From an uncultured Rubrivirga sp. (lineage in GTDB: Bacteria; Actinomycetota; Actinomycetes; S36-B12): DNA of 64,000 nucleotides. The DNA is taken from contig CAZQRR010000002.1 in the NCBI GenBank assembly GCA_964595675.1, positions 8,246 to 72,245 of the forward strand, in the 5' to 3' direction. Of this stretch, positions 1 to 64,000 are shown one piece after another (the first letter of the stretch is position 1; each line of letters opens with the position of its first letter). Position numbers and translations under genes: made by a program. The notes under the pieces are model-generated. The model saw nothing but the letters and a program-made list of their open reading frames with translations, had not been told where the DNA came from and searched no databases.

Positions 1-222
1 GCGACCTTGAAGCACGCGCAGTGGCGGTCCGCGGTGGCCGAGTTCGTCGCAGAACGCACCGGTGAGCCGCTCACCGGCCTCGGACCCGTGTCCGCAGGAC
101 ACGCGGCACTCGGAATAGCCATGACCGCGTACGAAACCTGGCTGCGAGAGCCGTCACGTTCCCTCCCGAGGCTCATGCGCGAGTCGGGAGACAACCTCCG
201 CCGGAATTGGTCCCTCGCGTGA
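1..222 (+). CDS. 3' end of a gene beginning upstream of the window; product unresolved (helical tail, TetR C-terminal-domain-like by eye)
   Basis: Frame 1 is open from nt 1 to TGA 220-222. The stop overlaps GTG 219-221 of the next gene (GTGA). Only about 73 aa are visible (AVAEFVAERTG...AALGIAMTAYETWL) and there is no diagnostic motif. Confidence 0.35.
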   Translation, partial: ATLKHAQWRSAVAEFVAERTGEPLTGLGPVSAGHAALGIAMTAYETWLREPSRSLPRLMRESGDNLRRNWSLA

Positions 223-1625
223 CGAGTCGTATAACCCTGGCTGCGAGCACGAAGGTCTGGGACAACGGTCGCCTCGTTGCGGGCGGCAGCCCCTGGCGCC
301 TTAGTTCATTACACGGTGGACTCGCCGACCTCGTGCGACGTCTCAACGAAGGATCCCGAGTCCTCGAACTCGAAGGCCACGACGAGAAGTTCGGTCGGGT
401 ACTCATCCAGCGTGGACTGGCGAACCCGGACCCGCATCCTGCGCGAACCTTCACCCTGTCCGATGTGTGTCTGGTCATTCCCGTGCACGATGATCCCGAT
501 GGGGTGCGTGCCTGCCTCGGGTCACTGCCTCACGTCGATGCCATCGTGGTGGACGACGCCTCGACCGACCCCAACTCGCTGATGGACGCCGTATCGCAAT
601 GCCGTGAGCACTCGCGAGCGAACATCACCGTGATCCGCCTCGATGTGAACGTAGGACCCGGTGAGGCACGCAATCGCGGGATCGCCGCTTGTCAACACCC
701 GCTGGTATTGCTCATGGACGCGGATTGCGCCGCCGAACCAGGCTGGCCTGCCCAAGTACTCCACCATTTCGATGATCCTGCGGTGGACGCAGTCGCACCC
801 CGCATAGTGCCAGGCCAAGTGGGCGCGCACACGAAAGAATTCATCGCTGCCCCACTCGATTTGGGCACGCAGGAGGCGTGGGTCAGACCCGGTTCGCGGA
901 TATCGTTCGTGCCGACAGCTGCGCTCCTTGCGCGTAGGGAGTGCCTTATCACCCATGAATTCGACCCCGAACTCCGCCTTGGTGAGGATGTCGACGTCAT
1001 CTGGCGCATCCATGACGCAGGGGGCGGAGTGCGCTTCGATCCTCGGTGCTCGGTCGTTCACCGGACCCGCGGTTCCACGTGGTTGTGGCTTCGGCGCATG
1101 CACCAATACGGCACATCCGCTGCTGCTCTGTCCGCACGTCACCCTGAGCGCCTGGTCGCTGCCGACGTGTCGTTGTGGAACCTTCTCACTATCGCCGGGG
1201 CCACGGCGGGTCACCTCAGGCTAGGTCTCGGAGTCCAGGCTGTCGTCCTAGCGCTCCTGCACCAATCCCTTCGGCGCAATAGCGCTCCGTGGGCGACCTC
1301 GGTCTATCTCGTTCGTTCCGGGCTAGTGTCCGACGCGCGGGGTCTCGGGTCGGCGCTACGTCGGGAGTGGTGGCCCCTAGGTTTGCTCAGCCTGGCGGCG
1401 GCTCCCCGATCGGAGATCGGTAGGCGACTGACCGCGCTCATGGTCGCGCCACTGCTCCAGGACTACGCCAGTCGTCCGAGGGACGAGGGCATCGTGACCT
1501 ATGTCATCGCTCGCTATCTAGGAGACATCGCCTATGGAACCGGAGTCACAGCGGCGGTGGTCCGCCACCGGACCGCTCGGCCGCTGCTTCCACGCGTGCG
1601 ACGACCGAGCATCAATCGTCGATAA
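207..1625 (+). CDS. mftF: Mycofactocin-system glycosyltransferase (GT2 family, MftF-like)
   Basis: 472-aa ORF. It has an N-terminal LVAGGSPWRL segment typical of MftF, a GT2 core (VIPVHDDPDG...VVDDASTD...DADC) and a hydrophobic C-terminal third. A GMC oxidoreductase and a mycofactocin-type SDR are adjacent. The start may be GTG 219 (GTGA overlap) rather than TTG 207. Confidence 0.7.
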   Translation: MVPRVTSRITLAASTKVWDNGRLVAGGSPWRLSSLHGGLADLVRRLNEGSRVLELEGHDEKFGRVLIQRGLANPDPHPARTFTLSDVCLVIPVHDDPDGVRACLGSLPHVDAIVVDDASTDPNSLMDAVSQCREHSRANITVIRLDVNVGPGEARNRGIAACQHPLVLLMDADCAAEPGWPAQVLHHFDDPAVDAVAPRIVPGQVGAHTKEFIAAPLDLGTQEAWVRPGSRISFVPTAALLARRECLITHEFDPELRLGEDVDVIWRIHDAGGGVRFDPRCSVVHRTRGSTWLWLRRMHQYGTSAAALSARHPERLVAADVSLWNLLTIAGATAGHLRLGLGVQAVVLALLHQSLRRNSAPWATSVYLVRSGLVSDARGLGSALRREWWPLGLLSLAAAPRSEIGRRLTALMVAPLLQDYASRPRDEGIVTYVIARYLGDIAYGTGVTAAVVRHRTARPLLPRVRRPSINRR

Positions 1626-3054
1626 CCGGCCAGGCCGGCACCTCCTCAAGTGAACGCCCCATCAGTGCCGCGGTGAGGCGTTCGGCGACCACAACGACCG
1701 GCCAATATGTGTTCGCCGAGGGAATTTGAGGGAACACAGACGCGTCGATCACGTGCAACCCCTGCACGCCGAGCACCGAACCCCGCGTGTCTACCACCAC
1801 CTCGGGGTCACCTTCTGCCCCCATTCGGCAGGTACCGCTGGCGTGAAAGTAGTCGCCGGTCCGACTCCGAATCCACGATTCGAGGTCAGCCGTTTCCATG
1901 GTCGCCATTTCCTCCAGAGCGCTGCTGGCGAGATCGGAAAATGACTGGCTGGCCAAGAGTCCGCAAGCGACGCGCACGCCGTCGGACATAGCGGTGCGGT
2001 CCTTTGGGGCTGAGAGCATCTTCAGTTCCACGCGCGGCGATCCCAGGGGGTTTGTCGGGTCGAGAGTGAGCTCGCCGGCGGAATCCACCGTCATCACAGC
2101 AACAAGAAGGCCCGCAGTGCTCTGTCCACGCGCAGGTTGCCTGGATATGGGCAGTAGTTGAAGGTCTCCGGTGCCTACCGACGACGATGCTCGCATCACG
2201 ACATTCGTGCTCGGTTCACGAGTCGCATTCCGCGTTGAGTCGGCTCCAAGGGCGAGATCGAAACGCACCGATGGGTGGTCACGCAGGTTTCGACCGATTC
2301 CCTGATGCGTGAGTCCGGATCTCAGCAGGATGGCGGGGCTCTCCAGGGCCCCTGCGCACAGCACTACCTGGTCCGCGTCCAACTCGCGACCATCCGCGAG
2401 GTGCACGCCTCGAACTCGGCCAGCGGCCACGACCACGTAACTGACCCGAGTGGATCCAAGAACCGTGATACGCGACGAGATTCGAGCTCGATCCAAGAGC
2501 CCTTCAGCCGTCGACCGACGACCCGTGGCTGTTGCGCTGAGGTACGCCCTTCCGATACCGACGTCTTGCCCGTACGTGTCGACGCCCGCCGGTAGGCCAA
2601 GGTCCTCAGCCGCTTCCCACATCGCTCGGTCGACGACGGTGAAGTGTCGGGATGTCGCCTCCATGAGCGATGACTTCATCTTTGCGAACCATGGCTCCAC
2701 GTCTCTCCAGGCCCATCCTTGGCACCCAAGACTCAACGACCACTCGTCGTAGTCGCTGCTGAGACCTGGCATACACACCATCCCGTTGATGGATCCCGAC
2801 CCACCCACGCCGACTCCGCGCACATACGGACGCGATGGCTCTCCCAGCAAACGCGAGACCATGAGGTGTGCCTCGATTGCCTCGGAATCCTCAAGGGCAT
2901 CGACCCAGTTGAGCGAGGTGATTGCTGAAGAGCGGGTTTTCGGATCTCGATCCGGCCCAGCTTCGATCAGCAGGACATCATTGCCGGGATGTTCGCACAG
3001 GCGCGCCGCCACTAAACACCCCGCGGCACCGGCCCCAACAACGATGTATCTCAT
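1612..3054 (-). CDS. mftG: GMC-family FAD oxidoreductase, mycofactocin-system MftG-like
   Basis: 480 aa. N-terminal FAD fold MRYIVVGAGAAGCLVAARL...LLIEAGPD and a GMC C-terminal region (HASGTCRMG...VIDASVFP). It lies next to mftF and directly downstream of a mycofactocin-type SDR. Its 3' end overlaps the mftF 3' end by 14 nt. Confidence 0.75.
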   Translation of the reverse strand: MRYIVVGAGAAGCLVAARLCEHPGNDVLLIEAGPDRDPKTRSSAITSLNWVDALEDSEAIEAHLMVSRLLGEPSRPYVRGVGVGGSGSINGMVCMPGLSSDYDEWSLSLGCQGWAWRDVEPWFAKMKSSLMEATSRHFTVVDRAMWEAAEDLGLPAGVDTYGQDVGIGRAYLSATATGRRSTAEGLLDRARISSRITVLGSTRVSYVVVAAGRVRGVHLADGRELDADQVVLCAGALESPAILLRSGLTHQGIGRNLRDHPSVRFDLALGADSTRNATREPSTNVVMRASSSVGTGDLQLLPISRQPARGQSTAGLLVAVMTVDSAGELTLDPTNPLGSPRVELKMLSAPKDRTAMSDGVRVACGLLASQSFSDLASSALEEMATMETADLESWIRSRTGDYFHASGTCRMGAEGDPEVVVDTRGSVLGVQGLHVIDASVFPQIPSANTYWPVVVVAERLTAALMGRSLEEVPAWPVIDD

Positions 3055-3081
3055 GGCTCCTTCCGCGACCTGTGCCGCTGA

Positions 3082-3912
3082 CTACTTCAGCATGGTTCCA
3101 GCATCCACCGGCAGCGTGATCCCCGTGATCGTCCTCGCTGCATCGGATGCGAGGAAGGCCACCGCGTTGCTGATGTCCCGAGGATCCACCCATGGCAGAG
3201 GCAAACTGTTCTGTTGCCTGAACAAGGGTTCGACATCCACGCGCGTCGGGCTGTCGTGATCAGGGAGAAAGAGTCGGAACAGTGCATCGTTATCGATCAT
3301 GTCAGTCAAGACACTCGTTGGGTGCACGGTGTTCACACGAATCCGATAGGGAGCAAGTTCACGCGCCAAAGTCCGCATCAGTCCAATAACACCGTGCTTG
3401 GAAGCGACATAATGCGCTTGGTTTTCCCACGCCTTGAACCCGGCCACAGACGAGATGACGATGATGGAGCCTCCTCCTCCCCGAGTCTTCATGGCGGGGA
3501 TGACGGCCTTGCACGTGTGCCAGACGCCCTTCAAATTGACATCGATGACTTCATCCCACATGGACTCAGTGATGTCCTCCGCTGGCGCAAAGCTAAGGAC
3601 TCCTGCGTTGGCGACCACGACGTCAATGCCATCGAATTTGGCAATGCCCTCATCTACCGCGGCCCGTAGGGCTCCGAAGTCACGGACGTCAACGTGTCTG
3701 GCGATGATCCCGCGATCGAGTTCCCGGACCATCCGCTCAGTTGTCTGGAGGTCTTCCGGACTTGCGAGCGGATACGGGACCGTTTCCATTGGAGCGCACA
3801 TGTCGATCGCGATGATGTTTGCACCGAGCTCCGCGAGTCGAACAGCATGACTTCGCCCTTGCCCGCGAGCAGCGCCGGTAATCAAGGCGGTTCTTCCGCG
3901 CAAGTCACCCAC
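3082..3912 (-). CDS. Mycofactocin-coupled SDR-family oxidoreductase
   Basis: Carries the hallmark ITGAARGQGRSHAVRLAELGANIIAIDMC followed by the insert VPYPLASPEDL, an SDR YxxxK (YVASKHG) and the C-terminal motif PVDAG. The 340-aa ORF is trimmed to GTG 3912 (VGDLRGRTALITG) because the upstream 64 aa look non-coding. Confidence 0.8.
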   Translation of the reverse strand: MGDLRGRTALITGAARGQGRSHAVRLAELGANIIAIDMCAPMETVPYPLASPEDLQTTERMVRELDRGIIARHVDVRDFGALRAAVDEGIAKFDGIDVVVANAGVLSFAPAEDITESMWDEVIDVNLKGVWHTCKAVIPAMKTRGGGGSIIVISSVAGFKAWENQAHYVASKHGVIGLMRTLARELAPYRIRVNTVHPTSVLTDMIDNDALFRLFLPDHDSPTRVDVEPLFRQQNSLPLPWVDPRDISNAVAFLASDAARTITGITLPVDAGTMLK

Positions 3913-4024
3913 GGGCCATCCCCCGGGCGCGCCGCAAGCATGGATCACGTCGGGCCCCGATGGACATATCGAACCGATACAAACTCGCCCCTTGCCCGTG
4001 GACCACGACCAGACTAGCCCTACG

Positions 4025-4036
4025 ATTGTTAACGAT
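4025..4036. promoter_or_regulatory. Operator-like AT-rich element ATTGTTAACGAT in the divergent SDR / amidohydrolase intergenic region
   Basis: An AT-rich patch (tacgATTGTTAACGATaaacaaagtttaga) in otherwise GC-rich DNA, 43 nt upstream of ATG 4079. It resembles the ATTGTC-GACAAT family seen elsewhere in the window. Confidence 0.4.
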
Positions 4037-4078
4037 AAACAAAGTTTAGACACCTGCCAGTCCAAGGGAAGGAGAGCC

Positions 4079-4996
4079 ATGACCGACGTCGACATTCCAC
4101 CCATCGCGGACGCTCACCACCACCTCTGGGATATGCGCGACTACCACGTCTGGCTCCATGCGAACCCCCGTGTGGTCAACTTCGTCGGCGACTACGAGTC
4201 CATCTGCCAGGACTACCTCGCAGCCGACTACCTTGCGGATACCGCGGGGCTTCCCGTCATCGCCTCCGTCCACGTCCAGGCGGAATTCGATCCGTCCAAC
4301 CCTGTCGGTGAGACCGCCTGGCTATCCCACCAGGCTCAGGTGACCGGTTTCCCGATGGGCATCGTCGGATTCGCCGACCTCTCCCACCCCGATGTCCAGT
4401 CCCTCCTGGAAGCCCACGCGGAATACGACCGATTCCGAGGTATCCGTCACATGCTCAACTGGGACACCGTCCCAGGCCGATCCTTCGCCGAGCACGGCGA
4501 CTACATGTCGAGTGCCGACTGGCGCCGCGGCTTCGGGCTGCTGGCGGGCATGGGGCTTCGTTTCGACATGCAGATCTGGCCCAACCAAATGCAGGAAGCT
4601 GCGGCACTCATCGCCGACTATCCGGATGCACGCGTCGCCTTGAACCACACTGGGTTCCCGATCGACCGCGACGAGGCATCCATGGAAATGTGGCGTGCGG
4701 GAATGCGCGCACTTGCGTCCAATCCGAACGTGTCGGTGAAGATTTCGGGACTCGGCATGCTCGATCACGAGTGGACGGCGGACTCGATCCGGCCGATCGT
4801 GCTCGAGGCGATCGATATCTTCGGACCCGATCGCGCGATGTTCGCCAGCAACTTCCCCGTCGACAGGCTCTACAGCGACTACCCCACGATCTTCCGCGCG
4901 TTCTCCGAGATCACCGCCGATTTCACCCCTGCCGAACGCACGCGGCTGTTCTCCGGAACCGCGATCGAGTTTTACGACCTGTCGCCCATCGGCTAG
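4079..4996 (+). CDS. Amidohydrolase-2 family metal hydrolase (sugar-lactonase-like, COG3618 type)
   Basis: Starts at ATG 4079 behind the RBS GGAAGGAG. N-terminal ADAHHHLWD metal motif and ...NHTGFP...ASNFPVD. The ORF-track start at 3992 is rejected as an N-terminal extension. Confidence 0.7.
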   Translation: MTDVDIPPIADAHHHLWDMRDYHVWLHANPRVVNFVGDYESICQDYLAADYLADTAGLPVIASVHVQAEFDPSNPVGETAWLSHQAQVTGFPMGIVGFADLSHPDVQSLLEAHAEYDRFRGIRHMLNWDTVPGRSFAEHGDYMSSADWRRGFGLLAGMGLRFDMQIWPNQMQEAAALIADYPDARVALNHTGFPIDRDEASMEMWRAGMRALASNPNVSVKISGLGMLDHEWTADSIRPIVLEAIDIFGPDRAMFASNFPVDRLYSDYPTIFRAFSEITADFTPAERTRLFSGTAIEFYDLSPIG

Positions 4997-5003
4997 GCAA
5001 CGC

Positions 5004-6614
5004 ATGCACTCCGACCCACCAGCACTCGCCGAAGGCCAGTGGCGCACGTGGCAGCAGGCTCAGTGGTCGGAGATCCCCGATCAGTCCAGTCACCAGGTGT
5101 GGGTCTACGCCGGACAACCCTCGTACGCGCCTGGTGACACCGCGACGTTCCACGTGAGCAGCAACGCGGAGGAAGTCCGCCTGTTCCTCGTTTGCGAAGG
5201 GGCACATGCGCGCACCATGGCCGAACTCGGTCCACAGCGGGGAAGCTGGCACGACATGCCTCGCGACGCTGTCCGAGAGGGTTGCCGGTGGCCGGTGACC
5301 TTCACCCTCGAGATCCCACACGAGTGGCCGAGCGGTGGGTACGTGGTGGTGGCCGAAGGCAGGACCGCCGATACGCGCGTGAGTCAGGACGGATTCTTCG
5401 TGCTGCGGGCACACCCGTCGCGACGTTCGAATCTCGCATTGATCGCCTCCACGTACACGTGGAATGCGTACAACGACTGGGGCGGCGCGAGTTCCTATAC
5501 GGCACTCCGCGGGTCCTTCCCCGGCAATTTCGAGCCGCGCCTGAGCCTGCAGCGCCCCTGGTCACGGGGCCAAATCCGTTGCCCGGTGGGTGCACCGCGG
5601 TTCGGTTCCATCCGCCGACCACCCATCGGGTGGGCGGTGCGCCACGAGTGGACCGAATGGGCGTACGCCAACGGGTATGCGCACTGGTCCGCCTCCTCGG
5701 GATGGGCCCGCTACGACGGATTGATGGCAGCGTGGCTCGAGCGCGAAGGGATCGCATGCGATCTGCTCAGCCAGTGGGATCTCGATCGCGATCCCTCGAT
5801 CCTCGATGGATATGACTGCGTCATCACGTGCGGTCACGACGAGTACTGGTCGGCCTCCGGTCGTGCCGTGCTCGCACACTTTCTCGAGGCCGGCGGCCAC
5901 CATGCGCGCTTCGGCGGGAACATCATGTGGCAGGTGCGTGCAGACGCACAGCAGCAGGTCACCGAGTGCTACAAGTTCCGCGCCGACGACGACCCGCACC
6001 GCCACGGTCCCATCGACATGCGCACCGGCGCTTTCGAGGGTCTCGCGATCAATCGACCACCCGTCACGGAATTCGGCGGTAACGCCACCCGCGGCATGTA
6101 CGCCGGATGGGGAGGAAGCGCGATCCGGGGCGTCGGCGGCTTCCTCGTCTACCGACCACGACATTGGGCGTTCGAGGGTCTCGACGCCTACTTCGGCGAC
6201 GTGATCGGTGCGGCAACCAACGTGGTGAGCTACGAGGCCGACGGCGTGGACTACACGATCCGTCACGGCCTGCCTTACCCCACCGGATCCGATGGAACCC
6301 CGGACACTCTCGAGATCCTCGCGCTCACCCCCACCACTTCGGAGGAGGAGAACCACGGGAATCCCGGTTCGCTCTTCGACCCACTCGACAACGATCTGGC
6401 CGGCATCGCGATCCTGCGCTACGGATCGGACTCCCCGGAGCACCGCGACCTATGTCGCTACGGTGCAGCGATGATCACATCGATGCCCGTGGGCGCGGGC
6501 GAAGTCTTCTGCGCTGGGAGCACCGAGTGGCCGTCGAGCCTGCACCGGGGCGACCAGGAGTGCGCGATCATCACCCGCAACGTCCTGCGACGCTTCACAG
6601 CGGATACCCGATGA
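5004..6614 (+). CDS. N,N-dimethylformamidase beta-subunit-like family protein (DUF6605-type), function unknown
   Basis: 536 aa. The segment LIASTYTWNAYNDWGGASSY and the overall layout recall the DMFase large-subunit-like family. The assignment is from memory of that family only. Confidence 0.45.
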   Translation: MHSDPPALAEGQWRTWQQAQWSEIPDQSSHQVWVYAGQPSYAPGDTATFHVSSNAEEVRLFLVCEGAHARTMAELGPQRGSWHDMPRDAVREGCRWPVTFTLEIPHEWPSGGYVVVAEGRTADTRVSQDGFFVLRAHPSRRSNLALIASTYTWNAYNDWGGASSYTALRGSFPGNFEPRLSLQRPWSRGQIRCPVGAPRFGSIRRPPIGWAVRHEWTEWAYANGYAHWSASSGWARYDGLMAAWLEREGIACDLLSQWDLDRDPSILDGYDCVITCGHDEYWSASGRAVLAHFLEAGGHHARFGGNIMWQVRADAQQQVTECYKFRADDDPHRHGPIDMRTGAFEGLAINRPPVTEFGGNATRGMYAGWGGSAIRGVGGFLVYRPRHWAFEGLDAYFGDVIGAATNVVSYEADGVDYTIRHGLPYPTGSDGTPDTLEILALTPTTSEEENHGNPGSLFDPLDNDLAGIAILRYGSDSPEHRDLCRYGAAMITSMPVGAGEVFCAGSTEWPSSLHRGDQECAIITRNVLRRFTADTR

Positions 6615-7498
6615 GCGCCGTGGTGCGCGCGATCGGACCCCGCTGCGTCCTCGGCGAATCCCCCCTGTGGGATGCCCGCACCGGCGAGCTGCTCTGGGTC
6701 GATATCGACGGCCGACAGGTGCACCGCTGGAGCTGGGACACTGAGGAGGTCACCTCCCTGACCCTCGCGGATCGACCGGGCAGCATCGCCCTCACACCAG
6801 ATCCCGAAACAGTGGTGCTCGCCAGCGAGCATCGCATCGGCCTCCTGCATCTCGATGGCCGCATCGACTGGAAGGTCACGCTGCCCATCCCGCACCCGAC
6901 GGTGCGCCTCAACGACGGCCGGGTCAGTGTCACCGGTGACTTCTGGGTGGGGTCGATGCATGTGCCGTCCAAGGACCGCCGCTTCATCAGCGCCATCTAC
7001 CGCATCCACCCGGATTGGACGTGGGAGCCGGTCATCACCGAGGTCGGCGTGGCCAACGCACTCGTCTCCACCCCCACCGGCATGCACTGGGCCGACACCC
7101 TGCACGGCGCCTGCTGGATCCTCGACGAAGCGGCTCCGACACCCGTCGCGAGCGGTTCAGGCGAGCCGCACGCCACCTTCGCCGCTGCGGGCCTGGAGGG
7201 TGGCCCCGACGGCGCCTGCATCGACGCCCAGGACAACGTCTGGATCGCGTGCGTGCATGGCGGTGCACTCGCCTGCTTCGATGCCGCGGGGCAGTTGATC
7301 GAACGGATCGAGCTACCGGTGCGGCGCCCCACGTGCCCCGTCTTCGGAGGCCCGGACCTGCGGACCCTGTTCCTGACCACCATCGGCGGGGGCGGCAACT
7401 ACCCGGTGTTCGACGACGAACCCGACGCCGGCCGGGTCCTGGTCCTCGATGTAGATCGTCAGGGTGTTCCCGAGAACGTGTTCCACCCAACATCCTGA
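6611..7498 (+). CDS. SMP-30/gluconolactonase/LRE-family lactonase
   Basis: ATG 6611 overlaps the upstream TGA (ATGA). GESPLWDARTGELLWVDI, NDGRV and GGPDGACID are beta-propeller lactonase motifs. The ORF-track start at 6107 is rejected. Confidence 0.75.
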   Translation: MSAVVRAIGPRCVLGESPLWDARTGELLWVDIDGRQVHRWSWDTEEVTSLTLADRPGSIALTPDPETVVLASEHRIGLLHLDGRIDWKVTLPIPHPTVRLNDGRVSVTGDFWVGSMHVPSKDRRFISAIYRIHPDWTWEPVITEVGVANALVSTPTGMHWADTLHGACWILDEAAPTPVASGSGEPHATFAAAGLEGGPDGACIDAQDNVWIACVHGGALACFDAAGQLIERIELPVRRPTCPVFGGPDLRTLFLTTIGGGGNYPVFDDEPDAGRVLVLDVDRQGVPENVFHPTS

Positions 7499-7500
7499 CA

Positions 7501-8559
7501 TCAGGACGTCAGAATCCGCCCCCACGCCTGATCGAGACTGATCTCACCCCGCACCAGACCGATCGCGAGGCCGAGGACGAACAACTCCTGCTCGGGCGAA
7601 AGATAGGTGACCCGCGACACTCCGCGCACTCGCGCGGCGAGGATGGCTCCCGTATGCCGGTCCCAGCGATCGACGTCAACGAGCTCGCTGTCGCGTCGAT
7701 AGGCGCGTTCGAAAGCGCGACGTGCACCATCCAGGGACGTGGCTATCTGGGGGCGCGCTACGGCCTTGCACGCCAGGTGGGTGGACAGGTAGGCAACGTC
7801 AAGTGCCGGGTTCCCGACGTGCGCGACCTCCGCATCGAGCATCCATGCCCCGAATGAGGCGTCGGAGGGGCCCACCAGGACGTTCTTCGGTGAGAAGTCG
7901 CCATGGACAAGGCAGGTGCGGGCCTGGTCTAGCTCATCGGCAAGGGCGCGCAATTCCTGACCGATCTCGGGAACTTCGTTTGCCGTGGCGCGATGGAACG
8001 GGTCGGTGCGCAGGGTGCGCAGGCGATCGCCGGTGAGCAACACGTCGGGCAGAACGCTGGTGTCCCGGCTGTCCATGTGCCAGGCGGCAAGGGTGGTGCC
8101 GAGGTGCTCACCGATACGTGCGAGTCGCCCTGCCATGACGTCGGGGGAATCAGCATCTGCGTCGAGCATCTGACGTCGCCACTCGCTCCATCCGACAGGC
8201 GCGGCCTCAATGACGAGTACGGGAGCCGAGGGATGCCGCCAGACCACGCGCGGTACCGAGTCGGGTGTGATTGCGCCAAACCAAGTTAAGGCCGCGGCCT
8301 CAGCGAAGCCACGCGAGACGTCTGCCTCCCACAGAATAGCTGTACGCAATGTGGCCAAGGGTGCCTTGACCACGAGGCCGTGGGGATTCGCGTGGCGCAC
8401 TCCAGGCATCAGGTCATCCGGGCTAACTCGCCAGACCTCGCAGGACACTCCACCCGTCAAGGGCACGAGCAACGCATCACGGCTCAAGACTTCAGCCTCC
8501 TGCAAGTCTTGCAGCAGCATCTCGACGCCCAGCGCCTCGTCGGTCACAACATCCATCAT
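7501..8559 (-). CDS. Phosphotransferase-family kinase (APH / choline-kinase fold)
   Basis: 352 aa with the Brenner-type motif CLVHGDFSPKNVLV followed by DAEVAHVGNPALD. It is the last gene of the long minus-strand chain. Confidence 0.65.
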   Translation of the reverse strand: MMDVVTDEALGVEMLLQDLQEAEVLSRDALLVPLTGGVSCEVWRVSPDDLMPGVRHANPHGLVVKAPLATLRTAILWEADVSRGFAEAAALTWFGAITPDSVPRVVWRHPSAPVLVIEAAPVGWSEWRRQMLDADADSPDVMAGRLARIGEHLGTTLAAWHMDSRDTSVLPDVLLTGDRLRTLRTDPFHRATANEVPEIGQELRALADELDQARTCLVHGDFSPKNVLVGPSDASFGAWMLDAEVAHVGNPALDVAYLSTHLACKAVARPQIATSLDGARRAFERAYRRDSELVDVDRWDRHTGAILAARVRGVSRVTYLSPEQELFVLGLAIGLVRGEISLDQAWGRILTS

Positions 8560-8561
8560 TC

Positions 8562-9209
8562 TTAGGTGATCCGAGTACGCGAGAACGCGTAATGGGCAGC
8601 GCAGGCTTCACGGATCCTCGAGTCGTCAGCTTCTGCGATGGCCTCAACCATGTTCAGGTGGAGCATGGAGGGCGGACGTTGACGAATGGACGTGTCAGCA
8701 ACCTCTACAGGCTGCAAGTACAACCTGGTCTGGTCCGTGAGGTTCGTCGAGATCTCGACGAGTCGGGAATTGCCGCTGGCCGTAGCGAGCAGCACATGGA
8801 ACTCCAAATCGGCCGCAAGACCCTCCGCAAAACCTCCCTCGTCCCAGCACCTCTCAATGCGCTGCTGACCCTCCCGCAGTTCCTGAATGATTGACTCATC
8901 ACGCAGGCCAGCCACCAGCCGGCCAGCAGCGAGGTCAATCACTTCGCGAACATGGTAGATCTCGAGCAGATCAGAGTTAGTCACGACTCGAACCGTGATG
9001 CCCCGTCTGGGATTCACCACCACCAGACCTTCGGATTCGAGGACGAAGGCAGCCTCCCTCACCGAGCCGGCACTGACGCCGTACTGACCTGCGATCGCCC
9101 CCACATCGACTTTTTGTCCGGGAGCCAACTCACGCCCGAGGATCTGGGCGCGAAGTTTCCGGGCGATCAACTCCCTCAACGACTGGTGCTGAAGCATGGC
9201 TTCGGTCAT
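8562..9209 (-). CDS. GntR-family transcriptional regulator (FadR/FCD subfamily)
   Basis: The N-terminal winged HTH (LRAQILGRELAPGQKVDVGAIAGQYGVSAGSVREAAFVLESEGLVV) is followed by a helical FCD-like domain. Confidence 0.8.
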   Translation of the reverse strand: MTEAMLQHQSLRELIARKLRAQILGRELAPGQKVDVGAIAGQYGVSAGSVREAAFVLESEGLVVVNPRRGITVRVVTNSDLLEIYHVREVIDLAAGRLVAGLRDESIIQELREGQQRIERCWDEGGFAEGLAADLEFHVLLATASGNSRLVEISTNLTDQTRLYLQPVEVADTSIRQRPPSMLHLNMVEAIAEADDSRIREACAAHYAFSRTRIT

Positions 9210-9997
9210 GACAAAATTCTATGGTCCGCACGGCTCAATCTGACGGTGCCTTGGGTCCTGTACGCCCGAACCACCTCGAGCATCGGTAGTTCCCGGAGCC
9301 CCTTCACGATGTGGGCATGGGGAGGAGACTCAGTCCAGGTCACATTTCCTATGTGCAGCGAGCCCGTGCAGGTCCATGCCGACATCGGATAATTGACCAG
9401 CCCGATCTTCGTCGGGTGGCTCACCTCCACGCCTTGCCCGTCAACGCGCGGAACGTGTTTCCAGCCAAACCACGCGTCCGCAACGAGTTCTTCACGTAGC
9501 TCCTCGAGTTCCGAGGGTGACATCTCCCCTTCGTCCGCGAGGTTCATGCGGATCAGGTCGCGACCCTGGTCGCTGGCGGCGACGCTGAAGTGACCGTCAG
9601 CCGCCTCGGGATCGTCAACGTCCGCGTACAACTTGGGGATGCCCAAAATTTCACGTCCCCGGATAACGGCCTCGATATTGTTTTCCCACAGTATGAGTGC
9701 GAATGATCCATGGACTGGGCCGTCCTCACCGTGGAAGGTCGCAGCTACGTTGACTCCAAAGAGTCGGTACTCACCACCCGCCAAGAAATTCACGCCACGG
9801 CAACGCTGCATGTAGGCAGACACCAAAGGCTCCGGACCGGGCACGAAGGGTTCAGGAAGCAATTGCCGAATCGCCTCATTCGTCGACCGGTAACTCACCG
9901 TCAAGGTTCTGACGTCGGAGAACTCCCCAGCCGCATGCGGAGGCTGTGGCCCAAATGAAACGGGCATCATGTACGTCACACCAGAGTCAAAGCGCAT
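9206..9997 (-). CDS. Acetoacetate decarboxylase (ADC)-family protein
   Basis: 263 aa with LLPEPF, an ...E.LGIPK lysine motif and an overall beta-cone-like pattern. Its 3' end overlaps the start of the downstream gntR gene by 4 nt. Confidence 0.55.
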   Translation of the reverse strand: MRFDSGVTYMMPVSFGPQPPHAAGEFSDVRTLTVSYRSTNEAIRQLLPEPFVPGPEPLVSAYMQRCRGVNFLAGGEYRLFGVNVAATFHGEDGPVHGSFALILWENNIEAVIRGREILGIPKLYADVDDPEAADGHFSVAASDQGRDLIRMNLADEGEMSPSELEELREELVADAWFGWKHVPRVDGQGVEVSHPTKIGLVNYPMSAWTCTGSLHIGNVTWTESPPHAHIVKGLRELPMLEVVRAYRTQGTVRLSRADHRILS

Positions 9998-10008
9998 CGT
10001 AATTGCCC

Positions 10009-10467
10009 CTAGTGAGACGTTTGGTCCACGAGTTCAATGGAATTGCCATCTGGATCGGAGAGGAAGACGACGGTGACAGAACCAGTCTCTAGTGGAAACG
10101 TGACGGGTTCGGCGTCAAACTTCACACCTTTCGCCTTCAGTGTCTCGTAGGCCTCCTGAAGATTCTCCACGCTTAGGGCGAAGTGGGTTGCCCCGACGAC
10201 TCCTGGCGCCACAGCTTCCGAATCCTTCGGAAGTTCGAAGAACTCCAACAAGTCGATCAGGATGCCCGGTGTCTCAGGGGCGACAAGCCTCGTCGACTGC
10301 CCGCGCGCATTCTCGATTGCATTCGCCTTCTTGACATCTTCGGCCGCGAGCTGGTGCTGCTCGACTTGCGTGAGCCCTAGCAACCCGCAATAAAAGTCAA
10401 GAGACCGCTGCGTGTCACTCACCGTGACGGCGATGTGATCCAAACCTTTTACCTTCATCATTTTCAC
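10009..10467 (-). CDS. VOC / glyoxalase-family protein
   Basis: 152 aa with GLDHIAVTVSDTQRSLDFY...ATHFALSV...DPDGNSIEL. Confidence 0.75.
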   Translation of the reverse strand: MKMMKVKGLDHIAVTVSDTQRSLDFYCGLLGLTQVEQHQLAAEDVKKANAIENARGQSTRLVAPETPGILIDLLEFFELPKDSEAVAPGVVGATHFALSVENLQEAYETLKAKGVKFDAEPVTFPLETGSVTVVFLSDPDGNSIELVDQTSH

Positions 10468-10472
10468 CTTTG

Positions 10473-11420
10473 CTAGTCGTTTCGTGCCGTGTCATGGGGA
10501 AGGCGAGGTGCGTGACCCAAGGCGGTCACGTCGTAGTCGCGGATCGGTAAGGCCGGATCGACGATCGGGGAAGTGTTGTACCCGGGAAGGATCATGTGGC
10601 CGGCATCAATGTTGATCTCGATCCCCGTGACGTGCTGGGACTCGTCCGACGCGAACCACATGGCCACATCGGCGACGTCAGCCGCAGACAAGGCGTTTCT
10701 CCCCTTGAGTGCAGTCCAGTTATGACCGGCCCGGATGTATTCCTCCCGCGAGACGTCTTCGCGCCCAAAGGTAGTCCGGTAGACGGCCGGGTTATCCGAC
10801 ATGGGCGTGGCGACGAGACCAGGGGCGACTGCGTTCACGCGAATTCCGTGGTCACCGAGTTCCAGCGCGAAGACTCGCATCAGTCCGAGGGCCCCGTGTT
10901 TCGCCGCAACGTATGCAGCAATGTTCCGAAGGGGCTCAACCGAATTCGTGGACGTCGTGATGATGATGCTTCCCTCTCCTCGGCGGATAAGGAATGGGGC
11001 GGTCGCCTTGACCGTCTTCCAGATTCCGGTCAGGTTGACGTCGAGCACTTCCTGCCAAACGTGCTCCGGCATTTCCAGCGTCGGCCCCCAACTCACGATT
11101 CCCGCGTTGGCGCACACGATGTCGATGCGCCCAAACTCGTCCCATACCTGCTGGGCGAAAGTCGAGAGTCCTTCTTGGTCACGTACATCGACGACTCCCG
11201 TCAAGCATCGTCGCCCTGATGACCTGATAAGCGCGGCCGTGGCCTGCAGGTCCGCCTCGGTTGCCGTCTCGTAGGCGAGATTCGGTGACCGGGCCGGCAC
11301 ATCGCAGATCGCGATGTCAGCTCCCTCGGAAGCGAACTTGGCCGCGATTGCGCGGCCTTGTCCACGTGCTCCTCCTGTGATGAAGCCGACTCTTCCATCC
11401 AAGCGCCCCACAGCGATCAC
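10473..11420 (-). CDS. Mycofactocin-coupled-type SDR oxidoreductase with a C-terminal extension
   Basis: ITGGARGQGRAIAAKFASEGADIAICDV plus the insert LAYETATEADL, YVAAKHG and IDAGHM. About 40 extra residues follow the usual C-terminus (315 aa in total). Confidence 0.7.
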   Translation of the reverse strand: MIAVGRLDGRVGFITGGARGQGRAIAAKFASEGADIAICDVPARSPNLAYETATEADLQATAALIRSSGRRCLTGVVDVRDQEGLSTFAQQVWDEFGRIDIVCANAGIVSWGPTLEMPEHVWQEVLDVNLTGIWKTVKATAPFLIRRGEGSIIITTSTNSVEPLRNIAAYVAAKHGALGLMRVFALELGDHGIRVNAVAPGLVATPMSDNPAVYRTTFGREDVSREEYIRAGHNWTALKGRNALSAADVADVAMWFASDESQHVTGIEINIDAGHMILPGYNTSPIVDPALPIRDYDVTALGHAPRLPHDTARND

Positions 11421-13609
11421 CCTCTCCGTCGAATTAACGACGAACTGTGCGTGTCTCGAATGGCTTGCTCGATGTCCCGATCCGACAAAAGAACGAAGTC
11501 TTCAAGGACCCTTGACACCGGCGTTGGGACATCCTTTCCAGTCACGAGTCGAACCGGAGTTCGCAGGTCAGTGAAATGCCACTCGTTGATCACCTGGGAA
11601 ATCCGTGGACCGAGGGCGTGGGATGCAGTCGCGTCTTCCACGATTGCCACAGCCCCCGTACGACGCACAGACTCACTCACCAATTCCCAGTCGATCCCCA
11701 GCGGATCGATTGTGCGCAGATCGATCACCTCGGCGTCGATTCCCTCAGTTGCCAATTGCTCGGCAATCGCATAAACGCGATGCACCGGATGCGACCAAGC
11801 AAGGACCGTCAGGTCACGACCCGGACGCACCACACGCGCCGTGCCGAGCGGAATGCGCGCATCCAGGTCGGGAATCGCCCCCTCCATCGTCCACAGCCGA
11901 TGGTGCTCGATTATCAGGACCGGGTCGATTCCGTTGATCGCCGAATTGAACAACCCTACGTAGTCCGCAGGCGTCGAGGGGGCGATGATCCGCCACCCAG
12001 GGAAGAGTGCGAAAAGCGCGGCAGGATCGCAACTGTGCTGCGGCCCGAATCCACGACCTTGTGCCGTACGAGTGCGCACCACGAGCGGTACGTCAACTTC
12101 CCCACCGAACATGTGCCGGGTCTTGGGCACGTGATTGAGCAATTGGTCGGCGGCTTCGAGGGCGAAGTCGGGGAACATCAACTCCACTACAGGCCGCATC
12201 CCCATCACCGCGGCCCCGAGAGCTAATCCACTGAAACCGTTCTCCGAGATGGGTGAGCTGAACACGCGGTCGGGAAAATTGCGGCATACGTGTCGCGTGG
12301 TGCCGTAGGCACCGCCGCGCAGATGTCCCACCTCCTCACCGATAACAAACACCTCCGGATCCCTCTGCATGGCTCGGTCATGAACCAGCGAAATCGCCTG
12401 CTGGTACGTCACGACGTCACCGGATGTTTCGGGTTCCTCTCCGCGCGCGCGGCTAGTGTTCGCCGAACGCACGCCGCGCAATGCATCAGCGGGATCCGGC
12501 CACGCATCTTCGCGGATCCGAGGCCCCCCGTCGCCGGACTCCACGACAACATCGATCGCAGCTGCCAGATCCGTCTCAACACGTGCACGGATCACATCAA
12601 TGGCGGCTTCGCCGAGAAGTCCGGAAGCGTGAAGAGCACCTGGGAAGTGGGTGATCGGATCACGGCCGCGCCACTCACTCTCCTCTTCTTTCGTGCGGTA
12701 GCGGTAGTCGCTGCCGGGCAGGCGCCCTGATTGGTGCAAGTAACGGTAGGTCTTCGCCTCGATCAGGACTGGGCCCTGTCCTGCAGCGGCGTGGGCACGC
12801 GCCTGCGCAACTCCCGCGCGCACCGCGAGCGGGTCCATACCGTCCACGATGACACCCGGCATGTCGTGCCCAGCTGCGCGAATGGCGATATCGGGAAATC
12901 CCGCGGTCTCGGCCACCGTGGTGGCTACGGAATAGAGGTTGTTCTCGACGACGAAGATCACCGGCAGCGACATCACGCGAGCCATCGCCATCGACTCATG
13001 AAGGGCCCCGATCGATGAGGCGCCGTCCCCGAAGAAGGCAAGCGCTACTCCCCCCGAACCGCGCTGGGCGAAGGTGAAGGCCGCACCCGTGCTCACGGGG
13101 ATACCTCCCCCGACGATCGCACTCGTGGCGAGCACACCCGCCTCGATGGAGCCAAGGTGCATGGAACCACCACGACCGCCAGCGAATCCGTACCGCAGGC
13201 CGAGGATCTCAGCCATGGTCTTCAAGATCGCCTGCCGGACCCCATCTGGAGTCGGTGCCTCGCCTGCAGGATCGAAATCACCGGCATCGTGCGCGGCACT
13301 GGCCACCACCCGAGCGAGCACATGGTGGTGCGCCCGGTGCGTGGAGGCGATCTGGTCCTGCCGCTGCAGGGCGGCGATGGCACCCACGGCTACCGCCTCC
13401 TGTCCGATGCTCGAATGGAGCGGCCCGTGCACCAACGTCTCGTTGTCCACCAACCATTGCTCGAAGGACCGGATCAGCAGCAACTGGTAGAGCATCGACG
13501 CTGCGTCGGCGGAGGTGACCCCGTCGAACGACGCCGTGGCTTCGACGAGATTGGGGTAGGACCGCCAGGGGAGGTTCTGATGGGCGGACAGGTCGACTGG
13601 CGTGCTCAT
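11417..13609 (-). CDS. Fused E1 alpha-beta thiamine-diphosphate-dependent dehydrogenase (2-oxoacid / acetoin dehydrogenase E1-like)
   Basis: 730 aa. The N-terminal half carries the TPP motif GDGASSIGALHESMAMARVMSLPVIFVVENNLYS. The C-terminal half is E1-beta-like (FPDRVFSSPISENGFSGLALGAAVMGMRPVVELMF). Confidence 0.8.
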   Translation of the reverse strand: MSTPVDLSAHQNLPWRSYPNLVEATASFDGVTSADAASMLYQLLLIRSFEQWLVDNETLVHGPLHSSIGQEAVAVGAIAALQRQDQIASTHRAHHHVLARVVASAAHDAGDFDPAGEAPTPDGVRQAILKTMAEILGLRYGFAGGRGGSMHLGSIEAGVLATSAIVGGGIPVSTGAAFTFAQRGSGGVALAFFGDGASSIGALHESMAMARVMSLPVIFVVENNLYSVATTVAETAGFPDIAIRAAGHDMPGVIVDGMDPLAVRAGVAQARAHAAAGQGPVLIEAKTYRYLHQSGRLPGSDYRYRTKEEESEWRGRDPITHFPGALHASGLLGEAAIDVIRARVETDLAAAIDVVVESGDGGPRIREDAWPDPADALRGVRSANTSRARGEEPETSGDVVTYQQAISLVHDRAMQRDPEVFVIGEEVGHLRGGAYGTTRHVCRNFPDRVFSSPISENGFSGLALGAAVMGMRPVVELMFPDFALEAADQLLNHVPKTRHMFGGEVDVPLVVRTRTAQGRGFGPQHSCDPAALFALFPGWRIIAPSTPADYVGLFNSAINGIDPVLIIEHHRLWTMEGAIPDLDARIPLGTARVVRPGRDLTVLAWSHPVHRVYAIAEQLATEGIDAEVIDLRTIDPLGIDWELVSESVRRTGAVAIVEDATASHALGPRISQVINEWHFTDLRTPVRLVTGKDVPTPVSRVLEDFVLLSDRDIEQAIRDTHSSSLIRRRG

Positions 13610-14370
13610 GCTGCTTCCTCAACACGGTCGGCGAACCATATTCGGTCGGCCACATTGCCCTGGATGTCCTCGATGACCATGGGGTCCAGACCCCACGTGT
13701 TGTCCTGCAGCAGACGCAGGTCCGCTGCGACCGCTGCCGCGTCACCCGTGACTGGGAAGTTCGATGCCCACATCACCCTGTCCGCACCGAACCCCGCCAC
13801 GATCGACCGCACCAGTGACTGCAGGGGTGCGTGCGGAGATGGGCACGTCATGCCTGCCCCGGACAGGGTGACGAGGACACGGGGGTCGGTCGCAAGCGTG
13901 AGGATCTCCTCTCCCCGAGTAATTACCTCGTCCGTCACCTGCGGGGAACCCAGGTGGGTGATCACGATCCGCCCGGGCCCGGGGGCGATGTCACCGAGGA
14001 CGTCGACAATTTCTGCCGTCCCGTCGGGGCAGTAGAGCACGAGATTCAGTCCTCGCTCGACTGCAGAAGATGCAATCCCAGGTGCGCTCACGAGCATCTC
14101 CGCGGTCAAGCGCAATCCGCGGAAGGTGGCCGCCTCCACGACCGCATCGAGGGCGGACTGTGCCGTGGAAGCCGTGGCGTCGATCATGGCAACACCGGCA
14201 AGGGTGTCCGGGCTACTCCGCACACAGGATTCGATGTACGAATTATCGAATTGCCCGAGGTGCTGCGCCAGGACAGCCTTCGAGATGCCGACGGTTCGCA
14301 TCATTGCCTGGACATCGGGCAGCGGCTGGAACTTGTCCACGCCGCAGTGTGTGTAGGCGTCGATGATCAT
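13606..14370 (-). CDS. Amidohydrolase-2 family protein
   Basis: 254 aa: MIIDAYTHCG...ITHLG...ASNFPV. It has 4-nt overlaps with both neighbours. Confidence 0.65.
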   Translation of the reverse strand: MIIDAYTHCGVDKFQPLPDVQAMMRTVGISKAVLAQHLGQFDNSYIESCVRSSPDTLAGVAMIDATASTAQSALDAVVEAATFRGLRLTAEMLVSAPGIASSAVERGLNLVLYCPDGTAEIVDVLGDIAPGPGRIVITHLGSPQVTDEVITRGEEILTLATDPRVLVTLSGAGMTCPSPHAPLQSLVRSIVAGFGADRVMWASNFPVTGDAAAVAADLRLLQDNTWGLDPMVIEDIQGNVADRIWFADRVEEAA

Positions 14371-15314
14371 CGATTCCCTGCTTCCTCGATTTGTGTCAGT
14401 GCCCGCATGACGGACAGCACGTCGCGGGCCTCGAAATCGGTGGGCTCCCCACTGCGCAGTCCCTTCAGGATCTGGGTGTTCTGGAACGTGAGATCGCGGA
14501 TGCTCGCACCCTCGACGATGAGTTCTCCCCCGGTTCCAAGGAGGGTGCCGGTGTCGAAGAGGTAATCACCCTGGGAGCCGCAGAAGCGCATTTGCCACGA
14601 CAGCGCCGATGCGTTGTAGGTCAGCGAATGACTGGCGATGCACCATGCATACTCACCCATGCCGAAGGACATGGTCATATCCATGGTCATGCCGAAATCC
14701 GGGTGGTCGATTCCTCTCAAGAGCGACGGGAATGCGATGTCTTGATTCCCGGTAACCCACAGGGTGGCATCGACGAGATGGCACGCGTGATGCCACAGTA
14801 GGTCGTCGACCCAAGTCCGCATTCCGGCGAAGCCCTCGTTGTTCCGCCGAGGGATGGCGAAGAAGCCCGTCACCTGCGAGATCACCTCGGACCCGGACGC
14901 GACGAGGTCGCGCATGTGGCGGATGCCGGCAAAGGAGCGCATTGTGTGGCAGGCAAATATCCGGCGGCCACGCTCCTCCGCGACCTGCACTATGTGCCGA
15001 GAATCGACTTCATTCACGGCGATCGGGATCTCCAGGATGACGTCCTTATCCGCTTCGAGTGCCCGGATCGCCTGGGCGGCATGGAATGAATTCGGTGAAC
15101 AAATGAGTGCCACATCCACCGCGGAATCGGACAGTGCGTCGTCAATGTCGACTCCAGCTCGCCGGATTCCCCACTTCTGAGCGAAAGCCAATGTGCGATC
15201 GGGGTCGCGTCCTACCGCCCACATCGGTTGGACACCGCCAAGTTCAGCGAATGTCGCAAGGTGCGCATCCGCGATCGCCCCCGGTCCGATGACCGCGATT
15301 CCCACACCAGTCAC
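14367..15314 (-). CDS. Gfo/Idh/MocA-family oxidoreductase
   Basis: N-terminal Rossmann segment GIAVIGPGAIADAHL and the EKD-like motif VILEIPIA. 315 aa. Confidence 0.7.
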   Translation of the reverse strand: MTGVGIAVIGPGAIADAHLATFAELGGVQPMWAVGRDPDRTLAFAQKWGIRRAGVDIDDALSDSAVDVALICSPNSFHAAQAIRALEADKDVILEIPIAVNEVDSRHIVQVAEERGRRIFACHTMRSFAGIRHMRDLVASGSEVISQVTGFFAIPRRNNEGFAGMRTWVDDLLWHHACHLVDATLWVTGNQDIAFPSLLRGIDHPDFGMTMDMTMSFGMGEYAWCIASHSLTYNASALSWQMRFCGSQGDYLFDTGTLLGTGGELIVEGASIRDLTFQNTQILKGLRSGEPTDFEARDVLSVMRALTQIEEAGNR

Positions 15315-15550
15315 GGCGCCTCAAAGACAGCGATGACTTGACCGACCGCAATCTGGTCATCAGGCTGCGCATCGAGGCGCACGACATGACCGGAGCACGG
15401 TGCAGGGATCTCAACGAGTGCCTTGTCCGCTTCGATCAAGGCCATCGGAGCGCCCTCCGGCACATGATCTCCTACGGACACCAGCCACTCGCTCAGGTAG
15501 AGTTCGGCGGGGTCGCCATTCATGGGCGGAACTGCGATGTCGATGCCCAT
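15311..15550 (-). CDS. Stand-alone lipoyl-attachment domain protein (79 aa)
   Basis: Runs from ATG 15550 to a stop at 15311. MGIDIAVPP...GAPMALIEADKALVEIPAPCSGHVV is the E2 lipoyl-domain pattern with the lysine in a DKA context. The upstream part of the 230-aa ORF overlaps the SDR gene in another frame and is rejected. Confidence 0.7.
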   Translation of the reverse strand: MGIDIAVPPMNGDPAELYLSEWLVSVGDHVPEGAPMALIEADKALVEIPAPCSGHVVRLDAQPDDQIAVGQVIAVFEAP

Positions 15551-15552
15551 GA

Positions 15553-16341
15553 TCACTGACCCGCTTCCGGCAGGCTCATCCCCGTCATCGCACCACCGTC
15601 GATGAAGAACTCCGATCCCGTCGAGTAGGTAGCGTCGAGGACCAGATAGCGGATGAGGCGTCCCGCCTCCGGCGGGTCGCCGATGCGTTGGACGGGCTGG
15701 GACTTGACCAATTCGGTCAACTCGCCGTGGAACGGTGCGGTCATCGGGGTCGCAAACGGACCGGGCACGACCACATGGACTCGGATCCCGTGCGGAGCGA
15801 GATCGATCGCAGCCGCCTTGGTGAGCCCGCGGATCGCCCACTTGCTCGCGACGTAGGCGGCCTGGTCCCCGTATCCGATGATGCCGCAGGTGGAGGAAAT
15901 GTTGATGATCACGCCACCGTGGCCCGCTGCGATCATCGCCGGGGCGACGGTGTTTATCCCCAGGAACGGACCGTTGAGATTGATGTCCTGGACTCGGCGC
16001 CAATTCTGGTAATCGTCCAACACCGTGCCAAAAGAGTGAACGCCCGCGTTGTTGATCAACACGTATGGCGCACCATGCTCAGCAACGACGTTGTCGACGA
16101 GTGCTCGCCACTGGACCTGATCCGTCACGTCCAGCCGCGCGAAACTCGCCCGGGACCCTAGATCACGAGCCAGGGTCCGCCCGTCGTCCTCGAGCACGTC
16201 GGCGACGACCACGTGCGCTCCCTCGTCGGCCAACGTTCGGACATACGCCTCACCCAGCCCCCGTGCCCCTCCCGTGACAATGGCTGTCTTGCCCTCAAGT
16301 GCCAACACGTCGATCCTCTCTGTCTCCCATCGCGCCCTCAT
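15553..16341 (-). CDS. Classical SDR oxidoreductase
   Basis: LEGKTAIVTGGARGLGEAY, NNAG, YVASKWA, PGPFATPM. Trimmed to ATG 16341 (262 aa). The exact start is uncertain. Confidence 0.75.
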   Translation of the reverse strand: MRARWETERIDVLALEGKTAIVTGGARGLGEAYVRTLADEGAHVVVADVLEDDGRTLARDLGSRASFARLDVTDQVQWRALVDNVVAEHGAPYVLINNAGVHSFGTVLDDYQNWRRVQDINLNGPFLGINTVAPAMIAAGHGGVIINISSTCGIIGYGDQAAYVASKWAIRGLTKAAAIDLAPHGIRVHVVVPGPFATPMTAPFHGELTELVKSQPVQRIGDPPEAGRLIRYLVLDATYSTGSEFFIDGGAMTGMSLPEAGQ

Positions 16342-16409
16342 CCAACGTGTCAAGAAGTGCAAAGTGCAGGATGCAAGTGTTGTACACCCGTTGGCAAGTG
16401 TCAATCGAT

Positions 16410-17471
16410 TTATGATTTTCGATTGTCGACAATTATGCCTCCCTCCGAATCGATGGCTCGGATACATGCGCAACGATGATCCTGCCCAGTGACCGCCCTA
16501 AGTGGCGGCACCCTTTCAGAGCACTCCCCAACCGCTAGCCAGCACCGGGTTCTGAAGCGACAGCCACTCGGTGGATTCGCCGGGCTCGGCACGTCACCGC
16601 TAAGGACTATCCGCTCGCGGACTCCCCGGTCGCCAGGCGACTTGACCGGTGCAGCCGAAAGCAGGGCTTGGGAATACGGATGCAAGGGCTGCCTGAAGAT
16701 CTGGCTCGACCGCCCGTCCTCTACGACGCTGCCCAGGTACATGACGGCTAACTTCTCGGAGATCTCTTCAACGACGGAAAGATCATGGGAAATGAAGATC
16801 ATCGACAGGTCGTGCTCGTGCTGCAGATCACGAAGCAGGTTGATTATCTGCGCTTGTACCGACACGTCTAGAGCCGAGACAGGCTCATCAAGGATGAGTA
16901 CCTGAGGCCTAGATGCGAGTGCGCGAGCTATGCACACCCTTTGCCGCTGACCTCCAGAGAATTCGCGCGGGTAGCGATTCGCATCGGAGGCCCGCAGACC
17001 GACCTTCTCTAGCAACACCCCGACCTCCCCGTCCACAGACTTCCGCGAGGTTGTAAGTCGATGCACTCGCAGGGGTTCGCCGACCTGCTCCCCGACGGTC
17101 CGGCGCGGGGTCAGTGCAGCGTACGGATCCTGGAAGACCAGTTGAATTCGAGGGCGTACGGCTCTAAACCGCCTCAGCGACATGCTCAACACGTCCATTC
17201 CATCGAGCAGAATCTCACCTGACGATGGCTCCTCGAGGCGGACCAGGCAACGAGCGAGAGTCGACTTGCCGCATCCGGACTCACCCACAATTCCGAGAGT
17301 GGAGCCCCTAGCCAGATCGAAGGAGACGTCGTCCAGGGCACGAATGAGTCCGCGAGCCGACTTTCCGTCCCCTCCGTACCTGCTCGCAAAGACTTTCGAA
17401 ATACCGCGAACCGAAAGAGCGATATCCGACTCGCTGGCTTGATGGTCCGGTGCTCGAAGATCGTCAGACAT
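16410..17471 (-). CDS. ABC transporter ATP-binding protein (Opp/Dpp F-type)
   Basis: Walker A GESGCGKST, signature FSGGQRQR, Walker B LILDEPVSALD and the C-terminal oligopeptide-type extension. Confidence 0.85.
   Translation of the reverse strand: MSDDLRAPDHQASESDIALSVRGISKVFASRYGGDGKSARGLIRALDDVSFDLARGSTLGIVGESGCGKSTLARCLVRLEEPSSGEILLDGMDVLSMSLRRFRAVRPRIQLVFQDPYAALTPRRTVGEQVGEPLRVHRLTTSRKSVDGEVGVLLEKVGLRASDANRYPREFSGGQRQRVCIARALASRPQVLILDEPVSALDVSVQAQIINLLRDLQHEHDLSMIFISHDLSVVEEISEKLAVMYLGSVVEDGRSSQIFRQPLHPYSQALLSAAPVKSPGDRGVRERIVLSGDVPSPANPPSGCRFRTRCWLAVGECSERVPPLRAVTGQDHRCACIRAIDSEGGIIVDNRKS
16422..16433. promoter_or_regulatory. Perfect palindrome ATTGTCGACAAT (operator-like) between the ABC ATPase and enzyme genes
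   Basis: A 12-bp perfect palindrome lying in the last codons of the ATPase ORF, about 80 nt upstream of the SDR start. It is identical to the core of the 23575-23590 palindrome. Confidence 0.5.
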
Positions 17472-18516
17472 GCGGTTGTTCCACCTCAGCTGAGTACATA
17501 CAAGCTGCCCAGTGGTTAGAGCCGACCTGCATCAATGTGGGGGTTATTTCGCAGCAGTCGATGTGAGCAATTGAGCACCGCTCGGCGAATGCACATCCAC
17601 GGGAAACCTCCTGGGCGGAAATCGACCGCCCTGGTAGCTGGAAGAGGCGACCTTCTTCCGTCTTTGAACGTCCACCGGGAATTGACCGCATAAGCCCGAG
17701 CGTGTACGGGTGTCGCGGATTTGCGAATACGTCCGCAACCGGCCCCCTTTCAACCACAGCTCCTGCGTACATAACGACCACGGAGTCCGCCAACTCCGCG
17801 ACAACCCCCAAGTCATGCGTGATCAAGACAACGCTCATACGTCTCTCGTCACGAAGACGCTGAATCAGTCTCAGGATCTGTGCCTGTACCGTCACATCTA
17901 GCGCAGTGGTTGGTTCGTCGGCGATCAACAGAACCGGATTGGCGGCAATAGCCATAGCAATGGCTACTCTTTGGCACATTCCCCCTGAAAACTGATGGGG
18001 ATAGTGACGAACCCGAAGTGCCGCATCGGGAATTCCGACGAGATCCAACAATTCAACACTGCGCCGGCGCGCTTCGCGCCAAGAAAGCCCGTCCCGAACC
18101 ACCAGAGTCTCACTGATCTGATACCCCGTTGTGAAGACTGGATCAAGAGAAGCTTGAGCGTCCTGTTGGATATAGCCCACTAGGTTCGCGGCCGACGATG
18201 CTCGGCCAGCGGAAGTTCCAGCGTTCGGTTCGACGATCTCAATGCATTCGGCACTCACAGTGGTGACGCTCGGATCGAGTAGTCCTAGGATTGCAGAGAA
18301 CACCGAAGTCTTACCCGATCCGGATTCGCCTACAACGGCGAGTATCTCCCCCGGCCCCACGTCCAAATCGATTCCTCGCACCGCAGAGACACTCCCGCTC
18401 TCTGTTTCGAAGGACACATGCAGCCCGCGCACCCGCAGGACGGAGTCAGCAGAGTCAAATGCAGCCTCAGGACTCATGTTGATCACCATTTGGGTCCCCT
18501 GCTGCGTTTCGGGCAT
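17464..18516 (-). CDS. ABC transporter ATP-binding protein (Opp/Dpp D-type)
   Basis: Walker [29 protein letters not shown]. The start is uncertain (18477-18516) and the ORF overlaps the permease 3' end. Confidence 0.85.
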
Positions 18517-19531
18517 CAGTTTCGCTCGACTTACCGCGCGATCGCTTTCGTCCTAGAGCCCGGCGGCGGCGCGTCACGAGCTCCGTTCGGCCTTTCGGAT
18601 CCGTTACCAACCTCGCCCAATTCGCAGTGAGGTTCAGGGAAAGTGCCGTAAGAAAAATCATCAATCCTGGAATAGCCACGATCCACCAGGCCGTGGCAAT
18701 GTAGGAACGGCCCTCCCCCAACATCGAGCCCCACGATGGTGTGGGCGGCTGGATTCCGAAGCCGAGAAAACTGAGAGCAGCCTCACCGATGATGATGGTT
18801 GCGCACTCGAGAGTCGCCAAGACTAACAGCGGCGCCGTCATACTCGGGAAAATGTGGCGCGTCATGATCTGCAGATTTGTTGCGCCAACGACTCTTGCCG
18901 CATCAACGTGGGTGGCACTCTTTTGTGACAAGACCAGGCTTCGCGAAACCCTTGCGTAGATCATCCACTTGACGATCGCCAATACGAGGATGACGTTCCA
19001 GAAACCCGGTCCTAGAACAAACAAAACCAGGAGAGCGATTAGCAGGAAGGGAAGGCTCATTTGCAGGTCGACAAATCGCATAACGATGTCGTCAAACCTG
19101 CCGCCGAAATAGCCGGCTAGTACACCCACAACTATGCCGAAGATCCCCGACAGGAGAACGGTGAGTGCCGCCACGAGAATCGATACGCGAGCGCCGTAGA
19201 TTATCCGAGAGAGAAGATCTCGCCCGAGAGGATCGGTTCCGAGCACGTGCGGAGGCGCCCCAGGATCAACACCGGGAGTCAAGGGTGGTTTGTTTCGCAT
19301 CAGGAGATCTTGAGCATTCGGGTCGTATGGGGCGACGACCTCAGCGGCAACGGCGAAGACAACCAACAGAGCCAGAAAACTCAAGGAGATAATGACAAAC
19401 GGCTCCCTGCTGAGGAGACGCATGGTATTCGCACGTTCCGCAGCGCCAAGCCTTGGCTTAGGAGGCGGCGGCGTGCCATGTGCCTCCCGATCCGTCACTG
19501 GACTACTCCGTGGAGCGCCTTCATGTCTCAC
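18467..19531 (-). CDS. ABC transporter permease (Opp/Dpp C-type)
   Basis: Multiple TM segments with an EAA-like loop. GTG 19531 forms a GTGA overlap with the upstream permease stop. ATG 19423 is an alternative start. The 405-aa ORF-track start is rejected. Confidence 0.75.
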   Translation of the reverse strand: MRHEGAPRSSPVTDREAHGTPPPPKPRLGAAERANTMRLLSREPFVIISLSFLALLVVFAVAAEVVAPYDPNAQDLLMRNKPPLTPGVDPGAPPHVLGTDPLGRDLLSRIIYGARVSILVAALTVLLSGIFGIVVGVLAGYFGGRFDDIVMRFVDLQMSLPFLLIALLVLFVLGPGFWNVILVLAIVKWMIYARVSRSLVLSQKSATHVDAARVVGATNLQIMTRHIFPSMTAPLLVLATLECATIIIGEAALSFLGFGIQPPTPSWGSMLGEGRSYIATAWWIVAIPGLMIFLTALSLNLTANWARLVTDPKGRTELVTRRRRALGRKRSRGKSSETDARNAAGDPNGDQHES

Positions 19532-20454
19532 AGCCTGACTTTCGGGTTGAGGGCGATGTAAGCCAGATCGATAAGTAAATTGACAAGAACGATCACGATC
19601 ACGATCACGAGAACCGATGCTTCGACTAACGGCAGATCGCGACGCTCGAGCGCCTGCATCATCAAGGATCCGATTCCAGGCCATCCGAAGACCACTTCGA
19701 TGACAATCGCGCCCGTTAACAACTGTGCGATGTCATCCCCCGTGACGGTGATGATCGGCAAGGCAGCGTTCTTGAGCGCGTGCACGCCGATGATGCGCTT
19801 TTGTGGAATTCCCCTTGCGGCGAGCGCACGAACGTAGGGCTTTGACAATTCCTCGAGAATGCTACTTCTGGTCATCTGCGCCGTGCGTCCCATTGGCTTA
19901 TACGCAAGCGCCAATGCTGGCAGAATCACGTGCTCCCAGCTGCCGAAGCCCGATGTGGGAAGAAGGTCGAGTTGCACAGCAACGACCAGAATCAAAACTA
20001 ATGCGATCCAAAATTCCACAATCGAGACTGCGCTCAGACTGATTGCACTGACTGCCCGGTCGACGAGACTTCCTGGCCGAGATGCGGCGATCAGCCCCAG
20101 AACCAGTCCCAATGGGACTGCGAAGAGCACCGCCACGCCGGCCAAAAGGAAAGTTGCTGGAAGGCGTTCCAACACTAGGCTCAACGCCGGAACGTCCTGC
20201 CAGAAAGACATTCCCAGGTTCCCTTGGGCCACATTCCACATGTACGAACCGAACTGCTCAGGGATCGGACTGTCGAGATTCAGTTGCGATCTGACTTCGG
20301 CCACCCGTTCCTCGGATGCCTCGATTCCGAGCACGATACGAACCGGATCTCCGACCAAACGGCCAATCACGAAGACGATTGCCACGGCGGCGAAGATAAC
20401 TCCCAATGAATGAAGGGTGCGCCTAAGGAGATACCTCCACATCTGACTAGACAC
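19528..20454 (-). CDS. ABC transporter permease (Opp/Dpp B-type)
   Basis: 308 aa with six hydrophobic segments, ending in the typical ...DLAYIALNPKVRL. The start is GTG 20454 or ATG 20442. Confidence 0.8.
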   Translation of the reverse strand: MSSQMWRYLLRRTLHSLGVIFAAVAIVFVIGRLVGDPVRIVLGIEASEERVAEVRSQLNLDSPIPEQFGSYMWNVAQGNLGMSFWQDVPALSLVLERLPATFLLAGVAVLFAVPLGLVLGLIAASRPGSLVDRAVSAISLSAVSIVEFWIALVLILVVAVQLDLLPTSGFGSWEHVILPALALAYKPMGRTAQMTRSSILEELSKPYVRALAARGIPQKRIIGVHALKNAALPIITVTGDDIAQLLTGAIVIEVVFGWPGIGSLMMQALERRDLPLVEASVLVIVIVIVLVNLLIDLAYIALNPKVRL

Positions 20455-20527
20455 ACTCCATTCGTTCCACCACCCACGTCGGGTGAGGTTTGAGTCCCGC
20501 CGCGGACTTCACTCCCATGTCACCGAT

Positions 20528-20564
20528 GAGAGGGTGCCGCACTCGGCTTATGCGGCACCCTCTC
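20528..20564 (-). other. Intercistronic stem-loop (14-bp perfect stem, 9-nt loop) between the SBP and permease genes
   Basis: GAGAGGGTGCCGCA (20528-20541) pairs with TGCGGCACCCTCTC (20551-20564). It sits in the 202-nt SBP-permease gap and is not followed by a U-tract. Confidence 0.6.
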
Positions 20565-20656
20565 TCATCATCGTCGTCTCGATACTCCGATATCGCTGGT
20601 ATCAAAGGCTTCCTGGATACCTCCTGGACGAAATCGGCTCGACCCGAACGACTCCC

Positions 20657-22354
20657 TTAACTTTGCCGCATCTGAATCGCGAGGAGTCGGTGATCAAGAG
20701 GTGGAGTCCACACGAGATTCGCCGCGAGACCATAGGCCAGATCTTGATGGCCTATGTAACCCATGGCGTGATCTGCGTACGCGAACTCATTGAGTTCCTG
20801 CAGCGCGGCAGCACGCTCAGCTCCTGCCAACGGCAAGGCTGCCTGGTAGAGGGCTTCGGCCTCCTCATTGCAGTAGGCCGACAAGATGCCGTCACAGGAG
20901 TAGTAGAACCCGTAGGAGATGCCGAAGTCGAGAAGCTCCTGGCCGTGCCCATGAACGAACACCAGGTTCCTGTCTTCCGGAATGTCCTTGATATTCACAA
21001 GGGCGAGCTCACCGAAGGCCTCAGGATCCACGACCTGAATCTTGGTATTGAAGCCCACTTCGTTCAGCATGTTGGATACCGCCTGAACAACCTCGTTCGA
21101 CTGGGCGAATACGCCATCCCGAATCACTAGGGGAATCTCCGTGTCGACCGGAACACCGTCTGCTGCAGCTTCCTGAAGCAGAGCCGTTGCCTTCTCCGGA
21201 TCGTACGGATACGGCTGGAGGGTGTCGCTATGTCCGGCGGCCGTGGAGTTCACGATCTGGCCTGAAGGAACGACACTTCCACCCATGAGGTTCGTTGCAA
21301 TTCCCTCGCTGTCAACTGCCAGGTTGAGGGCCTCGCGGACCCTCTTGTCGGAGAATAGGGTCCCGTTGGTGTCCATTCGGATGAAGATGGTCTCAACGCT
21401 CGGCGCTGTCTCGCACTTGGTTTCTGCGCCGGCAGCAAGTACGGCACACTCCTCCGGACTGACGAATTGAGCCAGTTGTGCTTCACCGGCTGCGACCATC
21501 GACGCTCTCACTGCGTCTTCGGACCGGAACTCGTACCTCGCTGTTTGGAATGGGGCAATCGACATGTCGGTCATTCCCGCGGCGAATCCCCACCAGTCCT
21601 CGTATAGGGAGTAACTGATTCCGATGCCACGCTGCCATTCGTCGAACACATATGGACCGGTGCCAATCAGCTCGGTGCTGTAGCTATCAGGGCTATCGTT
21701 CAACTGCTGTGCTGAACTAATCGGTACGAAGGTTAGCTTGACGGGCAGGAGCGGGTCGGCTTCCGCTGTCGACAACTTCACGGTGTTCGGTCCGGTGGCT
21801 TCGGCCTGAATGGCCCCAACGAAGTCGAGCAGATCGAATGCGTTCTCCTCATCGAAGACGTAATTGAAGTTGGTCACCACCGCATCTGCGTCCAACACCG
21901 AACCGTCGTGGAAGGTCACACCCTCACGTAAGGTAACTTCCACGGACTTGTCGTCCACCACGGAGATGGATGTGCCAAGAACCGGTTGAAGTTCCCGAGT
22001 GTCGAAGTCAAGAGTGAATAAGGTCTCAACAGTATTGCGGAAACCCGGTGCACCAGCGTCGGAGAATCCGCGCCACGCATCCAAACTCACAGGTTCGGCA
22101 GCGACAGCGATCACGACCTCGCCTCCGCCGGTAACAGACGCGTCTTCCGTGGACGTTTCCGTCTCAGCTGCCGTTTCCGTCTCAGCTGCCGTTTCCGCAG
22201 CCGTCGTGTCCTGCGCGGCGTCGTCTGCGGCGTCATTTGAACCACAGGCCGCAAGCGTCAATGCCATGACGCACGCTATGGCGGCCATGGCCGTCGGTGT
22301 GCCGAGTCGATGTCCTGAACCGCGTCGGTCAGGTCTCAGCAGGGTTCGCTCCAT
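20657..22354 (-). CDS. ABC transporter substrate-binding lipoprotein, family 5 (peptide/nickel/opine type)
   Basis: 565 aa with the lipobox LTLAACGS and an Ala/Glu/Thr-rich linker followed by the family-5 SBP body. ATG 22354 lies behind the RBS GGAGA. Confidence 0.85.
   Translation of the reverse strand: MERTLLRPDRRGSGHRLGTPTAMAAIACVMALTLAACGSNDAADDAAQDTTAAETAAETETAAETETSTEDASVTGGGEVVIAVAAEPVSLDAWRGFSDAGAPGFRNTVETLFTLDFDTRELQPVLGTSISVVDDKSVEVTLREGVTFHDGSVLDADAVVTNFNYVFDEENAFDLLDFVGAIQAEATGPNTVKLSTAEADPLLPVKLTFVPISSAQQLNDSPDSYSTELIGTGPYVFDEWQRGIGISYSLYEDWWGFAAGMTDMSIAPFQTARYEFRSEDAVRASMVAAGEAQLAQFVSPEECAVLAAGAETKCETAPSVETIFIRMDTNGTLFSDKRVREALNLAVDSEGIATNLMGGSVVPSGQIVNSTAAGHSDTLQPYPYDPEKATALLQEAAADGVPVDTEIPLVIRDGVFAQSNEVVQAVSNMLNEVGFNTKIQVVDPEAFGELALVNIKDIPEDRNLVFVHGHGQELLDFGISYGFYYSCDGILSAYCNEEAEALYQAALPLAGAERAAALQELNEFAYADHAMGYIGHQDLAYGLAANLVWTPPLDHRLLAIQMRQS
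22155..22203. repeat. Tandem 18-bp repeat (2.7 copies) inside the SBP linker
   Basis: GTTTCCGTCTCAGCTGCC occurs at 22155-22172 and 22173-22190, followed by a partial third copy. It encodes the AAETET repeats of the lipoprotein tether. Confidence 0.8.
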
Positions 22355-22436
22355 TGCATCTCCAATCTGCTTCGGGATGTACCTGAATTGCCCGCTCGAT
22401 CGGATTGGCCCAAAAAGGGATTTTTCGATCTTCGAG

Positions 22437-22444
22437 TGTTAACA
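22437..22444. promoter_or_regulatory. Palindrome TGTTAACA in the divergent control region
   Basis: A perfect 8-bp palindrome next to an A5GGGAT5 tract (22412-22425) in the 241-bp gap between the SBP operon and the TIM-barrel gene. Confidence 0.3.
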
Positions 22445-22554
22445 GTCTTCCCTGATCGGAGCACCCGGGAGCGAGTTGCGTTGATCCGTTATCATCTTGT
22501 TACGCGTCGTTGGAGTACGAACCCCGGCGGCACGCACCGATCACTCGGTACCGT

Positions 22555-22568
22555 TGTCAACTGTCAAC
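22555..22568. promoter_or_regulatory. Direct repeat TGTCAAC-TGTCAAC (operator-like)
   Basis: Two abutting TGTCAAC heptamers 28 nt upstream of ATG 22596. The same heptamer forms the palindromes at 33853 and 41956-41986. Confidence 0.45.
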
Positions 22569-22595
22569 ACGGAATCCAAGGCGCGAGGGGTATCC

Positions 22596-23489
22596 ATGTC
22601 ACTAGTCGATCGCATCGCATCCGCACCCATCACCTGGGGTATCGACCCCTCGCCCGGGTGGGGCTACGTCATCCCGCGCGATCGCTACTTGGAGGAGATG
22701 ACCTCTCTCGGGCTCACCGCCACGGAACTCGGTCCCGACGGGTACCTGCCCGCGGATCCTGAGGAGCTTGCGGCCTTCCTCGATGCACGCGGGCTCACGA
22801 TCATCGGCGGCTGGGTCCCACTGGCCTTGGCCACGGACGCGCTCTTCCAGGAGAGGCGTGACTACCTGGTTCGCGCCTGCCAACAGTTCCAGCGAGTGGG
22901 TGCCGACGTGGTTGTCCTCGGCCCGGTATGGAACTACCAGGGCTACGACGCACGGAACACCCTCAATGACGGCGAGTGGGCGACCTTCCTGGCCAACCTC
23001 GCGGAGACCGATGCGATCGCTCGGGATCACGGACTGCGCGTGACTCTCCATCAGCACGTGGGCACCGTCATCGAGACCCAGACGGATCTCGACCGACTCC
23101 TGGCGGACAGCGATGTCGCCCTCTGCGTGGACACCGGACACATGCTCTCGGCCGGGATCGACCCGGTTCAGGTGGTGCGCGACCACTCGGATCGCGTCGC
23201 GCACATGCACCTCAAGGACATCTCCACAACCCAAGCGGCGAAAGTCGCCAGCGGGGAACTCGGATTCCGCGATGCGGTGAAGGATGGCCTGTTCCGGCCG
23301 CTTGGGTTGGGTGACGTCGATATTCCCGCAGTGATCGAGACTCTGGAGTCCTCCGGCTACACAGGTTGGTATGCGATCGAGCAGGACTGCTCGCTCACCG
23401 AGGAACCAGCGCCTGGTCAGGGCCCCGTCCATGACTGTCACACCAGTCTGCAGTACTTGCGCGACCTCGCCACGACGAACGGCTGGTAA
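22596..23489 (+). CDS. Sugar phosphate isomerase/epimerase-family TIM-barrel protein (IolE-like by eye)
   Basis: ATG 22596 (MSLVDRIASAPITWGI...). Xylose-isomerase-like TIM pattern with ...LHQHVGT...DTGH...HLKD. The ORF-track start at 22497 is rejected. Confidence 0.65.
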   Translation: MSLVDRIASAPITWGIDPSPGWGYVIPRDRYLEEMTSLGLTATELGPDGYLPADPEELAAFLDARGLTIIGGWVPLALATDALFQERRDYLVRACQQFQRVGADVVVLGPVWNYQGYDARNTLNDGEWATFLANLAETDAIARDHGLRVTLHQHVGTVIETQTDLDRLLADSDVALCVDTGHMLSAGIDPVQVVRDHSDRVAHMHLKDISTTQAAKVASGELGFRDAVKDGLFRPLGLGDVDIPAVIETLESSGYTGWYAIEQDCSLTEEPAPGQGPVHDCHTSLQYLRDLATTNGW

Positions 23490-23535
23490 GCGCAGGCTGG
23501 TCGGACGATCGCTCGCCCGCTCCACCCTTCACCCC

Positions 23536-23564
23536 TTGACGCACACCCGGGGAGCCTTTATTGT
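23536..23564 (+). promoter_or_regulatory. Candidate sigma-70-type promoter TTGACG-N17-TATTGT
   Basis: TTGACG lies at 23536-23541, a 17-nt spacer follows, and TATTGT lies at 23559-23564, about 40 nt upstream of GTG 23605. Confidence 0.45.
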
Positions 23565-23574
23565 CGCCGAGGTA

Positions 23575-23590
23575 ATATTGTCGACAATAT
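23575..23590. promoter_or_regulatory. Perfect 16-bp palindrome ATATTGTCGACAATAT (GntR/FadR-type operator candidate)
   Basis: Perfect dyad between the candidate -10 hexamer and the RBS GAGGAG (23592-23597). The operon it precedes ends with a GntR gene. Confidence 0.6.
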
Positions 23591-23604
23591 CGAGGAGTTG
23601 ACCC

Positions 23605-24450
23605 GTGGTAACCGAGTCCACCGCGACTCTTACGCGACTGGCAGAGGTCAGCCGTGCCATCCGCAGGGGGGTGGTCGATACCGTCTATCGAGCCGGCGCC
23701 GGCCATATCGGCGGCCCACTCTCAGCGGTGGACATTCTCACGGTTCTCTACCACCACGTGATGCGAATTTCCGTGGATGATCCGGCATGGCCGGATCGTG
23801 ATCGCTTTGTCCTGTCCAAGGGCCACTCGAGCCCCGCCCTCTACGCGGCGCTGGCCTCGCGTGGATTCATCCCACAAGAGGAACTTGCAACCTTCGACCA
23901 AGTCGGTGGCCGACTCCAGGCCCACCCCGACATGCGCAAGACGCCCGGTGTGGACATGTCGACGGGCTCGTTAGGCCAGGGCTTCTCAGCAGGTGTGGGC
24001 ATGGCGTTGGCGGCAAAGCTCGCTGACCGGCCCTTCCGCGTCTACGTGCTCTTGGGTGATGGTGAGTGCCAAGAGGGTCAAATCTGGGAGGCGGCCATGT
24101 TTGCCCAGCGCTACGCCCTCGATAACCTGGTGGCGATCGTCGACTGGAACGGCCTGCAGCAGGTCGGCTGGGATCTCAATGATCAGGCATCACGCGAGGA
24201 CACCATTCCATTCGCGGTAGACAAGTGGCAAGCCTTCGGATGGCATGTGTTCACCGTCGATGGCCACGACATGGGTGCGCTGGTGCGCGCATTTGATGAC
24301 GCGCGCCAGATCTCGGCGCGACCCAGCGTGATTCTCGCAAACACGATCAAGGGCAAGGGAATCCCATTCATGGAGAACGACAATGCATGGCATTCTCGGA
24401 TCATCACCGAGGCCGACTATGCGGCAATCTGCGCGGAGTTGGCATCGTGA
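23605..24450 (+). CDS. Transketolase, N-terminal (TPP-binding) subunit
   Basis: 281 aa with GAGHIGGPLSAVDIL...DRFVLSKGHSSPALYA...LGDGECQEGQIWEA. Confidence 0.85.
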   Translation: MVTESTATLTRLAEVSRAIRRGVVDTVYRAGAGHIGGPLSAVDILTVLYHHVMRISVDDPAWPDRDRFVLSKGHSSPALYAALASRGFIPQEELATFDQVGGRLQAHPDMRKTPGVDMSTGSLGQGFSAGVGMALAAKLADRPFRVYVLLGDGECQEGQIWEAAMFAQRYALDNLVAIVDWNGLQQVGWDLNDQASREDTIPFAVDKWQAFGWHVFTVDGHDMGALVRAFDDARQISARPSVILANTIKGKGIPFMENDNAWHSRIITEADYAAICAELAS

Positions 24451-25394
24451 GCGCTGTATCGACGATGGAGGCCACCCGAGATGCTTTTGGCGCTGAACTG
24501 CTGGAGTGCGCAAAGCGCGATCCGTCAATCGTGGTTGTTGATGCGGATCTTGGGAATGCCATTGGGCTCGTCGAGTTCAGAATTACATTTCCTGAGCGCT
24601 ATATCCTAGTGGGAATAGCGGAACAGAATGCGGTCGGAGTTGCAGCTGGACTTGCCGTATGCGGTTTCCGGCCGGTCATGACATCGTTTGCGGCGTTCGT
24701 TGCGTGTCGCAGCCTGGATCAGATTCGAGTTTCGGTCGCCCAGACCGGCCTACCGGTGGTGCTACTCGGAGGTCATTCAGGCCTCTTGGCTGGACGGCTT
24801 GGGAAGACTCATGTGGCCATGGAGGACCTTGCGATTCTTCGTTCCCTGCCAGAGCTCACCTGTGTTGCCCCGGCTGACGCCGTTGAGATGCGTCAGGCGT
24901 TGCGGGCATGCCTCATGCACCCCGGCCCCACCTACCTTCGCGCCACTCGGGATGCGACGCCCAACTTCTTTGGTGACCATCACTCGTTCATGATCGGGAC
25001 GGCGTACGTCCTGCGGGAGGGCAACGACATCGCCATTCTCTCGAGCGGCACGATGACACCTCGGGCCGACAACGTTGCGGACCTCTTGGCTGAGCGTGGG
25101 TATTCCGCGACTGTGGTGCATGTGCCGACCCTGAAACCGTTGGATGAGCGGACAGTCTGGAGCGCCTCACAGGGACGACGCCTGGTGGTCACCTACGAAG
25201 ATCATTCGATACTTGGCGGACTCGGATCTGCCGTTGCGGAAGTACTCAGTGCAGGCGCGCACCCTCCGTTACTTCGAATTGGCACTGACGATACATACAT
25301 CGACTCCGGCCGCAATGACGATCTGTTGCGCGACCACGGGCTCGAACCAGACGAGGTGACCGACCGAATCATTTCGGCAGTGGAGAGGGGATGA
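24447..25394 (+). CDS. Transketolase, C-terminal (pyrimidine-binding) subunit
   Basis: GTG 24447 overlaps the upstream TGA (GTGA). TRDAFG...GIAEQNAVGVAAGLA...SFAAF. The ORF-track start at 24387 is rejected. Confidence 0.85.
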   Translation: MSAVSTMEATRDAFGAELLECAKRDPSIVVVDADLGNAIGLVEFRITFPERYILVGIAEQNAVGVAAGLAVCGFRPVMTSFAAFVACRSLDQIRVSVAQTGLPVVLLGGHSGLLAGRLGKTHVAMEDLAILRSLPELTCVAPADAVEMRQALRACLMHPGPTYLRATRDATPNFFGDHHSFMIGTAYVLREGNDIAILSSGTMTPRADNVADLLAERGYSATVVHVPTLKPLDERTVWSASQGRRLVVTYEDHSILGGLGSAVAEVLSAGAHPPLLRIGTDDTYIDSGRNDDLLRDHGLEPDEVTDRIISAVERG

Positions 25395-26578
25395 ACATGC
25401 CAGCTTCCCAGGTCAGCCAGACGCCCTACGACCCGTTATCTGCGGAGGCGCATGTCGACCCGTATCCGACTTATGCCTGGCTGCGCGAGAGCGCACCGGT
25501 CTATTTCTGTGAGGCGAGGGATGTGTGGGTTCTCTCGCGGTATGAAGATGTCCGTGCGGCCCTCCGGGACTGGAATTCCTTCACCAGCACCGGAGGGGTG
25601 GAGCTGGCCGACTACGTGGGGTTCTTCGGCGACGGAAACTTCCTCGAGATGGATCCGCCGCGCCATGACGTTCTCCGCAAGGTCTTCGCTCCCCGGTTCA
25701 TCAACAAGGCCATCAAGTCCTACGAGCCGATGGTCCGAGCCACGGCCGTCGAGTTGCTCGAGGGTGTTGCGGGAGAGGTTGACCTTGCGGCGACCTTCAC
25801 CAACCGCCTACCTGTGCTGACGATCTGCCGCCTGCTCGGACTACCTGAGGACGATGTGCAGTGGGCGGCGCAGGCCGCCATCGACATGATGACGCGGCCC
25901 CCCGACGAGGTCGGCCCGTCGGATATTGCGCAGCTCCTGCGAGCCCAATTGGTCGAGTTGTTCCTGCGCGAGGTGGACTCGAGGCGGGCTGGAGCTTGGC
26001 GCGACGACGTGCTCTCCGATGTCGCACATGCCATCGAAGAAGGCACGATGACACGCGACGAAGTCCAGGGGGTAACGCTCCTCCTCATCGCAGCGGGCAT
26101 GGAGACGACGTCGAGCCTGATGGGCAACATCGTCTCCGCGGTGGCGTCAGGACAGGTGGCGGTTAAGGACCTCGTCGATCACACGGGTGACCTCCGGCTT
26201 GCCGCAATCGATGAGTTTCTGCGGCATGACTCTCCGGTGCAGTGGTTGTGTCGTGTGGCGACCGTGGATGTCGAGATTCGTGATGCACTGATTCCGGCAG
26301 GCAGCAGGGTGCTGATGTTGTACGCGTCGGCCAATCGTGACCCGGGCGTGTTCGCGGACCCCGACGTGATCGACCTGTACCGAGATGGCTCGCGCAACCT
26401 CGCCTTCGGCGAGGGCATTCACTTCTGCCTCGGGATGCCCTTGGCGAAACTCGAAACGCGCATCGGACTCGGGGAGTTGTTCACGCGGTATCCCCGCATT
26501 ACGGCGACTCGTGAGCCCCGTCGTTATCCGTCCCACATCATCCGCGGATTCGACTCGATCCCGGCGCATGTCGCATGA
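25391..26578 (+). CDS. Cytochrome P450 monooxygenase
   Basis: Heme-thiolate loop FGEGIHFCLGMPLA, an I-helix AGMETTS and an ExxR-like EFLRHDSP. ATG 25391 overlaps the upstream TGA. Confidence 0.85.
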   Translation: MNMPASQVSQTPYDPLSAEAHVDPYPTYAWLRESAPVYFCEARDVWVLSRYEDVRAALRDWNSFTSTGGVELADYVGFFGDGNFLEMDPPRHDVLRKVFAPRFINKAIKSYEPMVRATAVELLEGVAGEVDLAATFTNRLPVLTICRLLGLPEDDVQWAAQAAIDMMTRPPDEVGPSDIAQLLRAQLVELFLREVDSRRAGAWRDDVLSDVAHAIEEGTMTRDEVQGVTLLLIAAGMETTSSLMGNIVSAVASGQVAVKDLVDHTGDLRLAAIDEFLRHDSPVQWLCRVATVDVEIRDALIPAGSRVLMLYASANRDPGVFADPDVIDLYRDGSRNLAFGEGIHFCLGMPLAKLETRIGLGELFTRYPRITATREPRRYPSHIIRGFDSIPAHVA

Positions 26579-26630
26579 CCACCGGGGACGTGCGCCCAAG
26601 GGTTCGGCAACAACCAACAAGGAGGAAGTT

Positions 26631-27158
26631 ATGGCAAACGCAAAGGTAATCACCCTTGACCATGTGGCGGTCATGGTGTCGGATCTGGAGCGCTCCCTGC
26701 GCTTCTACCACGATCTCCTCGGCCTGGACTTCGTCGCGTCGGAGGAGCACAACGATGGTCCGATCTCGATGATGACCGCGCTGCCCGGGGTGCACATGCG
26801 CGAGTACCGACTTCGCCCGGCCGGCGGGGTGAATGGGCATGCACGTGTGTCGGGTCAGGGATTCACGGTGGACCTCATCCAGTGGATCGCCCCGGAAAGC
26901 CCCACGGATCGCTACCCGATCAACCATGTTCCCAGTTCGCACATTTGCTTCGGTGTGGAGAGCGTGCCGGCGACGTACGAGATGCTCGTCGAGGCGGGCG
27001 TGGAGGTCGTCAGCCCACCCGTGAGATTCGATGGTGAGGGCGAGTGGCACGTGTTGTTCCTCTACGACCCGGATGGCAACCTCATCGAGCTCAACGAAAT
27101 CGGCACGGGTACGCAGCACGAGCACAAGTCGAAGATGCACACCTGGAGCAGGTACTAG
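26631..27158 (+). CDS. VOC / glyoxalase-family protein
   Basis: ATG 26631 behind the RBS AAGGAGGA. LDHVAVMVSDLERSLRFYHDLLGL...HICFGV...DPDGNLIEL. The ORF-track start at 26385 is rejected. Confidence 0.75.
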   Translation: MANAKVITLDHVAVMVSDLERSLRFYHDLLGLDFVASEEHNDGPISMMTALPGVHMREYRLRPAGGVNGHARVSGQGFTVDLIQWIAPESPTDRYPINHVPSSHICFGVESVPATYEMLVEAGVEVVSPPVRFDGEGEWHVLFLYDPDGNLIELNEIGTGTQHEHKSKMHTWSRY

Positions 27159-27164
27159 ACCGAC

Positions 27165-28220
27165 ATGACCGCATTCCCTACGCCGTTGGTAGGCATCGTG
27201 GGCACAGGTGAAAACGCCCGGGACCACGCCGCCGCGTGCCGGGCGGTGTCCGCGGAACTCGTCGCCATCTGTGATGTCTCAGCGGAAGCCCTCGAACGAT
27301 TCGGGAACGAGTTCGACTGCGCGAACCGTTATCAGTCACTCGAATCGTTACTCGACGCGCATCACCTCGATGTCCTGATCATCTCCACCTGGGGTCCGCA
27401 CCACGCCCCGCTGGCACTGCAAGCGATGGATAGCCGACGATGCCGTGTCGTACTCGTGGAGAAACCAATGGCCATGAATGCGGATGAAGCCAGGGCAATG
27501 GTGACCCGGTCCCGCGAGACAGGCACCATGCTGGTCGAGGGCTTCAAGTGGAGATATGACCCCCAGCATCAGGCAGCCTTTGATTTGCTCGCCACGGGCC
27601 GCATCGGTCCAGTGCGATCAGTACACGCAGCCTTCTCCGCTCCGCTGGCGAGCGTCATGGGTGAGGACAATTGGCGATTCGATCCAACAAGGGGAGGCGG
27701 GTCGCTGTATGACACAGCCAGTTACTTGGTCCACTTCGCTCGCGCCGCAATGGGTGATGAGCCGCTCGCCGTCATGGCGACCACGGCGGACTTCGGCAAT
27801 AGCGGTGCCGAGTTGAGCGCGGCCATGATCTTGGAGTTCACCAACGGCCGTGTCGCTTTACTGCAATCCAGCTATGCCCAGGCCTACCACCAGGCGGTAA
27901 CCGTGATCGGAACGGAGGGCTTTTTGCGCTACACAACCCCCTTCGACTCCCGAAGTAGTCGCGATGCCGAGTTCGTCACAACGCCTCCATTGGCGGCGCG
28001 AATCGACATATATGGCGACGACTTTCGCCACCAAGTATTGGAGTTCCCTCCCTGCAATCAGTTTGAGGCACAGTTGCGCGCGATACTTGAGGCACTGCAG
28101 ACCGGAGAAGGAGTCGCGGCGTCTGGCGCATTTGCGGTGGGAAGTGCGGCCACTCTCGACGCCTTGCGTGCATCAATCCGCTCGGGCCAAAAGGAACGGA
28201 TCAAATATGAACTCAGGTGA
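27165..28220 (+). CDS. Gfo/Idh/MocA-family oxidoreductase
   Basis: 351 aa with VGIVGTGENARDHA and VLVEKPMA (the EKP motif). Confidence 0.75.
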   Translation: MTAFPTPLVGIVGTGENARDHAAACRAVSAELVAICDVSAEALERFGNEFDCANRYQSLESLLDAHHLDVLIISTWGPHHAPLALQAMDSRRCRVVLVEKPMAMNADEARAMVTRSRETGTMLVEGFKWRYDPQHQAAFDLLATGRIGPVRSVHAAFSAPLASVMGEDNWRFDPTRGGGSLYDTASYLVHFARAAMGDEPLAVMATTADFGNSGAELSAAMILEFTNGRVALLQSSYAQAYHQAVTVIGTEGFLRYTTPFDSRSSRDAEFVTTPPLAARIDIYGDDFRHQVLEFPPCNQFEAQLRAILEALQTGEGVAASGAFAVGSAATLDALRASIRSGQKERIKYELR

Positions 28221-28944
28221 TGAGGGACACATAGACATCGACCAGCGCTCCCTGCGCGACCAACTCATCGACTCCCTACGCGAACGGATTATGTCTTCGG
28301 AATTGCCGCGGGGTGAGCGCCTTGACCTTTCGCGGATCGCGAGGGACTATGACGTGAGTCCCATTCCGTTACGTGAAGCCTTGATTGTTTTGGAGTCTGA
28401 GGGAGTTGTCACGTCGAAAGCCCGCCGCGGCGTTTTCGTCGCACAACTATCGGCCGAGGATCTCATCGAGATCTACCAAGTACGGGAAGCCATCGAGCTA
28501 CAGGCAGTTGAGCTACTCATCACAGCAGACGATGCGGCAGCCGATGCTCGTCTCACAGCCGCGCTTGCTGCTCTAGATGCATGCTGGGATCGCGGAGATC
28601 ATGACTCTGCCGTACGCGCCGACATGCGACTGCACGGCCTCGTTGCAGCGTTCTCCGGCAACGAGAGGCTGGCACGACTGGCGCAAATGATGAGTAACCA
28701 AACGCTGATCCACTTAATGCCCGTAGAGGAGTCGCACGAGATCTTGCGTGGACGACCGTCAGACCATTTCCACGCAGACATCGTGCGTAGCATCGTGCAG
28801 CGCGACATGGACAGTGCCCGGTTGGCAATTCGTGATCACTACAGGTGGTCACAGGAACGATTAGTGGAGCCGACGCTGGGACTATGGCAAGGAAAGCCCG
28901 CTAGCGCCAACCGCGCTGATGGCACCGGATCCGAGTCAAGCTAG
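28207..28944 (+). CDS. GntR-family transcriptional regulator (FadR/FCD subfamily)
   Basis: ATG 28207 overlaps the upstream gene by 14 nt. LRDQLIDSLRERIMSSELPRGERLDLSRIARDYDVSPIPLREALIVLESEGVV is followed by an FCD-like helical domain. Confidence 0.8.
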   Translation: MNSGDEGHIDIDQRSLRDQLIDSLRERIMSSELPRGERLDLSRIARDYDVSPIPLREALIVLESEGVVTSKARRGVFVAQLSAEDLIEIYQVREAIELQAVELLITADDAAADARLTAALAALDACWDRGDHDSAVRADMRLHGLVAAFSGNERLARLAQMMSNQTLIHLMPVEESHEILRGRPSDHFHADIVRSIVQRDMDSARLAIRDHYRWSQERLVEPTLGLWQGKPASANRADGTGSESS

Positions 28945-28956
28945 ACCGGAGGTTCG

Positions 28957-30270
28957 CTAGGCCCTGATTTCCGAGTTTGGGACGACGGAGGGTGTGTCCA
29001 TGCTCGCTGGCCAGCGGATCATCAGTGACGCGATCGAGATGCACAGGGCTGCGATCGCGGTGATGATCACTAGGATCACGGCACTGTTCTCCTGGAACAC
29101 TTCGAAGATAATCGGGCCGAATGCAGCGGTGGCCATAGTGATCGCGCCGAACATCCCCCGGATCTCACCAACATGCTTGGTACCGAAGTACTTGGGCAAC
29201 GCTGCAAGGGCATAGCCGAAGAAGACACCGGTCGCCATTCCGAAACAGATTCCGAACAACAGTAGGGAGTCGATCGCATCGAGATTGAATCCCCACCACA
29301 TCGTGAAAACCAACTGCGCCATGGCGGCCGGCACGATCCACCGCATACGGAATCGATCGACGAGGGCAGAGATGATCAGGATGAAGACACCGTTTCCGAT
29401 CATCTGGGGCAGTAGGTTCCGCGCGGCCTCGGCCGCAGTGGCACCTTGATCGATGAAGATCACGGCCTCATGGAACAGGTACCCCGTGGTGGCGAGCGCA
29501 ATGAGCCCCGCACCTACCGTGATCACCCAGGCAAATCCGGTTCGATAGGCCTCACGAGCTGTGACACCGGTGAGTTCCTCATGCACAGGCCCCACAGGAT
29601 CATGCATCCCCGTTGGGACCTTGCCGTCTGGGTACTGGCCGATCTCCCCGGGATGGTCCACGACACCCCAGATCGCAATCGGGAGGAGGACCACGCATGC
29701 AAGTGCAGCAAGAACGAGGAATCCGGTGACGATGCCGATGCGTTCGATCACGACGCTCAGTCCGTAAGCGAGCAGGGACAAAAGAGCAGAGCCAATCCCT
29801 ACCAGGATCCCCAGGGCCAAACCACGTCTGCGGGAGAACCACCAGGCGACGAGGACCGACGCGCCGAGCCAGAGGACGATGCTTCCGATGAGTCTCACCG
29901 CGAGCAGGGCACTGATCGCGACGTACCGGTTCGGGACGAGAGCCAACACGCAGAATGCGATGGCATAGGTCAAGGTCGCCGCAATCAGGATGCGACGAGC
30001 ACCGTGCTCGTCCATGAAGCGCCCCAAAACCGGCATGAGGAAGGCGCCACCGAACGCTCCGACGAGAAAGATCAGGGATACATCTCGCGAAGTCAAGTCC
30101 ATTTGCCCCGTGAGGGGCAGTAGAAGAACCGAGAATCCTTGGGTCTGTCCGATCGCGGTCCACGCGAAGACGACCACGGCCATGGCGAGAATCCACCACC
30201 CGTAAAAGCCGCCGGGACTTCGGACTCCACGGCGCAGACTTGATCGCCTGACGGTTTGGTCGATGGTCAC
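28957..30270 (-). CDS. MFS transporter
   Basis: 437 aa, about 12 hydrophobic segments by eye. It is the last gene of the aldolase-IolD-SDR chain. Confidence 0.75.
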   Translation of the reverse strand: MTIDQTVRRSSLRRGVRSPGGFYGWWILAMAVVVFAWTAIGQTQGFSVLLLPLTGQMDLTSRDVSLIFLVGAFGGAFLMPVLGRFMDEHGARRILIAATLTYAIAFCVLALVPNRYVAISALLAVRLIGSIVLWLGASVLVAWWFSRRRGLALGILVGIGSALLSLLAYGLSVVIERIGIVTGFLVLAALACVVLLPIAIWGVVDHPGEIGQYPDGKVPTGMHDPVGPVHEELTGVTAREAYRTGFAWVITVGAGLIALATTGYLFHEAVIFIDQGATAAEAARNLLPQMIGNGVFILIISALVDRFRMRWIVPAAMAQLVFTMWWGFNLDAIDSLLLFGICFGMATGVFFGYALAALPKYFGTKHVGEIRGMFGAITMATAAFGPIIFEVFQENSAVILVIITAIAALCISIASLMIRWPASMDTPSVVPNSEIRA

Positions 30271-31088
30271 GGCGACCAGATCACCGGTACCTTCTCCATC
30301 GCCTGGCCCACGGCCTCCGGACCGGCCCCCAGATACCCGCCGTCCACGTTGAGCTCGGCACCGGTGATGAACGATGCCCTATCGGATAACAGGAAGACGA
30401 TCGCATCCGCGATCTCCTCCGGATCGGCCATGCGTCCCCAGTACTGGAACTCCGCAGCGAAGGCATCGGCGCGCTCACGAGAACCGTAGCGACGTTCGAT
30501 GTTGCGGCTCCACGTCCAACCTGGGAGCACCGCGTTGACTCGGATTCGGTCGGAGGCCAGCGCCTGCGCAGAGTTTCGCGACAGCCCCAGAAGCGCCGCC
30601 TTGGTCGTGGGGTAGAGAACACGGCCTGGTTGAGACCGATACCCGCTGATCGAGGACACGATTACAACCGCTCCACCGCCACGGCGCTTCATGTGTGGAG
30701 CGCAGAGATTGATCAGTCGTGCAACCGAGATGACGTTCACATCGAAGATGCGCTGCCATTCTTCGTGTGTCGCAAGGACACCAGGGTCGGCAAAGATCGC
30801 CGCAGCGGTGACGAGCAAGTCCACGCCGCCGAAACGCGACACGGCGCCTTCCACGACGTCCCCGAGGTACGCATCATCCGCGACATCACCGGGTCGCACG
30901 AGGAGCTCTTCACCCCACCCGAGGTCGGTCAGGTAGTGGGTGTTGGTCTCGGTGTCGCATGCCACGATGCTCGCACCGGAGTCGAGGAGTTGACGAATGG
31001 TCTCGATACCGATGAGCGACGCGGCACCGGTGATGATGGCCACCTTGCCCGCCAAGGGCTGCCTCCCAGGGGGCTCACCCGATGTCAT
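30267..31088 (-). CDS. SDR-family oxidoreductase
   Basis: LAGKVAIITGAASLIG, a YPTTKAA (YxxxK) motif, LPGW and VDGG. Confidence 0.75.
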   Translation of the reverse strand: MTSGEPPGRQPLAGKVAIITGAASLIGIETIRQLLDSGASIVACDTETNTHYLTDLGWGEELLVRPGDVADDAYLGDVVEGAVSRFGGVDLLVTAAAIFADPGVLATHEEWQRIFDVNVISVARLINLCAPHMKRRGGGAVVIVSSISGYRSQPGRVLYPTTKAALLGLSRNSAQALASDRIRVNAVLPGWTWSRNIERRYGSRERADAFAAEFQYWGRMADPEEIADAIVFLLSDRASFITGAELNVDGGYLGAGPEAVGQAMEKVPVIWSP

Positions 31089-31100
31089 CGACGCTCTCTC

Positions 31101-32960
31101 TTACGCCCATCGTTGGTGCTTCTTCTCCGCTTCGTGTTCACCACGCGCCACCCGGACATCCGGCCGCACACTCACCTCGGGCACGCCAACCTCCCACCAC
31201 GCACTGCCCTCGAGCCAGGCGTACTGCTGCACCGGAATCACCAACCCGTAACTGCGATCGGATGCCCGAGCACGTGCGAAGGCAGCAGGAAGGTCTGCGA
31301 TAGACGGTACGAACTCTGCTCCCGCACCCATGGCACTGATGTGTTGGACGAAGTCCACCCGGGCATCCCGCACACGGCGGCTCGACGAGTAGAGGTTGTT
31401 GAACTCCGCTCCGCCCGTGTTGACCTGGAGGCGGTTGATCACCGCGAATCCACCGTTGTCGCACACGATGAAGATCACCTTGTGTCCCGACAGTACGGTG
31501 CTGAATACGTCCGAGTTGGCCATCAGGTACGAGCCGTCCCCCATGAAGGCGAGCACCTCGCCGCCAGCCGCGCGGGCGGAGTCCGCCAAAGCCATGCTCG
31601 CGCCCCACGCACCCGAAAGTTCGTATCCCATTGTGGAGAAACCCCACTCGGAATCGAAGCTGTTCGGGGAAAGTGAGTTCCATGCCATGGTGAGTTCGCC
31701 GATGATGCCGCCAGCGGCGCACACCACGTAGTCTTGAGGCAATGCGAGAGCGTTGCACTCCTGGATGACTTGGCCGTACGAGGGCGGGTCGAGATCGGCC
31801 TTGTCGCGCCAACCCTCGAGATAGCTCGCCCACTCAGCGTTGTGCGCGTGCGCCTTCGTCAGCCAGGCTTCATCGGCTGAGTACGAGCCGAGTCCGGCAT
31901 CAAGGGCCCCAAGACTGACGAGAGCGTCACCAATTACCGCGCAATCGGTGCGCTTCATTGCATCCCACCGATTAGTGTTGATCAGGATGAACCGGGCCTC
32001 CGGTTGACGGAACAGTGTCCACGAACCAGTCGTGAAGTCCTGCAATCTAGTACCAACGGCGAGGATGACGTCCGCTTCCTCGGCAACCTTGTTGGCGGAT
32101 GCAGCTCCGATCACCCCGATCGTGCCGACGAGGTTGGGATTACTCGCTGGGACGGTGGCCTTCCCCGCCGCAGTCTCGGCAATCGGGATTCCGCGGCGGG
32201 CCGCAAAATCAGCCAGGACATCGTTGGCTCGGGAGTATCGGACCCCGCCACCGCTGATGATCAACGGGCGCTTGGCCTTCGACAGGATAGAAATCGCCTC
32301 AGCGATATCCCGATGATCGGGTGCAGGCCTCCGGATGTAGTGGACGCGGGTCTCGAAGAATGCGACCGGGTAGTCGTACGCCTCGGCCTGAACATCTTGG
32401 GGCAGTGCGAAGAAGGCGGGTCCACAGTCGGCCGGGTCCAGCATTGTCGCCAATGCCTGGGGAAGCGAGCGGATGATCTGCTCCGGTCGGTTGATGCGAT
32501 CCCAGTAACGGACCACCGGCTTGAATGCATCGCAGATCGACACGGTAGGGTCGACGAACGTCTCGATCTGCTGGAGGACAGGATCCACAGCACGATGTGC
32601 GAAGTAGTCCCCGCACAGCATCAAAAGCGGAATGCGGTTGACGCTCGCCACGGCCGCGGCCGTCATCAAGTTGCTGCAGCCAGGCCCCACGGACGTGGTG
32701 GCGATCATGATCTGTTGGCGAAGCATTGCTTTCGAGTAGGCGATTCCAGCCAATGCCATGTACTGCTCGTTTTGACCACGCCACGTCGGAAGATGGTCCT
32801 GAACCGGCTCGAGTGCCTCCGCCAGAGACGTCACGTTGCCGTGGCCGAAGATGCCGAATGTCCCAGCAAAAACCGGGCTTTCAACTCCGTCGACGTCGAT
32901 TTGCTGAGCAATTAACCATCGAACGATTGCCTGGGCCGTAGTCAGACGTACCGTGTCCAT
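31101..32960 (-). CDS. iolD: IolD-like TPP-dependent enzyme (3D-(3,5/4)-trihydroxycyclohexane-1,2-dione acylhydrolase family)
   Basis: ATG 32960 behind the RBS GGAGGAG. The N-terminus VRLTTAQAIVRWLIAQQIDVDGVESPVFAGTFGIFGHGNV closely parallels the IolD N-terminus. TPP motif GDGSYLM...CDNGGF. 620 aa. The ORF-track start at 33065 is rejected. Confidence 0.7.
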   Translation of the reverse strand: MDTVRLTTAQAIVRWLIAQQIDVDGVESPVFAGTFGIFGHGNVTSLAEALEPVQDHLPTWRGQNEQYMALAGIAYSKAMLRQQIMIATTSVGPGCSNLMTAAAVASVNRIPLLMLCGDYFAHRAVDPVLQQIETFVDPTVSICDAFKPVVRYWDRINRPEQIIRSLPQALATMLDPADCGPAFFALPQDVQAEAYDYPVAFFETRVHYIRRPAPDHRDIAEAISILSKAKRPLIISGGGVRYSRANDVLADFAARRGIPIAETAAGKATVPASNPNLVGTIGVIGAASANKVAEEADVILAVGTRLQDFTTGSWTLFRQPEARFILINTNRWDAMKRTDCAVIGDALVSLGALDAGLGSYSADEAWLTKAHAHNAEWASYLEGWRDKADLDPPSYGQVIQECNALALPQDYVVCAAGGIIGELTMAWNSLSPNSFDSEWGFSTMGYELSGAWGASMALADSARAAGGEVLAFMGDGSYLMANSDVFSTVLSGHKVIFIVCDNGGFAVINRLQVNTGGAEFNNLYSSSRRVRDARVDFVQHISAMGAGAEFVPSIADLPAAFARARASDRSYGLVIPVQQYAWLEGSAWWEVGVPEVSVRPDVRVARGEHEAEKKHQRWA

Positions 32961-32986
32961 GACTCCTCCACTTCGTTCACCGCCGG

Positions 32987-33775
32987 CTAGTAGAGGCCAC
33001 CCGCGGCCTCTGATGCCTGTTCCCGGGCGCGGGCAACCTGCTGCGTGTATCCAGACCCCAACCACACCGAGTCACTACCGATGGAACACATCCGGTACCC
33101 CAGCGCAACCTTGTCCCGGGCATCGGCACCCGACAGGGAGTGGATCGCGGGTATGCGCGCATGTGACCGACAGCCATCGACGATGCGCGACAGGAGAGCG
33201 TCCAATTCCGGAGAGGACTTCCCGGGTGGCATTCCGTGAGTCAGCGCGAGATCAGCTGGACCGACATAGACCCCGTCGATTCCGGGGACCGCGAGGATGC
33301 CGTCAAGGTTATCCATCGCTTCCTTCGTCTCTATCTGGACCAGACACAGGATCTGCTGATTCACCCACTCCGTGTCGATGTCGATGTGCAGTCGAGCCCG
33401 GATGGGGCCATAACTGCGCTCACCCAGGGGTGGGTACCGGCAGGAACGAACCGCATCCTCGGCCAGCGCAACCGTGTTGACCATCGGGAAGATCAGGCCC
33501 ATCGCCCCGGCATCGAGTGCGCGCTGCGCGATCCCGTGGTCACCGAAGGGGATGCGGACCATCGGCACGGCACCCGCCAGGCTAATCGCCTGCAGCATCG
33601 ACACCAGATCGGAGTAACCGGTCAGGCCGTGTTGCATGTCCACGACCGCGTAGTCGACTCCACTGGATCCAACTAACTCCGCTGCGAAGGAAGTCGGCAA
33701 GGTGCACCAACCGCCGAAAAGGGGTTCTTGGGTCTGCAGTCGAGAACGGAGAGGGTTTCCCTTGGGCGATGCCAT
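32987..33775 (-). CDS. HpcH/HpaI-family aldolase (2-keto-3-deoxy-acid aldolase type)
   Basis: 262 aa with GVDYAVVDMQHG...PMVRIP...GLIFPMV...IETKEA...GVYVGPADL. Confidence 0.8.
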   Translation of the reverse strand: MASPKGNPLRSRLQTQEPLFGGWCTLPTSFAAELVGSSGVDYAVVDMQHGLTGYSDLVSMLQAISLAGAVPMVRIPFGDHGIAQRALDAGAMGLIFPMVNTVALAEDAVRSCRYPPLGERSYGPIRARLHIDIDTEWVNQQILCLVQIETKEAMDNLDGILAVPGIDGVYVGPADLALTHGMPPGKSSPELDALLSRIVDGCRSHARIPAIHSLSGADARDKVALGYRMCSIGSDSVWLGSGYTQQVARAREQASEAAGGLY

Positions 33776-33852
33776 TAGGGGCCACGCTCCTCACCTGTAC
33801 GCCTATATAAAGGTGTCGAATCGGCTGCAATGATCCCAAGGCGAGAATTCGT

Positions 33853-33867
33853 TGTCAACTGTTGACA
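33853..33867. promoter_or_regulatory. Perfect palindrome TGTCAAC-T-GTTGACA (operator candidate)
   Basis: A 15-bp perfect dyad that abuts the GntR stop codon (33868-33870) and lies about 80 nt upstream of the aldolase start at 33775. An AT-rich CTATATAAA box is at 33803-33811. Confidence 0.6.
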
Positions 33868-34602
33868 CTAATTCGATTTACGACGCGGTCTCTTTGGCGC
33901 CACTTCCGGGGGCACCTTGTCGACGAACGGCTCGGAAGCTCGCCATCGCGCGTGCCGGTAGTGCTCGGCGATGGCCGTTCGGACTGCCTCCGCATCACCC
34001 GCCACGACCGCGTCGAAGATCGCGTAGTGCAGAGCGCGCATCTCCGTCCACCCCACGAGGGGCCAACGCGACGGATCTATGGCTCGAACATGATGACGGT
34101 TCTGCGACAACATCTGCCGATAGATGCCGGAGAACCGTGAGTTGCCCGAGAGGTCAACGAGTGCTTGATGAAAGTCGAGGTCGTGATTTCTCGCAGATTC
34201 GAACTTACCTTGTTCCTTCTCAACCTCGATGGTCTTCAAGAGATCCCCGAGTTTACGAAGGTCCGCCTGGGAAATCTCATCCCCGAGGAGGCAGACTTCC
34301 ACCGCGGCAAAAGTCTCGATCGCCTCGCGGACACTGAGGACCTCTTCGAGGTCGACTATGGAGGTGGTGCCGACCACAGTCCCATGACGACGAGTGCTGA
34401 CGACTATGCCCTCGTTTTCCAAGGCCATGAGAGCTTCGCGGACGGGACCTCGGCTTACGCCCCAGCGGTCGGCCAGCTCCGCAGTGATGAGCCTGGTACC
34501 CGGGGCCATCTCCCCGGACAGTATGGACACACGTAACTCGTCGGCGATTTGTTCCCATAGGTGCCGCTGACGGATCGGACTGACGCTATGAACTTCGGAC
34601 AC
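33868..34602 (-). CDS. GntR-family transcriptional regulator (FadR/FCD subfamily)
   Basis: LWEQIADELRVSILSGEMAPGTRLITAELADRWGVSRGPVREALMALENEGIVV plus an FCD-like domain. GTG 34602 behind GGAGAA is preferred over the ORF-track start at 34674. Confidence 0.8.
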   Translation of the reverse strand: MSEVHSVSPIRQRHLWEQIADELRVSILSGEMAPGTRLITAELADRWGVSRGPVREALMALENEGIVVSTRRHGTVVGTTSIVDLEEVLSVREAIETFAAVEVCLLGDEISQADLRKLGDLLKTIEVEKEQGKFESARNHDLDFHQALVDLSGNSRFSGIYRQMLSQNRHHVRAIDPSRWPLVGWTEMRALHYAIFDAVVAGDAEAVRTAIAEHYRHARWRASEPFVDKVPPEVAPKRPRRKSN

Positions 34603-34691
34603 GTCGGCTTCTCCATTCCTCACGTCTTGCAACACTGGACGGCACAGTATCGCGATCGCTGCCCTACTCGCCAATCAAGAGGGACCAGCAT

Positions 34692-35675
34692 CTAGAGGTT
34701 CTCTGGCATCACCCGGTAGAGCGCTGGTTCACCCGCAAGGACGCGCGCCGCGTTGGCCGCCGTCATCGCTGCTCGCCGGGTCATGGTGGCGCGGGTGGCG
34801 GCCGCCCAATGCGGGGTTACTGCAACGTTGGGCATGTCGAGCAGCGGGCTGTCCAGGGGCAGTGGTTCAACCTCGAACACGTCGAGTCCAGCTCCACCGA
34901 GTTGACCCGAGCGAAGGGCGTCGACCAGCGCTCCTTCGTCAATCAAGGGCCCTCTGGCCACATTGAGAACTATTGCCCCCCGCTTCAGTTGACCCAGCGT
35001 CGTCGCGTTCAAAGTGTGGCGGGTCTTAGAAGTGAGCGGTAGGTGCAGGGAGATCACGTCGGCCTGATTCAACGCACGCGAAAACCTCGCGATGTTGAGG
35101 TACTCGTCGATGCCGAGGTCTTCGGCCTCCACGGACAGTTCGTCGAGGACATCGACGCCTACGACCCTCATGGCGAAACCGCGAGCCATCCTGGCAAGTT
35201 CACGTCCGCTCGTGCCCACTCCCACGATCACCATCGTCTTGCCATGCAGTTCCGCGGCGTTCCCATCGAAGAAGTGCTGGTCGAGGAGAGCCGGTCGGGC
35301 GAGGCTCGCCTGCTTGACCACGGATAGAAGGAGGAACATCGCATGCTCGGCAAGCGGAATGGATGTGGAGTTACCTGGGATACGGGCCAGCGGGATGCCG
35401 GCCGCCATGACCTCATCCAACGCGAGGTGATCCAAGCCGTAGCCCACCACCTGCCACAGTTCGACGCCCGCAGCTTGGGCTGCCGCTATGTGCTCCGGTC
35501 TACCCCAGCCACCGATATCGATGACCACCCTTTTGCCATCGAATTGTGGCCCCAGAGGTAGGTCGGCGGTGAAGAAGTCGGATTCGATGCCCTGTTCAGC
35601 CAGCGCGGCAAGCAACTCGGAGTAGATCGGTTCCAGGGCGGAGGCGGCCACGTGCACGACAAGTACCTCACTCAT
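34692..35675 (-). CDS. D-isomer-specific 2-hydroxyacid dehydrogenase family protein
   Basis: NAD fold GVGTSGRELARMA, ...NVARGPLIDE... and VTPHWA. 327 aa. Confidence 0.8.
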   Translation of the reverse strand: MSEVLVVHVAASALEPIYSELLAALAEQGIESDFFTADLPLGPQFDGKRVVIDIGGWGRPEHIAAAQAAGVELWQVVGYGLDHLALDEVMAAGIPLARIPGNSTSIPLAEHAMFLLLSVVKQASLARPALLDQHFFDGNAAELHGKTMVIVGVGTSGRELARMARGFAMRVVGVDVLDELSVEAEDLGIDEYLNIARFSRALNQADVISLHLPLTSKTRHTLNATTLGQLKRGAIVLNVARGPLIDEGALVDALRSGQLGGAGLDVFEVEPLPLDSPLLDMPNVAVTPHWAAATRATMTRRAAMTAANAARVLAGEPALYRVMPENL

Positions 35676-35681
35676 GGTAGG

Positions 35682-36473
35682 TCAACCACCCCTCGCCTCA
35701 GTCAGAGCAGCTTGTCCGCCAGCTTGGAGGAATGCGGTATCCCCACCGATGCCCACGTAGTCGAATCCGGCCTTGGCTGCCTGAGCTGCAGCAACGCCAC
35801 TCCCCACCTGGATGCCGGAGAAACGACCATTCGCCTTCGCCGTACCGCAAATGGTGGAGAGTGCCTCCTGGAAGGACTCCGGCACCGATGAATCCTGACC
35901 GGCTACCGCGTACAGGTCCGCCATGATCGGTCCGCCGCCCAAACTGATGGACAGGTCGTTCGGGCCCACGAACACCCCATCCACTCCCGGGGTTCGCGTA
36001 ATCATGTCGACGTTCGCCAAGCCCCCGACGGATTCAATCATCACCAGACACAAAAGATCCGCGTTGGCCGCGGACAGATCGGCTCCGTAGGGAGCGCGAT
36101 ACGGACCGAAACTCCGGATTCCTTCCGGTGGGTAGCGACACGCGGCCGCGGCTCGCAGAGCACCCTCAACGTCCTCGATGTACGGGAAAATGATCCCTTC
36201 CGCGCCCGCGTCCAGGGCACGCTGGGCACCCGAGTAGTCCTCGAATGGCACCCGAACCAGCGGCGTAACCGCGTGATGGCGCAAGATCAAACACAACTCG
36301 GGCAGGTCTCGATACGTGGCCAGTCCATGTTGCATGTCGATGAACACCCAGTCGAACCCGGATCGGGCTACCTGTTCCATGGAGAACGGGTGCGGCAGCG
36401 CAGTCGCGGTGCCGTAGGCCGCGCTGCCGGATTCGATGAGAGAGCGAAGTCGGCCTCGATGAGGTGCGGTCAC
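35682..36473 (-). CDS. HpcH/HpaI-family aldolase
   Basis: GFDWVFIDMQHG...PLVRVP...GIIFPYI...IESVGG...GVFVGPNDL. 263 aa. Its start overlaps the 3' end of the upstream ATPase gene by 4 nt. Confidence 0.8.
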   Translation of the reverse strand: MTAPHRGRLRSLIESGSAAYGTATALPHPFSMEQVARSGFDWVFIDMQHGLATYRDLPELCLILRHHAVTPLVRVPFEDYSGAQRALDAGAEGIIFPYIEDVEGALRAAAACRYPPEGIRSFGPYRAPYGADLSAANADLLCLVMIESVGGLANVDMITRTPGVDGVFVGPNDLSISLGGGPIMADLYAVAGQDSSVPESFQEALSTICGTAKANGRFSGIQVGSGVAAAQAAKAGFDYVGIGGDTAFLQAGGQAALTEARGG

Positions 36474-37258
36474 GCTGGACGGACCCGCTGAAGGTCCCGA
36501 CCGGGAATCGACGCGATCAATTGCTTCGTGTAGTCCTGCTGGGGGTTGTCGAAGACCTCGATCGTCGGACCACTCTCGACGAACACCCCGTCCTTCATCA
36601 CGTAAACCCGCTGAGTCAGGTACCTGATAACACCGAGATCGTGGGACACGAGGGCAATGGATAGACCGCCATCGAGCAACCCCTTGAAGAGATTCAGCAA
36701 TTGCGCTTGCGCACTTTGGTCGATAGCCGAGGTGGGTTCATCAGCCAGCAAGACTGCGGGTTGGGCAGATAGGGCACGGGCCACGCTGACCCGTTGCCGC
36801 TGCCCTCCAGACAACTGTCGAGGCTTCTTCTTCGCGTCCCGTTCACTGATGCCCATCGCCGCCAGGAGTTCGAGACTGCGAGCAACCGCGTCCGCTCGGG
36901 AGCCGACACCGTGAACACGCACCGCCTCAGAAACGGCGGACAGCGCGGTCATTCGAGGATTCAAGCTTCCGTACGGATCCTGAAACACCATCTGGACGAG
37001 TCGCCGCTTATCACCTCGGTAGGCCTTGCCGCGCTCGTAGATCGATTCGCCCCCGAAGAGCACTTCGCCTGAGTCAGGCCTTTGGAGACCCGCGAGAACG
37101 CGCGCCAACGTGGACTTTCCGCTGCCAGACTCCCCCACGATGCCAACGGCCTCGCCCTGGTTGATTTGCAATGAGACGCCTCGCACCGCGTGCACGGCAC
37201 GGGACCCGGAACCGAAAGACACGGACACATCACGTGCCTCGATCAACGCGTCACTCAC
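36470..37258 (-). CDS. ABC transporter ATP-binding protein (Opp/Dpp F-type)
   Basis: GESGSGKST, LSGGQRQR, LLADEPTSAID. Confidence 0.85.
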   Translation of the reverse strand: MSDALIEARDVSVSFGSGSRAVHAVRGVSLQINQGEAVGIVGESGSGKSTLARVLAGLQRPDSGEVLFGGESIYERGKAYRGDKRRLVQMVFQDPYGSLNPRMTALSAVSEAVRVHGVGSRADAVARSLELLAAMGISERDAKKKPRQLSGGQRQRVSVARALSAQPAVLLADEPTSAIDQSAQAQLLNLFKGLLDGGLSIALVSHDLGVIRYLTQRVYVMKDGVFVESGPTIEVFDNPQQDYTKQLIASIPGRDLQRVRPA

Positions 37259-38273
37259 TCGTGCCTCCCAGGAGTTCGGTGTGGAGGCAGGCGCTCCAGT
37301 GGGCAGGTTTGAGTTCGACGAGGGCAGGGTTCTGACCGAACGTGCAGTCCTCCTGCACGAATTCGCAGCGTTCCGCGAACCTGCAGCCAGGTGGCCACTC
37401 CCCGACAGCCGGTGGATTGCCCTTGATCGTCACTAGCGGTGCACCGGGAGTCGCGATGTCAATGCGCGAACGATTGAGCGCGATCGTGTAGGGATGCATC
37501 GGGGCTCGAGCCACGTCGGAGACGGATCCCACCTCCACGCATGTGCCAGCATGCATCACCACGAGTCGATCACACACCTCATCGATCAATGCGAGATCGT
37601 GTGACACCAACACCACGGACATCTTGAACTCGGAACGGATCTCCTGAAGCAGGTTCATTATTTCCGCCTGGACGGTCACGTCCAGTCCTGTCGTGGGCTC
37701 ATCGGCAACCACGATGTCGGGATCCTGCGCAATCGCTGCGGCGATCATCACCCGCTGGCGCATTCCACCGGACAATTGGAAGGGGTACTGGTCGTAGACC
37801 ACCTCCGGCCGGCGGATGTGCACTAGGTCGAGCAACTCCATCACCCGCTTGCGTACATCCTTTTCCTTGCGTTTCCGGTTCCGGCGCACAGCCTCGCCCA
37901 ATTGCTTACCCACGGTCATGACGGGATTGGGGCCGGTCAGCGCGCTTTGAGGTACGTATCCGATCCGGTTCCCGCGCACGGGACGCCATTGGCGCTCATC
38001 GAGCTTCGCGAGATCCATGCCGTCGAACATGACGGACCCAGCGAAGATGGATGCACTTCGCCGCTTCAAGGTTCCGATCAGACTCCGGCACACCATGGTC
38101 TTGCCGGATCCCGACTCACCCACCAAGCCGAGGATCTCGGCCCTACGGATATCAAAATTCGCGCTGTCAACGATGATGAGACGATCCTTACGCGTCCTTT
38201 GGATGCCGATGACGAGATCGCGGATAACCACCAACGAATCCGAGGTTTCAGCAGATGCTGGATTCACGCTCAT
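37251..38273 (-). CDS. ABC transporter ATP-binding protein (Opp/Dpp D-type)
   Basis: ATG 38273 overlaps the permease TGA (ATGA). [28 protein letters not shown]. The ORF-track start at 38420 is rejected. Confidence 0.85.
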
Positions 38274-39157
38274 GACTTCACGTCCCGCTCGCGCCGCGTG
38301 AGGCCCTCCGCGATGAAGGACAACGACACGCCGGCCCAGCACAGTGCCAGACCCGGGAAGATAACTGGCCACCACGCTATCTGCAGGGTGGGACGCCCAT
38401 CGCTGATCATTGCGCCCCACTCCGGCGTCGGGGGCTGGGCACCGAGGCCCAAGAACGACAGCCCCGCGATGAGAAGGATCACGAGGATCAGATCGCTGAG
38501 TGCGTAGGCAGTCGTCTCCGAGGACACGTTCGGCACCAAGTGCTTCAGAAGGATTCGTCGCTTGGAGTAACCGAGGGTCTGTGTTGCTTCGATGTAGCCC
38601 TGCTGTTTAACAACGAGCGCGCGCGTTCGAGCGAGCCTGGCATAGCGAGCCCAGTTGGTCAGGGACAACGCAATGACCACGCTTTGCAGTCCGGGCCCCA
38701 GGAGCGCAATCAGCGCAATTGCGAGAACCAGGAGAGGGAAGGCATTGATTCCGTCGATAATCGATCCCACGATTCCGTTCAGGGCCTTACTGCGACTCAC
38801 AGCCAAGCCGATGCCGATGATCGTTCCAATCGCGAACGGAATCAAGACGCCGAGCAGAGCAACACCGAGGTCGAGGTAGACAGCCGAGAAGACTCTGACG
38901 AATACGTCGCGCCCCAGGCCGTCAGTGCCGAACCAGAAGGTTCCGGACGGTGGCAGGAAAGGAACGTCAACGGAATCAGCGACCGTGTACGGCGATAACC
39001 AAGGAACGAGGAGTCCCATGAGCAGCAACACGGCCAGCATGGCGAGACCAACGATGAGCCCCAGCGTTCCGTCCTTAAGGCGACGCGCACGCTTGGGGGT
39101 AGGCACTGTTCCTTCGACGTCGAACCAATCTGCGGTTCCGGCGTTGATCAAGGTCAT
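38270..39157 (-). CDS. ABC transporter permease (Opp/Dpp C-type)
   Basis: 295 aa, hydrophobic, with an N-terminal GTDGLGRDVF motif. Confidence 0.8.
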   Translation of the reverse strand: MTLINAGTADWFDVEGTVPTPKRARRLKDGTLGLIVGLAMLAVLLLMGLLVPWLSPYTVADSVDVPFLPPSGTFWFGTDGLGRDVFVRVFSAVYLDLGVALLGVLIPFAIGTIIGIGLAVSRSKALNGIVGSIIDGINAFPLLVLAIALIALLGPGLQSVVIALSLTNWARYARLARTRALVVKQQGYIEATQTLGYSKRRILLKHLVPNVSSETTAYALSDLILVILLIAGLSFLGLGAQPPTPEWGAMISDGRPTLQIAWWPVIFPGLALCWAGVSLSFIAEGLTRRERDVKS

Positions 39158-40170
39158 GTGAGCTTCACCCGCGGATCCAGCAGACTTGCGACGATGTCGC
39201 CGAGCAGACTCAAGAACACCACGAGAACACCGAACACGAGGATGATGCCCTGCACGACCGGGTAGTCGCGCAAAGTGACCGCGGTGACCAACTCCCGACC
39301 GATTCCCGGAAGCGCGAAGATGATTTCCAGGATGACCGTGGAGCCCACCATCACGCCCATCATGTAGCTCAGCAGAACTACAGTCGGAGCGAGAGACGGG
39401 CGGAGAACGTAAAACCAGTAGAAGCGAACCGATCTCACGCCACGGATGACTCCCGTCTCGACGAACTCCTCGTCGAGGGTGTCCAGGATTGAGCTATAGA
39501 GAACTCGGGAGAGCACCGGTACCAGCACAACGCAGTTCACTAATGAGGGCAACCACAGATACTTCATGTTCGCGGGAAAAGACGTCTCGTAGCCGAATAT
39601 CGGGGCGATACCCCAGACGAGTCCGAACTGGTAGAGCAGGAGGAGGGCTACGAGGAATGACGGCAAAGCAAGACCGATCGCCGTCAGGGTGCGGAAGGCG
39701 TATGGCAGTCCTGGGATCCTGGCGAGCGCGATGAACATCGCCAGTGGGATGGAGATGACCAAAGTCATCAAGACCGTGGTCATGATGAGCCACAAGGTCA
39801 CTGGCAGGTTGGTGCGCAGCATCTCCGTTACCGGTATGCCAGAGATAAGGGAGGCTCCTAGGTCACCTCGAAATAGGCCAGTGAAGTAGTTCCAGAACTG
39901 GGTCAGGGGATCCACGTTCAGGCCGAGCCGTTCGCGCAGTGCCTCGACCGCCTCCGGGGTCGCATCCGCCCCTAGTGCAGCCGTGACCGGATCACCCGGT
40001 GATAGTCGAATGAGCAGGAAGGCCACGACCATGACCCAGAAAGCGACGATCACCGCGCGACCGATCCGTCGAAGGACCTTCTCCCACGCCGGTTGCTGCC
40101 GCGGCCCCTCAAACTCAGGTGAGGTCGCCGGGATCGCATCCGTCTGCAAGTCCCCATTGGGGGAATTCAC
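39154..40170 (-). CDS. ABC transporter permease (Opp/Dpp B-type)
   Basis: 338 aa, hydrophobic, ending ...LLDPRVKLT. Confidence 0.8.
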   Translation of the reverse strand: MNSPNGDLQTDAIPATSPEFEGPRQQPAWEKVLRRIGRAVIVAFWVMVVAFLLIRLSPGDPVTAALGADATPEAVEALRERLGLNVDPLTQFWNYFTGLFRGDLGASLISGIPVTEMLRTNLPVTLWLIMTTVLMTLVISIPLAMFIALARIPGLPYAFRTLTAIGLALPSFLVALLLLYQFGLVWGIAPIFGYETSFPANMKYLWLPSLVNCVVLVPVLSRVLYSSILDTLDEEFVETGVIRGVRSVRFYWFYVLRPSLAPTVVLLSYMMGVMVGSTVILEIIFALPGIGRELVTAVTLRDYPVVQGIILVFGVLVVFLSLLGDIVASLLDPRVKLT

Positions 40171-40219
40171 TCTTTACCCTCCCTTGTCCACCGATATCAC
40201 CGAAAGCCTCGCCTCGATC

Positions 40220-40304
40220 CCGAGTTCACTCGGGAAGTGCCGATCACTTGGCCCACCCAAAGGTGGGCCGACCGGTCGTTCCCCGGTCGGCCCACCCCGC
40301 GGGG
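40220..40304 (-). other. Cluster of overlapping GC-rich hairpins in the SBP-permease gap
   Basis: CCGAG-N4-CTCGG at 40220-40233. GGCCCACC (40250-57) pairs with GGTGGGCC (40262-69). GGGCCGACCGG (40265-75) pairs with CCGGTCGGCCC (40283-93). A second GGCCCACC lies at 40289-96 and CCCCGCGGGG at 40295-40304. The stems share bases and so are mutually exclusive. Confidence 0.55.
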
Positions 40305-40318
40305 GTCAGCCCTTGGAT

Positions 40319-41926
40319 CTACCGCTGCTTGGCTCCGGTGTTGAAGCCGGCAGGACCCTTCTGGGTACTGAGCAACGGGTTGGTTGCCACATACAGCCAC
40401 TCACCCGGGATGGTTGCGCTCATCAGACCCTGCGGAAGGCGAGTACCGCTGATCACTGCGCGGTCCGCAATCGGGATGTGCACCGAGCTGTTGTAGGCGG
40501 CAACGTTCGCCCTCCGCAACGCGGCCCTCGCCGATGCCGGATTCGCAGCTGACCCGAGGGTTTCGATCGCGGCCACGAGCGGCGGATCGTTCACCTTGGA
40601 CCAGTTCTGCCACGCTCCACCCTGGCCGAACCAGTTGGCAAGCTGCAGATACGGCGTCGGAGCGTTATTGCCCGAGAACTGCATCTCGTAGTTGCCAGAG
40701 TTCAGATCGGCAATGGCCACCGTGTCCTGCTTGGCAGTGATCTTGGCGTTGATGCCCACCTTTGCCAGATCCTGTGCGATCAACTGTGCAGCCTCAACCC
40801 AGCCCGGACGGGCCCACACGATGAGTTCGAAATTGAACCCATTCGGGTTGCCGGCCTCGCCCAGCAGTTTGCGTGCTAGAGCCAGATCCTGCTTCCCATC
40901 GTTGGGCAACACGCACTGGTGGTAGGGGTTGCCCTTGATGAACGTCTGGGAACACGAGGGAAGGACCGTCCCGAAGAAAGCAACCTTGGCAACCTTCTGG
41001 CGATCAATCGCCGCCGAGATGGCCTGACGGTTCTTCTGGTTGAGCAGCGGAGATCCTTCCTTGGCCATGTTCGTGGTCAACTGATACGTACCCGGAAGGG
41101 CATGTGCCCACCACTTAACCGTGTTCTTGTCCAAGTCCTGCACACCCTGGTACGCGAGGTCAAAGACGTAGTCCACCTGGCCGGACTGCAGTGCGAGCTT
41201 GCGAGTCGCTGCGTCCGGGATCGCTACGTAGGTGATCTGCGTCATGCGAGGCTTCGCCCAGTAGTTCGGGTTGGGAATCTGGACCATGACATCCGCACCT
41301 GGGGTCCATGACTGGATCATCATCGGGCCGGCACTGACCGGATTTCGCCAGTAGTTCGGATCCTTGAGTTTCTCAGTCGGGTTCAGGTACATCGACTGGT
41401 TGGCCATCAGCCAGTTGAAGTCGGGCATCGGCGTCTTCAAGGTCCAGGTGACGGTCGTGGGGCTCGTGGCAACGACGTTAGCGACCTTTGCGAAGAACGA
41501 TGTTGACTGCCGAGCTTCCACTTGCTTTTGCCAGGCCGTGACGACGTCCTGGGCTACCAGCGGCGTTCCGTCGGAATACCTTAGACCCGACTTGAGCGTC
41601 TGGAAGACGGACAGGCCGTCCTTGGAGACGTCCTGCTTCGCCAACAAGTCCATGCGGGGAATCAGGTTCTCGTCGAATCTCCATAACAGACCCTGTATTG
41701 GGTATGCGACCTGATAATCGGTCACTGCGCGAGGCTTCGTCGGGTCCAAGTTCGCGATCTTGGACACCGTCGCCATGGTGACCGCCTGGCATTGAGATTT
41801 GCTGAGAGCGGTCTTGATATTGCAGTTCGGTCCCGTCGCGGCGGTTGCGGCCGTCGAGGGGAGAACGGCCGCAACGAGTGCCGTGATGGCACCTGCAACA
41901 GCGACCTTAAGGAGCCGATTTCTCAT
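40319..41926 (-). CDS. ABC transporter substrate-binding protein, family 5
   Basis: ATG 41926 gives the signal peptide MRNRLLKVAVAGAITALVAAVLPSTAATA, which has no lipobox Cys. The body is family-5 SBP. The ORF-track start at 41977 is rejected. Confidence 0.85.
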   Translation of the reverse strand: MRNRLLKVAVAGAITALVAAVLPSTAATAATGPNCNIKTALSKSQCQAVTMATVSKIANLDPTKPRAVTDYQVAYPIQGLLWRFDENLIPRMDLLAKQDVSKDGLSVFQTLKSGLRYSDGTPLVAQDVVTAWQKQVEARQSTSFFAKVANVVATSPTTVTWTLKTPMPDFNWLMANQSMYLNPTEKLKDPNYWRNPVSAGPMMIQSWTPGADVMVQIPNPNYWAKPRMTQITYVAIPDAATRKLALQSGQVDYVFDLAYQGVQDLDKNTVKWWAHALPGTYQLTTNMAKEGSPLLNQKNRQAISAAIDRQKVAKVAFFGTVLPSCSQTFIKGNPYHQCVLPNDGKQDLALARKLLGEAGNPNGFNFELIVWARPGWVEAAQLIAQDLAKVGINAKITAKQDTVAIADLNSGNYEMQFSGNNAPTPYLQLANWFGQGGAWQNWSKVNDPPLVAAIETLGSAANPASARAALRRANVAAYNSSVHIPIADRAVISGTRLPQGLMSATIPGEWLYVATNPLLSTQKGPAGFNTGAKQR

Positions 41927-41955
41927 GCGGTTCGCCTTTCGTTTACTTCGTGGTA

Positions 41956-41986
41956 GTTGACACGCATTCGGAGTCAACTGTCAACA
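41956..41986. promoter_or_regulatory. Operator-like cluster: GTTGACA ... GTCAAC-TGTCAACA
   Basis: GTTGACA (41956-62) and TGTCAAC (41979-85) are inverted. GTCAAC (41973-78) abuts the latter. A further TTGTCAAGG lies at 41995-42003. The cluster is 30-60 nt upstream of the SBP start at 41926. Confidence 0.5.
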
Positions 41987-42038
41987 ATCTGCCTTGTCAA
42001 GGAGTTTGCCGAGATTCCCCATGGGCGGACCTGGTAGG

Positions 42039-43022
42039 TCAATGGGGCAACCGGTCCACCCGGTATAGCGGCTCGAGGCCTTCTGCGAGGCGGTCGAGAT
42101 TGATGGCCGATCCTTCGGCACGACGCCTAGCCGTCCCGTCCGTCACCCCGGCGGTGTGTGGGGTCACGATGATTCCGGGGGTATTGAGCAAGGCTGAGGT
42201 GTTGCTCGGTGGCTCCTCGGTGGCCACATCCGTTCCTGCTCCTGCGATCCGGCCATCGCGGACTGCCTCAATCATCGCGTCCTCGTCGACGAGGGCGCCT
42301 CGAGCGACATTGACGATGATGGCCGTCGGCTTCATCAGGGCGATACGCCGGGCATCGAGGATGTGACGGGTCTCCGGGGTAACGTGCAGGTGCAAGGAGA
42401 TCACATCGGCTTGCGGGATCAGTTCATCGAGCTGGGCTGCGGGGAAGACCGCGTCGGCACCCCACGCCTCTCGGGTAGCGTCGTCGACATCGAGGACGTC
42501 GGTAGCCAGTACTCGCATTCCGAATCCCTTGGCTCGCCTGGACAATTCCCTTGCACTCGCACCAAAGCCGATGCACAGCAGGGTCTGTCCGGCGAGTTCG
42601 AATCCGAGCGGGTGGTACATCAGTCCATTCGCCAGGTTGACCAATTGTTGGGGGTAATCGCGCCGCACCAGCATCATGAGCAAGATCGCGTGCTCAGCCA
42701 GTGGGATAGCACTCATCGGTCCAGGACAGTTGGAGATCATCACCTGGCGCGTCGACCAGTATTCGAAGTCGAAGTGCTCCATTCCCGTACCCATGATCTG
42801 CCAGAATCTCACCTTGGGGGCGGCATCCAGCATTTCTCGTGTCCCCCACGACCCACCTAGGTCCACTACGGCGTCCACATCGGCGAATTGCGGTGCCAAT
42901 TCCTTCGTGTCGTCGTAGATGGTCAGATTGTGGCGGGGTCCGATCGCGACGATCACCTCTCGCTCCCATGCCGGGTCGGCACCCTTGCCAGGCAGGTAGA
43001 TGACATTGAGACGATTTCCCAT
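42039..43022 (-). CDS. D-isomer-specific 2-hydroxyacid dehydrogenase family protein
   Basis: 327 aa with IGFGASARELSRRA, NVARGALVDE and VTPHTAG. Confidence 0.8.
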   Translation of the reverse strand: MGNRLNVIYLPGKGADPAWEREVIVAIGPRHNLTIYDDTKELAPQFADVDAVVDLGGSWGTREMLDAAPKVRFWQIMGTGMEHFDFEYWSTRQVMISNCPGPMSAIPLAEHAILLMMLVRRDYPQQLVNLANGLMYHPLGFELAGQTLLCIGFGASARELSRRAKGFGMRVLATDVLDVDDATREAWGADAVFPAAQLDELIPQADVISLHLHVTPETRHILDARRIALMKPTAIIVNVARGALVDEDAMIEAVRDGRIAGAGTDVATEEPPSNTSALLNTPGIIVTPHTAGVTDGTARRRAEGSAINLDRLAEGLEPLYRVDRLPH

Positions 43023-43051
43023 GAAATGCTCGCTCCTTCGTATGCGCTCAT

Positions 43052-43083
43052 CTAGGATTGCAGATTGTCAACAGAATCCTAGT
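43052..43083. promoter_or_regulatory. Nested palindrome CTAGGATT-N16-AATCCTAG enclosing ATTGTCAACAG
   Basis: The 8-bp arms lie at 43052-43059 and 43076-43083. The TGTCAAC-family core is at 43064-43074. It sits in the 98-bp divergent gap between the dehydrogenase (-) and the aldolase (+). Confidence 0.5.
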
Positions 43084-43120
43084 CACGAACGTCGCGGCTG
43101 GTCGGCCCTTTGGAGGAATC

Positions 43121-43912
43121 GTGTTGCGAGCACTGGACAAGGCGAAGCGACTCAAGGACCGGATGTACGCAGGTGAGCCCGTGCTGGGCACCCAACTCGC
43201 CCTCCAGGACCCGGCTTCCATGGAGATCTTCGGTCGTGCGGGTTTCGACTGGGCCTCCGTCGACACCGAACACTCCGCCCAGAGCCTCATCACAGTGCAA
43301 GCGATGATGCAGGCGGCACTCGGCTGGGATGTCGTTCCCTTCGTCCGTCCGCTGATCTTCGATCACGACGAGATCCGCCGCTTCCTCGATATCGGAGCAA
43401 GCGGATTGCTCTGCCCGTTCATCGAGACCGCAGAGGACGCCAAACGGCTCGTCGATGCGTGCCGCTACCCACCCCGGGGCACGCGTGGCTGGAATCCGCT
43501 GCGCGCGAGCGCGTACCACCTTTCCGATGACGACTACATGGCCGCCTACGAGGATTCCTTGATCGTGCTAGTCATCATTGAATCCAAGAAGGGCGCCGAG
43601 AACGCGGAAGAGATCCTCGCTGTGGATGGCATCGACGGAGTGACCGTCGGTCCCATGGACCTTTCTATGGATCTCGGCGTCTTCAAACAGTGGGACGACC
43701 CGAGCTACATCAAAGCCGTCGAGCAGATCCGAGCCGGTGCATTAGCCACCGGCAAGGCGCACGGTTCCGGGGTGTACGACGAGGAGAGTGCCAAGCGCGC
43801 TATAGCCAACAAGGAGACGATCCTGCTCACATTGAGCGACACCGGCGTCCTCGGTTCGGGCGCGACGAAACTCGGAATGGATCTGCGCTCGGCGATTGCG
43901 GCTACCCGATGA
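43121..43912 (+). CDS. HpcH/HpaI-family aldolase
   Basis: GTG 43121 behind GGAGGA. GFDWASVDTEHS...PFVRP...GLLCPFI...IESKKG...GVTVGPMDL. The ORF-track start at 43058 is rejected. Confidence 0.8.
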   Translation: MLRALDKAKRLKDRMYAGEPVLGTQLALQDPASMEIFGRAGFDWASVDTEHSAQSLITVQAMMQAALGWDVVPFVRPLIFDHDEIRRFLDIGASGLLCPFIETAEDAKRLVDACRYPPRGTRGWNPLRASAYHLSDDDYMAAYEDSLIVLVIIESKKGAENAEEILAVDGIDGVTVGPMDLSMDLGVFKQWDDPSYIKAVEQIRAGALATGKAHGSGVYDEESAKRAIANKETILLTLSDTGVLGSGATKLGMDLRSAIAATR

Positions 43913-44844
43913 GCCGAGAGCGCGTCCTGGTCATGGACTATGCATGGCCCGATCTTGCACTCGAGACGCAGATCCTCGACGAGGCAGGATTCGATCTGAT
44001 ATCGGTCGTCGATGACGGCCGTCCGGCGATCGATCTCGTAGCAGACTGTTCAGCGATCATGACGTGCTGGGCCCAGGTCCCTGCCGAACTCCTACGAGCA
44101 GGGCGCAACCTTCGGACAGTCGCGAGATTCGGTGTGGGTACGGACAACATCGATGTAGTTGAGGCTCGTCGACTCGGTCTGGAGGTCACATACGTCCCGG
44201 ACTACTGCATGGAGGAAGTCTCGGACCACGCCGTCGGCTTGGTCCTGGGATGGTTTCGCGGAATCGTTCCGCTGGATCGGATGATCCGAGCCGGGGCTTG
44301 GGACCCATCCGCAGCGAAACTCCGTCGAATGTCCTCGCTGACCATCGGAGTGTGGGGCTACGGACGCATCGGGCGCCGAACTGCGGAGAAGTTCGCCGCC
44401 CTCGGCTGCCGGGTAGTCGCCCATGATCCGTTCGCTCCGGCCGGCCCACCGGCCGAACTCATGGAACTCGATCGGCTCCTGGGCGAATCGGACGTGGTCA
44501 CGCTCCACATGCCCGCATCGCCTGTTGATCCGTTGGTCACCGAATCGGTCCTGAAGCAGATGAAGCCCGATGCGCTGCTCGTGAACACCGCCCGGGGCAC
44601 GTTGGTAGACAATGATGCACTCATCGCAGCGCTTGCACGCGGCGACATTGCTGGCGCTGCGCTCGACGTGGTCGCGGGCGAACCCGACATACCGGCAGCA
44701 CTGGTAAACGATCTCAACACGATCCTCACTCCGCATGTTGCTTTCTCATCACGTGAATCCGTGATTGAACTGCGCACGCGAACTGCCGAAGATGTGGTCC
44801 GGGTCCTTCGCGGTGACCAAGCACGCAACCCCTTCCCTGGGTGA
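43909..44844 (+). CDS. D-isomer-specific 2-hydroxyacid dehydrogenase family protein (CtBP/PGDH-like)
   Basis: ATG 43909 overlaps the upstream TGA (ATGA). GVWGYGRIGRRTAEK, NTARGTLVDN, LTPHVAF. The ORF-track start at 43690 is rejected. Confidence 0.8.
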   Translation: MSRERVLVMDYAWPDLALETQILDEAGFDLISVVDDGRPAIDLVADCSAIMTCWAQVPAELLRAGRNLRTVARFGVGTDNIDVVEARRLGLEVTYVPDYCMEEVSDHAVGLVLGWFRGIVPLDRMIRAGAWDPSAAKLRRMSSLTIGVWGYGRIGRRTAEKFAALGCRVVAHDPFAPAGPPAELMELDRLLGESDVVTLHMPASPVDPLVTESVLKQMKPDALLVNTARGTLVDNDALIAALARGDIAGAALDVVAGEPDIPAALVNDLNTILTPHVAFSSRESVIELRTRTAEDVVRVLRGDQARNPFPG

Positions 44845-44900
44845 GGCATCCAGCAAGAAGCCGAACTGCCCTCAAAAATCTTGACGCGCAAGCACAAGGG

Positions 44901-45977
44901 TCATAACCGGGGGTTTACCTCGAGACCTCCGCGTTCGGACGACTCGTACGCAGCCTTGATGACTTGCGCAACTTGCAACGCATCTGCGGCCGTGACTCCA
45001 GCGGCGGGCGCACCTCTCATCGAAGCAACCCACTCCTGGGCCTCGCGCTCAAAGAACGTCAAGTTGCCGATTTGGGGAAGTTCCGAATACGGAGATGGAC
45101 GTCCGACGAAGGGCACGGCGAAGGCCCCTTCGCTCCAACGTGTCCATTGACCGGGCGTGTGAGCGTCATCCGATGATTCACAGACATCGATCAGGCCTGG
45201 TAGCACCCCGAATCGGAGCAGCCCGGCTTCGCCGTAGAGCGTCAACAGTGAGGTTTCGTAGAAGCTCATGCGGTCATACACGGTGAAGGTGAAGCTCACA
45301 AGCTTGTCAGGGTAGATCAACGTGAGGGCGGCGACGTCCTCCTGGGACCGCTCATCAGACCAACGAGGAAGCTTGGCGATAGTCGCGCGCACACCTTGAG
45401 GAAACCCGAGAAGTTCGACGAGCAGGTGGATCTGATGACAGCCGATGACCCACAGGCCTCCACCCATGTCGGCCGGGTTGTTGAGGTGCTGCGACAGTTG
45501 TTCGCCAGTGATGCTCGCCCCGTGCACGTGGGCCATGCTGATGCGTCCGATGGCGCCCTCGGCCAATTTGCTCTTCGCCCGCGCGAATGCCTCGCCGTAG
45601 TGGAAGTTGTACCCCACTCGGATCGGTCGGTTGGGATGCTGCTCCTCCGAGGCCGCGAGCTCCTTCAGATCGGATAGATCCGCCCCACCCGGCTTCTCGA
45701 CCAGGACGGCCTTGCCTGCCCCGTGAGCCAGAACTCCGAGCCGGGCCATGTCGACGCTTCCTGAGTGCACCAGGACTCCATCGATCGAGTCATCCGCCAG
45801 TACGTCGTCCAGGGACACGGAACGTGCGCCGACCTCGGAGGTGAAGGAGGCCAAGGTCGCTGGATCCGGGTCCCACGCACCGACGATCTCCACTCCCTAG
45901 AGTTGCTCGAAGACCCAATAGCGGCCCGAGGAGTGGGGGTGGGAGATGCCGAGGAAAGCGACGCTGACGGGGTCCAT
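44901..45977 (-). pseudogene. Gfo/Idh/MocA-family oxidoreductase interrupted by an in-frame TAG at codon 27
   Basis: ATG 45977 behind GGAGGAG encodes MDPVSVAFLGISHPHSSGRYWVFEQL. TAG follows at 45897-45899, then GVEIVGAWDPD... continues in the same frame into the 330-aa ORF (...VLVEKPGG). The Rossmann beta-alpha-beta lies upstream of the stop. Confidence 0.7.
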
Positions 45978-46125
45978 GACTCCTCCGATGCTCTCAGTGA
46001 GGTGATCTGAGAATGTCCAGAACAGGAGTGCAACCCTGAGTACTCACACCTATTCGAACCGGTAACGGCTAGGACTATATAAATTCCGTTAGCACTCAGA
46101 GTCCATTCTGACGAATCCGCCCCGG

Positions 46126-46632
46126 ATGGAGGCCCCGATGTCCGTCGTGACGATTCCCGATGCTCAGTTGACCCGCGAGGAAATCATTCAGCGAAACCTC
46201 GAAGTCGTGGAGGCCCACTTCCACAACGAAACTCCTGACAAGGTCCACGAGGCCGTGGCTCTCTACACTGACGACATCGTGTGGGAGGGGCCTGCCCGAG
46301 GCCTCGTGTTCCTCAATGCCGAGGATGCGCTTGCTGGATACCACGACATCTTCTCGTCTCTCCGGATCCTGAGCCACACGCATCTCCGACGCTTCGCCAC
46401 GGAGGATGTCGTATTCGACGACTGCATCTACGAGTGCGAGTACGTCGAGGATCACATGGAGAACTTCCCATTCCCCGCTGGCACGAAGGTTCGTATGCGG
46501 CTTGCCCACATCTTCGAGATGCGGGATGGCAAGATCGCCAAGGAAATCGCCTACGAGATCATCCGGCGCGTGGGCGACCCCAATGATCGGGACTTCATCC
46601 CCGAGGGTTCTCCCGTCACGGTTTTCGAATAG
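46126..46632 (+). CDS. SnoaL-like / NTF2-fold protein
   Basis: 168 aa with NLEVVEAHFHNE...YTDDIVWE...IFEMRDGKIAKE, the pattern typical of SnoaL-type cyclase/isomerase folds. The start may be ATG 46138. Confidence 0.55.
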   Translation: MEAPMSVVTIPDAQLTREEIIQRNLEVVEAHFHNETPDKVHEAVALYTDDIVWEGPARGLVFLNAEDALAGYHDIFSSLRILSHTHLRRFATEDVVFDDCIYECEYVEDHMENFPFPAGTKVRMRLAHIFEMRDGKIAKEIAYEIIRRVGDPNDRDFIPEGSPVTVFE

Positions 46633-46650
46633 AGAGTTGAGAAGGATCCA

Positions 46651-47463
46651 ATGAAATTGGTCGCCTACCTTCGTGAGGGCCTCCCTGCAGTGGGGGTGGT
46701 GGAGTTCGGAACTGTCTTTCCCATCGCGCCCCGAGATGAATTCTTCGAAGACGCCGACTATTGGCTCGCGCAACCCCGGAACACCGATTCCGGAACTTCC
46801 GTGCAGGACGTCATCCAGATCCCAGCGGTGCGCAGTGACTGCAACGTCGTATGCGTTGGCCTGAACTACCGAGATCATGCCGACGAGTCGGGCTTGGATG
46901 TCCCCACGAGTCCTTCGATCTTCGCTCGTTGGGTTTCTACGCTGAGTGTCGACGGAAGTCCGGTAGCCGTTCCTCCGTGTGAGGAGGGCTTGGACTGGGA
47001 AGTAGAACTCGCAGTGATCATCGGCAAGCAGCTCGACCGACATTCGGGGCCGGCTCAGCCCAGCGACATCCTCGGCTACTCCGTGTTCAATGACATAAGT
47101 GCGCGCGGCCGTCAGTTTGACACCTCCCAGTGGTCCCTCGGCAAGAACGTGGACTCCTCCGGACCACTCGGTCCTGTCCTCGTGACTGCCGACGAGTTCA
47201 TTGGGTGGCCTCTGTTGAATCTCCAACTGCGCGTCAACGGACAGGTCAGGCAGACCGGAAACACCGGGGAGATGATCCATTCCATCCCTGACTTGATCGC
47301 CTACGTGACGCAGACCCTCACCCTCCGACCTGGGGACCTGATTGCAACGGGGACGCCATCCGGAGTGGGATTCAAGTGCGATCCGCCGATTCTGCTGCAC
47401 CCAGGTGATGTCGTGGAGGCAGAAATCGAATCGATCGGCGTCTTGCGTACACCGATCATCTAG
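46651..47463 (+). CDS. Fumarylacetoacetate hydrolase (FAH)-family protein
   Basis: 270 aa with VCVGLNYRDHADESG...WEVELAVIIG...DISAR...PGDLIATGTPSGVG. Confidence 0.8.
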   Translation: MKLVAYLREGLPAVGVVEFGTVFPIAPRDEFFEDADYWLAQPRNTDSGTSVQDVIQIPAVRSDCNVVCVGLNYRDHADESGLDVPTSPSIFARWVSTLSVDGSPVAVPPCEEGLDWEVELAVIIGKQLDRHSGPAQPSDILGYSVFNDISARGRQFDTSQWSLGKNVDSSGPLGPVLVTADEFIGWPLLNLQLRVNGQVRQTGNTGEMIHSIPDLIAYVTQTLTLRPGDLIATGTPSGVGFKCDPPILLHPGDVVEAEIESIGVLRTPII

Positions 47464-49181
47464 TTAGTTTGCAGCCCCGACTGCTTGGCTTTGCTGTGTG
47501 TGCGGAGGGCTCCCACGTTCGAGCGCGTCGAGCGCTGCGATCCGGCCGAAGACCATAGCCGGTGCGATGGTCGCACCGGGCCCTGGATAGGTGTGACCCA
47601 TGACCGAGGCCGACGAGGTGCCGCAGGCATATAAGCCTCGGATCGCAGCGTTTGCGTTCGTCAAGACTCTGCCCCTGTCATCCGTCACCAGTCCGCCCGC
47701 GGTTCCGACATCCCCCGGGTAGACCTTGACCGCATAGAACGGTGCTTTCTCCACTGTCCCGAGGCACGGGTTAGGTCGGACTCTCGGATCCCCGTACCAC
47801 CGATCGTAGGCACGCTCCCCTTTACCGAAGTCCTCGTCTTTCCCTCGAGCCGCGAAGTAGTTGAATCGATCGACTGTTGACTGGAGTCGCTCAGGATCCA
47901 GACCGATACGGCGCGCAAGCTCTTCGAGTGAGTCCGCCTTGACGAAGTAGCCGGTGTCCAACCACTCCTTCGGCGTATGGAGCGGAAGGTGCGTACCCCA
48001 TGAGTAGCGGGCTCGGTGCTGGGCATCCATGATGAACCAGCTCGGGATGCAGTCGACCTCCCTATGGTGTTGGTACATCTCCTGCCCCGTGCGGGAGTAC
48101 GACTGGGCCTCGTTGAAATACCGCTGGGCATGTGCATCCACGATCAAGCAGTGCGGCTTCGCGCGCTCGGAGATCAAGAACTGCGGGCGACCGTCCGGCA
48201 ATATCGTGGACGGCATCCACCAGGCGTCATCGAGCGCTTCCGTCATCGCCCCTAATCGCATGGCGATTTGGAGCGCATCTCCTGTGTCGCCTTCGGGGAC
48301 GGAGGTCCATTCGGTGGAGACTGGCCCCTGCTGGAAGCTCCGCCTCAAGTCGATGTTCTTGGCGAAGCCCCCTGCTGCTAGGACCACACCGCAGCGGGCC
48401 TTGATTCGGACGGTGCGCCCTTGATGGTGGACGACCACGCCTACAGCCCCACCGTCCACAATCACGATGTCCTGCAGTGTCGCTTCCATCCATACCTCGC
48501 CACCGCGGGCGAGGTAGGACTTCAGCATTGAGGTGACCAGAGCCCTTCCGGCGGCCGCCGGTCGCCGCCCCACCAGCCGCCAACCCACACTGCGGGCCAC
48601 AACGCGAAACCCAGTCACCAGGGAAGCCCAGGTGCGTCCGACGCGGGATAGGTCGGGTACGTCAGCGGCCTGGATCGCCAAGCGCATGACGCCACTTTGG
48701 CGTGGAAGCCGGGAGCGCCATGATCCCAGCGCCCGCTCATCGACGATTCGCGGCTCGACCGCTCGACCGAGCGGGACCCCGCCCGGCTGATCATCCTCAT
48801 AGTCGGAGTACCCGAAGCACATTTGGAGTGGTACCCCTTCGCTCGCGACGAAGTCCAGAGTTTCCGGACCTCGACGTAGGAATGCTCGAATACGTGACTC
48901 GCTCGTGGCTAGTCCAGAGGTCTTGATCAACGAGCGCATGTACGTGTAGCCCGATTCCTCATCGTCGGGTACCCCGTGCTCCCGCATGAATCGGTTGTTC
49001 GGGACCCAGATGACCCCCCGGAGACGACGCTGGCTCCGCCCACCGTCGAGTTCTTCTCGATGACGAGCGACCTTCGGCCGGCGGCATTGACGGACAGACC
49101 AGCACAAAGGCCCCCGGCACCACTCCCGACGATGAGGACGTCCGTCTCGAAGTCCCATACTTCAAAGCTCGTATCCGTCAC
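47464..49181 (-). pseudogene. FAD-dependent oxidoreductase (3-ketosteroid-delta1-dehydrogenase / fumarate-reductase flavoprotein-like) carrying a 1-nt frameshift
   Basis: The N-terminus (49181..., DVLIVGSGAGGLCAGL...EKNSTVGGASVVSGG) is in one frame. The remainder (GVIWVPNN... to the stop at 47464) is in another. The switch falls in a C6 run at 49014-49019, and one extra base would restore ...SGGVIWVPNN. Confidence 0.7.
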
Positions 49182-49232
49182 TTCGTGTCGCTCCTCCCCG
49201 CCACCGGTGGGGTTTCCTCAGTGCCACCGGCA

Positions 49233-50105
49233 CTATCCCATGCGCCTGCGGATCTCGTCGAGGTTGTAGATCGAGGACTCGCGAGCCCTCTCCTCCCAGG
49301 CGAAGATGCACACCGTCATGACGCCGTCGAACTTCAGTCGTGTCAAGGTCCCGAAGAAGGTGTCCCAGTCGACCTCACCCTGGCCGATGTCCAGATGCTG
49401 GTGGATCCGAGGAGGCGTCACACCGACCGGAACTCCGCCTCCTGCACCGATGTTGACGATGTAGCGCAAGCCAGAAGACCCTCGGAAGTCGAAACTGTCG
49501 GCAACGTGCACGTGCGTCAGCAGGTCTCCTGCGTACTCCATGATCCCAGCGATATCCCCGCCCATATAGAAGGTGTGCGGGGCGCAATAACTGAACGACA
49601 CAAGGGGGTGGTTGATCCCACGGATCATGTCCACGGCGGCGAACCCGTCCTCGATGAAGTCGTTTGGGTGAGGTTCGATAACGAGCCGAATCCCCTCGCG
49701 TTCGAAGTCGGGTAGCAGGTCCTCCATGGAGCGCCAGAACAGCGCCTCGCACTCGGCCGGAGTGGCCGGACCGCCGTTGAACTCCGAGAGCATCTCCGGC
49801 ACCCCGAGCTCAGCAGCGATCTGGATCGATCGACGCCAATACCGAACGGCCGCCTGGCGGGCATCCTCTCCCGGACCGGCCCACCGGAAGAGAGGCAGGA
49901 GCGTGGCCACCTCAACTTCAGCGGCCGCGAGGGCCGACTTGAATGCTCGAATATCCGAGGAATTCGCCCGCGGGTGCTTGTAGAAGGGGATGAAATCCTC
50001 ACGCGGGGAGAGTTCTATCGCCTGGTATCCGAGGTCCGCTACCAAGCCGGGCAATTCGGTCAAGGGCGTGGAGCGGAACATGTACGGATCCAGAGCGATC
50101 TTCAT
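49233..50105 (-). CDS. Sugar phosphate isomerase/epimerase-family TIM-barrel protein
   Basis: ATG 50105 (MKIALDPYMF...) behind GGGAGG. Xylose-isomerase-like TIM pattern (...IEPHPND...HVHVAD). Confidence 0.7.
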   Translation of the reverse strand: MKIALDPYMFRSTPLTELPGLVADLGYQAIELSPREDFIPFYKHPRANSSDIRAFKSALAAAEVEVATLLPLFRWAGPGEDARQAAVRYWRRSIQIAAELGVPEMLSEFNGGPATPAECEALFWRSMEDLLPDFEREGIRLVIEPHPNDFIEDGFAAVDMIRGINHPLVSFSYCAPHTFYMGGDIAGIMEYAGDLLTHVHVADSFDFRGSSGLRYIVNIGAGGGVPVGVTPPRIHQHLDIGQGEVDWDTFFGTLTRLKFDGVMTVCIFAWEERARESSIYNLDEIRRRMG

Positions 50106-50138
50106 CGGACCTCCCGAGTTATCGCACATCTATGAAAA

Positions 50139-50150
50139 TTGCTGACAATC
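50139..50150. promoter_or_regulatory. Near-palindrome ATTGCTGACAAT (operator-like) in a divergent gap
   Basis: It has one mismatch from ATTGTCGACAAT. It lies in the 110-bp gap between the TIM-barrel (-) and dehydrogenase (+) genes. CTATAG boxes are at 50173-78 and 50196-201. Confidence 0.4.
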
Positions 50151-50215
50151 TACACTCAACCCTCGTTTGTGGCTATAGTCCGATCGATTCAGGAACTATA
50201 GGGAGGAGTGACAGC

Positions 50216-51211
50216 ATGGCGGTCGCGGTTCCCTTGCAGACTGCCCTCGCCTCGACCGCGACGCTCTTCGGCGAAGTCGGCCTCGATCTTGGCCTGGCAC
50301 CCGGACTTCGCATCCACCCGATTCCCGCGAACGGGCGCATCGATGACCGAGTGCGCGATCTAGCGGATTCCTTCGCCGTGGTGGCCGGAGCCGAGCCCTA
50401 TCCGGGTGAACTTCTCGAACGGCTCCCTGGGCTGTGCCTGATCGCCCGATCCGGGGTCGGATTCGACCAGATCGACCTCGAGGCCGCCTCCGACCTGGGC
50501 ATTCACGTCACCACCACACCCGGGATGAACGCCCAGGGAGTCGCCGAGCACGTGGTCACCTTGTTGCTGCACCTCACCCATCGTGTGGCTCACTACAACG
50601 CCCGGGTGCGGAACGGTGAATGGCGCGATGGGGAATTCTTCGACGAGATTCAGGGCATGACCGTGGGAATCATCGGTCTGGGGCGCATCGGTCGCGCGAC
50701 GGCGAATTTGCTGAACGCCTTTGGCGCACAGGTGCTCGCCTACGACGTCGGACCGATCCAGGATCCCCCAGACCACGTCACGGTCGTCTCGAGCATCGCC
50801 GACCTCCTGCCGCGGTGTCAGGCGATCTCCATACACACACCCTTGCTGGACTCGACGCGAGGCCTCATCGGCGGGGACGAACTCGCCCTGCTCCCTCGGG
50901 GCGCGTACCTGGTAAACAGCGCACGCGGAGGGGTGGTCGACGAGAAAGCATTGGCCTCAGCGCTCCGCACGGGCCACATTGCCGGTGCCGGTCTCGATGT
51001 ACTCGCCCAAGAGCCACCTGCGTCGGATAACCCGCTGCTCGCGATCGAAACGTGCGTCTTCTCCCCGCATTCGGCATCTCTCGGCGCCCGCACGATTGAG
51101 CGGATGACGCGCATGATCGCCACGCAATTGAATTCCGTCGCAGATGGCTCCACCCCTGCAGGATTGGTCAACGCGCCCGTGCGACCCCGCTTTCCGATCC
51201 TGATCGAGTAA
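50216..51211 (+). CDS. D-isomer-specific 2-hydroxyacid dehydrogenase family protein
   Basis: ATG 50216 behind GGGAGGAG. GIIGLGRIGRATANL, NSARGGVVDE, FSPHSAS. The ORF-track start at 50132 is rejected. Confidence 0.8.
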   Translation: MAVAVPLQTALASTATLFGEVGLDLGLAPGLRIHPIPANGRIDDRVRDLADSFAVVAGAEPYPGELLERLPGLCLIARSGVGFDQIDLEAASDLGIHVTTTPGMNAQGVAEHVVTLLLHLTHRVAHYNARVRNGEWRDGEFFDEIQGMTVGIIGLGRIGRATANLLNAFGAQVLAYDVGPIQDPPDHVTVVSSIADLLPRCQAISIHTPLLDSTRGLIGGDELALLPRGAYLVNSARGGVVDEKALASALRTGHIAGAGLDVLAQEPPASDNPLLAIETCVFSPHSASLGARTIERMTRMIATQLNSVADGSTPAGLVNAPVRPRFPILIE

Positions 51212-51218
51212 CTGTCGC

Positions 51219-52034
51219 ATGCGTTTTTCCCTCAACCACAGCATCGCGCCATCAATGCCGATTCCCGATTTCCTTGCGCTTGCCGGCGATGTCGGTGTTG
51301 ACGCAGTGGAGCTCCGTGACGGGATGCCCCCTGGATGGGACTTTCCGGACACCTCCAATGTCTTGACCCATGACCCGCAGAGCATCGCCCGTCTTGCAGC
51401 GGAGGCGGGCCTCGAGATCCTGTCCATCAACGCACTCCAGAGATTCGACCAGTGGGACAGGGAGCGCACACGGCAGGCGCGCACGATGATCGAGTTCGCC
51501 GCCGCTGCCGGGATCGGTGCGGTTGTCCTGTGCCCGAGCGTGGCACCGGTCGGTTCGCCGGCATTGCCCACCGGACTCCCCGAGGCTCTCGACGGGCTAC
51601 AACCGATCCTCGAAAGCGCGGAAGTGCGCGGCCTCATCGAGCCGCTTGGCTTCGTGCGCTCATCGATTCGGACCCAGGACGTCGTCGAGGCTGAATTCAG
51701 CAGACGAGGCAATCCGAGTTGCCTCGGGATCGTGCACGACACCTTCCACCACGCCATCGCCGGTGACCGGCATTACTCGACGCACACAGCGCTCGTCCAC
51801 TTGTCCGGCGTTCCCGACCTCGGCCTGCCCCTTGAGGAACTCGGCGATGAGCACAGGGTTCTGGTCGGACCCGATGATGTTCTGGGTAATGACGAGCAGG
51901 TGCGTCACCTCGCGTCCATCACCTCGGCGCCCTGGTCATTCGAGCCATTCGCGAGCGAAGTCAGTGAAAGCGCAACCCTCACTAAAGAACTCCAATCGAC
52001 TTTGGCCCACATTCGCGATCAGGTCGCTGACTGA
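51219..52034 (+). CDS. Sugar phosphate isomerase/epimerase-family TIM-barrel protein
   Basis: 271 aa: MRFSLNHSIAP...VDAVELR...IEPLGF...VHDTFHH. Confidence 0.65.
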   Translation: MRFSLNHSIAPSMPIPDFLALAGDVGVDAVELRDGMPPGWDFPDTSNVLTHDPQSIARLAAEAGLEILSINALQRFDQWDRERTRQARTMIEFAAAAGIGAVVLCPSVAPVGSPALPTGLPEALDGLQPILESAEVRGLIEPLGFVRSSIRTQDVVEAEFSRRGNPSCLGIVHDTFHHAIAGDRHYSTHTALVHLSGVPDLGLPLEELGDEHRVLVGPDDVLGNDEQVRHLASITSAPWSFEPFASEVSESATLTKELQSTLAHIRDQVAD

Positions 52035-52035
52035 C

Positions 52036-53994
52036 CTAGGCGAGCGCGAGGGCCGCGGATCGCCCGAGGACCGCCGCCCGCATTCCCTCCAGAGTTGCCG
52101 CATGGATGTTCCGGGGCCGTACTGCATCACCGACGACCAGAACGCGATCGGCCCACTTCTGATCCGTTAGCAGTTGCTCCGCCAATGCGTTCTCGGGCTG
52201 CCGATCACCTACCACCACTACGTCAATGTCTGTGATCATTTCGCGTTCGCCATGGGATTGGAGGCTTATCGTGCCCGCGTCAGCTGCTTCCACGGTCGAC
52301 TCCAGGCGGACGTCGATGCCGTCCGTGTTGTGCACGAGTCGCTCGATCTGTTCGCGTCCCCAACCGGGCTGATCGAGCGCGAGGGCTTCGCTGGGTTCCA
52401 CGAGTGTCACTCGACATCCGGCGCGCGCAAGGTGAACTGCCAGAACGCAGGTAGCCACCGAGCCACCAGCCACAACCACATTCGCTGGGCCGGTCACGTT
52501 CGCGTAGGCATCGAACAGTCCCAGAACTCGGGTTCCCGGACTGTTCCGCAGATGGCCGAGCGGTGCGCTTCGGGCGCCGGTGGCCACCACGATCACCGCA
52601 GGTAACAATCCGACCACCACATCACGGTCGACTTCGGTGTTCAGATGAATGTTGACTCCCAGTTGCTTCAATCTCACCGTGGAGTTGTCCAAGAAACGAC
52701 GGAAATCTCCGTGCACATCCACGGCCAGGGCCATCTGGCCACCGATGACATCGGCACGCTCGAAGAGATGCACTTCGCTGCCGCGCTCGGCGAACTGAAT
52801 GGCCGCCTGGATGCCCGCTGGGCCGCTGCCCACCACAACGACCTGCGAGGGCGCAGAAGTAACCGGTGACTCGTCAATGCGCAGGTACTCACGCGTGGTG
52901 AACGGATTCACGGAGCAATCCGCAACCCGATTGGCTTCGAGTTCATCCACGCAGTGATGACATGCGATGCACGGGATGATGTCTTCAACGCGGCCCGAAC
53001 GTCGCTTCGCAACGTATTCAGGATCCGCGTGGAAGGCTCGACTCATGGACACCATGTCGATGCCCTGATCGAGCACCTCTTCGGCGACCCCAGGCCGTGA
53101 CAATCGCTGCGCCACGCTGACTAAGGCGCGCTCTCCAACGACCGCTTTGATCTTCAGCGCGTGCGCAAGGAATCCGGCATCGGGCGATTCGGACCCTTGC
53201 ATGATCATGTAGTTGCTCTCGTAGAACCCACCGGAAATATCGATCAAGTCCACGCTCGCGTCCGCGAGCATGCCCGCGAACTCCGCAGCCTCGGAGATAC
53301 CCAGACCGTCGGCAACGTACTCATCCGCGGTCATGCGGTAGCCAATGGGAAAATCCTCACCTAACTCAGCACGGAGGGCTTCGACGAGCATGATCGAAAA
53401 ACGCGCCCTGTTCGACAGGGATCCGCCGAAGCCGTCGGTCCTACGGTTGCTGAAAGGAGAGACGAAGGATCCGACCAGATAGCCGTGTGCGCCGTGCACA
53501 TGGGCCATATCGAGCCCAGCGTCCTTCAATCTGCGCCCCGCCGCGCAGAACGCTGCAATGGCCCAGTCGATGTCTTCGGAGGTCATCTCTCGGGGCGTGG
53601 GCATCGGGTGCAGAACCTCGCAAGGCACCACGGAAGGCGCGATGGGCTGCATCCCCGACATGAACGAGGGAGTCTCCCGACCCCCCAGGTATATCTCGAG
53701 GGCGAGGCGGGCACCGTGCTCGTGGACCGCGTCCGCCGCGGCCCGCAAGCCCTCCAGCACAGAATCGTCATGACACCCCACTTGGTAGAGATGCCCCATC
53801 CCGATGGTGTCCACATATGTCGACTCGAGTTGCATCAGCCCAGCTCCGCCCTGAGCGCGGGCGCGCAGATAACCCAGGTAGCGCTGGGTCAGAGTCCCGT
53901 CACGGTTGGCCATCCCCTTTTCCATGGGACCCGTGATGATCCGGTGAGGCAGCTGCATGGCACGGATCGCGATGGGATCGAAGAGTTGTGACAC
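52036..53994 (-). CDS. Old-yellow-enzyme-type NADH:flavin oxidoreductase fused to an FAD/NAD(P)-binding domain (2,4-dienoyl-CoA reductase FadH-like)
   Basis: GTG 53994 behind AGGAGG. OYE N-terminus (LPHRIITGPM...HGAHGYL), a 4Fe-4S motif CIACHHC...C.VNP and two GxGxxG folds (VVGSGPAG, VVAGGSVA). The ORF-track start at 54192 is rejected. Confidence 0.75.
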   Translation of the reverse strand: MSQLFDPIAIRAMQLPHRIITGPMEKGMANRDGTLTQRYLGYLRARAQGGAGLMQLESTYVDTIGMGHLYQVGCHDDSVLEGLRAAADAVHEHGARLALEIYLGGRETPSFMSGMQPIAPSVVPCEVLHPMPTPREMTSEDIDWAIAAFCAAGRRLKDAGLDMAHVHGAHGYLVGSFVSPFSNRRTDGFGGSLSNRARFSIMLVEALRAELGEDFPIGYRMTADEYVADGLGISEAAEFAGMLADASVDLIDISGGFYESNYMIMQGSESPDAGFLAHALKIKAVVGERALVSVAQRLSRPGVAEEVLDQGIDMVSMSRAFHADPEYVAKRRSGRVEDIIPCIACHHCVDELEANRVADCSVNPFTTREYLRIDESPVTSAPSQVVVVGSGPAGIQAAIQFAERGSEVHLFERADVIGGQMALAVDVHGDFRRFLDNSTVRLKQLGVNIHLNTEVDRDVVVGLLPAVIVVATGARSAPLGHLRNSPGTRVLGLFDAYANVTGPANVVVAGGSVATCVLAVHLARAGCRVTLVEPSEALALDQPGWGREQIERLVHNTDGIDVRLESTVEAADAGTISLQSHGEREMITDIDVVVVGDRQPENALAEQLLTDQKWADRVLVVGDAVRPRNIHAATLEGMRAAVLGRSAALALA

Positions 53995-54075
53995 AGGCCC
54001 TCCTGACAGGCATTCCCGTTTACCGGACGCTAGCAGCGAAGTCGATGACGTGGGCACCTGTCTAACATTCGATGC

Positions 54076-54861
54076 ATGCGTGGATCGCAGTCGACCGTCC
54101 AGCGCGCGAAGGGTGAACTCGTCGCGGGCACTGATCCCGCGTGGTTCGGCCATCCGGATCTCGTCGACTCCTGGCGCCGTTGCATCACGCACCTAGGTGA
54201 CCCAGGTGAACTTCGGTCCATTCCCACGGTGCCGGAATCCTGGCTCGACGACGCGCCCTTGGACCTGCTGCGCGAACCCCTCGACGCTCTCGAGGCCTCC
54301 CTCGAGGGGACGGGCGCGGCGATGCTCTTGACCGATGCCCGCGGTCTGGTGCTCGAGCGCTGGTTCAAGGACCACTCTGCGGGACGTCATTTGGATTCGG
54401 TGGGGTCTGACCGCTCCGCTGATCTCAGCGAGGCAAGCGTGGGTACCAATGCGGTGAGTCTGGCCGGGACAGTACGAGGAGCGGTGGGTGTCTGTGGTGC
54501 CGAGCACTTCAGCGAGTTCTTCGCCCACTCGGCATGCGTCGCCGAACCGATACCTGATCCAGTGTCCGGGGAAGTGCTCGCGGTCATCACACTCACCGCA
54601 CCGGTCAACCCGCGTATCGATTTCATGCGCAGTTGGCTGTCCACGATGCGCCTGCACCTCTTGGAGCACCTATCTCAGCGACTCTCGATGCCCAGCAGCC
54701 TTCGCGTGGAGGACACAGAGGAATGGGCACTTCGCCAGGCTCTGTCCGAGGCCAACGGGGATATCGCCCTTACCTGCGAACTACTGGGCCTCTCTCGCGC
54801 CACGGTGTACCGCCGCATGCGTCGCTACCGCCTCCATGAACCGAGGCACGCTCCCGGATAG
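54076..54861 (+). CDS. GAF-like sensor + Fis-type HTH transcriptional regulator (AcoR-like but lacking the AAA+ domain)
   Basis: 261 aa. The N-terminal two-thirds resemble the sensory domain of acetoin/propionate-type activators. The C-terminal HTH is DIALTCELLGLSRATVYRRMRRY. No Walker motifs are present. Confidence 0.6.
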   Translation: MRGSQSTVQRAKGELVAGTDPAWFGHPDLVDSWRRCITHLGDPGELRSIPTVPESWLDDAPLDLLREPLDALEASLEGTGAAMLLTDARGLVLERWFKDHSAGRHLDSVGSDRSADLSEASVGTNAVSLAGTVRGAVGVCGAEHFSEFFAHSACVAEPIPDPVSGEVLAVITLTAPVNPRIDFMRSWLSTMRLHLLEHLSQRLSMPSSLRVEDTEEWALRQALSEANGDIALTCELLGLSRATVYRRMRRYRLHEPRHAPG

Positions 54862-54926
54862 AGCAGTCTCCATTTGAGACTCGAAATGCATTCCGCGGTG
54901 ATGCCACGCCGCGTACCGTCGCCTTC

Positions 54927-56516
54927 GTGACCGAGTACTTCGACTGCGTCATCGTCGGTGCGGGCTTCTCCGGCCTAGCCATGCTGGCGCATATCAGGGA
55001 GACCGGCCTGCAATGCGTCGTGGTTGATCGTCAAGATGGTGTCGGTGGAACCTGGCGCGCCAACCGGTACCCCGGCGTGCGCACGGATAGCGACTACCCG
55101 ATCTACTCGTTCTCTTTCTCTCCCGAGGTGCGCGACGAGTGGCGCTGGACCCAGCGTTATGCGACGGGAGCTGAGGTGCTCGCGTACCTGGAATTCGTCT
55201 CCGATCGCCTCGACCTGCGGCGCGACATGCGCTTCGGCATGGATCTGCAACGCGCCGAGTTCCGTGGCGGCCTCTGGCATCTCACATTCGCCGACGCACG
55301 CACCATGAGTTGTCGGTATCTGATCTCCGGCATGGGCATCCTCGATCAACCCGTCTGGCCCAACGTTCCCGGCCTGGACACATTCGAAGGCACACTGCTC
55401 CACTCGATGCAGTGGCCCAGCGAGGGAGTTGATCTCGCCGGGAAGCGCGTGGGGCTCATCGGACTCGGCTCCTCCGGCCTACAGATCCTCCCCGCCATCG
55501 CACCGGCATGCGGTGAAGTCTTCGTCTTCCAGCGACAACCGAACTACGTGGTCGACAGCACCTTCTTCCCGGTCTCCGACGAGGAAATGGCGGCGACCCG
55601 CCGCGATTACGACCTGATCTGGGATCGGGCCAAGGCGCACCCGTTCGGTGTGGACATGTTCGTGCCGGAACACGGAGCGATGGATGTGGACGACCACGAA
55701 CGCCGGCGGATCTTCGAATCCAAGTGGCAGGAGGGCGGTCACCACTTTGCCAACGAGACATTCCATGACCTCGCCACTGACATCACAGCTAGTCAGGCAG
55801 CATCGGACTTCATCCGAAGCAAGATCCGCGAAATCGTCACGGACCCGGTGACTGCGGAGCTCCTGTGCCCCACGGACTACTCGTTCAATGGCAAGCGCGT
55901 TCCCACCGGGCACCGGTACTACGAGACCTACAACCGATCGAACGTGCATCTCATCGACGTCAAGTCCGTGCCGATCACCCGTGTAACACGCGATTCCATC
56001 GTTGTCGGGGACGTCGAATTTCCCCTGGACGTGTTGATCTGCGCCACAGGTTTCGACGCAATGACCGGACCTCTCACCCGCATCGACATCGTCGGGCGAG
56101 ACGGCATCACACTGCGGGACAAGTGGGCAGGGGGTATCAGCACGAACCTCGGCATCTCCGTCCATGGATTCCCGAATTTCTTCATGTCGATCGGCCCCCA
56201 GACGCCGTACAGCAACCTCCCGGTGCCCATCCAGCTCGGCGCGCAGTGGGTCACCCGAGCTCTTCAGTTCGCCGAACGCAACGGCGTCGAACTCGAGGCA
56301 ACCCCGGAGTCGGAGGAATGGTGGGCCGCCGAGGTCGACAAGGCTGGACGGCAGACCGTCATGTACGAGGAAGGCCTCAAGGCCAAGGCCTGGTTCTTCG
56401 GGGCGAATGTCCCCGGTAAGCCGCGCGAACTCCTCGTCTACATGGGGGGCGGCCAGAAGTACCAGGAGTTTTGCCGGCAGGCCGAGGCCGACGACTACGC
56501 CACATTCAGAGCCTGA
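54927..56516 (+). CDS. Baeyer-Villiger (type I flavin) monooxygenase
   Basis: FAD fold VIVGAGFSG, GGTWRANRYPGVRTDS, the BVMO fingerprint FEGTLLHSMQWP and an NADPH fold GLIGLGSSG. 529 aa. Confidence 0.85.
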   Translation: MTEYFDCVIVGAGFSGLAMLAHIRETGLQCVVVDRQDGVGGTWRANRYPGVRTDSDYPIYSFSFSPEVRDEWRWTQRYATGAEVLAYLEFVSDRLDLRRDMRFGMDLQRAEFRGGLWHLTFADARTMSCRYLISGMGILDQPVWPNVPGLDTFEGTLLHSMQWPSEGVDLAGKRVGLIGLGSSGLQILPAIAPACGEVFVFQRQPNYVVDSTFFPVSDEEMAATRRDYDLIWDRAKAHPFGVDMFVPEHGAMDVDDHERRRIFESKWQEGGHHFANETFHDLATDITASQAASDFIRSKIREIVTDPVTAELLCPTDYSFNGKRVPTGHRYYETYNRSNVHLIDVKSVPITRVTRDSIVVGDVEFPLDVLICATGFDAMTGPLTRIDIVGRDGITLRDKWAGGISTNLGISVHGFPNFFMSIGPQTPYSNLPVPIQLGAQWVTRALQFAERNGVELEATPESEEWWAAEVDKAGRQTVMYEEGLKAKAWFFGANVPGKPRELLVYMGGGQKYQEFCRQAEADDYATFRA

Positions 56517-56528
56517 TCACGAATCCCC

Positions 56529-56557
56529 TTGACCCATCGGGTATGCCCGTCTAGTGT
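56529..56557 (+). promoter_or_regulatory. Candidate promoter TTGACC-N17-TAGTGT
   Basis: TTGACC lies at 56529-34, a 17-nt spacer follows, and TAGTGT lies at 56552-57, 42 nt upstream of ATG 56599. Confidence 0.45.
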
Positions 56558-56588
56558 GAGATCGATTCCACATGGGATCGATCTCACA
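56555..56588. promoter_or_regulatory. 12-bp perfect inverted repeat TGTGAGATCGAT-N10-ATCGATCTCACA
   Basis: The arms lie at 56555-56566 and 56577-56588. The left arm overlaps the candidate -10 hexamer and the right arm abuts the RBS AAGGAGGA (56588-95). Confidence 0.6.
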
Positions 56589-56598
56589 AGGAGGACGA

Positions 56599-57477
56599 AT
56601 GCCTACGGTTCTGACCGACGCCCAGATGGCCGACTACGAGCGCGACGGGTTCCTGGTGATTCCCGACGTGATCTCCCCTGAGGAGATCGCCGATCTCCAG
56701 GCGGTCACCAACGAGTTCGTCGAGCGTTCGCGTAACTTCACCGAGCACACCGAGGTGTTTGACCTCGAGCCCGCGCACACCCCGGAGAAGCCCCTGCTGC
56801 GCCGGGTCAAGACTCCCGAGAAGTGGCACCCCACGTACGCGAGCATGGTGCGCCATCCGAAGATCCTGGGAGCTCTCGAGGATCTCTGGGGTACGGGAAT
56901 CCGCTACCAGACATCCAAGCTCAACATGAAGGTCGCCGGCCACGGATCCTCACTGGAGTGGCACCAAGATTGGGCCTTCTACCCGCACACGAATGAGGAT
57001 CTCGCGGTGGTCGGCATCATGATCGATGACATCGACGAAGACAACGGAGCGATGATGATCGTGCCGGGCTCTCACCGCGGACCCATCGAGGATCACTCCT
57101 ACGACGGAATCTTCACGGGCGGCATCGATCCAACCAAGGCCAGCACCGACTTCTCGAAGGCGATCTCCGTCTGCGGAAAGGCCGGCTCGATCAGCATCCA
57201 TCACGTGCGTGCCATCCACGGTGGGCCCGCCAACCGCTCGGGCCGCGATCGCCGCTACTTCCTCCTTCAGTACACCGCAGCCGACGCGTGGCCGCTCATG
57301 GACAAGATGGATTGGAACTCCTGGCGCGCGAATCTGCTCACGGGCGAGGAGACCTGGACCCCTCGCATGGAGGCACTCCCGGTTCGGCTTCCGCTACCCG
57401 AGCCGACGCACGGGGGTTCGATCTATGAGAACCAGCGCGATTTGAAGTCCCGTTACTTCGAAGATGCCGTCTCCTAG
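56599..57477 (+). CDS. Phytanoyl-CoA dioxygenase (PhyH)-family Fe(II)/2-oxoglutarate oxygenase
   Basis: ATG 56599. YERDGFLVIP, an LEWHQDWAF (HxD) motif and ...HHVRAIHGG. 292 aa. Confidence 0.75.
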   Translation: MPTVLTDAQMADYERDGFLVIPDVISPEEIADLQAVTNEFVERSRNFTEHTEVFDLEPAHTPEKPLLRRVKTPEKWHPTYASMVRHPKILGALEDLWGTGIRYQTSKLNMKVAGHGSSLEWHQDWAFYPHTNEDLAVVGIMIDDIDEDNGAMMIVPGSHRGPIEDHSYDGIFTGGIDPTKASTDFSKAISVCGKAGSISIHHVRAIHGGPANRSGRDRRYFLLQYTAADAWPLMDKMDWNSWRANLLTGEETWTPRMEALPVRLPLPEPTHGGSIYENQRDLKSRYFEDAVS

Positions 57478-58510
57478 TTCGACGCTGGCACCCCGGGTCA
57501 CGACCCTGATCGACGTGGCCCGGGATGCCGGGGTCTCGCGCGCGACTGCATCCCGGGTCCTTACCGGTTCACCCCGGGTGTCGCCCAGCGCACGTGATCG
57601 GGTGCTCGCATCGGCGGAGCGTCTGCAGTACCGGGTCAACGCTGCCGCACGCAGCCTGCGTACCGCCCGTACTGGTCTCGTCGGGCTCCTGATTCCCGGC
57701 TTCCGCAACGATCTCTACGGTCCACTCGCGGATCGTCTCGACGAGCGACTCCGCGAAAGAGGGCTCAGCGTCGTGATCGGCAGTTCAGGCTGGTCCGCCG
57801 ACGGAGACCTCCGGGTACTCGAGTCCTTCGCAGCACAACGACTCGACGCGGTGATCATCGCCCCACGCTCAGATCGCTCAAAGGCGCTTGCTGCCTACCT
57901 CGGCGGTCTCAGCTGCCCCGCGGTCTTCTTGGACCGCGATTTCGTGGGTTTGCAGCGCGACGCAGTCGTGACTGATCTTCGTGCAGGCATCACCGAGGCG
58001 ATGGGGGCCTTGGCCGCTCTCGGCCACCGTCGCATCGCCGTGAGCGCCTATGGCGCCGAACTCCGACCAGGGCGTGAGGTTCGTGCCGGCTTCGCAGATG
58101 CCATCGCTCGCTTCGGTCTCGAGAACGACCCGACTCTTCTCGTGGAGATGTCCGACCTGAACGCTGAGGCCGGCGAAGCGGTGGCCGAAAGAGTAATCGG
58201 GTCGGACGCGACCGCTGCCGTGATCGGTGGGCCCACGTCCTTGCTCGCGCGGGCACTGCGCCGATTACGCGAGCTCCTCGGACCCGATCCGTTTCCGGGC
58301 AGGCTGTCCGTCGTCGCGGTGGGTGACGAGGCTCTCGCCGACATACACGAGCCTGCGCTTGCGCTTGTGACGCGGCCGGTGGAACGCATTGCGGATGCGG
58401 TCGCAGACCAACTCCTGCGTCGACTCGAAGAGCCGTCGAGCCCGGTCGAGTCGATCACGATTCCCCTGGCGTTTCGACCGGGCCCATCGATCGGGCCGCC
58501 GACCTACTAA
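57464..58510 (+). CDS. LacI-family transcriptional regulator
   Basis: HTH TLIDVARDAGVSRATASRVLTG...VSPSARDRVLASAERLQYRVNAAARSLR plus a periplasmic-binding-fold domain. The start is uncertain and the ORF overlaps the PhyH 3' end. Confidence 0.8.
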   Translation: MPSPSSTLAPRVTTLIDVARDAGVSRATASRVLTGSPRVSPSARDRVLASAERLQYRVNAAARSLRTARTGLVGLLIPGFRNDLYGPLADRLDERLRERGLSVVIGSSGWSADGDLRVLESFAAQRLDAVIIAPRSDRSKALAAYLGGLSCPAVFLDRDFVGLQRDAVVTDLRAGITEAMGALAALGHRRIAVSAYGAELRPGREVRAGFADAIARFGLENDPTLLVEMSDLNAEAGEAVAERVIGSDATAAVIGGPTSLLARALRRLRELLGPDPFPGRLSVVAVGDEALADIHEPALALVTRPVERIADAVADQLLRRLEEPSSPVESITIPLAFRPGPSIGPPTY

Positions 58511-59310
58511 CCCGGGGGCATCGGTGGATCGCCGGCACCGGGGATGCTCTGATCGAAGTGCACGATCGACCCCGTCATCAGACCGGATTGCGGTCCGGCG
58601 AGGAAGGCGATCGCGCGGGCCAACTCGTCGACCTTGATGAGACGCCCGAAGGGCTGCATCACTTCGGCGCGCGCCAACCAGCCAGCGTCCTCGCCGTGGT
58701 GGTCGAGTCGCGTCGCATGCTCCCCCGGGGTGTCGATCCATCCAGGCCCGATTCCATTGACGCGTATTCGATCGCGAACAACCGCATACGCGGCGTTACG
58801 GGTCACGGCGTTGAGGGCAGCCTTAGACGCTGAGTAGGCGGCGAGGAAGTCGGGACCACCCGTGGCGACGACTGAGGAGACGTTCACGATGCTTCCGCCG
58901 TTTCCATTCCGGCGCATCACCGCGATCGCCTCGCGCATCAACACCATGGGGCCACGCACATTGATGGCGAAGACCTCGTCGATGTCCTTCGCCAAGGAAT
59001 CCACGATGGAGCCACGCTTGGTCGTGCCACCCGCATTCACCAGAACATCGACGCGTCCGAACTTTCGATCTGCCGCCGCGATCACCGACTCGCACTCAGA
59101 CTCTGATTCCAAACGAGCCTGCACGAACACGGCGGGAGCGCCAGCTGCCTCCAGGGAGTTGCGGACGGATTCGCCTCGCTCGGGATTGCGTCCACAGATG
59201 ACGATCCCAGCCGCCCCGTTGATCGCGAAGTGGCGCGCGGTGGCCTCGCCAACGCCCTGGGTTCCCCCGGTGACGACGCACACCTTGCCGTCGAAGTCAT
59301 GATCGGACAT
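58507..59310 (-). CDS. SDR-family oxidoreductase
   Basis: FDGKVCVVTGGTQGVGEA, NAGG, YSASKAA, GPGWIDTPG. 267 aa. Its 3' end overlaps the LacI 3' end by 4 nt. Confidence 0.8.
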   Translation of the reverse strand: MSDHDFDGKVCVVTGGTQGVGEATARHFAINGAAGIVICGRNPERGESVRNSLEAAGAPAVFVQARLESESECESVIAAADRKFGRVDVLVNAGGTTKRGSIVDSLAKDIDEVFAINVRGPMVLMREAIAVMRRNGNGGSIVNVSSVVATGGPDFLAAYSASKAALNAVTRNAAYAVVRDRIRVNGIGPGWIDTPGEHATRLDHHGEDAGWLARAEVMQPFGRLIKVDELARAIAFLAGPQSGLMTGSIVHFDQSIPGAGDPPMPPG

Positions 59311-59324
59311 CCATTCCCCTTCGC

Positions 59325-60611
59325 TCAGGTGCGGGGAGCCAGTGCTGCGGCACCAGCGTAGGCAAGGTCATGCGCCTGCTCGAGGTAAAGCAAGCGATTC
59401 CATTTGGCTGTTCGCTCCGAACGCATTGTTGAGCCGACCTTGATCTGGCCCGCGCCGGTTCCCGTCGCGAGATCCGCCAGCCACGTCTCCTCCGTCTCCC
59501 CGGACCGCGCCGACACCACCGGCGCCCACCCGACCGACAGCGCCCGCTGCACTACACGAAGAGCCTGTTCGAGTGTCCCGGCCTGGTTCGGCTTCGCCAG
59601 GACAGAGTTCGCCTCCTCGCGCTCGATTCCCATGTCCAGCCGGGTTACCGTGGTGACGTAGCGATCGTCGCCGAGGATCTGGGTCGAGTTCACGAGCATC
59701 GCGAGACGCGACCACCCCTCGTCGTCGTCCTCCCCTGCACCGTCCTCGATCGAGACGATCGGGTAATCCCGACGCCAGCCGATCACACGATCGACGAACT
59801 GGGAGGGGGTCAGGGTCTCCCCGCCCATGCGGTAACCACCAGGAACCTGGCACTCGGTGGCGGCGACGTCGAGCGCGATCGACATTTCCGCCCCAGGTCG
59901 AAGACCGGCGCGACTGATCCCATCGACAACCGCCTCGATCGCCCGTTCATTTGTCGCGAACGGAGCCGCCAGGCCACCTTCGTCGGCGACGAGTGCCGTA
60001 GTAAAACCCATGCCGTCGAGAACTTCCCGCGTTCCGGCGCGCACCTTCCAACACCACTCGATCGCTTGCGCGAACGACTCGGCCCCCACCGGGACGACAA
60101 GGACGTCCTGGATGTCGATCAGACTTCCCGCATGTGCACCGCCGGAGATGATGTTCACCATCGGGAGAGGGATGCTGGGCGTCGCACCCGTGCGACCAGC
60201 CAGCCACCGCCACGGCTCCTCAGCAGCAGCATCCGCGGCCGCTAGCCACGCGGCGATACTCACCGCCGTGCCCACATTCCCACCCAGCGATGACAGCTGC
60301 GGATTGGAGTCCAGTGCACGGAGCGCTGCATCAATGTCAGCCGGGTTGTTGGCGTCGCGACCGATCAATGTCTCGCGGACTCGGTTCTCCATCGACCGTG
60401 CATGGCCGCGGACCGATTTCCCGCCATACTCGTCACGATTTCCATCGCGAATGAAGATCGCCTCATGGGAGCCAGCGCTGGCACCTGCCGGAGCGAGTGC
60501 GACTCCGACACCGCCACTGACGACGACGCGTGCTGAGATCGTCGGATTGCCGCGCGAATCAAGCGCCTGCCACAGGCCAACTTCGCAGATGGGGAGAGTC
60601 ACGTAATCCAA
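59325..60611 (-). CDS. Enolase-family protein (divergent paralogue of phosphopyruvate hydratase)
   Basis: 428 aa with DSRGNPTISARV, GASAGSHEAIFIRDG, ADEGGLA, ALDVAATE, SIEDG, LGDD, KPNQAGT and SARSGETEE. It deviates from the canonical FQEFMI (here IQDVLV) and SHRSGETED (here SAR...). Confidence 0.7.
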   Translation of the reverse strand: MDYVTLPICEVGLWQALDSRGNPTISARVVVSGGVGVALAPAGASAGSHEAIFIRDGNRDEYGGKSVRGHARSMENRVRETLIGRDANNPADIDAALRALDSNPQLSSLGGNVGTAVSIAAWLAAADAAAEEPWRWLAGRTGATPSIPLPMVNIISGGAHAGSLIDIQDVLVVPVGAESFAQAIEWCWKVRAGTREVLDGMGFTTALVADEGGLAAPFATNERAIEAVVDGISRAGLRPGAEMSIALDVAATECQVPGGYRMGGETLTPSQFVDRVIGWRRDYPIVSIEDGAGEDDDEGWSRLAMLVNSTQILGDDRYVTTVTRLDMGIEREEANSVLAKPNQAGTLEQALRVVQRALSVGWAPVVSARSGETEETWLADLATGTGAGQIKVGSTMRSERTAKWNRLLYLEQAHDLAYAGAAALAPRT

Positions 60612-60615
60612 TCGG

Positions 60616-61503
60616 TCAGGCCATACCGATAGCGGACATGTAACGGCGCGTGCTCACGGCGATCGGGTATGGACGATCGAACGCGGTTGGGTACAGATCC
60701 TGCTCGACGATCCCGATTCCATCGAAACCGACCTCATCGAGAACTTGCCGGAAGGCCACGAAATCAATCACACCGTCCTTGGGTTCAGTGAAGGCCCCCA
60801 TCTTCACTGCCTCAGCGAATGGGATCCCCGCGGCCGCGACCTCCGCACGAATCCCTTGGTCGACGCTCTTGATGTGCAGGTAGGGAATCCGATCGTGGTG
60901 GTTGCGCATGAAGGACACGGGATCACCGCCGCAATAGGCGTGGTGGCCCGTGTCCAAGCACATGCTCACTAGTTCCGGATCGGTCATCTCGAGATAGCGC
61001 TCGATCTGATCCTCCCGCTCGATGTTGGTCTGGGCGTGCGGATGGAATGCCGCCTTTAGGCCGTATCTCTCGGAGACATATGCACCGATGCGATTGGAGT
61101 TTCCAACAAGGGTGGCCCACTCCTTCTCCGAGAGTTCCGAATCGGCAATCTGCTCGCCAGTGAAGAGGTCGGTGTACATACTCTCGATGAGTACACAGAA
61201 CTCGGCACCAAGGGCCTGGAGCAGGGGCGCCGCGCTGTCGATCTCAGCTATGCGTTCTTCGTAGGCGCCCGGGGCGTGCAAATTGCCGAAGATGAAGCCA
61301 CCGCTGAGCTGGAAGTCGTAGGCATCCAGCAGACCCCTCAAGTGCTCAGGGTCGGTCGGAAGATAGCCGTAGGGGCCGAGTTCGATCGTGCGATACCCAG
61401 CACGACTCGCCTCATCGAGGAATTGCTCGAAGGGTGGCTGATGTGGGTCACTGGGAAACCAGACACCCCACGAATCCGGTCCGATGCCCAGTTCGAACCT
61501 CAT
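60616..61503 (-). CDS. Sugar phosphate isomerase/epimerase-family TIM-barrel protein
   Basis: ATG 61503 behind GAGGAGG (MRFELGIGPDSWGVWF...). ...FHPHAQT...DTGHHAY...HIKS. The ORF-track start at 61530 is rejected. Confidence 0.7.
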   Translation of the reverse strand: MRFELGIGPDSWGVWFPSDPHQPPFEQFLDEASRAGYRTIELGPYGYLPTDPEHLRGLLDAYDFQLSGGFIFGNLHAPGAYEERIAEIDSAAPLLQALGAEFCVLIESMYTDLFTGEQIADSELSEKEWATLVGNSNRIGAYVSERYGLKAAFHPHAQTNIEREDQIERYLEMTDPELVSMCLDTGHHAYCGGDPVSFMRNHHDRIPYLHIKSVDQGIRAEVAAAGIPFAEAVKMGAFTEPKDGVIDFVAFRQVLDEVGFDGIGIVEQDLYPTAFDRPYPIAVSTRRYMSAIGMA

Positions 61504-61571
61504 GCGGCCTCCTCGCAGGAAAGATTGCAAACAGTCAGCACTAGGCTACCAGTGTCATTACACTTCGCACG

Positions 61572-62354
61572 GTGACTGGTCGTAGCCCCACGGAATTCAA
61601 ATCCGCGGTTCGTCGGGGCGAATTTCTACTCGGCACCTGGGTCACCTCCAGCGACTCGATGATCGTCGAGGTTGTTGCATCAGCTTCCTTCGACTTCCTG
61701 ATCCTCGATGCCGAGCACGGACCCGTCACTCCCGCGTCGGCACTCACGACGCAGATTGTCGCCGACCGGACCGGGGTACCCCTGATAGTCCGTGTCCCAT
61801 CGATCGATCCCGTCCCGATCATGGCTGCCCTGGACTTCGGCGCTGCAGGGATTCTCGTTCCGCGGGTCACCTCCGTGGACGAGGCCGAGATTGCGGCACA
61901 ACTTGCGTACTACCCACCTGCCGGCTCGCGGGGATTCGGTCCGCGCCGCGTCTCGAACTACTTGCGTGACGTCGATTCCTACGTGGCGCGGGCGACAGAG
62001 TCCACGACGGTGGTCGTCCAGATCGAGACCCAGGGTGCGCTAGATGACCTCGATGCGATCCTTGCCCTCCCCCAGGTCGATGCGATCCTCGTGGGCCGCA
62101 ACGATCTCGCGATGGAACTTGGGCTCCCGCGCGACCCGAACAATGCAGACCTCAGCGCCATCACATCGGACGTCTTGACGCGCGCCCGCGCCGCAGGCAA
62201 AGCTGCGGGCCTGGCTACTTCGGCTCTGGCCAATGCCGCAATGACAGCGCAGGAACTGGGAGCCACCATGGTCGCGGCGGGTATCGATCTTGAGTTTCTG
62301 GCGCGCGCAGTCGATGGCTTCATCTCCGACATCCGGTCGAGAGGTGCACAGTGA
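61572..62354 (+). CDS. HpcH/HpaI-family aldolase
   Basis: SFDFLILDAEHG...LIVRVP...GILVPRV...IETQGA...AILVGRNDL. 260 aa. Confidence 0.8.
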   Translation: MTGRSPTEFKSAVRRGEFLLGTWVTSSDSMIVEVVASASFDFLILDAEHGPVTPASALTTQIVADRTGVPLIVRVPSIDPVPIMAALDFGAAGILVPRVTSVDEAEIAAQLAYYPPAGSRGFGPRRVSNYLRDVDSYVARATESTTVVVQIETQGALDDLDAILALPQVDAILVGRNDLAMELGLPRDPNNADLSAITSDVLTRARAAGKAAGLATSALANAAMTAQELGATMVAAGIDLEFLARAVDGFISDIRSRGAQ

Positions 62355-62364
62355 GGAGAGTCGC

Positions 62365-62763
62365 GTGAAGTTATGGAACGTCGGCGGCAAAGTCCCCGAC
62401 CTGGACGCCGAAGAAGCTTTCCTCCGCGCCATGGGGGCTGACGTCTCCGGTCGACAACCGGTCTTCGTCAATGGACAACAAGGGGAGCTCCTGTTCACCC
62501 AAGTCGGCGATACCCGGGTGCTTGTCTTCGAGGAGGTCAACTACGAGCGCGAGCTGGAACATCCGCTCAAATTCGGATGGACCCACATAGTCTTCGAGGT
62601 CGACGACTTCGACTCGGCTTTCGATCGACTTCACGGCGCTGGCGGCAAGGTGATTCAAGGTCCGGCAGTCGTGGATGCAACCTTTTCGCGCCGAAAGATC
62701 GCATTCTTCGAAAGTCCAGGGGGATGCATTTACGAAGTCTTCAGCGAACTAACGCGAGACTGA
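62365..62763 (+). CDS. VOC / glyoxalase-family protein (small)
   Basis: GTG 62365 behind GAGGAGAG. ...GWTHIVFEVDDFDSAFDRL...FFESPGGCIYEV. The ORF-track start at 62290 is rejected. Confidence 0.6.
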   Translation: MKLWNVGGKVPDLDAEEAFLRAMGADVSGRQPVFVNGQQGELLFTQVGDTRVLVFEEVNYERELEHPLKFGWTHIVFEVDDFDSAFDRLHGAGGKVIQGPAVVDATFSRRKIAFFESPGGCIYEVFSELTRD

Positions 62764-62774
62764 CCAAGCGGACG

Positions 62775-63659
62775 ATGACGACACAACCCTGGCACGCGTC
62801 TGCGACCTTCGCCTATTCCTACAACATGGTGACCTACGGCAGCGAGGATCCCCGAAGGGGGCTCGATCGGATTGCAAATGCCGGGTACGAGCGAGTGGAA
62901 TTATCGGGGGATCCAGTCGGCATGACAGCCGGGCAACTGCGCGAGGCGATCAACCAACGAGGACTCGGCGTGAGTTCGATCTCCTCGCTGCTCGGCCCAG
63001 ATCGAGACCTCTGCCATGTCGATCCGGCAATACGTCGCAACGCGCGCGCGTATCTCCTGGGTCTGATCGAGATGGCGAACGTGGTTGGTTCGCCGATCAT
63101 CAATGTCCACCCGAGCTCGGTGAATCGCACCGAGGTTCTGTCAAGTACCGCCCAAGAGTGGGAGTGGTCGGTGACCGGGCTGCGCGAACTTGCCGAGCAA
63201 GCCGATGGTGTCTGCCAACTGGCCATCGAGCCCTGGAACCGATACGAGACCCATCTGATCAATACCGTCGACCAAGCGGTCGACTTAGTTCGCGCCATCG
63301 GCCACCCATCGGTCTGCGTAATGGGGGATACATTCCACATGGGTATCGAGGAAAGCGATCCGATCGGGACCCTTCGGCGGGCCGCTCCCGTTCTTCGGCA
63401 CATGCACCTAGCTGACAACACCCGAGCCGCACCCGGAACCGGCACTACGGACTTCGAACCGTATGTGCGCACCCTCATCGAAATCGACTACCCCGGGACG
63501 GTCACCTTCGAATTATTTCCCGCCAAGGCACGCCCACTCGAGTCTGTGCTCAGCGGAGAGGCCCCGGAGTTCCTGGATGAGTTCACTCGGTCATCAGTTG
63601 AGCATCTACGGGCCGTCGAGCGCAAAGTTCGCGAAGACCTAATCGGAATCATCGTTTAG
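62775..63659 (+). CDS. Sugar phosphate isomerase/epimerase-family TIM-barrel protein
   Basis: ATG 62775 (MTTQPWHASATFAYSYN...). ...GYERVELSG...IEPWNRYET...GDTFHM...HMHLADN. The ORF-track start at 62577 is rejected. Confidence 0.7.
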   Translation: MTTQPWHASATFAYSYNMVTYGSEDPRRGLDRIANAGYERVELSGDPVGMTAGQLREAINQRGLGVSSISSLLGPDRDLCHVDPAIRRNARAYLLGLIEMANVVGSPIINVHPSSVNRTEVLSSTAQEWEWSVTGLRELAEQADGVCQLAIEPWNRYETHLINTVDQAVDLVRAIGHPSVCVMGDTFHMGIEESDPIGTLRRAAPVLRHMHLADNTRAAPGTGTTDFEPYVRTLIEIDYPGTVTFELFPAKARPLESVLSGEAPEFLDEFTRSSVEHLRAVERKVREDLIGIIV

Positions 63660-63674
63660 ATCGGAAGGACAACC

Positions 63675-64000
63675 ATGACGAATTTGGGCGGTGGGTCGTT
63701 TTGGTCATGGCGAAGCGAGGACCTTCGCCGACACCTGTTCGATCTGGAGTCGGATGCATTTGAGGGGGCCCGGGAGCGCGGCGACCGTAACGACGTCTTC
63801 GCTCGCGCTTTCGAACTTCTAACACCGGTCGCAACTTCAGTACTCGAGGATTTCAACATGCACGTCCTAGCCGGGAAGGGTCAGATCAGTACACACTTTC
63901 CCCGCGAACGTGATGGACTCGGTCTGTTCGGGACGTGGGAGTGCACATGGCCCGAACAGCGCGAGGCTCGAAGCCGGTTCGACGGGTCTCCCATTCCCCC
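63675..64000 (+). CDS. 5' part of a hypothetical protein running off the window (absent from the ORF track)
   Basis: ATG 63675 lies behind GGAAGGA. The frame stays open for all 108 visible codons (MTNLGGGSFWSWRSEDLRRHLFDLESDAFEGARERG...) and shows a GC-rich third-position pattern. I recognise no family. Confidence 0.5.
   Translation, partial: MTNLGGGSFWSWRSEDLRRHLFDLESDAFEGARERGDRNDVFARAFELLTPVATSVLEDFNMHVLAGKGQISTHFPRERDGLGLFGTWECTWPEQREARSRFDGSPIP

Follow-up and report, generated by a model that had tools for sequence, protein, structure and literature searches.

Predicted operators of FadR-subfamily GntR regulators at catabolic promoters of an uncultured freshwater actinobacterium

Results

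Overview

Ten sites (A to J, Table 1) in the stretch of DNA analysed here (64,000 nt, referred to as the window) are very probably operators of FadR-subfamily (FCD-type) GntR factors, for which the three paralogues encoded in the same island, GntR1, GntR2 and GntR3, are the candidates. A preliminary description of this DNA had proposed such a GntR-operator reading. It is supported at the sequence level by the type of motif, the position of the sites at promoters, their conservation at orthologous promoters and a motif-first scan of metagenomes.

Motif and enrichment

Ten of the eleven strings quoted in the preliminary description are present exactly where it had placed them; the remaining one, ATTGCTGACAAT, the core of site I, is real, but had been placed at 50139–50150 and thus 1 nt off. 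Gene starts were refined by RBS signals and the positions of Pfam matches. With these starts the ten sites are distributed over nine promoter regions, and of the ten site clusters all except the 16422 site are intergenic, in agreement with the "all but one" of the preliminary description. The distance to the start codon ranges from 9 to 112 nt. All ten sites fit one model, a 12-bp palindrome, ATTGTYRACAAT (GT-N2-AC, consensus A-T-T-G-T-Y-R-A-C-A-A/G-T), usually followed, 7 nt further downstream, by a weaker ACAnT box. With its TKGT/ACMA boxes and 2 nt between GT and AC, this motif is of the FadR-subfamily type of dyad assigned earlier.

Intergenic enrichment of the motif was found within the 64-kb window by k-mer ranking, shuffles and matrix scans. 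TGTYRACA occurs nine times, and seven of these copies lie within approx. 3.5 kb of promoter or intergenic DNA (0.15 expected from dinucleotide shuffles), a count reached in none of 2000 such shuffles. When all intergenic k-mers were ranked without bias, TGTCAA (k = 6), GTTGACA (k = 7) and GTCGACAA/TGTCAACA (k = 8) were the top-ranked words; since GTTGACA includes the sigma-70 -35 hexamer, part of this word enrichment could stem from promoters. Scored with a matrix of 21 aligned columns, the ten sites reach 18 to 27 bits (14 to 23.5 in leave-one-out scoring), while the best other position in the 64 kb reaches 10.5. A matrix built from 39 unique non-window sites only (consensus ATTGTYRACArTynRCAnT, flanks without information) returned the same ten sites as the top ten of the window (14.7 to 25.8 bits, next 9.4), and with neither matrix was a further match found in the 60 kb of coding DNA.

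The sites are located at the promoters of about a dozen operons and cover up to approx. 14 transcription units. The term "island-wide", used for them before, overstates this spread, as the matrix scans yielded no site in segments 1–3900 and 52036–58510 (OYE, HTH_8, FMO, PhyH and LacI genes). Likewise, of the "AT-rich islands in GC-rich DNA" the AT-richness of the sites was confirmed, whereas intergenic DNA is merely modestly AT-richer than the window (58.6% vs. approx. 62% GC). GTTGACA at 41956, formerly listed as a member of the motif, is an isolated half-site that is not conserved at the orthologous promoters and is probably outside the system.

Table 1. Positions and context of the ten sites and the three GntR regulator genes in the window (all ten sites are in the top ten of both the window and the non-window matrix)
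Feature	Position (nt)	Strand	Sequence or domains	Detected with	Context
Site H	4024–4044 (core 4025–4036)	+	GATTGTTAACGATAAACAAAG	window and non-window matrix	divergent region, SDR (start 3912, minus strand) vs. Amidohydro_2-DMFA2-SGL operon (start 4079)
GntR1	8562–9209	-	GntR wHTH + FCD; recognition helix VSAGSVREA		penultimate gene of site F operon
Site F	16414–16434 (core 16422–16433)	-	AATTGTCGACAATCGAAAATC	window matrix	106 nt upstream of SDR start 16308, inside last 8 codons of ABC ATPase gene (16410–17471)
Site G	22434–22454	+	GAGTGTTAACAGTCTTCCCTG	window matrix; 18.6 bits with non-window matrix	80 nt upstream of SBP_bac_5 gene (start 22354, minus strand), first gene of ABC importer operon 1
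Site A	22552–22572	-	CCGTGTTGACAGTTGACAACG (minus-strand reading)	window matrix	24 nt upstream of TIM-barrel gene (start 22596)
Site E	23569–23596 (16-mer 23575–23590, core 23577–23588)	+	ATATTGTCGACAATAT (perfect 16-mer)	window matrix	9–17 nt before transketolase-N start 23605
GntR2	28207–28944	+	GntR wHTH + FCD; recognition helix VSPIPLREA		last gene of site E operon
Site C	33850–33870 (palindrome 33853–33867)	-	TGTCAAC-T-GTTGACA	window matrix	abuts GntR3 stop codon; 75 nt upstream of HpcH-IolD-SDR-MFS operon
GntR3	33868–34602	-	GntR wHTH + FCD; recognition helix VSRGPVREA		last gene of site B operon, site C directly after
Site B	41969–41989	-	GATTGTTGACAGTTGACTCCG (minus-strand reading)	window matrix	43 nt upstream of SBP_bac_5 start 41926
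Site D	43056–43076 (core 43064–43075)	-	core ATTGTCAACAGA on plus strand	window matrix	divergent region, 2HADH (start 43022, minus strand) vs. HpcH-2HADH (start 43121)
Site I	50137–50157 (core 50138–50149)	+	AATTGCTGACAATCTACACTC	27.0 bits window matrix; 25.0 bits non-window matrix	divergent region, TIM-barrel gene (start 50105, minus strand) vs. 2HADH-TIM barrel (start 50216)
Site J	61523–61543	+	GATTGCAAACAGTCAGCACTA	window and non-window matrix	divergent region, TIM barrel-enolase-SDR (start 61503, minus strand) vs. HpcH (start 61572)

Promoters, operons and regulators

Canonical promoters were predicted at just two of the nine site regions. In site C, the right half coincides with the predicted -35 box of a promoter TTGACA-17-GATCAT (33858–33830, minus strand), and site E is located 11 nt downstream of the -10 box of a promoter TTGACG-17-TATTGT (23536–23564). 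Site F is positioned upstream of an apparent -35 box, as would more typically be expected for activation or for an ancestral divergent promoter. Sites A and B have a 14-mer in common. Three of the site-headed operons encode a regulator, namely SDR-lipoyl-GFO-amidohydrolase-E1-SDR-glyoxalase-ADC-GntR1-APH under site F, TK_N-TK_C-P450-glyoxalase-GFO-GntR2 under site E and ABC importer 2-HpcH-2HADH-GntR3 under site B.

All three regulators, recognized as GntR proteins before, carry PF00392 and PF07729; none of them reached an NCBIfam equivalog. The best PDB match of GntR3 is 7xp0 (E = 2e-18). A D...H...H...H pattern is invariant across the three proteins, which we take to be consistent with the metal site of FCD structures. 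Since the paralogues share only 34–36% pairwise identity and differ in their recognition helices (clade-wide signatures VSRGPVRE, VSPIPLRE and VSxGSVRE), they need not have one specificity in common.

Conservation in relatives and motif-first scan

In metagenome-assembled genomes (MAGs) with regulators 51–91% identical to those of the window, the sites are kept at orthologous promoters while the flanks have diverged, and for the orthologues of each regulator the site is kept at the corresponding promoter. Phylogenetic footprints with invariant columns on the motif and divergent flanks were obtained for the SBP2 promoter (site B, alignment A2; invariant blocks TTGACA-N8-TTG...ACAGTT.ACT in seven loci), site C (A3), site H (A4) and the TK_N leader, and likewise for site D, site F and the XI_a site. 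Site C is kept in L003 to L012, L027 and L028. Site A has a counterpart, TGYTRACAGTYTRCAT, at equal distance from the orthologous gene in L003, L006 to L008, L010 and L011, and site D is kept as TGTYRACAATYRACAAT, flanked by CTAG, in L003, L004 and L007, and also in L027. Site F is found as TGTCGACAAT or TGTTGACAAT, followed by TTGACA-17-nAnnnT, in L003, L006 and L022. The form of site E, TTGTYRACAATATC, is kept in the GntR2-orthologue loci L013 and L018. Orthologous 17-bp palindromes of site H are TTGTTGACGGTCAACAA in L022 and TTGTTGATCGTCAACAA in L023, and L024 carries CTGTTGATCGTCAACAA. Orthologous sites of site J, both in divergent regions between XI and 2HADH, are GATTGCAAACAGTTTGCAGAT in L012 and GATTGCCAACAGTCGGCAGAT in L027. 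In L027 to L029, where the regulator is 56–69% identical and the gene order differs, 14 of the 15 matches listed at 11 bits or more are intergenic and located beside the same enzyme families. As the loci L003 to L029 were selected via the presence of a regulator, the co-occurrence of motif and regulator in them is ascertainment-biased.

The only motif-first part of the analysis is a scan of metagenome contigs with the exact 17-mer TGTCAACAGTTGACAAT, a single site variant (C-type). In 18 of 120 matches a GntR+FCD gene follows the 17-mer at -8 to +93 nt, all of them at a GC content of 0.52 or above (18/44; 0/76 below). At least ten distinct GntR+FCD proteins, 29–39% identical to the window regulators, were found beside it. 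All ten proteins scanned match GntR and FCD, one of them just under the Pfam FCD cut-off, and every regulator beside the 17-mer has a GntR3-like helix, SRGP(V/I/L)REA.

Discussion

Alternative explanations

The words could be sigma-70 -35 hexamers (TTGACA) with chance neighbours and without a dedicated regulator site. TTGACA is indeed contained in GTTGACA, forms the predicted -35 box in the right half of site C, recurs in a conserved CTTGACA upstream of site B and can be recognized in relatives as -35 box of the SDR_c and TK_N promoters. It is missing, however, from sites E, F, G, H, I and J (TGTCGACA, TGTTAACA, TGCTGACA, TGCAAACA), among which conservation is nonetheless seen for E, F, H and J. 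The position of the motif relative to predicted boxes varies as well, from over the -35 box (C) and the spacer (B) to after the -10 box (E) and upstream of the -35 box (F), conservation extends to the half without TTGACA (TGTCRAC, TGYAGAC) and to the central ACAGT, and the 17-mer adjoins FCD-GntR genes in unrelated metagenomes, all of which makes a mere promoter signal highly improbable. A small mobile or structural repeat (REP/MITE-like) or a set of transcription terminators has next to no probability: site C is a perfect 15-bp palindrome right after a stop codon and sites A and B have their common 14-mer, but the repeat search yielded no family with copies at the sites (all listed families are coding-coding matches), T-tract hairpins occur at no site, a 7-bp stem cannot fold as such around a loop of 1 nt, and the sites are kept at orthologous positions instead of being scattered.

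Operators of another factor, either the LacI-family protein (57464–58510), the HTH_8 protein (54076–54861) or a regulator outside the window, are improbable too, if a little less so than bare promoter hexamers. LacI-type operators are likewise TGT...ACA palindromes, often with the central CG seen in sites E and F, and the co-occurrence with GntR genes in L003 to L029 is inherent in how these loci were fetched. Most sites, on the other hand, are centred on TG, CA, TA or AA, and in its extended form the motif is a 17-bp dyad of odd length as opposed to the even-length, central-CG LacI operators. No second transcription factor family recurs among the genes identified in L003 to L029, where besides the GntR genes just a TetR (L022), a LacI (L025) and a second GntR (L029) were seen, the segment encoding LacI and HTH_8 is devoid of sites, and in the motif-first scan FCD-GntR genes are directly adjacent to the motif. 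Within the preferred reading of FCD-type GntR operators, a variant with three largely separate sub-regulons, each paralogue with its own core flavour and limited cross-talk, falls just short of being probable. GntR2 would be assigned to TTGTYRACAATATC, GntR1 to TTGTTGA-N3-TCAACAA and ATTGTYRACAAT, and GntR3 to GTYRAC-W-GTTGACAAT. The helix signatures are conserved within each clade, GntR2 orthologues in loci without the other two retain TTGTYRACAATATC in their own leader, the H-type palindrome is retained in GntR1-clade loci and the regulators beside the exact C-type 17-mer are all GntR3-like. The sub-motifs, by contrast, overlap heavily and are inseparable by sequence, and ACAGT and ACAAT types both occur in loci showing a GntR3 orthologue alone (in which another paralogue may lie past the contig ends). 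Because the recognition-helix signatures differ among the clades, three overlapping sub-regulons appear more likely than one.

Comparison with known systems

In Pseudomonas aeruginosa, the GntR-family repressor PrpR of the 2-methylcitrate cycle has a 12-nt palindrome, ATTGTCGACAAT, as predicted consensus operator, and binding to the region upstream of prpR, where ATTGTCGACAAT occurs, was found by EMSA (PMC9765439); PrpR is grouped with the FadR subfamily (PMC4494728). Sites E and F are letter-identical to ATTGTCGACAAT, and each heads an operon encoding a regulator gene. The window, in contrast, belongs to an actinobacterial MAG and is without prpB/prpC/acnD-type genes; moreover, in most window sites the centre is a degenerate YR and a further box is present. 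Among the groups of the subfamily, GntR, HpxS, HypR, MdcY, PrpR and UxuR have 2 nt between GT and AC (Suvorova, Korostelev and Gelfand 2015, PMC4494728), and many such sites have an extra half-site box 7–12 nt from the centre (PMC4494728). The window sites share with these groups the A/T-rich palindromes, the TKGT/ACMA boxes, the weaker adjacent box at this distance and the location in divergent intergenic regions and the regulators' own operons, whereas three paralogous regulators on the same core within one island are a difference. Escherichia coli DgoR, FadR, PdhR and LldR are FadR-subfamily repressors acting via promoter-overlapping inverted repeats and induced by organic acids (PMC7674646), the effector pocket of DgoR containing a metal. 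A similar mode of action is predicted for the window; the operators of these four have a GT-AC spacing of 3 nt (PMC4494728), unlike the window sites, and sequence identity is low. In the literature consulted on FadR-subfamily operators, neither the window regulon nor its gene content or host lineage was found.

The IolD of the window is an equivalog-level match (760 bits vs. a cut-off of 715), and an IolE-like TIM-barrel gene starts at 22596. Inositol-catabolism repressors (IolR) are, in various bacteria, of the DeoR, RpiR or GntR type and exert local control on iolD/iolE-like operons. Window sites are similarly located on the IolD operon and at the IolE-like gene. The regulators, in contrast, are FCD-type, DeoR and RpiR domains are absent from the window according to Pfam, Pfam matches pointing to iolB, iolC or iolJ were not found in it either, and the motif presumably differs from those of IolR.

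Proposed mechanism

The following model is a prediction as regards physical binding, a repressing instead of an activating action, the nature of the effector and the pairing of paralogues with sites. As in the GT-N2-AC class, each TTGT/ACAA arm would be read by one winged-helix domain of a dimer, and 7 nt downstream of the palindrome the right arm usually recurs in weaker form (ACAnT). Since the sites lie on or directly beside core promoter elements or short leaders, the dimer would block RNA polymerase in the absence of inducer, and its release may follow when the FCD pocket takes up a small carboxylated intermediate of the pathway. The location of each regulator gene at the last or penultimate position of a site-headed operon leads to the proposal that each regulator is negatively autoregulated. 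The control would extend to both Opp-type ABC importers, the transketolase/P450 operon, the HpcH-IolD-SDR-MFS operon and the IolE-like gene, and furthermore to four HpcH aldolase/2-hydroxyacid dehydrogenase modules, the E1/lipoyl operon and the amidohydrolase-DMFA2-lactonase operon. The predicted regulon is a well-supported one of an ordinary bacterial kind, comprising sugar/cyclitol-catabolism operons of an uncultured freshwater actinobacterium.

Palindromic sites in the window

The gene map of the window (58 genes) was built from the longest ORFs and Pfam matches, with starts refined by RBS signals and the onset of the Pfam match, since GC3-based gene calling was too noisy at 62% GC. A 79-aa lipoyl-domain ORF (15311-15553, minus strand) was counted as coding. 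On this map, ten predicted operator sites (A to J) are distributed over nine promoter regions (Table). The recurring palindromes of the preliminary description were confirmed by their coordinates, by enrichment and by matrix scans. Ten of the eleven strings it listed were found exactly where it had placed them, while ATTGCTGACAAT lies at 50138-50149, 1 nt further to the left. A GTTGACA at 41956, also proposed as a site, was dropped, as this half-site is not conserved in relatives. A near-identity search of window positions 20000-44000 against plasmids gave no match.

Table. Positions of predicted operator sites and of the FCD-type GntR regulator genes in the window
Feature	Position (nt)	Location
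Site H	4024-4044	between divergent SDR and Amidohydro_2 operons
Site F	16414-16434	within the final 8 codons of an ABC ATPase gene and 106 nt upstream of the first gene (SDR) of the GntR1-containing operon
Site G	22434-22454	80 nt upstream of the ABC importer 1 SBP gene
Site A	22552-22572	24 nt upstream of the IolE-like gene
Site E	23569-23596	9-17 nt before the transketolase-N start
Site C	33850-33870	flanked by the GntR3 stop codon and HpcH-IolD-SDR-MFS
Site B	41969-41989	43 nt upstream of the ABC importer 2 SBP gene
Site D	43056-43076	between divergent 2HADH and HpcH-2HADH
Site I	50137-50157	intergenic region of the divergent TIM-barrel and 2HADH genes
Site J	61523-61543	between divergent TIM barrel-enolase-SDR and HpcH
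GntR1	8562-9209	
GntR2	28207-28944	
GntR3	33868-34602	

The pattern TGTYRACA occurs nine times in the window, and seven copies are located within the approximately 3.5 kb of promoter and intergenic DNA, where 0.15 were expected from dinucleotide shuffles (0 of 2000 shuffles reached seven). As this pattern was picked after the sites had been seen, an unbiased ranking was added, in which reverse-complement-collapsed k-mers of intergenic DNA were compared with a first-order Markov expectation. The top-ranked words were TGTCAA (k = 6), GTTGACA (k = 7) and GTCGACAA/TGTCAACA (k = 8), with a best P value of 2.6e-7 among 2550 7-mers. The ten sites, placed in register, fit a single model of 21 columns (n-A-t-T-G-T-Y-R-A-C-A-r-T-y-n-r-C-A-a), of which T4, G5, A9, C10 and T13 are invariant (10/10). 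They score 18-27 bits as training sites and 14-23.5 bits when left out one at a time; since the best other position in the 64 kb reaches only 10.5 bits, no site had been missed by the preliminary description. A matrix derived exclusively from 39 non-window sites gave these ten sites the ten highest scores in the window (14.7-25.8 bits, next-best position 9.4), and 16 positions scored at least 12 bits compared to 1.2 in shuffled windows.

Architecture of the motif

Columns 2-13 of the model form a 12-bp palindrome of the GT-N2-AC type, ATTGTYRACAAT, the right arm of which (ACAnT) is repeated 7 nt downstream in columns 16-20. Where both units are strong, a 17-bp dyad TTGTYRAC-N-GTYRACAA results, as in site C; the counterpart of site H in the orthologous locus L022 is such a dyad as well (TTGTTGACGGTCAACAA). 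The ATTGTC-GACAAT and TGTCAAC-T-GTTGACA forms reported earlier are therefore one and the same element, and two forms were seen because the palindrome and the downstream arm repeat give both. The pooled consensus of the 39 unique non-window sites is ATTGTYRACArTynRCAnT, with flanking columns of about zero information; T4, G5, A9 and C10 are present in 39 of 39 and T13 in 36 of 39 of these sites.

The three GntR/FCD regulators

All three regulators contain the N-terminal GntR winged helix-turn-helix (PF00392; 54.4, 53.6 and 60.5 bits, cut-off 27) and the C-terminal all-helical FCD effector/oligomerisation domain (PF07729; 69.3, 63.4 and 74.9 bits, cut-off 24.3). D134, H138, H184 and H206 are invariant across them, at pairwise identities of 34-36%. 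None reached an NCBIfam equivalog (best phnR_burk, 92-118 bits versus a cut-off of 271.5), and among solved structures, unnamed FCD regulators, PdhR and McbR come nearest. The recognition helix is kept within each clade: VS(A/T/S/P)GSVREA for GntR1, VS(P/M)IP(L/I/M)REA for GntR2 and VSRGPVREA for GntR3. Each regulator gene is the last or penultimate one of a site-headed operon (GntR1 behind site F, GntR2 behind E, GntR3 behind B).

Conservation of sites in related loci

Two loci (L001, L002) have the same sequence as the window and were left out of footprinting. The loci L003-L029 were fetched by their regulator gene, so that the co-occurrence of motif and regulator in them is built in. The matches of the window are to uncultured freshwater Actinomycetota. 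GntR3 orthologues (79-91% identity) are found on MAG contigs labelled Actinomycetota or Candidatus Nanopelagicales, and a Gemmatimonas-labelled MAG encodes one with 53% identity. Five contigs (L005, L007-L009, L011) are titled 'Bifidobacterium breve' or 'Rubricoccaceae'; their genes are 79-90% identical to the Actinomycetota MAG loci, and the records are probably mislabelled or mis-binned. The conserved synteny block comprises HpcH divergent from 2HADH; SBP-perm-perm-ABC-ABC-HpcH-2HADH-GntR3; HpcH-IolD-SDR-MFS; and XI, the gene for the IolE-like TIM-barrel protein, divergent from SDR-GFO-amidohydrolase-E1.

Site C (TGTCAACAGTTGACAA in the window) reads TGTCGACTGTTGACAAT in L003-L007, TGTAGACTGTTGACAAT in L008 and L009, TGCAGACTGTTGACAAT in L010 and L011 and TGTCAACAGTTGACAAT in L012, where it precedes the HpcH orthologue. 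Around the site, the intergenic DNA cannot be aligned from one of these locus groups to another. The promoter of the SBP gene of ABC importer 2 retains in seven loci an invariant TTGACA, followed after 8 nt by TTG...ACAGTT.ACT, besides the RBS and ATG. In the relatives, site D is TGTYRACAATYRACAAT with CTAG on either side, the IolE-like gene is preceded by TGYTRACAGTYTRCAT approximately 26 nt before its ATG, and site F is represented by TGTCGACAAT, followed by a conserved TTGACA-17-nAnnnT promoter. GntR2 orthologues (66-84% identity) occur in other genomic contexts with the operon TK_N-TK_C-P450-glyoxalase-GFO-GntR2 retained, and TTGTYRACAATATC is kept between the -10 box and the RBS of these operons. 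With GntR1 orthologues (51-85%), site H is retained as a 17-bp palindrome, and the 51% homologue carries TGTCAACAATCAGCAG in its own divergent promoter. In the more distant L027-L029 (GntR3-like, 56-69% identity, GC 0.55-0.68), gene order differs from that of the window; 14 of the 15 listed matrix matches (at least 11 bits) are intergenic, lying between APH and XI, HpcH and enolase, XI and 2HADH, HpcH and 2HADH, 2HADH and SBP, GntR and HpcH, and MFS and SDR. Sites at the regulator's own operon and at neighbouring catabolic operons are conserved alongside the regulator, and this comparative evidence supports the GntR regulon proposed in the preliminary description.

The arrangement around the IolE-like gene differs between loci. 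In L003, L006-L008, L010 and L011 it is the divergent neighbour of the SDR_c operon. The window differs in that ABC importer 1 (16410-22354) and the transketolase/P450/GntR2 operon (23605-28944) are situated between or beside the two. The GntR2 operon adjoins transposase genes in L013-L016, which suggests a modular gain by insertion. AT-only words (CTATATAA and GGACTATA/TATAGTCC) are present in three intergenic regions (33804-33810, 46072-46082 and 50174-50181) and may be -10-like elements; TTTATATAGG, approximately 30 nt before the ATG of HpcH_a, is kept in L003-L005, not in L006 and L007.

Motif-first scan of metagenome contigs

To remove the regulator-first bias, metagenome contigs were scanned for the exact 17-mer TGTCAACAGTTGACAAT, which was found in at least 120 stretches. 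In 18 of the 120 listed stretches, a GntR-like ORF starts between -8 and +93 nt downstream of the 17-mer. All of these belong to the matches listed with a GC content of at least 0.52 (18/44, compared to 0/76 at lower GC), and only three further GntR-like matches were found elsewhere in the 671 kb of listed stretches. Pfam was run on ten non-identical products of these ORFs (29-39% identity to the regulators of the window); all matched both the GntR and the FCD domain, one of the FCD matches being just under the cut-off (23.9 versus 24.3 bits). Among the matches listed, every regulator beside the exact C-type 17-mer has the GntR3-like helix SRGP(V/I/L)REA. Another match, L058, is an orthologue of the junction between enolase and HpcH-IolD. 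AT-rich matches are best read as chance occurrences. Two AT-rich contigs (L030, 1011-1070; L043, 622-724; GC 0.32-0.33) carry two exact 17-mers each, 43-86 nt apart, and no GntR homologue was detected in either contig; such pairs may have arisen by chance in DNA of this composition or belong to an unrelated repeat. Judged by sequence, the scan identifies TGTCAACAGTTGACAAT as a predicted site of autoregulation for many unrelated FCD-GntR genes of high-GC bacteria, a link useful for regulon annotation.

Comparison with known operators

According to Suvorova et al. 2015 (PMC4494728), FadR-subfamily operators are A/T-rich palindromes built from TKGT/ACMA boxes. Most groups separate GT and AC by 3 nt, and GntR, HpxS, HypR, MdcY, PrpR and UxuR by 2 nt; in 13 FadR-type groups, weaker extra half-sites occur at a distance of 7-12 nt from the centre of the site. 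The palindrome described here, ATTGTYRACArT, has these features (GT-AC spacing within 2-3 nt) and also matches what these authors describe in its 2-nt spacing and its auxiliary half-site box. The predicted operator consensus of PrpR from P. aeruginosa, which binds the region upstream of prpR in EMSA, is ATTGTCGACAAT (PMC9765439), identical to the cores of site E (23577-23588) and site F (16422-16433). A PrpR regulon (prpB, prpC, acnD/prpD, 2-methylcitrate cycle) is nevertheless ruled out by gene content, because no citrate-synthase, PEP-mutase/methylisocitrate-lyase, aconitase or MmgE/PrpD families were found by Pfam among the 58 genes of the window; it is the operator class alone that is common to both.

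Operators of LacI-type regulators are even-length palindromes (14-20 bp) with a conserved central CG and lie beside a LacI-family gene. Sites E and F do have a central CG, but they are the only ones, the extended dyad is odd-length (17 bp), the segment encoding a LacI protein is without a site, and the motif-first scan led to GntR/FCD genes instead. A sigma-70 -35 hexamer alone would be TTGACA at a fixed 16-18 nt from a -10 hexamer and would lack a conserved partner half. This does not describe the sites: six of the ten are without TTGACA, their position relative to predicted promoters varies, and conservation extends to the partner half. Neither a REP/MITE repeat, which would have extended repeated flanks (no repeat family is listed at the sites, and flanks are not repeated), nor an intrinsic terminator with a GC-rich hairpin and a T-tract (no terminator-like hairpins at the sites) accounts for the motif.

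Proposed mode of regulation

For HpcH-IolD, the predicted promoter is TTGACA-17-GATCAT, preceded by a TG, and its -35 box falls inside site C. Site E follows the -10 box of the predicted promoter TTGACG-17-TATTGT at a distance of 11 nt. Canonical promoters were predicted at these two of the nine site regions only, the remaining -35/-10 calls being made by eye. By such calls, site B appears to occupy the spacer after the conserved TTGACA, the left arm of site H (TTGAC/TTGAT) might serve as a -35 box too, with a conserved TAnnnT following after 17 nt, and site D seems to lie between two outward-facing TAGGAT hexamers. The remaining sites are 20-45 nt from start codons. Positions overlapping promoters or close to starts fit repression by occlusion, in which a regulator bound to its site would block the promoter. 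As a FadR-type regulator, it would be expected to bind as a dimer and to be released from the operator (or recruited to it) by a small-molecule effector. Site F, upstream of the -35 box, could have another mode of action or be left over from the divergent XI promoter of an ancestral arrangement. As each regulator gene is last or penultimate in a site-headed operon, negative autoregulation from the site of the respective operon would be expected.

Scope of the proposed regulon

The regulon had been described as island-wide, which overstates its spread: neither matrix scan found a site in 1-3900 (GT2 and GMC genes) or in 52036-58510. The latter segment encodes an OYE-type flavin reductase, an HTH_8 protein, an FMO/Baeyer-Villiger-like monooxygenase, a PhyH dioxygenase and a LacI regulator, and is presumably under separate regulation. 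The left end of the window contains GT2 (207-1625), GMC (1612-3054) and SDR (3082-3912) genes. In L022, an 85% orthologous locus, GT2 is followed by tetR and by the mycofactocin genes mftA, mftB and mftC (17642-20648); by this linkage, the left edge of the window probably adjoins a mycofactocin cluster. GT2 may be MftF, and the adjoining SDR and GMC oxidoreductases may be mycofactocin-dependent.

The 394-aa ORF at 46096-47280 (minus strand), without a match in Pfam or NCBIfam, is uncertain as a part of the site I unit. The gene of a DMFA2_C-domain protein (5004-6614, 536 aa), for which no NCBIfam match was obtained, is located in a motif-bearing operon. The lipoyl/biotinyl-domain ORF lies between SDR and GFO genes, and its operon also encodes a fused E1 alpha+beta 2-oxoacid dehydrogenase (730 aa, 11417-13609), an arrangement conserved in L022, L025 and L026; no E2 catalytic domain was seen.

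The clade-specific recognition helices and the GntR3-like helix beside the C-type 17-mer favour three overlapping sub-regulons with related, not identical, specificities. Sub-motifs (ACAGT versus ACAAT centre, sequence of the second box) were inseparable by sequence among the paralogues. As to the pathway, a myo-inositol (iol) catabolic regulon would unite iolG, iolE, iolD, iolB, iolC, iolJ and iolA under one local repressor. Here, IolD was assigned at equivalog level (31101-32960; 760 bits, cut-off 715), the IolE-like protein (22596-23489) stayed under its cut-off (184 versus 290 bits), and several GFO/IDH/MocA dehydrogenases are encoded in the island. No KduI/IolB, PfkB or class-II aldolase families were found among the window genes by Pfam, nor were IolB, IolC or IolJ families seen. 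Four modules of HpcH aldolase and 2-hydroxyacid dehydrogenase are present (35682/34692, 43121/43909, 42039, 61572, 50216). IolD and an IolE-like protein without IolB, IolC and IolJ, with HpcH/2HADH modules instead, may represent a non-canonical cyclitol route.

The proposed regulon is one more example of a well-known kind of system. It is of practical use, in delimiting regulon, pathway and inducer search, and leaves the understanding of GntR-family regulation unchanged. The motif provides a sequence-based definition of the operons that belong together in a catabolic island of approximately 58 kb in uncultured freshwater Actinomycetota. Up to about 14 transcription units fall under this definition, the majority coding for enzymes to which no pathway has been assigned. 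The pathway, the inducer (with three small FCD proteins) and the cross-talk of the paralogues thereby become open to test. It appears rather unlikely that the shared operator code ties the three FCD paralogues into a cross-regulating circuit delimiting a new cyclitol/sugar-acid catabolic route; such a circuit could operate via overlapping site recognition or higher-order binding at the auxiliary box offset by 7 nt. If it did exist, IolD and the IolE-like dehydratase would feed the four HpcH-aldolase/2-hydroxyacid-dehydrogenase modules, a split transketolase, a P450 and the E1/lipoyl unit in place of the canonical IolB/IolC/IolJ steps, and the route would be an undescribed one in abundant freshwater Actinomycetota.

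What the first reader, a model, noticed from the sequence alone, without database searches (positions are those of the whole stretch)
11417..15550. Fused E1 alpha-beta TPP dehydrogenase plus a free-standing 79-aa lipoyl carrier, with no E2 core or E3 in the window
Seen: one 730-aa ORF joins an E1-alpha half (GDGASS...VVENNLYS) to an E1-beta half. Two genes further along the same overlapping chain, a 79-aa ORF (15550 to 15311) consists only of a lipoyl-attachment domain (LIEADKALVEIPAP). I recognise no acyltransferase catalytic core and no dihydrolipoamide dehydrogenase anywhere in the 64 kb.

Established: 2-oxoacid and acetoin dehydrogenase systems normally need E2 with its catalytic core, plus E3.

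Inference: this is a minimal E1-plus-mobile-lipoyl-carrier system, with H-protein-like logic. Its acyl-dihydrolipoyl intermediate would be resolved by the interleaved amidohydrolase and Gfo/Idh/MocA enzymes or by the mycofactocin-type SDR. This is the best candidate here for an undescribed system.
Basis: partly seen in the sequence, partly recalled or inferred. Interest (0 to 1): 0.7.

Follow-up and report, generated by a model that had tools for sequence, protein, structure and literature searches.

The report
E1 enzyme with free lipoyl carrier
A catabolic operon of a freshwater actinobacterium pairs a fused thiamine-dependent E1 dehydrogenase with a stand-alone 79-residue lipoyl carrier protein and has no E2 core; the same pairing recurs in Chloroflexota, so it looks like an uncharacterised, stripped-down relative of the pyruvate/acetoin dehydrogenase complexes.

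Summary
ORF 11417-13609 (-) is a fused E1 alpha-beta protein. ORF 15311-15550 (-) is only an E2p-type lipoyl domain. Nothing in the 64 kb encodes an E2 acyltransferase core, a peripheral-subunit-binding domain or an E3.

The small ORF is a real gene. It is fixed at 79 codons, has dN/dS of 0.1-0.5, an invariant lipoyl lysine (K43) in 62 homologues, and a confident lipoyl-domain model with K43 at the hairpin tip.

The pairing is conserved. At least 7 actinobacterial loci keep SDR-Lip-Gfo-Amidohydro_2-E1. Eight Chloroflexota loci carry MBL-E1(alpha,beta)-Lip92-E1(alpha-beta)-Lip79. None has E2 or E3 within 8-10 kb where the contig extends that far. More distant fused E1s (42-45% identity) are followed by a full E2 or an AcoC-type E2, so the orphan carrier looks like a derived, core-less form.

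The Gfo protein is PmdC/LigC-like and the amidohydrolase is LigI-like, which suggests a lactol dehydrogenase plus lactonase pair. The mycofactocin SDR, VOC and ADC genes are absent from orthologous loci. How the acyl-dihydrolipoyl carrier is discharged is unresolved: hydrolysis, or a housekeeping E2 acting in trans.

Verdict: a new variant of a known kind, moderately interesting and directly testable.

The parts
11417..13609 (-). Fused E1 alpha-beta (730 aa), a TPP-dependent dehydrogenase component.
   Evidence: E1_dh + Transket_pyr + Transketolase_C in one chain. PDH E1 beta and alpha NCBIfam models match below their cut-offs. PDB E1 beta and alpha chains align to residues 400-720 and 128-364. 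The active-site loop YRxxHQ[SN]G is shared with E2-linked fused E1s. Homologues of 62-89% identity sit in the same synteny.
15311..15550 (-). Free-standing lipoyl carrier (79 aa; 81 aa if started at GTG 15556). Predicted lipoyl-lysine is K43 in the motif EADKA.
   Evidence: PF00364 E=9.5e-15. Full-length alignment to the E. coli AceF lipoyl domains, with DKA aligned. K43 is invariant in 18 and in 62 orphan homologues. dN/dS is 0.1-0.5 with no indels. AF2 pLDDT is 92.7 with K43 in the hairpin between strands 35-41 and 44-49. Foldseek's best matches are E2p lipoyl domains, TM 0.93 and 0.81.
15553..16308 (-). SDR1 (251 aa), a secondary-alcohol dehydrogenase and first enzyme gene of the conserved core. 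Its stop abuts or overlaps the carrier start.
   Evidence: adh_short E=1.6e-51. Gene call in L001. 81-91% identical in orthologous loci. Best PDB hits are Rv2002 and 3alpha,20beta-hydroxysteroid dehydrogenase.
14367..15314 (-). Gfo/Idh/MocA + OxRdtase_C oxidoreductase (315 aa), PmdC/LigC-like lactol/aldehyde dehydrogenase.
   Evidence: Pfam. PDB 9azo PmdC E=6.3e-36 over residues 4-312. PmdC is the CHMS dehydrogenase (PMC11489326). It stays fused to the E1 start even in L003/L004, which lack the carrier.
13606..14370 (-). Amidohydro_2 hydrolase (254 aa), LigI-like. Probably a lactonase; alternatively the thioesterase that discharges the carrier.
   Evidence: PF04909 E=2.6e-15. PDB 2ffi, a putative 2-pyrone-4,6-dicarboxylate hydrolase, E=4e-9. 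Present in every actinobacterial carrier-containing locus whose contig reaches that position (L088 and L098 end before it) and absent from L003/L004, which lack the carrier.
8562..9209 (-). GntR/FCD regulator, conserved directly after E1 in orthologous loci.
   Evidence: Pfam. Synteny in L005, L006, L008 and L089.
7501..8559 (-). APH-fold kinase-like protein, the conserved last gene of the cluster.
   Evidence: PF01636 E=1.9e-9. 64-78% identical and syntenic in L005, L006 and L089. No PDB sequence relative.
10473..11411 (-). Mycofactocin-coupled-type SDR. Accessory, specific to this genome's version of the operon.
   Evidence: TIGR03971 315 bits against a cut-off of 300. No orthologue between E1 and GntR in L005, L006, L008 or L089.
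10009..10458 (-). VOC/glyoxalase-fold protein (accessory here). This family is recurrently linked to fused E1s.
   Evidence: PF00903 E=9e-20. A VOC gene lies within 4 kb of the fused E1 in at least 25 of 83 loci, including between E1 and E2 in Bordetella and Achromobacter.
9206..9997 (-). Acetoacetate-decarboxylase-family protein (accessory).
   Evidence: PF06314 E=6.7e-39. PDB 3cmb E=4.6e-34. Absent from orthologous clusters.
16410..22354 (-). Opp/Dpp-type ABC importer upstream in the same direction: SBP_bac_5 20657-22354, permeases 19528-20442 and 18467-19498, ATPases 17464-18489 and 16410-17471.
   Evidence: Pfam. Gene calls in L001. Replaced by an MFS transporter in L005, L006 and L097.

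Best explanation
The 79-aa protein is the dedicated, diffusible lipoyl 'swinging arm' of the fused E1 encoded in the same translationally coupled, GntR-controlled catabolic operon.

Proposed steps:
1. The imported substrate (unknown; alicyclic or sugar-like) is oxidised by the SDR(s) to a 2-oxo or alpha-hydroxy-keto compound.
2. The TPP-dependent E1 decarboxylates it, or cleaves it as acetoin-dehydrogenase-type E1s cleave acyloins.
3. E1 transfers the acyl group plus two electrons to lipoyl-K43 of the carrier.
4. The carrier has no E2 core and no E3-binding domain, so it must shuttle between separate enzymes, as the H-protein does in glycine cleavage.
5. The carrier is re-oxidised by the cell's general dihydrolipoyl dehydrogenase.
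6. The carrier is discharged without a dedicated acyltransferase core.

For step 6 I slightly favour CoA-independent hydrolysis. That means either a co-varying metal hydrolase (Amidohydro_2 here, an MBL-fold enzyme in Chloroflexota) or self-lactonisation of a hydroxy-acyl thioester. The alternative is a housekeeping E2 core acting in trans.

The PmdC/LigC-like Gfo enzyme most likely oxidises an aldehyde or lactol on the carbon skeleton, possibly the fragment that E1 releases.

What is shown: gene content, synteny, selection on the carrier, the lipoyl fold and lysine, and the absence of E2/E3.
What is inferred: lipoylation itself, acyl transfer from E1 to the carrier, the substrate, the discharge step and re-oxidation.
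For: Identity of the pair:
- E1 and lipoyl-domain identities are well above Pfam thresholds.
- The carrier gene is under purifying selection and has a fixed length.
- K43 is invariant in 62 orphan homologues down to about 30% identity.
- The AF2 model is confident and places K43 at the hairpin tip. Its best structural matches are E2p lipoyl domains.

Conserved pairing:
- Every orphan carrier whose context I inspected lies within two genes of an E1. This covers the actinobacterial loci L001, L005/L008, L006, L088-L090, L097 and L098 and the Chloroflexota loci L007, L015, L020, L033, L091, L092, L095 and L096.
- In Chloroflexota each of two E1s has its own carrier.
- Carrier-linked E1s cluster together in a UPGMA tree, although carrier-less E1s (L003, L010-L012) fall in the same cluster.

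Derivation from canonical systems:
- More distant fused E1s are followed by a complete lipoyl + E3_binding + 2-oxoacid_dh E2, or by an AcoC-type lipoyl + E3_binding + hydrolase protein.
- They share the same active-site loop. The family is therefore lipoyl-dependent, and the orphan form is a derived, core-less version.

Absence of E2:
- No PF00198 or PSBD sequence in any frame of the window.

Feasibility:
- An isolated lipoyl domain is acylated by E1o at 99 per second. It also supports the full reaction with a separately expressed E2 catalytic domain and E3 (PMC5986005).

Hydrolase co-variation:
- Amidohydro_2 or MBL is present in every carrier-bearing locus whose contig reaches the relevant position.
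- tblastn finds no Amidohydro_2 homologue in the carrier-less clade members L003/L004 and L010-L012. Full gene calls for L003/L004 show no hydrolase of any fold; the L010-L012 neighbours were not domain-annotated, so another hydrolase fold is not excluded there.
Against: - No experiment shows lipoylation or acyl transfer.
- The rest of the genome could not be examined. An E2 core, possibly a lipoyl-less one, and an Lpd elsewhere cannot be excluded. About half of all fused-E1 loci have no lipoyl partner in cis at all.
- The closest clade members L003/L004 (68% E1 identity) and L010-L012 lack a local carrier. These E1s can therefore apparently work with a lipoyl domain encoded elsewhere, or without one.
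- The amidohydrolase has an ordinary alternative role as lactonase partner of the PmdC-like dehydrogenase.
- The MBL protein belongs to the uncharacterised UPF0173 group.
- The substrate is unknown.
Confidence: 0.45

Rival explanations
1. Split but otherwise ordinary complex. E1 acylates the small carrier, the housekeeping E2 catalytic core (PDH/ODH) transfers the acyl group to CoA in trans, and the housekeeping Lpd re-oxidises the carrier. The product is an acyl-CoA.
For: - Separately expressed lipoyl domain + E2 catalytic domain + E1 + E3 reconstitute the overall reaction (PMC5986005).
- Actinobacterial OdhA already depends on lipoyl domains supplied in trans by E2p (bioRxiv 10.1101/2020.07.24.212647).
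- E3 is unlinked in three of the four canonical fused-E1 loci I annotated.
- Many fused E1s have no E2 in cis.
Against: - It does not explain why a dedicated core and PSBD would be lost while the lipoyl domain is kept under selection in two phyla, with one carrier per E1 in Chloroflexota.
- E2 cores are acyl-specific (established knowledge).
- No E2 lies within 8-10 kb in any orthologous locus where the contig extends that far.
Confidence: 0.3
2. One reading: the acyl-dihydrolipoyl intermediate is resolved by the interleaved Gfo/Idh/MocA enzyme and/or the mycofactocin-type SDR, for example by reductive release.
For: The genes are translationally coupled to the carrier and to E1. Gfo-E1 coupling persists in L003/L004.
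Against: - The Gfo protein is a full-length PmdC/LigC homologue, which acts on lactols and aldehydes (PMC11489326).
- It persists in L003/L004, where there is no carrier to resolve.
- The mycofactocin SDR is absent from orthologous loci and from all Chloroflexota modules.
Confidence: 0.07
3. The small ORF is a decaying remnant of an E2 gene, or a gene-calling artefact, with no function.
For: It diverges faster than its neighbours: 38% identity in L006 against 73% for E1. The Lip92 type ends in a linker-like PGE..PDEIP tail, which suggests origin by truncation of an E2.
Against: dN/dS is 0.1-0.5, exactly 79 codons are kept with no indels or stops, K43 is invariant in 62 sequences from two phyla, the gene is translationally coupled, and the top 120 database hits are all short orphan proteins, almost all exactly 79 or 92 aa.
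Confidence: 0.03
4. The protein is a biotin carboxyl carrier, or a GcvH-like lipoyl relay or assembly protein unrelated to E1.
For: Biotinyl and lipoyl domains share a fold, and BCCP structures appear among the Foldseek hits. There are weak GCV_H and BCCP profile hits.
Against: - The motif is EADKA, not the biotin motif EAMKM (established knowledge).
- The best sequence and structure matches are E2p lipoyl domains.
- GCV_H scores 21.2, below its 22.2 cut-off.
- No biotin carboxylase, carboxyltransferase or lipoate-ligase gene is in the window.
- The gene is invariably linked to E1 genes.
Confidence: 0.03

Closest known systems
2-oxoacid dehydrogenase complexes with heterotetramer-type E1 (PDH/BCKDH), including the annotated 'alpha-ketoacid dehydrogenase subunit alpha/beta' + '2-oxo acid dehydrogenase subunit E2' gene pairs
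   Same: The same three E1 domains, TPP motif and active-site loop, and an E2p-type lipoyl domain with DKA lysine. Homologous fused E1s at 42-45% identity sit directly upstream of a complete E2.
   Different: Here the lipoyl domain is a separate 79-aa protein. There is no acyltransferase core, no E3/E1-binding domain and therefore no scaffold. The carrier gene lies upstream of E1, separated from it by two other enzyme genes.
Acetoin dehydrogenase enzyme system (AcoA/AcoB/AcoC/AcoL)
   Same: Alpha-beta-type E1, and association with SDR alcohol dehydrogenases. A relative (L040, Roseovarius) has an AcoC-type partner with an alpha/beta-hydrolase domain instead of the classical E2 core. This shows the family tolerates non-canonical partners and may cleave acyloins.
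   Different: AcoC still carries a catalytic domain and a PSBD fused to the lipoyl domain; the protein here carries nothing else. The substrate here is unknown.
Glycine cleavage system (P, H, T, L proteins)
   Same: The same logic: a small free lipoyl protein visited in turn by a decarboxylase, a discharging enzyme and dihydrolipoyl dehydrogenase, with no structural core (established knowledge; five classical lipoate-dependent systems are listed in PMC6067878).
   Different: The H-protein belongs to a different family (PF01597, which this protein misses at 21.2 against 22.2 bits). The loading enzyme there is PLP-dependent, not TPP-dependent. No equivalent of the T-protein has been identified here.
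Corynebacteriales OdhA/E2p mixed PDH/ODH system
   Same: An actinobacterial precedent for an E1 that uses a lipoyl domain supplied in trans (bioRxiv 10.1101/2020.07.24.212647).
   Different: In OdhA the E2 catalytic domain is kept (fused to E1) and the lipoyl domain is borrowed. Here the lipoyl domain is kept and the catalytic domain is missing.
QncN/QncL/QncM and SclQ1-4 glycolyl-unit systems in Streptomyces natural-product clusters
   Same: E1/transketolase-like TPP enzyme plus a lipoyl domain working outside central metabolism. They convert a ketose phosphate into a lipoyl-bound C2 acyl unit (PMC6335953). This is a model for E1 action on sugars, which fits the transaldolase and polyol-dehydrogenase context in Chloroflexota.
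   Different: Those systems keep an acyltransferase domain fused to the lipoyl domain and deliver the acyl group to an ACP. No acyltransferase or ACP is present here.
LbpA lipoate-binding proteins of the sHdr sulfur-oxidation system
   Same: A single-domain lipoyl protein genetically tied to a non-classical partner enzyme set (PMC6067878).
   Different: LbpA is GcvH-like, works with Hdr-like proteins and comes with its own lipoate ligases. Here the domain is E2p-like, the partner is an E1, and no maturation genes are linked.

Membership tests
2-oxoacid/acetoin dehydrogenase multienzyme complex (E1-E2-E3) | TPP-dependent E1 with E1_dh, Transket_pyr and Transketolase_C domains and a GDG...NN TPP motif | tested here: met
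   All three domains lie in one 730-aa chain and the motif GDGASS...ENNLYS is present.
2-oxoacid/acetoin dehydrogenase multienzyme complex (E1-E2-E3) | Lipoyl domain with the modifiable lysine in a DKA turn | tested here: met
   PF00364 E=9.5e-15. Aligns with AceF lipoyl domains. K43 invariant. Model pLDDT 92.7 with K43 at the hairpin. TM 0.93 and 0.81 to E2p lipoyl domains.
2-oxoacid/acetoin dehydrogenase multienzyme complex (E1-E2-E3) | E2 acyltransferase catalytic core (PF00198, or the AcoC-type hydrolase domain) covalently linked to the lipoyl domain | tested here: not met
   The carrier is 79 aa with no further domain. No PF00198 among 59 ORFs. tblastn with four verified E2s finds only the lipoyl segment. 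Absent from all orthologous and Chloroflexota loci sampled.
2-oxoacid/acetoin dehydrogenase multienzyme complex (E1-E2-E3) | Peripheral-subunit (E1/E3) binding domain PF02817 | tested here: not met
   No PF02817 hit in the window and no tblastn match to PSBD segments. It is present in the E2s of distant relatives.
2-oxoacid/acetoin dehydrogenase multienzyme complex (E1-E2-E3) | Dihydrolipoyl dehydrogenase (E3) available | not testable with these tools
   None in the window: the only strong Pyr_redox_2 match (above the Pfam cut-off) is an OYE fusion at 52036-54192 without Pyr_redox_dim (a GMC oxidoreductase at 1612-3054 also has a marginal 29.4-bit hit). E3 is unlinked in three of the four canonical relatives examined.
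2-oxoacid/acetoin dehydrogenase multienzyme complex (E1-E2-E3) | Carrier is actually lipoylated and reductively acylated by E1 | not testable with these tools
   Requires mass spectrometry and in vitro reconstitution.
Glycine cleavage H-protein (GcvH/LbpA type) | Match to GCV_H (PF01597) above threshold over the full domain of about 120 aa | tested here: not met
   21.2 bits against a cut-off of 22.2, covering only residues 24-61. NF002270 E=3.5e-4, far below its cut-off.
Biotin carboxyl carrier protein | Biotinylation motif (E-A-M-K-M) and linked biotin carboxylase/carboxyltransferase genes | tested here: not met
   The motif is EADKA. BCCP models score E>=2e-6, well below their cut-offs. No carboxylase domains in the window.
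Protocatechuate 4,5-cleavage enzymes LigC/PmdC and LigI (for the interleaved genes) | Full-length homology to CHMS dehydrogenase and to PDC hydrolase | tested here: inconclusive
   Gfo against 9azo PmdC gives E=6e-36 over residues 4-312. Amidohydro_2 against 2ffi gives E=4e-9 over residues 15-215. The homology is clear but I did not compute percent identity for either alignment. No other protocatechuate-pathway genes (LigAB, LigJ, LigK) were seen, so they are same-family paralogues rather than orthologues.

The most novel reading that the evidence does not exclude
This is a further kind of lipoate-dependent system: a scaffold-less, CoA-independent 'E1 + diffusible lipoyl carrier + hydrolase' module.

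The E1 oxidatively cleaves a 2-oxo acid, acyloin or ketose made from an imported alicyclic or sugar substrate. The acyl-dihydrolipoyl carrier is discharged by hydrolysis (Amidohydro_2 in Actinomycetota, an MBL-fold enzyme in Chloroflexota) or by self-lactonisation. General Lpd then recycles the carrier.

It would have arisen from classical E1-E2 operons by loss of the E2 core, and it is widespread in freshwater Actinomycetota and Anaerolineae.
Probability: 0.22. Interest if true: 0.8.

Novelty: new variant of a known kind. Interest (0 to 1): 0.55.

Why it matters
As of 2018 only five lipoate-dependent enzyme systems had been characterised, plus the sHdr/LbpA case described in that paper (PMC6067878). 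All 2-oxoacid-type systems are built around an E2 that joins the lipoyl arm to an acyltransferase.

A conserved operon type that keeps the E1 and the arm but has lost the acyltransferase and the docking domain poses a concrete question: how is an acyl-lipoyl thioester resolved without E2? That question can be answered with four or five recombinant proteins.

The acyl mass found on the 79-aa carrier would also reveal the unknown substrate of a catabolic island in abundant, mostly uncultured freshwater Actinomycetota and Chloroflexota.

If the answer is simply the housekeeping E2 acting in trans, the finding is still useful. It would extend the in-trans lipoyl sharing known from Corynebacteriales to catabolic E1s. 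It would also correct database labels: JGI names these 79-92-aa proteins 'E2 component'.

Tried and rejected
- **First AF2 run.** Using the 9-sequence alignment A3 gave pLDDT 45 and was unusable. I repeated it with 62 sequences.
- **Profile search of 1.84 billion representatives** with the carrier alignment. The top 150 were dominated by multi-lipoyl E2s and only two were about 79 aa. It says little about how common orphan carriers are.
- **Metagenome scan.** The narrow alignment A3 returned only 3 loci, all with the same synteny.
- **Apparent MBL-E1alpha-E1beta fusion in L020** (1008-aa ORF). The junction segments do not align with homologues and look like out-of-frame translation in a long-read MAG. 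I did not use it as evidence.
- **Small ORFs next to the planctomycete E1s** (L010-L012) checked as possible divergent carriers. They are low-complexity non-genes.
- **Eight literature searches** for orphan, free-standing or stand-alone lipoyl proteins, fused E1, lipoyl carrier and truncated E2 found no description of this arrangement.
- **BCCP, GcvH and pseudogene readings** were rejected (see rival explanations).
- **Substrate identification** from SDR1, Gfo, Amidohydro_2, ADC, the kinase and the SBP did not converge.

Full report
**1. What is in the sequence**

The finding lies in a long minus-strand gene chain. Pfam scans give, in transcription order:
- an Opp/Dpp-type ABC importer (22354-16410)
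- an SDR (16308-15553)
- a 79-aa Biotin_lipoyl protein (15550-15311; E=9.5e-15)
- a Gfo/Idh/MocA + OxRdtase_C oxidoreductase (15314-14367)
- an Amidohydro_2 hydrolase (14370-13606)
- a 730-aa protein with E1_dh, Transket_pyr and Transketolase_C in one chain (13609-11417; E=1.6e-56, 2.6e-30, 1.1e-30)
- a mycofactocin-coupled-type SDR, a VOC/glyoxalase protein and an acetoacetate-decarboxylase-family protein
- a GntR/FCD regulator and an APH-fold kinase-like protein

The six genes from the first SDR to the second SDR are joined by 4-nt start/stop overlaps at four of the five junctions. At the first junction (SDR1-Lip) there is a 2-nt gap or a GTGA overlap.

I scanned all 59 large ORFs of the window against Pfam.
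- None contains a 2-oxoacid_dh catalytic domain, an E3_binding domain or an E3-type Pyr_redox_dim.
- No biotin carboxylase or lipoate ligase is present.
- Six-frame tblastn with four Pfam-verified E2 proteins from related loci hit only the lipoyl ORF (15538-15374, E=3e-5).

**2. Is the 79-aa ORF a real lipoyl protein?**

- Its best NCBIfam matches are the lipoyl domains of PDH, acetoin-DH and ODH E2 proteins. BCCP and GcvH models score far lower.
- It aligns end to end with each of the three lipoyl domains of E. coli AceF, with its EADKA on the DKA of the lipoyl-lysine turn.
- Public gene callers call it, as 81 aa from a GTG that overlaps the SDR stop.
- Six orthologous copies all have exactly 79 codons without indels, with pairwise dN/dS of 0.1-0.5 (dS is often saturated).
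- K43 is invariant in 18 orphan homologues from two phyla and in a 62-sequence alignment going down to about 30% identity.
- With that alignment AlphaFold gives pLDDT 92.7 and places D42-K43 in the turn between strands 35-41 and 44-49.
- Foldseek's best hits are E2p lipoyl domains (TM 0.93, and 0.81 to 1qjo).
- The gene does diverge faster than its neighbours: 38% identity in L006, where E1 is 73% and the SDR 81%.

**3. Source organism and conservation of the arrangement**

The closest genome hit is a Candidatus Nanopelagicales MAG (82% E1 identity), so the window comes from a freshwater actinobacterium.

The order SDR1-Lip-Gfo-Amidohydro_2-E1-GntR-APH is kept in L005/L008, L006 and L089. It is also kept in L088, L090, L097 and L098 as far as those contigs reach. 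E1 identity runs from 62% to 89%. None of these loci has an E2 or E3 within 8-10 kb where the contig extends that far. The mycofactocin SDR, VOC and ADC genes of the window are not part of this conserved core.

A second lineage, Chloroflexota (Limnocylindrales, Chloroflexia and Anaerolineae MAGs), carries a different operon built on the same principle:
- The order is MBL-fold hydrolase, E1 alpha, E1 beta, Lip (92 aa), fused E1 alpha-beta (47-52% identical to the window's) and Lip (79 aa).
- It is divergent from a GntR-SDR-Zn-ADH-transaldolase-sugar-ABC unit.
- I saw it in L007, L015, L020, L033, L091, L092, L095 and L096, again without E2 or E3 within 10 kb.

A profile search with the orphan alignment returned, as its top 120 hits, only small proteins, almost all exactly 79 or 92 aa. 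NCBI calls them 'lipoyl domain-containing protein' or 'hypothetical', and JGI calls them 'E2 component'. The orphan carrier is thus a populated but uncharacterised family.

**4. Relation to canonical systems**

I classified 83 fused-E1 loci with an iterated lipoyl-domain HMM.
- 25 have a 410-500-aa lipoyl protein close downstream of E1, usually the next gene. These are Proteobacteria such as Achromobacter, Bordetella, Paracoccus, Brucella and Roseovarius, and some Actinobacteria.
- 3 have a lipoyl ORF that is cut off by the contig end.
- 8 have orphan carriers.
- 47 have no lipoyl gene in the locus.

Pfam confirms that the downstream proteins are complete E2s (Biotin_lipoyl + E3_binding + 2-oxoacid_dh) in L045, L052 and L082. 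In Roseovarius (L040) the partner is AcoC-type (Biotin_lipoyl + E3_binding + alpha/beta hydrolase). Annotated plasmid homologues read 'alpha-ketoacid dehydrogenase subunit alpha/beta' followed by '2-oxo acid dehydrogenase subunit E2'.

Carrier-linked E1s cluster together in a UPGMA tree, along with the carrier-less L003/L004 and the planctomycete L010-L012. They share the active-site loop YRxxHQ[SN]G with the E2-linked E1s.

Three points suggest that the orphan carrier arose from an E1-E2 operon by loss of the PSBD and core. This is inference.
- In Chloroflexota the carrier sits directly after E1.
- The Lip92 type ends in a linker-like PGE..PDEIP tail.
- The E2-linked relatives have the full E2 in the same position.

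**5. The interleaved genes**

- The Gfo protein aligns over its full length with PmdC (PDB 9azo, E=6.3e-36). PmdC is the dehydrogenase that oxidises the cyclic hemiacetal form of CHMS to the lactone PDC (PMC11489326).
- The amidohydrolase's only PDB sequence relative is a putative PDC (lactone) hydrolase of the LigI type (2ffi, E=4e-9).
- The two therefore look like an ordinary lactol-dehydrogenase + lactonase pair acting on the carbon skeleton.
- SDR1 is closest to Rv2002 and 3alpha,20beta-hydroxysteroid dehydrogenases, which act on alicyclic secondary alcohols.

Two observations keep a hydrolytic discharge role open for the amidohydrolase.
- A metal-dependent hydrolase accompanies the carrier in both lineages, although of different fold: Amidohydro_2 versus a UPF0173-type MBL.
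- In L003/L004, which keep the overlapping Gfo-E1 pair but lack the carrier, the amidohydrolase is missing as well.

I did not use an apparent MBL-E1 fusion in L020, because it is a frameshift artefact.

**6. Mechanism**

Shown:
- a fused E1 and a selected, E2p-type lipoyl-only protein are co-transcribed and co-conserved
- the locus and its orthologues lack an E2 core, a PSBD and an E3
- relatives of the E1 work with classical E2s

From established biochemistry: E1s of this class transfer the TPP-bound acyl group reductively to a lipoyl-lysine. Published experiments show that an isolated lipoyl domain is an excellent E1 substrate (99 per second) and can complete the cycle with a separately expressed E2 catalytic domain and E3 (PMC5986005).

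Inferred: the carrier here is a diffusible shuttle loaded by its E1, comparable to the H-protein, and is re-oxidised by the general Lpd.

The discharge step is open. My estimates for the whole locus, which sum to 1:
- about 0.45 that discharge needs no E2 core at all. Within this, roughly 0.35 is hydrolysis by the co-varying hydrolase or self-lactonisation of a hydroxy-acyl thioester, and about 0.1 is some other E2-independent route
- about 0.3 that a housekeeping E2 core acts in trans
- the remaining quarter is spread over the minor rival readings and possibilities I have not thought of

Independently of the discharge step, I put the claim that E1 and the carrier form a functional donor-acceptor pair at about 0.8.

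The substrate is unknown. The neighbouring genes (SDRs, Gfo, polyol dehydrogenases, transaldolase, sugar or peptide-type importers) fit either a 2-oxo acid or an acyloin/ketose cleavage of the acetoin-DH or QncN/QncL kind (PMC6335953).

**7. Caveats**

- The rest of the genome is not visible, so E2, Lpd and lipoate-attachment enzymes elsewhere are assumed, not shown.
- About half of all fused-E1 loci lack any lipoyl partner in cis, so 'no E2 nearby' alone is not unusual. What is unusual is the dedicated lipoyl-only gene.
- The closest carrier-less relatives (L003/L004, L010-L012) show that the E1 clade is not strictly tied to a local carrier.
- The UPGMA tree is a crude clustering, not a tested phylogeny.

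**8. Novelty and verdict**

Eight full-text searches found no description of an E1 with a free-standing E2-type lipoyl domain and no E2. A 2018 review statement counts five characterised lipoate-dependent complexes, plus LbpA/sHdr (PMC6067878). The nearest precedent for separating the lipoyl domain from the catalytic domain is the mirror-image case of actinobacterial OdhA.

I rate this a new variant of a known kind. It is real, conserved and directly testable, with moderate interest (0.55). The most novel reading is a CoA-independent, scaffold-less E1-carrier-hydrolase system, which I put at about 0.22.

Noticed in passing
window 10009-10458 (-); also L045:12148-12642, L093:7154-7708, L003:5294-5740: A small VOC/glyoxalase-fold protein lies within 4 kb of the fused E1 in at least 25 of 83 loci across phyla, including between E1 and E2 in Bordetella and Achromobacter. 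An SDR is nearby in about 50 of 83 loci. This points to an old functional link between E1, VOC and SDR whose role is unknown.
   Followed up: partly
L091:7116-12701 (also L092, L095, L096, L007, L015, L033): Chloroflexota operon MBL(UPF0173-like)-E1alpha-E1beta-Lip92-E1alphabeta-Lip79: two E1s, each followed by its own lipoyl-only protein. It lies next to GntR, SDR, Zn-ADH, transaldolase/FSA and sugar ABC transporter genes.
   Followed up: partly
window 10473-11411 (-) and 3082-4104 (-): The SDR after E1 passes the NCBIfam cut-off for mycofactocin-coupled SDRs (TIGR03971, 315 against 300 bits), yet no mycofactocin biosynthesis gene is in the 64 kb. This SDR, the VOC and the ADC-like gene are insertions relative to orthologous clusters. 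I did not check whether the second long SDR at 3082-4104 is also of this type.
   Followed up: partly
window 22497-26578 (+): A divergent cluster of a xylose-isomerase-like TIM barrel, a split transketolase (Transketolase_N 23605-24450; Transket_pyr + Transketolase_C 24387-25394) and a cytochrome P450. It is a second, E1-unrelated TPP C-C cleavage system right next to the importer.
   Followed up: no
window 28957-33775 (-): MFS transporter, SDR, an IolD-like TPP enzyme (TPP_enzyme_N/M/C) and an HpcH aldolase. The same block sits directly upstream of the SDR-Lip-Gfo-Amh2-E1 core in L005, L006, L097 and L098, so the two TPP systems may serve one pathway.
   Followed up: no
window 4079-7498 (+): A convergent trio, Amidohydro_2, DMFA2_C (N,N-dimethylformamidase beta-like) and SGL/gluconolactonase, is conserved next to the APH-like gene in L001, L005 and L006. 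My own ORF picking missed the SGL gene and chose a spurious minus-strand ORF at 6458-7105.
   Followed up: partly
window 15311-15550 compared with L006:8051-8290: The carrier evolves much faster than its operon partners: 38% identity against 73% for E1, 81% for SDR1 and 64% for Gfo. The lysine turn and the length stay fixed.
   Followed up: yes
L020:4066-7092: An apparent 1008-aa MBL-E1alpha-E1beta fusion in a Chloroflexia MAG is an artefact. The junction segments do not align with homologues and read like out-of-frame translation.
   Followed up: yes
window 52036-54192 (-): An Old-Yellow-Enzyme (Oxidored_FMN) + Pyr_redox_2 fusion of 718 aa. It is the only strong Pyr_redox_2 match (above the Pfam cut-off) in the window and is not an E3, since it has no dimerisation domain.
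   Followed up: no
window 34692-51211 and 59325-63659: The window is unusually dense in four 2-Hacid_dh dehydrogenases, six xylose-isomerase-like TIM barrels, three HpcH aldolases, a second Opp-type ABC importer and an extra enolase-family gene. In L006 an apionate-lactonase-like gene is nearby. The whole window looks like a sugar or sugar-acid catabolic island.
   Followed up: no

What the first reader, a model, noticed from the sequence alone, without database searches (positions are those of the whole stretch)
28957..33867. IolD-like ring-cleaving TPP enzyme paired with an HpcH aldolase, SDR and MFS outside any canonical iol operon
Seen: the order on the minus strand is operator palindrome, HpcH aldolase, IolD-like (its N-terminus is near-collinear with the IolD N-terminus), SDR, MFS. 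I recognise no IolB, IolC kinase, IolJ class-II aldolase or IolA in the window. Gfo/Idh/MocA (IolG-like) and TIM-barrel (IolE/IolI-like) genes are scattered nearby.

Established: in the known myo-inositol route, the IolD product is processed by IolB, IolC and IolJ via a phosphorylated intermediate.

Inference: this may be a variant, possibly non-phosphorylative, cyclitol or diketone cleavage route in which an HpcH-type aldolase and an SDR replace the IolB/C/J steps.
Basis: partly seen in the sequence, partly recalled or inferred. Interest (0 to 1): 0.55.

Follow-up and report, generated by a model that had tools for sequence, protein, structure and literature searches.

The report
Inositol ring-opener wired to kinase-free branch
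A freshwater actinobacterium carries a second, genuine copy of the inositol ring-opening enzyme IolD, locked in an operon with a metal aldolase, a short-chain dehydrogenase and an acid-type transporter; the same kind of pairing recurs independently in other bacteria, so it probably marks an undescribed, ATP-free way to finish breaking down inositol-type sugars alongside the textbook route.

Summary
On the minus strand lie a perfect 7-1-7 palindrome (33853-33867), HpcH aldolase, a 619-aa IolD, an SDR and an MFS. The window has no iolB, iolC, iolJ-type or iolA gene.

The TPP enzyme is a real IolD. It scores above NCBI's IolD equivalog cut-off, sits deep inside the IolD tree and keeps 119 of 120 family-invariant columns.

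Canonical iol genes do exist elsewhere in the genome: iolG, iolB, a Cgl0159-like aldolase and iolC on C30, and a second iolE-iolD-SDR set on C47. So the aldolase and SDR do not replace IolB/C/J here. They more likely form a parallel branch.

Support for a branch:
- The block, from ABC importer to MFS, is conserved in 8 or more related MAGs.
- The same-genus IolD1 locus carries its own HpcH, 2-hydroxyacid dehydrogenase, lactonase, SDR and aldehyde dehydrogenase.
- A distant IolD clade sits in an IolE-2HADH-HpcH-IolD-ALDH operon in three genomes of three families (one of them in this genus).
- The three aldolase groups are not each other's closest relatives.

Best reading (about 0.5): 5-deoxyglucuronate is oxidised to 5-deoxyglucarate, then to a 2-oxo acid, and split by the aldolase without a kinase. 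The chemistry is untested.

This scan has already noted similar kinase-free modules on other DNA (SAR11, Chloroflexota). I found no paper describing the route.

The parts
33853..33867 (.). Operator-like perfect palindrome TGTCAAC-T-GTTGACA between the GntR gene and the aldolase gene
   Evidence: 2 matches against 0.10 expected. The right half-site is invariant in 8 orthologous intergenic regions. It overlaps the -35 hexamer of the only promoter-like site in 28700-34900.
33830..33858 (-). Promoter-like site TTGACA-17-GATCAT with a TG extension
   Evidence: Consensus scan, 10 of 12 matches. This is position evidence only. The count in the region is not above chance.
32987..33775 (-). HpcH1: class II (metal-dependent) HpcH/HpaI-family 2-oxoacid aldolase
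   Evidence: PF03328, 101 bits. Below every equivalog cut-off: HpaI 153/369, GarL 134/407, RhmA 136/441. The residues aligned to YfaU H49, R74, E153 and D179 are conserved. Orthologue present in the 8 related loci that reach that far.
31101..32960 (-). IolD2: THcHDO acylhydrolase (IolD) paralogue, 619 aa
   Evidence: TIGR04377, 759.8 bits against a cut-off of 715. Nested in the IolD tree. 119 of 120 family-invariant columns kept. Clade-specific 6-aa insertion at 461-466 and Y439W. 59% identical to IolD1 on C47.
30267..31088 (-). SDR2: IolD-associated short-chain dehydrogenase, predicted NAD-dependent oxidation of the ring-opened aldehyde or lactol
   Evidence: adh_short_C2, 172 bits. PRK08265-like and glucose-1-dehydrogenase-like. 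51% identical to SDR1, which follows IolD1; other SDRs in the window and the iol contigs compared are about 30%. YxxxK at 159-163 and Asp after beta-2. The function is inferred.
28957..30270 (-). MFS_1 transporter with weak likeness to lactate and oxalate/formate carriers; 4-nt overlap with SDR2
   Evidence: PF07690, 70 bits. SfMCT 66.6 bits, OFA family 30.8 bits, both far below cut-off. Conserved after SDR2 in related loci at 64-89% identity. Substrate unknown.
33868..34674 (-). GntR/FCD-family regulator; last gene of the upstream unit and the probable binder of the palindrome
   Evidence: GntR plus FCD domains. Conserved position in 8 loci. Binding is inferred.
34692..35675 (-). D-2-hydroxyacid dehydrogenase (2HADH), candidate maker of the 2-oxo acid or hydroxypyruvate reductase
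   Evidence: PF02826, 167 bits. Glyoxylate/hydroxypyruvate-reductase-like. A 2HADH accompanies HpcH in all three IolD-linked cluster types.
35682..36473 (-). HpcH2: second HpcH-family aldolase, 38% identical to HpcH1
   Evidence: PF03328, 96.8 bits. Identity. Conserved in related loci.
36470..41977 (-). Opp/Dpp-type ABC importer at the head of the upstream unit: two ATPases, two permeases and a family-5 binding protein
   Evidence: Pfam. Conserved upstream of HpcH2 in related loci. Substrate unknown.
22497..23489 (+). IolE2: inosose-dehydratase-like TIM barrel, partner of IolD2
   Evidence: TIGR04379, 184 bits, below the cut-off of 290 but above IolE1's 166. PF01261. 47% identical to IolE1. 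It lies directly beside the MFS gene, convergent, in L012-L017 and L020-L021; in L018 it lies about 1.3 kb beyond SDR2, behind a P450-like gene, and no MFS match was found. In this window a transketolase-P450 operon sits between.

Best explanation
The 619-aa protein is a working IolD. It hydrolyses the cyclic 1,2-dione made from an inosose by the IolE-like dehydratase, and the product is 5-deoxy-glucuronate or a close stereo- or deoxy-analogue.

In this operon the product is not only handed to IolB/IolC. It also enters an oxidative, kinase-free branch:
1. SDR2 oxidises the aldehyde or lactol to a lactone or acid (5-deoxy-glucarate). A lactonase or an aldehyde dehydrogenase does the matching job in sister clusters.
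2. The neighbouring D-2-hydroxyacid dehydrogenase makes the 2-oxo acid.
3. HpcH1 splits it by retro-aldol cleavage into a C3 keto acid (hydroxypyruvate, or pyruvate if a dehydration intervenes) and malonate semialdehyde.

The GntR/FCD repressor encoded just upstream controls the operon through the palindrome that overlaps its -35 region. The MFS moves an acidic substrate or intermediate.

Shown: family membership, intact catalytic residues, conserved operon structure, and recurrent independent pairing of IolD with HpcH and 2HADH. Inferred: every chemical step, the order of steps, the true cyclitol substrate and the regulator-operator link.
For: (1) IolD identity:
- 759.8 bits on the equivalog model, cut-off 715.
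- Nested in the IolD tree with SH-like support of 99-100.
- Only 1 of 120 invariant columns changed, V260I.

(2) G320 is 99% complete and has only this IolD type and IolE2. It also has iolC, a Cgl0159-like aldolase, iolB and iolG in one operon, plus mmsA.

(3) The block from ABC importer through HpcH2, 2HADH, GntR, HpcH1, IolD2 and SDR2 to the MFS is conserved in related MAGs down to 80% IolD identity. IolE2 is adjacent in them.

(4) The paralogous trio IolE1/IolD1/SDR1 (47%, 59% and 51% identity) sits in three fully examined same-genus genomes within 2HADH<->HpcH, lactonase-IolE1 <-> IolD1-SDR1, ALDH. In 12 same-genus genomes an HpcH gene lies about 2 kb from IolD1.

(5) A distant IolD clade (38-40% identical, 774 bits on the IolD model) lies in the operon ALDH-IolD-HpcH-(Gfo)-2HADH-IolE in G009, G424 and G114, which belong to three families.

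(6) The three IolD-linked aldolase groups fall in different parts of the HpcH tree, which points to independent pairings.

(7) In 400 sampled Actinomycetes genomes, 23 have both IolD and an HpaI-like gene. The two are adjacent in G000, G424 and G114, and in G320 across a contig break. Elsewhere they are at least 34 kb apart or on other contigs.

(8) HpcH1 keeps the His, Arg, Glu and Asp aligned to the YfaU catalytic and metal residues.

(9) The operator is conserved and overlaps the promoter-like site.
Against: - No enzyme assay, no expression data and no genetics exist for this block.
- All actinobacterial genomes examined with an HpcH-linked IolD keep iolB and iolC, except G044 where iolB was not found and only a contig-end iolC fragment was seen. 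The branch is therefore never needed on paper.
- No HpcH or lactonase occurs in 80 metagenomic iol loci whose IolDs are 54-66% identical to a near relative of IolD2. The association is lineage-restricted.
- The island is full of HpcH, 2HADH, SDR and Gfo genes (four HpcH genes in the window), which raises the chance of fortuitous neighbours.
- SDR2 has no characterised close relative.
- The block itself has no lactonase or aldehyde dehydrogenase. The nearest SMP-30 homologue is 22 kb away.
- The G009 version of the distant operon includes an iolB, which the proposed chemistry does not need.
Confidence: 0.5

Rival explanations
1. Ordinary second IolD with unrelated neighbours. IolD2 (with IolE2) only supplies 5-deoxy-glucuronate to the canonical IolB, IolC and Cgl0159-like aldolase route. 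HpcH1, SDR2, the MFS and the upstream genes degrade some unrelated sugar acid that shares the regulator.
For: - G320 has no other IolD or IolE beside its iolC-aldolase-iolB-iolG operon.
- iolB and iolC are present in nearly every carrier examined.
- The island is rich in HpcH-2HADH pairs with no IolD nearby.
- The MFS and the GntR/FCD regulator suggest an organic-acid substrate.
Against: - The genes are tightly coupled (26 nt, 12 nt, 4-nt overlap) and the order is kept over 80-93% IolD identity.
- Three separate IolD lineages each carry an HpcH and a 2HADH beside them, with non-sister aldolases.
- In G424 the genes form one co-directional, closely spaced gene string, divergent from a bona fide iolG.
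Confidence: 0.25
2. Same fold, different ring. IolD2 opens a 1,2-dione derived from another carbocycle, such as a deoxy-inositol, a methylated or carboxylated cyclitol, or an inosamine derivative. That product cannot be used by IolB/IolC, and this is why a separate oxidative aldolase route and an acid-type transporter are attached.
For: - It coexists with a complete canonical operon that has its own IolD and IolE in G043 and G045, and with IolD1 in this genome.
- Clade-specific 6-aa insertion before the GDG motif, and Y439W.
- MFS_1 of the lactate/oxalate-formate type, not a sugar porter.
- FCD-type regulator.
- Many Gfo/Idh/MocA and TIM-barrel genes nearby.
Against: - 119 of 120 invariant IolD columns are retained and the equivalog score is above cut-off.
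- In G320 it is the only IolD available for the canonical genes.
- No gene in the block points to a particular alternative cyclitol.
Confidence: 0.2
3. Anabolic or non-catabolic role. The TPP enzyme and the aldolase act in the carboligation or aldol-addition direction to build a C6-C7 acid or a carbocycle.
For: TPP enzymes of this superfamily and HpcH aldolases are reversible in vitro (established knowledge). No tool result specifically favours this reading.
Against: The context is importers, GntR repressors and dehydrogenases typical of catabolic islands. There are no biosynthetic tailoring or export genes. The IolE partner is conserved.
Confidence: 0.03

Closest known systems
Canonical myo-inositol catabolism (B. 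subtilis IolG-IolE-IolD-IolB-IolC-IolJ-IolA; variants with DUF2090 or Cgl0159-type aldolase)
   Same: The same ring-opening enzyme family, with an IolE-like partner, and malonate semialdehyde expected as one product. The genome also holds iolG, iolB, iolC and a Cgl0159-like aldolase on contig C30 (Pfam). The DUF2090 aldolase variant is described in bioRxiv 10.1101/2021.11.02.466981.
   Different: The operon has no isomerase, kinase or phosphate-dependent aldolase. It has instead an HpcH class II aldolase, an SDR, a 2-hydroxyacid dehydrogenase, an acid-type MFS and a GntR/FCD regulator, where canonical clusters have IolR/LacI/DeoR types.
Oxidative uronate / D-glucarate pathway (uronate dehydrogenase, lactonase, then GarL, the HpcH-family 2-dehydro-3-deoxyglucarate aldolase)
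   Same: The logic is the same: oxidise a uronic acid at C1 through a lactone to an aldaric acid, then cleave a 2-oxo acid with an HpcH-family aldolase, all without phosphorylation. HpcH1 hits GarL models at 134-138 bits.
   Different: No enolase-superfamily dehydratase is in the block. The substrate would be the 5-deoxy analogue coming from a carbocycle. HpcH1 is far below the GarL cut-off (134/407). The step that makes the 2-oxo group would be a dehydrogenase, not a dehydratase.
Kinase-free inositol module (ALDH + HpcH + 2HADH beside IolD) noted earlier by this scan in SAR11, Chloroflexota and others
   Same: IolD is paired with an HpcH aldolase and a D-2-hydroxyacid dehydrogenase. I found the ALDH version independently in G009, G424 and G114 before the earlier notes were retrieved.
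   Different: The window's version has an SDR (plus a lactonase in the same-genus IolD1 locus) where the other versions have an aldehyde dehydrogenase. It also adds an MFS and lies behind a GntR operator. Its carriers keep the canonical lower pathway, with the G044 caveat above.
YfaU/RhmA, HpaI and SwHKA (solved HpcH-family aldolases)
   Same: Best PDB matches at E 1e-40 to 1e-36, with the catalytic His and Arg and the metal-binding Glu and Asp conserved. As I recall, SwHKA accepts hydroxypyruvate, which fits one proposed product.
   Different: Roughly 35-40% identity only. HpcH1 reaches no equivalog threshold. Its substrate is unknown.

Membership tests
IolD (3D-(3,5/4)-trihydroxycyclohexane-1,2-dione acylhydrolase, TIGR04377) | Full-length score above the curated equivalog cut-off | tested here: met
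   759.8 bits against 715, model positions 1-615. The next-best family (acetolactate synthase) scores 167 bits.
IolD (3D-(3,5/4)-trihydroxycyclohexane-1,2-dione acylhydrolase, TIGR04377) | Three TPP-enzyme domains and a GDG-type diphosphate-binding motif | tested here: met
   TPP_enzyme_N, _M and _C are all present. MGDGSY motif seen in the C-terminal domain.
IolD (3D-(3,5/4)-trihydroxycyclohexane-1,2-dione acylhydrolase, TIGR04377) | Placement inside the IolD clade and retention of family-invariant residues | tested here: met
   Nested among IolDs from canonical clusters, with an acetolactate-synthase-like outgroup (FastTree). 119 of 120 columns that are at least 95% conserved are kept.
IolD (3D-(3,5/4)-trihydroxycyclohexane-1,2-dione acylhydrolase, TIGR04377) | Hydrolytic ring cleavage of the inositol-derived 1,2-dione | not testable with these tools
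   No assay is possible and no IolD structure is in the PDB.
Canonical iol operon | iolB, iolC and a DKGP aldolase (IolJ, DUF2090 or Cgl0159 type) encoded with iolD | tested here: not met
   None in the window. They lie on contig C30.
HpcH/HpaI class II aldolase (PF03328) | Domain match plus the catalytic His and Arg and the metal-binding Glu and Asp | tested here: met
   101 bits. H49, R74, E149 and D175 align with YfaU H49, R74, E153 and D179. The residue roles are from my memory of the YfaU and HpaI structure papers.
HpaI / GarL / RhmA equivalogs | Score above the equivalog cut-off | tested here: not met
   153/369, 134/407 and 136/441 bits.
Classical SDR | Rossmann glycine motif and catalytic Tyr-x3-Lys | tested here: met
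   adh_short_C2, 172 bits. TGAASLIG variant motif and Y159-K163.
Kinase-free IolD module (IolD + HpcH + 2HADH + aldehyde-oxidising enzyme) | IolD adjacent to HpcH, with a 2HADH within the cluster | tested here: met
   HpcH1 lies 26 nt upstream of IolD2 and the 2HADH lies 1.7 kb upstream. The same set is found in the g1 and HP3 clusters.
Kinase-free IolD module (IolD + HpcH + 2HADH + aldehyde-oxidising enzyme) | Aldehyde dehydrogenase in the cluster | tested here: not met
   No ALDH in the block. An SDR takes that position. An ALDH is present in the g1 IolD1 locus and in the HP3 operons.
Kinase-free IolD module (IolD + HpcH + 2HADH + aldehyde-oxidising enzyme) | Absence of iolB/iolC from the genome (true replacement) | tested here: not met
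   iolB and iolC are present in G000, G320, G042, G043, G045, five same-genus genomes, G424, G114 and G009. iolC itself was not searched in the five same-genus genomes.

The most novel reading that the evidence does not exclude
IolD-type ring opening is coupled, in several independently assembled gene clusters, to a complete ATP-independent oxidative lower pathway. The route runs from 5-deoxy-glucuronate to 5-deoxy-glucarate, then to 2-oxo-3,4-dihydroxyadipate, then to hydroxypyruvate plus malonate semialdehyde. The window carries an SDR/lactone version of it. This would be a second, undescribed ending of inositol catabolism, and it may serve inositol isomers that the IolB/IolC route cannot take.
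Probability: 0.35. Interest if true: 0.75.

Novelty: new variant of a known kind. Interest (0 to 1): 0.6.

Why it matters
Inositol catabolism is taught as a single route through IolB, IolC and IolJ. The known variants change only the aldolase type, or use the separate Thermotoga route.

A kinase-free oxidative ending would add a new branch to a widespread pathway of soil, gut, marine and freshwater bacteria. It would assign functions to large uncharacterised subgroups of HpcH aldolases, D-2-hydroxyacid dehydrogenases and SDRs. It would also correct automated pathway calls that score genomes as inositol-negative or inositol-positive from iolB/C/J alone.

For abundant, uncultured freshwater Actinobacteria with small genomes, it points to cyclitols as a carbon source worth keeping two parallel gene sets for.

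Tried and rejected
The contexts of the 66-77% intermediate IolDs (P0021-P0030) could not be read.
- HpcH1 has no close relative (at most 44% identity) in 400 sampled genomes of the phylum, and those loci gave no informative neighbours.
- A plasmid search with the HP3 aldolase found nothing at E 1e-40. Four plasmid IolD loci that I inspected (Deinococcus, Thermus, Paracoccus, Curtobacterium) were canonical or near-canonical. I therefore could not name a cultured carrier.
- No RNA holder was listed for the stretch.
- The PDB has no IolD structure, and SDR2's only close solved relative is uncharacterised. No structure-based substrate inference was attempted.
- Literature searches for IolD+HpcH, 5-deoxyglucarate and non-phosphorylative inositol catabolism returned nothing relevant.
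- I considered and rejected that the TPP enzyme is an acetolactate synthase, Xsc or another family (scores of 167 bits or less against 760).
- I considered and rejected that contig C2 is chimeric in this region.
- Mis-binning of contig C2 is not excluded. Five good same-genus genomes lack the 20-kb stretch. The sister genus of the same family carries the same modules, so the organismal context changes little.
- Three background rows in the IolD trees (L038, L041, L045) come from unpublished genomes G050, G067 and G079.


Full report
**What is there**

The finding's four genes are real and tightly packed on the minus strand:
- HpcH1, 32987-33775.
- IolD2, 31101-32960. It is 619 aa and starts at ATG 32960 behind a GGAGGAG site.
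- SDR2, 30267-31088.
- An MFS_1 transporter, 28957-30270.
- The junctions are 26 nt, 12 nt and a 4-nt overlap.

One base after the stop codon of an upstream GntR/FCD gene (33868-34674) lies the perfect palindrome TGTCAAC-T-GTTGACA, at 33853-33867.
- It has 2 near-matches in the window against 0.10 expected.
- Its right half is invariant in eight orthologous intergenic regions that otherwise diverge.
- It overlaps the -35 hexamer of the only promoter-like site in 28700-34900.

Further upstream on the same strand lie a D-2-hydroxyacid dehydrogenase (34692-35675), a second HpcH aldolase (35682-36473) and an Opp/Dpp-type ABC importer (36470-41977).

A 42.6-kb contig from an unrelated lagoon metagenome is collinear with window 22001-41757, so the layout is not an assembly artefact.

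**Is it IolD?**

Yes, by every test available.
- It scores 759.8 bits on NCBI's IolD equivalog model (cut-off 715). No other TPP family scores above 167 bits.
- In a tree of 103 homologues rooted on an acetolactate-synthase-like paralogue, the window protein and 25 proteins of 75-93% identity form a clade. That clade is nested among IolDs that sit in ordinary iol clusters.
- Of 120 alignment columns that are at least 95% conserved in other IolDs, only one differs in this clade (V260I). The other clade marks are a six-residue insertion before the GDG motif and Y439W.

**The rest of the genome**

The window lies in a 2.27-Mb MAG that is 87% complete. It belongs to a freshwater actinobacterium.
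- Contig C30 carries iolG, a Gfo-type dehydrogenase, iolB, a Cgl0159-like protein (PF22649, probably the DKGP aldolase), iolC, a second iolG-like gene and a LacI regulator.
- Contig C47 carries iolE1 <-> iolD1-SDR1 beside an aldehyde dehydrogenase.
- The window itself has none of iolB, iolC or a DKGP aldolase.

IolD2/IolD1, SDR2/SDR1 and IolE2/IolE1 are 59%, 51% and 47% identical. The other SDRs in the window and the iol contigs compared are about 30% identical to SDR2. So a dehydratase-hydrolase-SDR trio exists in two paralogous copies.

IolE2 (22497-23489) lies directly beside the MFS gene in eight of the nine other IolD2 loci that reach that far. In the ninth (L018) it lies about 1.3 kb beyond SDR2, behind a P450-like gene. 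Only in this window does a transketolase-P450-VOC-Gfo-GntR operon separate them.

**Does the aldolase/SDR set replace IolB/C/J?**

Not in these organisms.
- The 19 other species of the same genus have only the IolD1 type.
- Five good genomes of that genus lack the whole 22-42 kb stretch. The block is therefore flexible, or the contig is mis-binned.
- The sister genus has the block. G320 is 99% complete. It has IolD2 and IolE2 as its only IolD and IolE, a compact iolC-Cgl0159-iolB-iolG operon elsewhere, and mmsA. In G320, IolD2 must feed the textbook route if that route works at all.
- G043 and G045 have both the block and a complete canonical operon with its own IolD and IolE.
- iolB and iolC are present in nearly every carrier checked.

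**Why I still think a second branch is encoded**

The pairing of IolD with an HpcH aldolase and a 2-hydroxyacid dehydrogenase recurs three times.

(i) The window block is conserved over 80-93% IolD identity.

(ii) The same-genus IolD1 locus reads 2HADH <-> HpcH, SMP-30 lactonase-IolE1 <-> IolD1-SDR1, ALDH.
- The full layout was read in G004, G012 and G017.
- An HpcH gene lies about 2 kb from IolD1 in 12 genomes of the genus.
- This MAG's own C47 is the one clear exception. Four other genomes of the genus could not be scored, because the genes lie on different short contigs or no second HpcH was found.

(iii) A distant IolD clade (38-40% identical, 774 bits on the IolD model) sits in a co-directional, closely spaced gene string, ALDH-IolD-HpcH-(Gfo)-2HADH-IolE.
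- In G424 it is divergent from a bona fide iolG.
- It occurs in G009, G424 and G114, which belong to three families.

The three aldolase groups are not each other's nearest relatives in an HpcH tree, so the pairings look independent.

Among 400 sampled Actinomycetes genomes, 23 have both gene types. The two genes are adjacent only in these lineages. None of 80 metagenomic iol loci with more ordinary IolDs has an HpcH or a lactonase.

**Proposed mechanism (inferred)**

IolD's product, 5-deoxy-glucuronate, is an aldehyde acid.
1. Oxidation at C1 would give 5-deoxy-glucarate. An aldehyde dehydrogenase could do this, or a glucose-1-dehydrogenase-like SDR acting on the lactol followed by a lactonase.
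2. A D-2-hydroxyacid dehydrogenase would convert it to the 2-oxo acid.
3. An HpcH-type aldolase would cleave the C3-C4 bond to hydroxypyruvate plus malonate semialdehyde. That is the same C3 aldehyde the canonical route yields, reached without ATP.

Each enzyme family would be doing its usual chemistry. HpcH1 keeps the catalytic His and Arg and the metal-binding Glu and Asp.

The alternative in which the 2HADH reduces hydroxypyruvate, or a dehydration gives pyruvate, cannot be excluded. The role of the MFS, which is weakly lactate/oxalate-formate-like, is open.

**Comparison with what is known**

- The nearest described systems are the canonical iol pathway and its DUF2090 aldolase variant, and by logic the oxidative uronate/glucarate route that ends in GarL.
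- I found no paper that mentions 5-deoxyglucarate or links IolD with HpcH.
- This scan has already flagged ALDH-HpcH-2HADH modules beside IolD in SAR11, Chloroflexota and other genomes. My results agree with those notes. They add an SDR/lactonase version and the observation that actinobacterial carriers keep the canonical genes.
- Those earlier notes are unverified and I could not re-test them.

**Verdict**

This is a new variant of a known kind of pathway, and the chemistry is untested.

Noticed in passing
window 22497-28944 (+); L179 14118-17028: The IolE-like gene heads or abuts an operon of split transketolase, P450, VOC, Gfo/Idh/MocA and GntR. On a Curtobacterium plasmid, a split transketolase plus a PfkB kinase likewise follows an iolG-iolB-iolD-ALDH cluster. 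A transketolase-based handling of the keto intermediate might be a further variant.
   Followed up: no
G000 contig C47 (L009 6166-10665) versus L165-L167: This MAG's own IolD1 locus lacks the lactonase, HpcH and 2HADH that flank IolE1 in 12 same-genus genomes. sdhB/sdhA follow IolE1 instead. This could be a loss compensated by the IolD2 block, or an assembly join.
   Followed up: partly
window 42039-44844: A fourth HpcH-family gene (43058-43912, +) is flanked by two more D-2-hydroxyacid dehydrogenases (42039-43022 on the minus strand, about 43690-44844 on the plus strand). HpcH-2HADH pairs recur across the island and in other phylum members.
   Followed up: partly
window 58507-62354: There is another module of SDR, enolase paralogue, IolE-like TIM barrel and a third HpcH aldolase (61572-62354). 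It is conserved in G320 contig C20.
   Followed up: no
L052-L131 (80 metagenome iol loci): An SDR that is only 28-35% identical to SDR2 directly follows iolD in about half of otherwise canonical clusters. A 2HADH-Gfo pair precedes iolD in about ten. The roles of these genes are unknown.
   Followed up: no
window 33794-33995 and 40112-40252: In the independent 42.6-kb lagoon contig, these two short stretches are replaced by unlike sequence of similar length, while the flanks are about 95-99% identical. The stretches are the operator with the GntR 3' end, and the gap between the binding-protein and permease genes.
   Followed up: no
L011, L015-L019, L021 (GenBank MAG records): Contigs carrying this actinobacterial block at 76-93% identity are filed under Rubricoccaceae, Bifidobacterium breve, Gemmatimonas and Planctomycetaceae MAGs. 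These are probably mis-binned or mislabelled records. G044 (3.7 Mb) holds two diverged copies of the block, which suggests a mixed bin.
   Followed up: no
window 6107-7498 (+): An SMP-30/gluconolactonase homologue, 36% identical to the lactonase of the same-genus IolD1 locus, lies in the island but 22 kb from the block.
   Followed up: no
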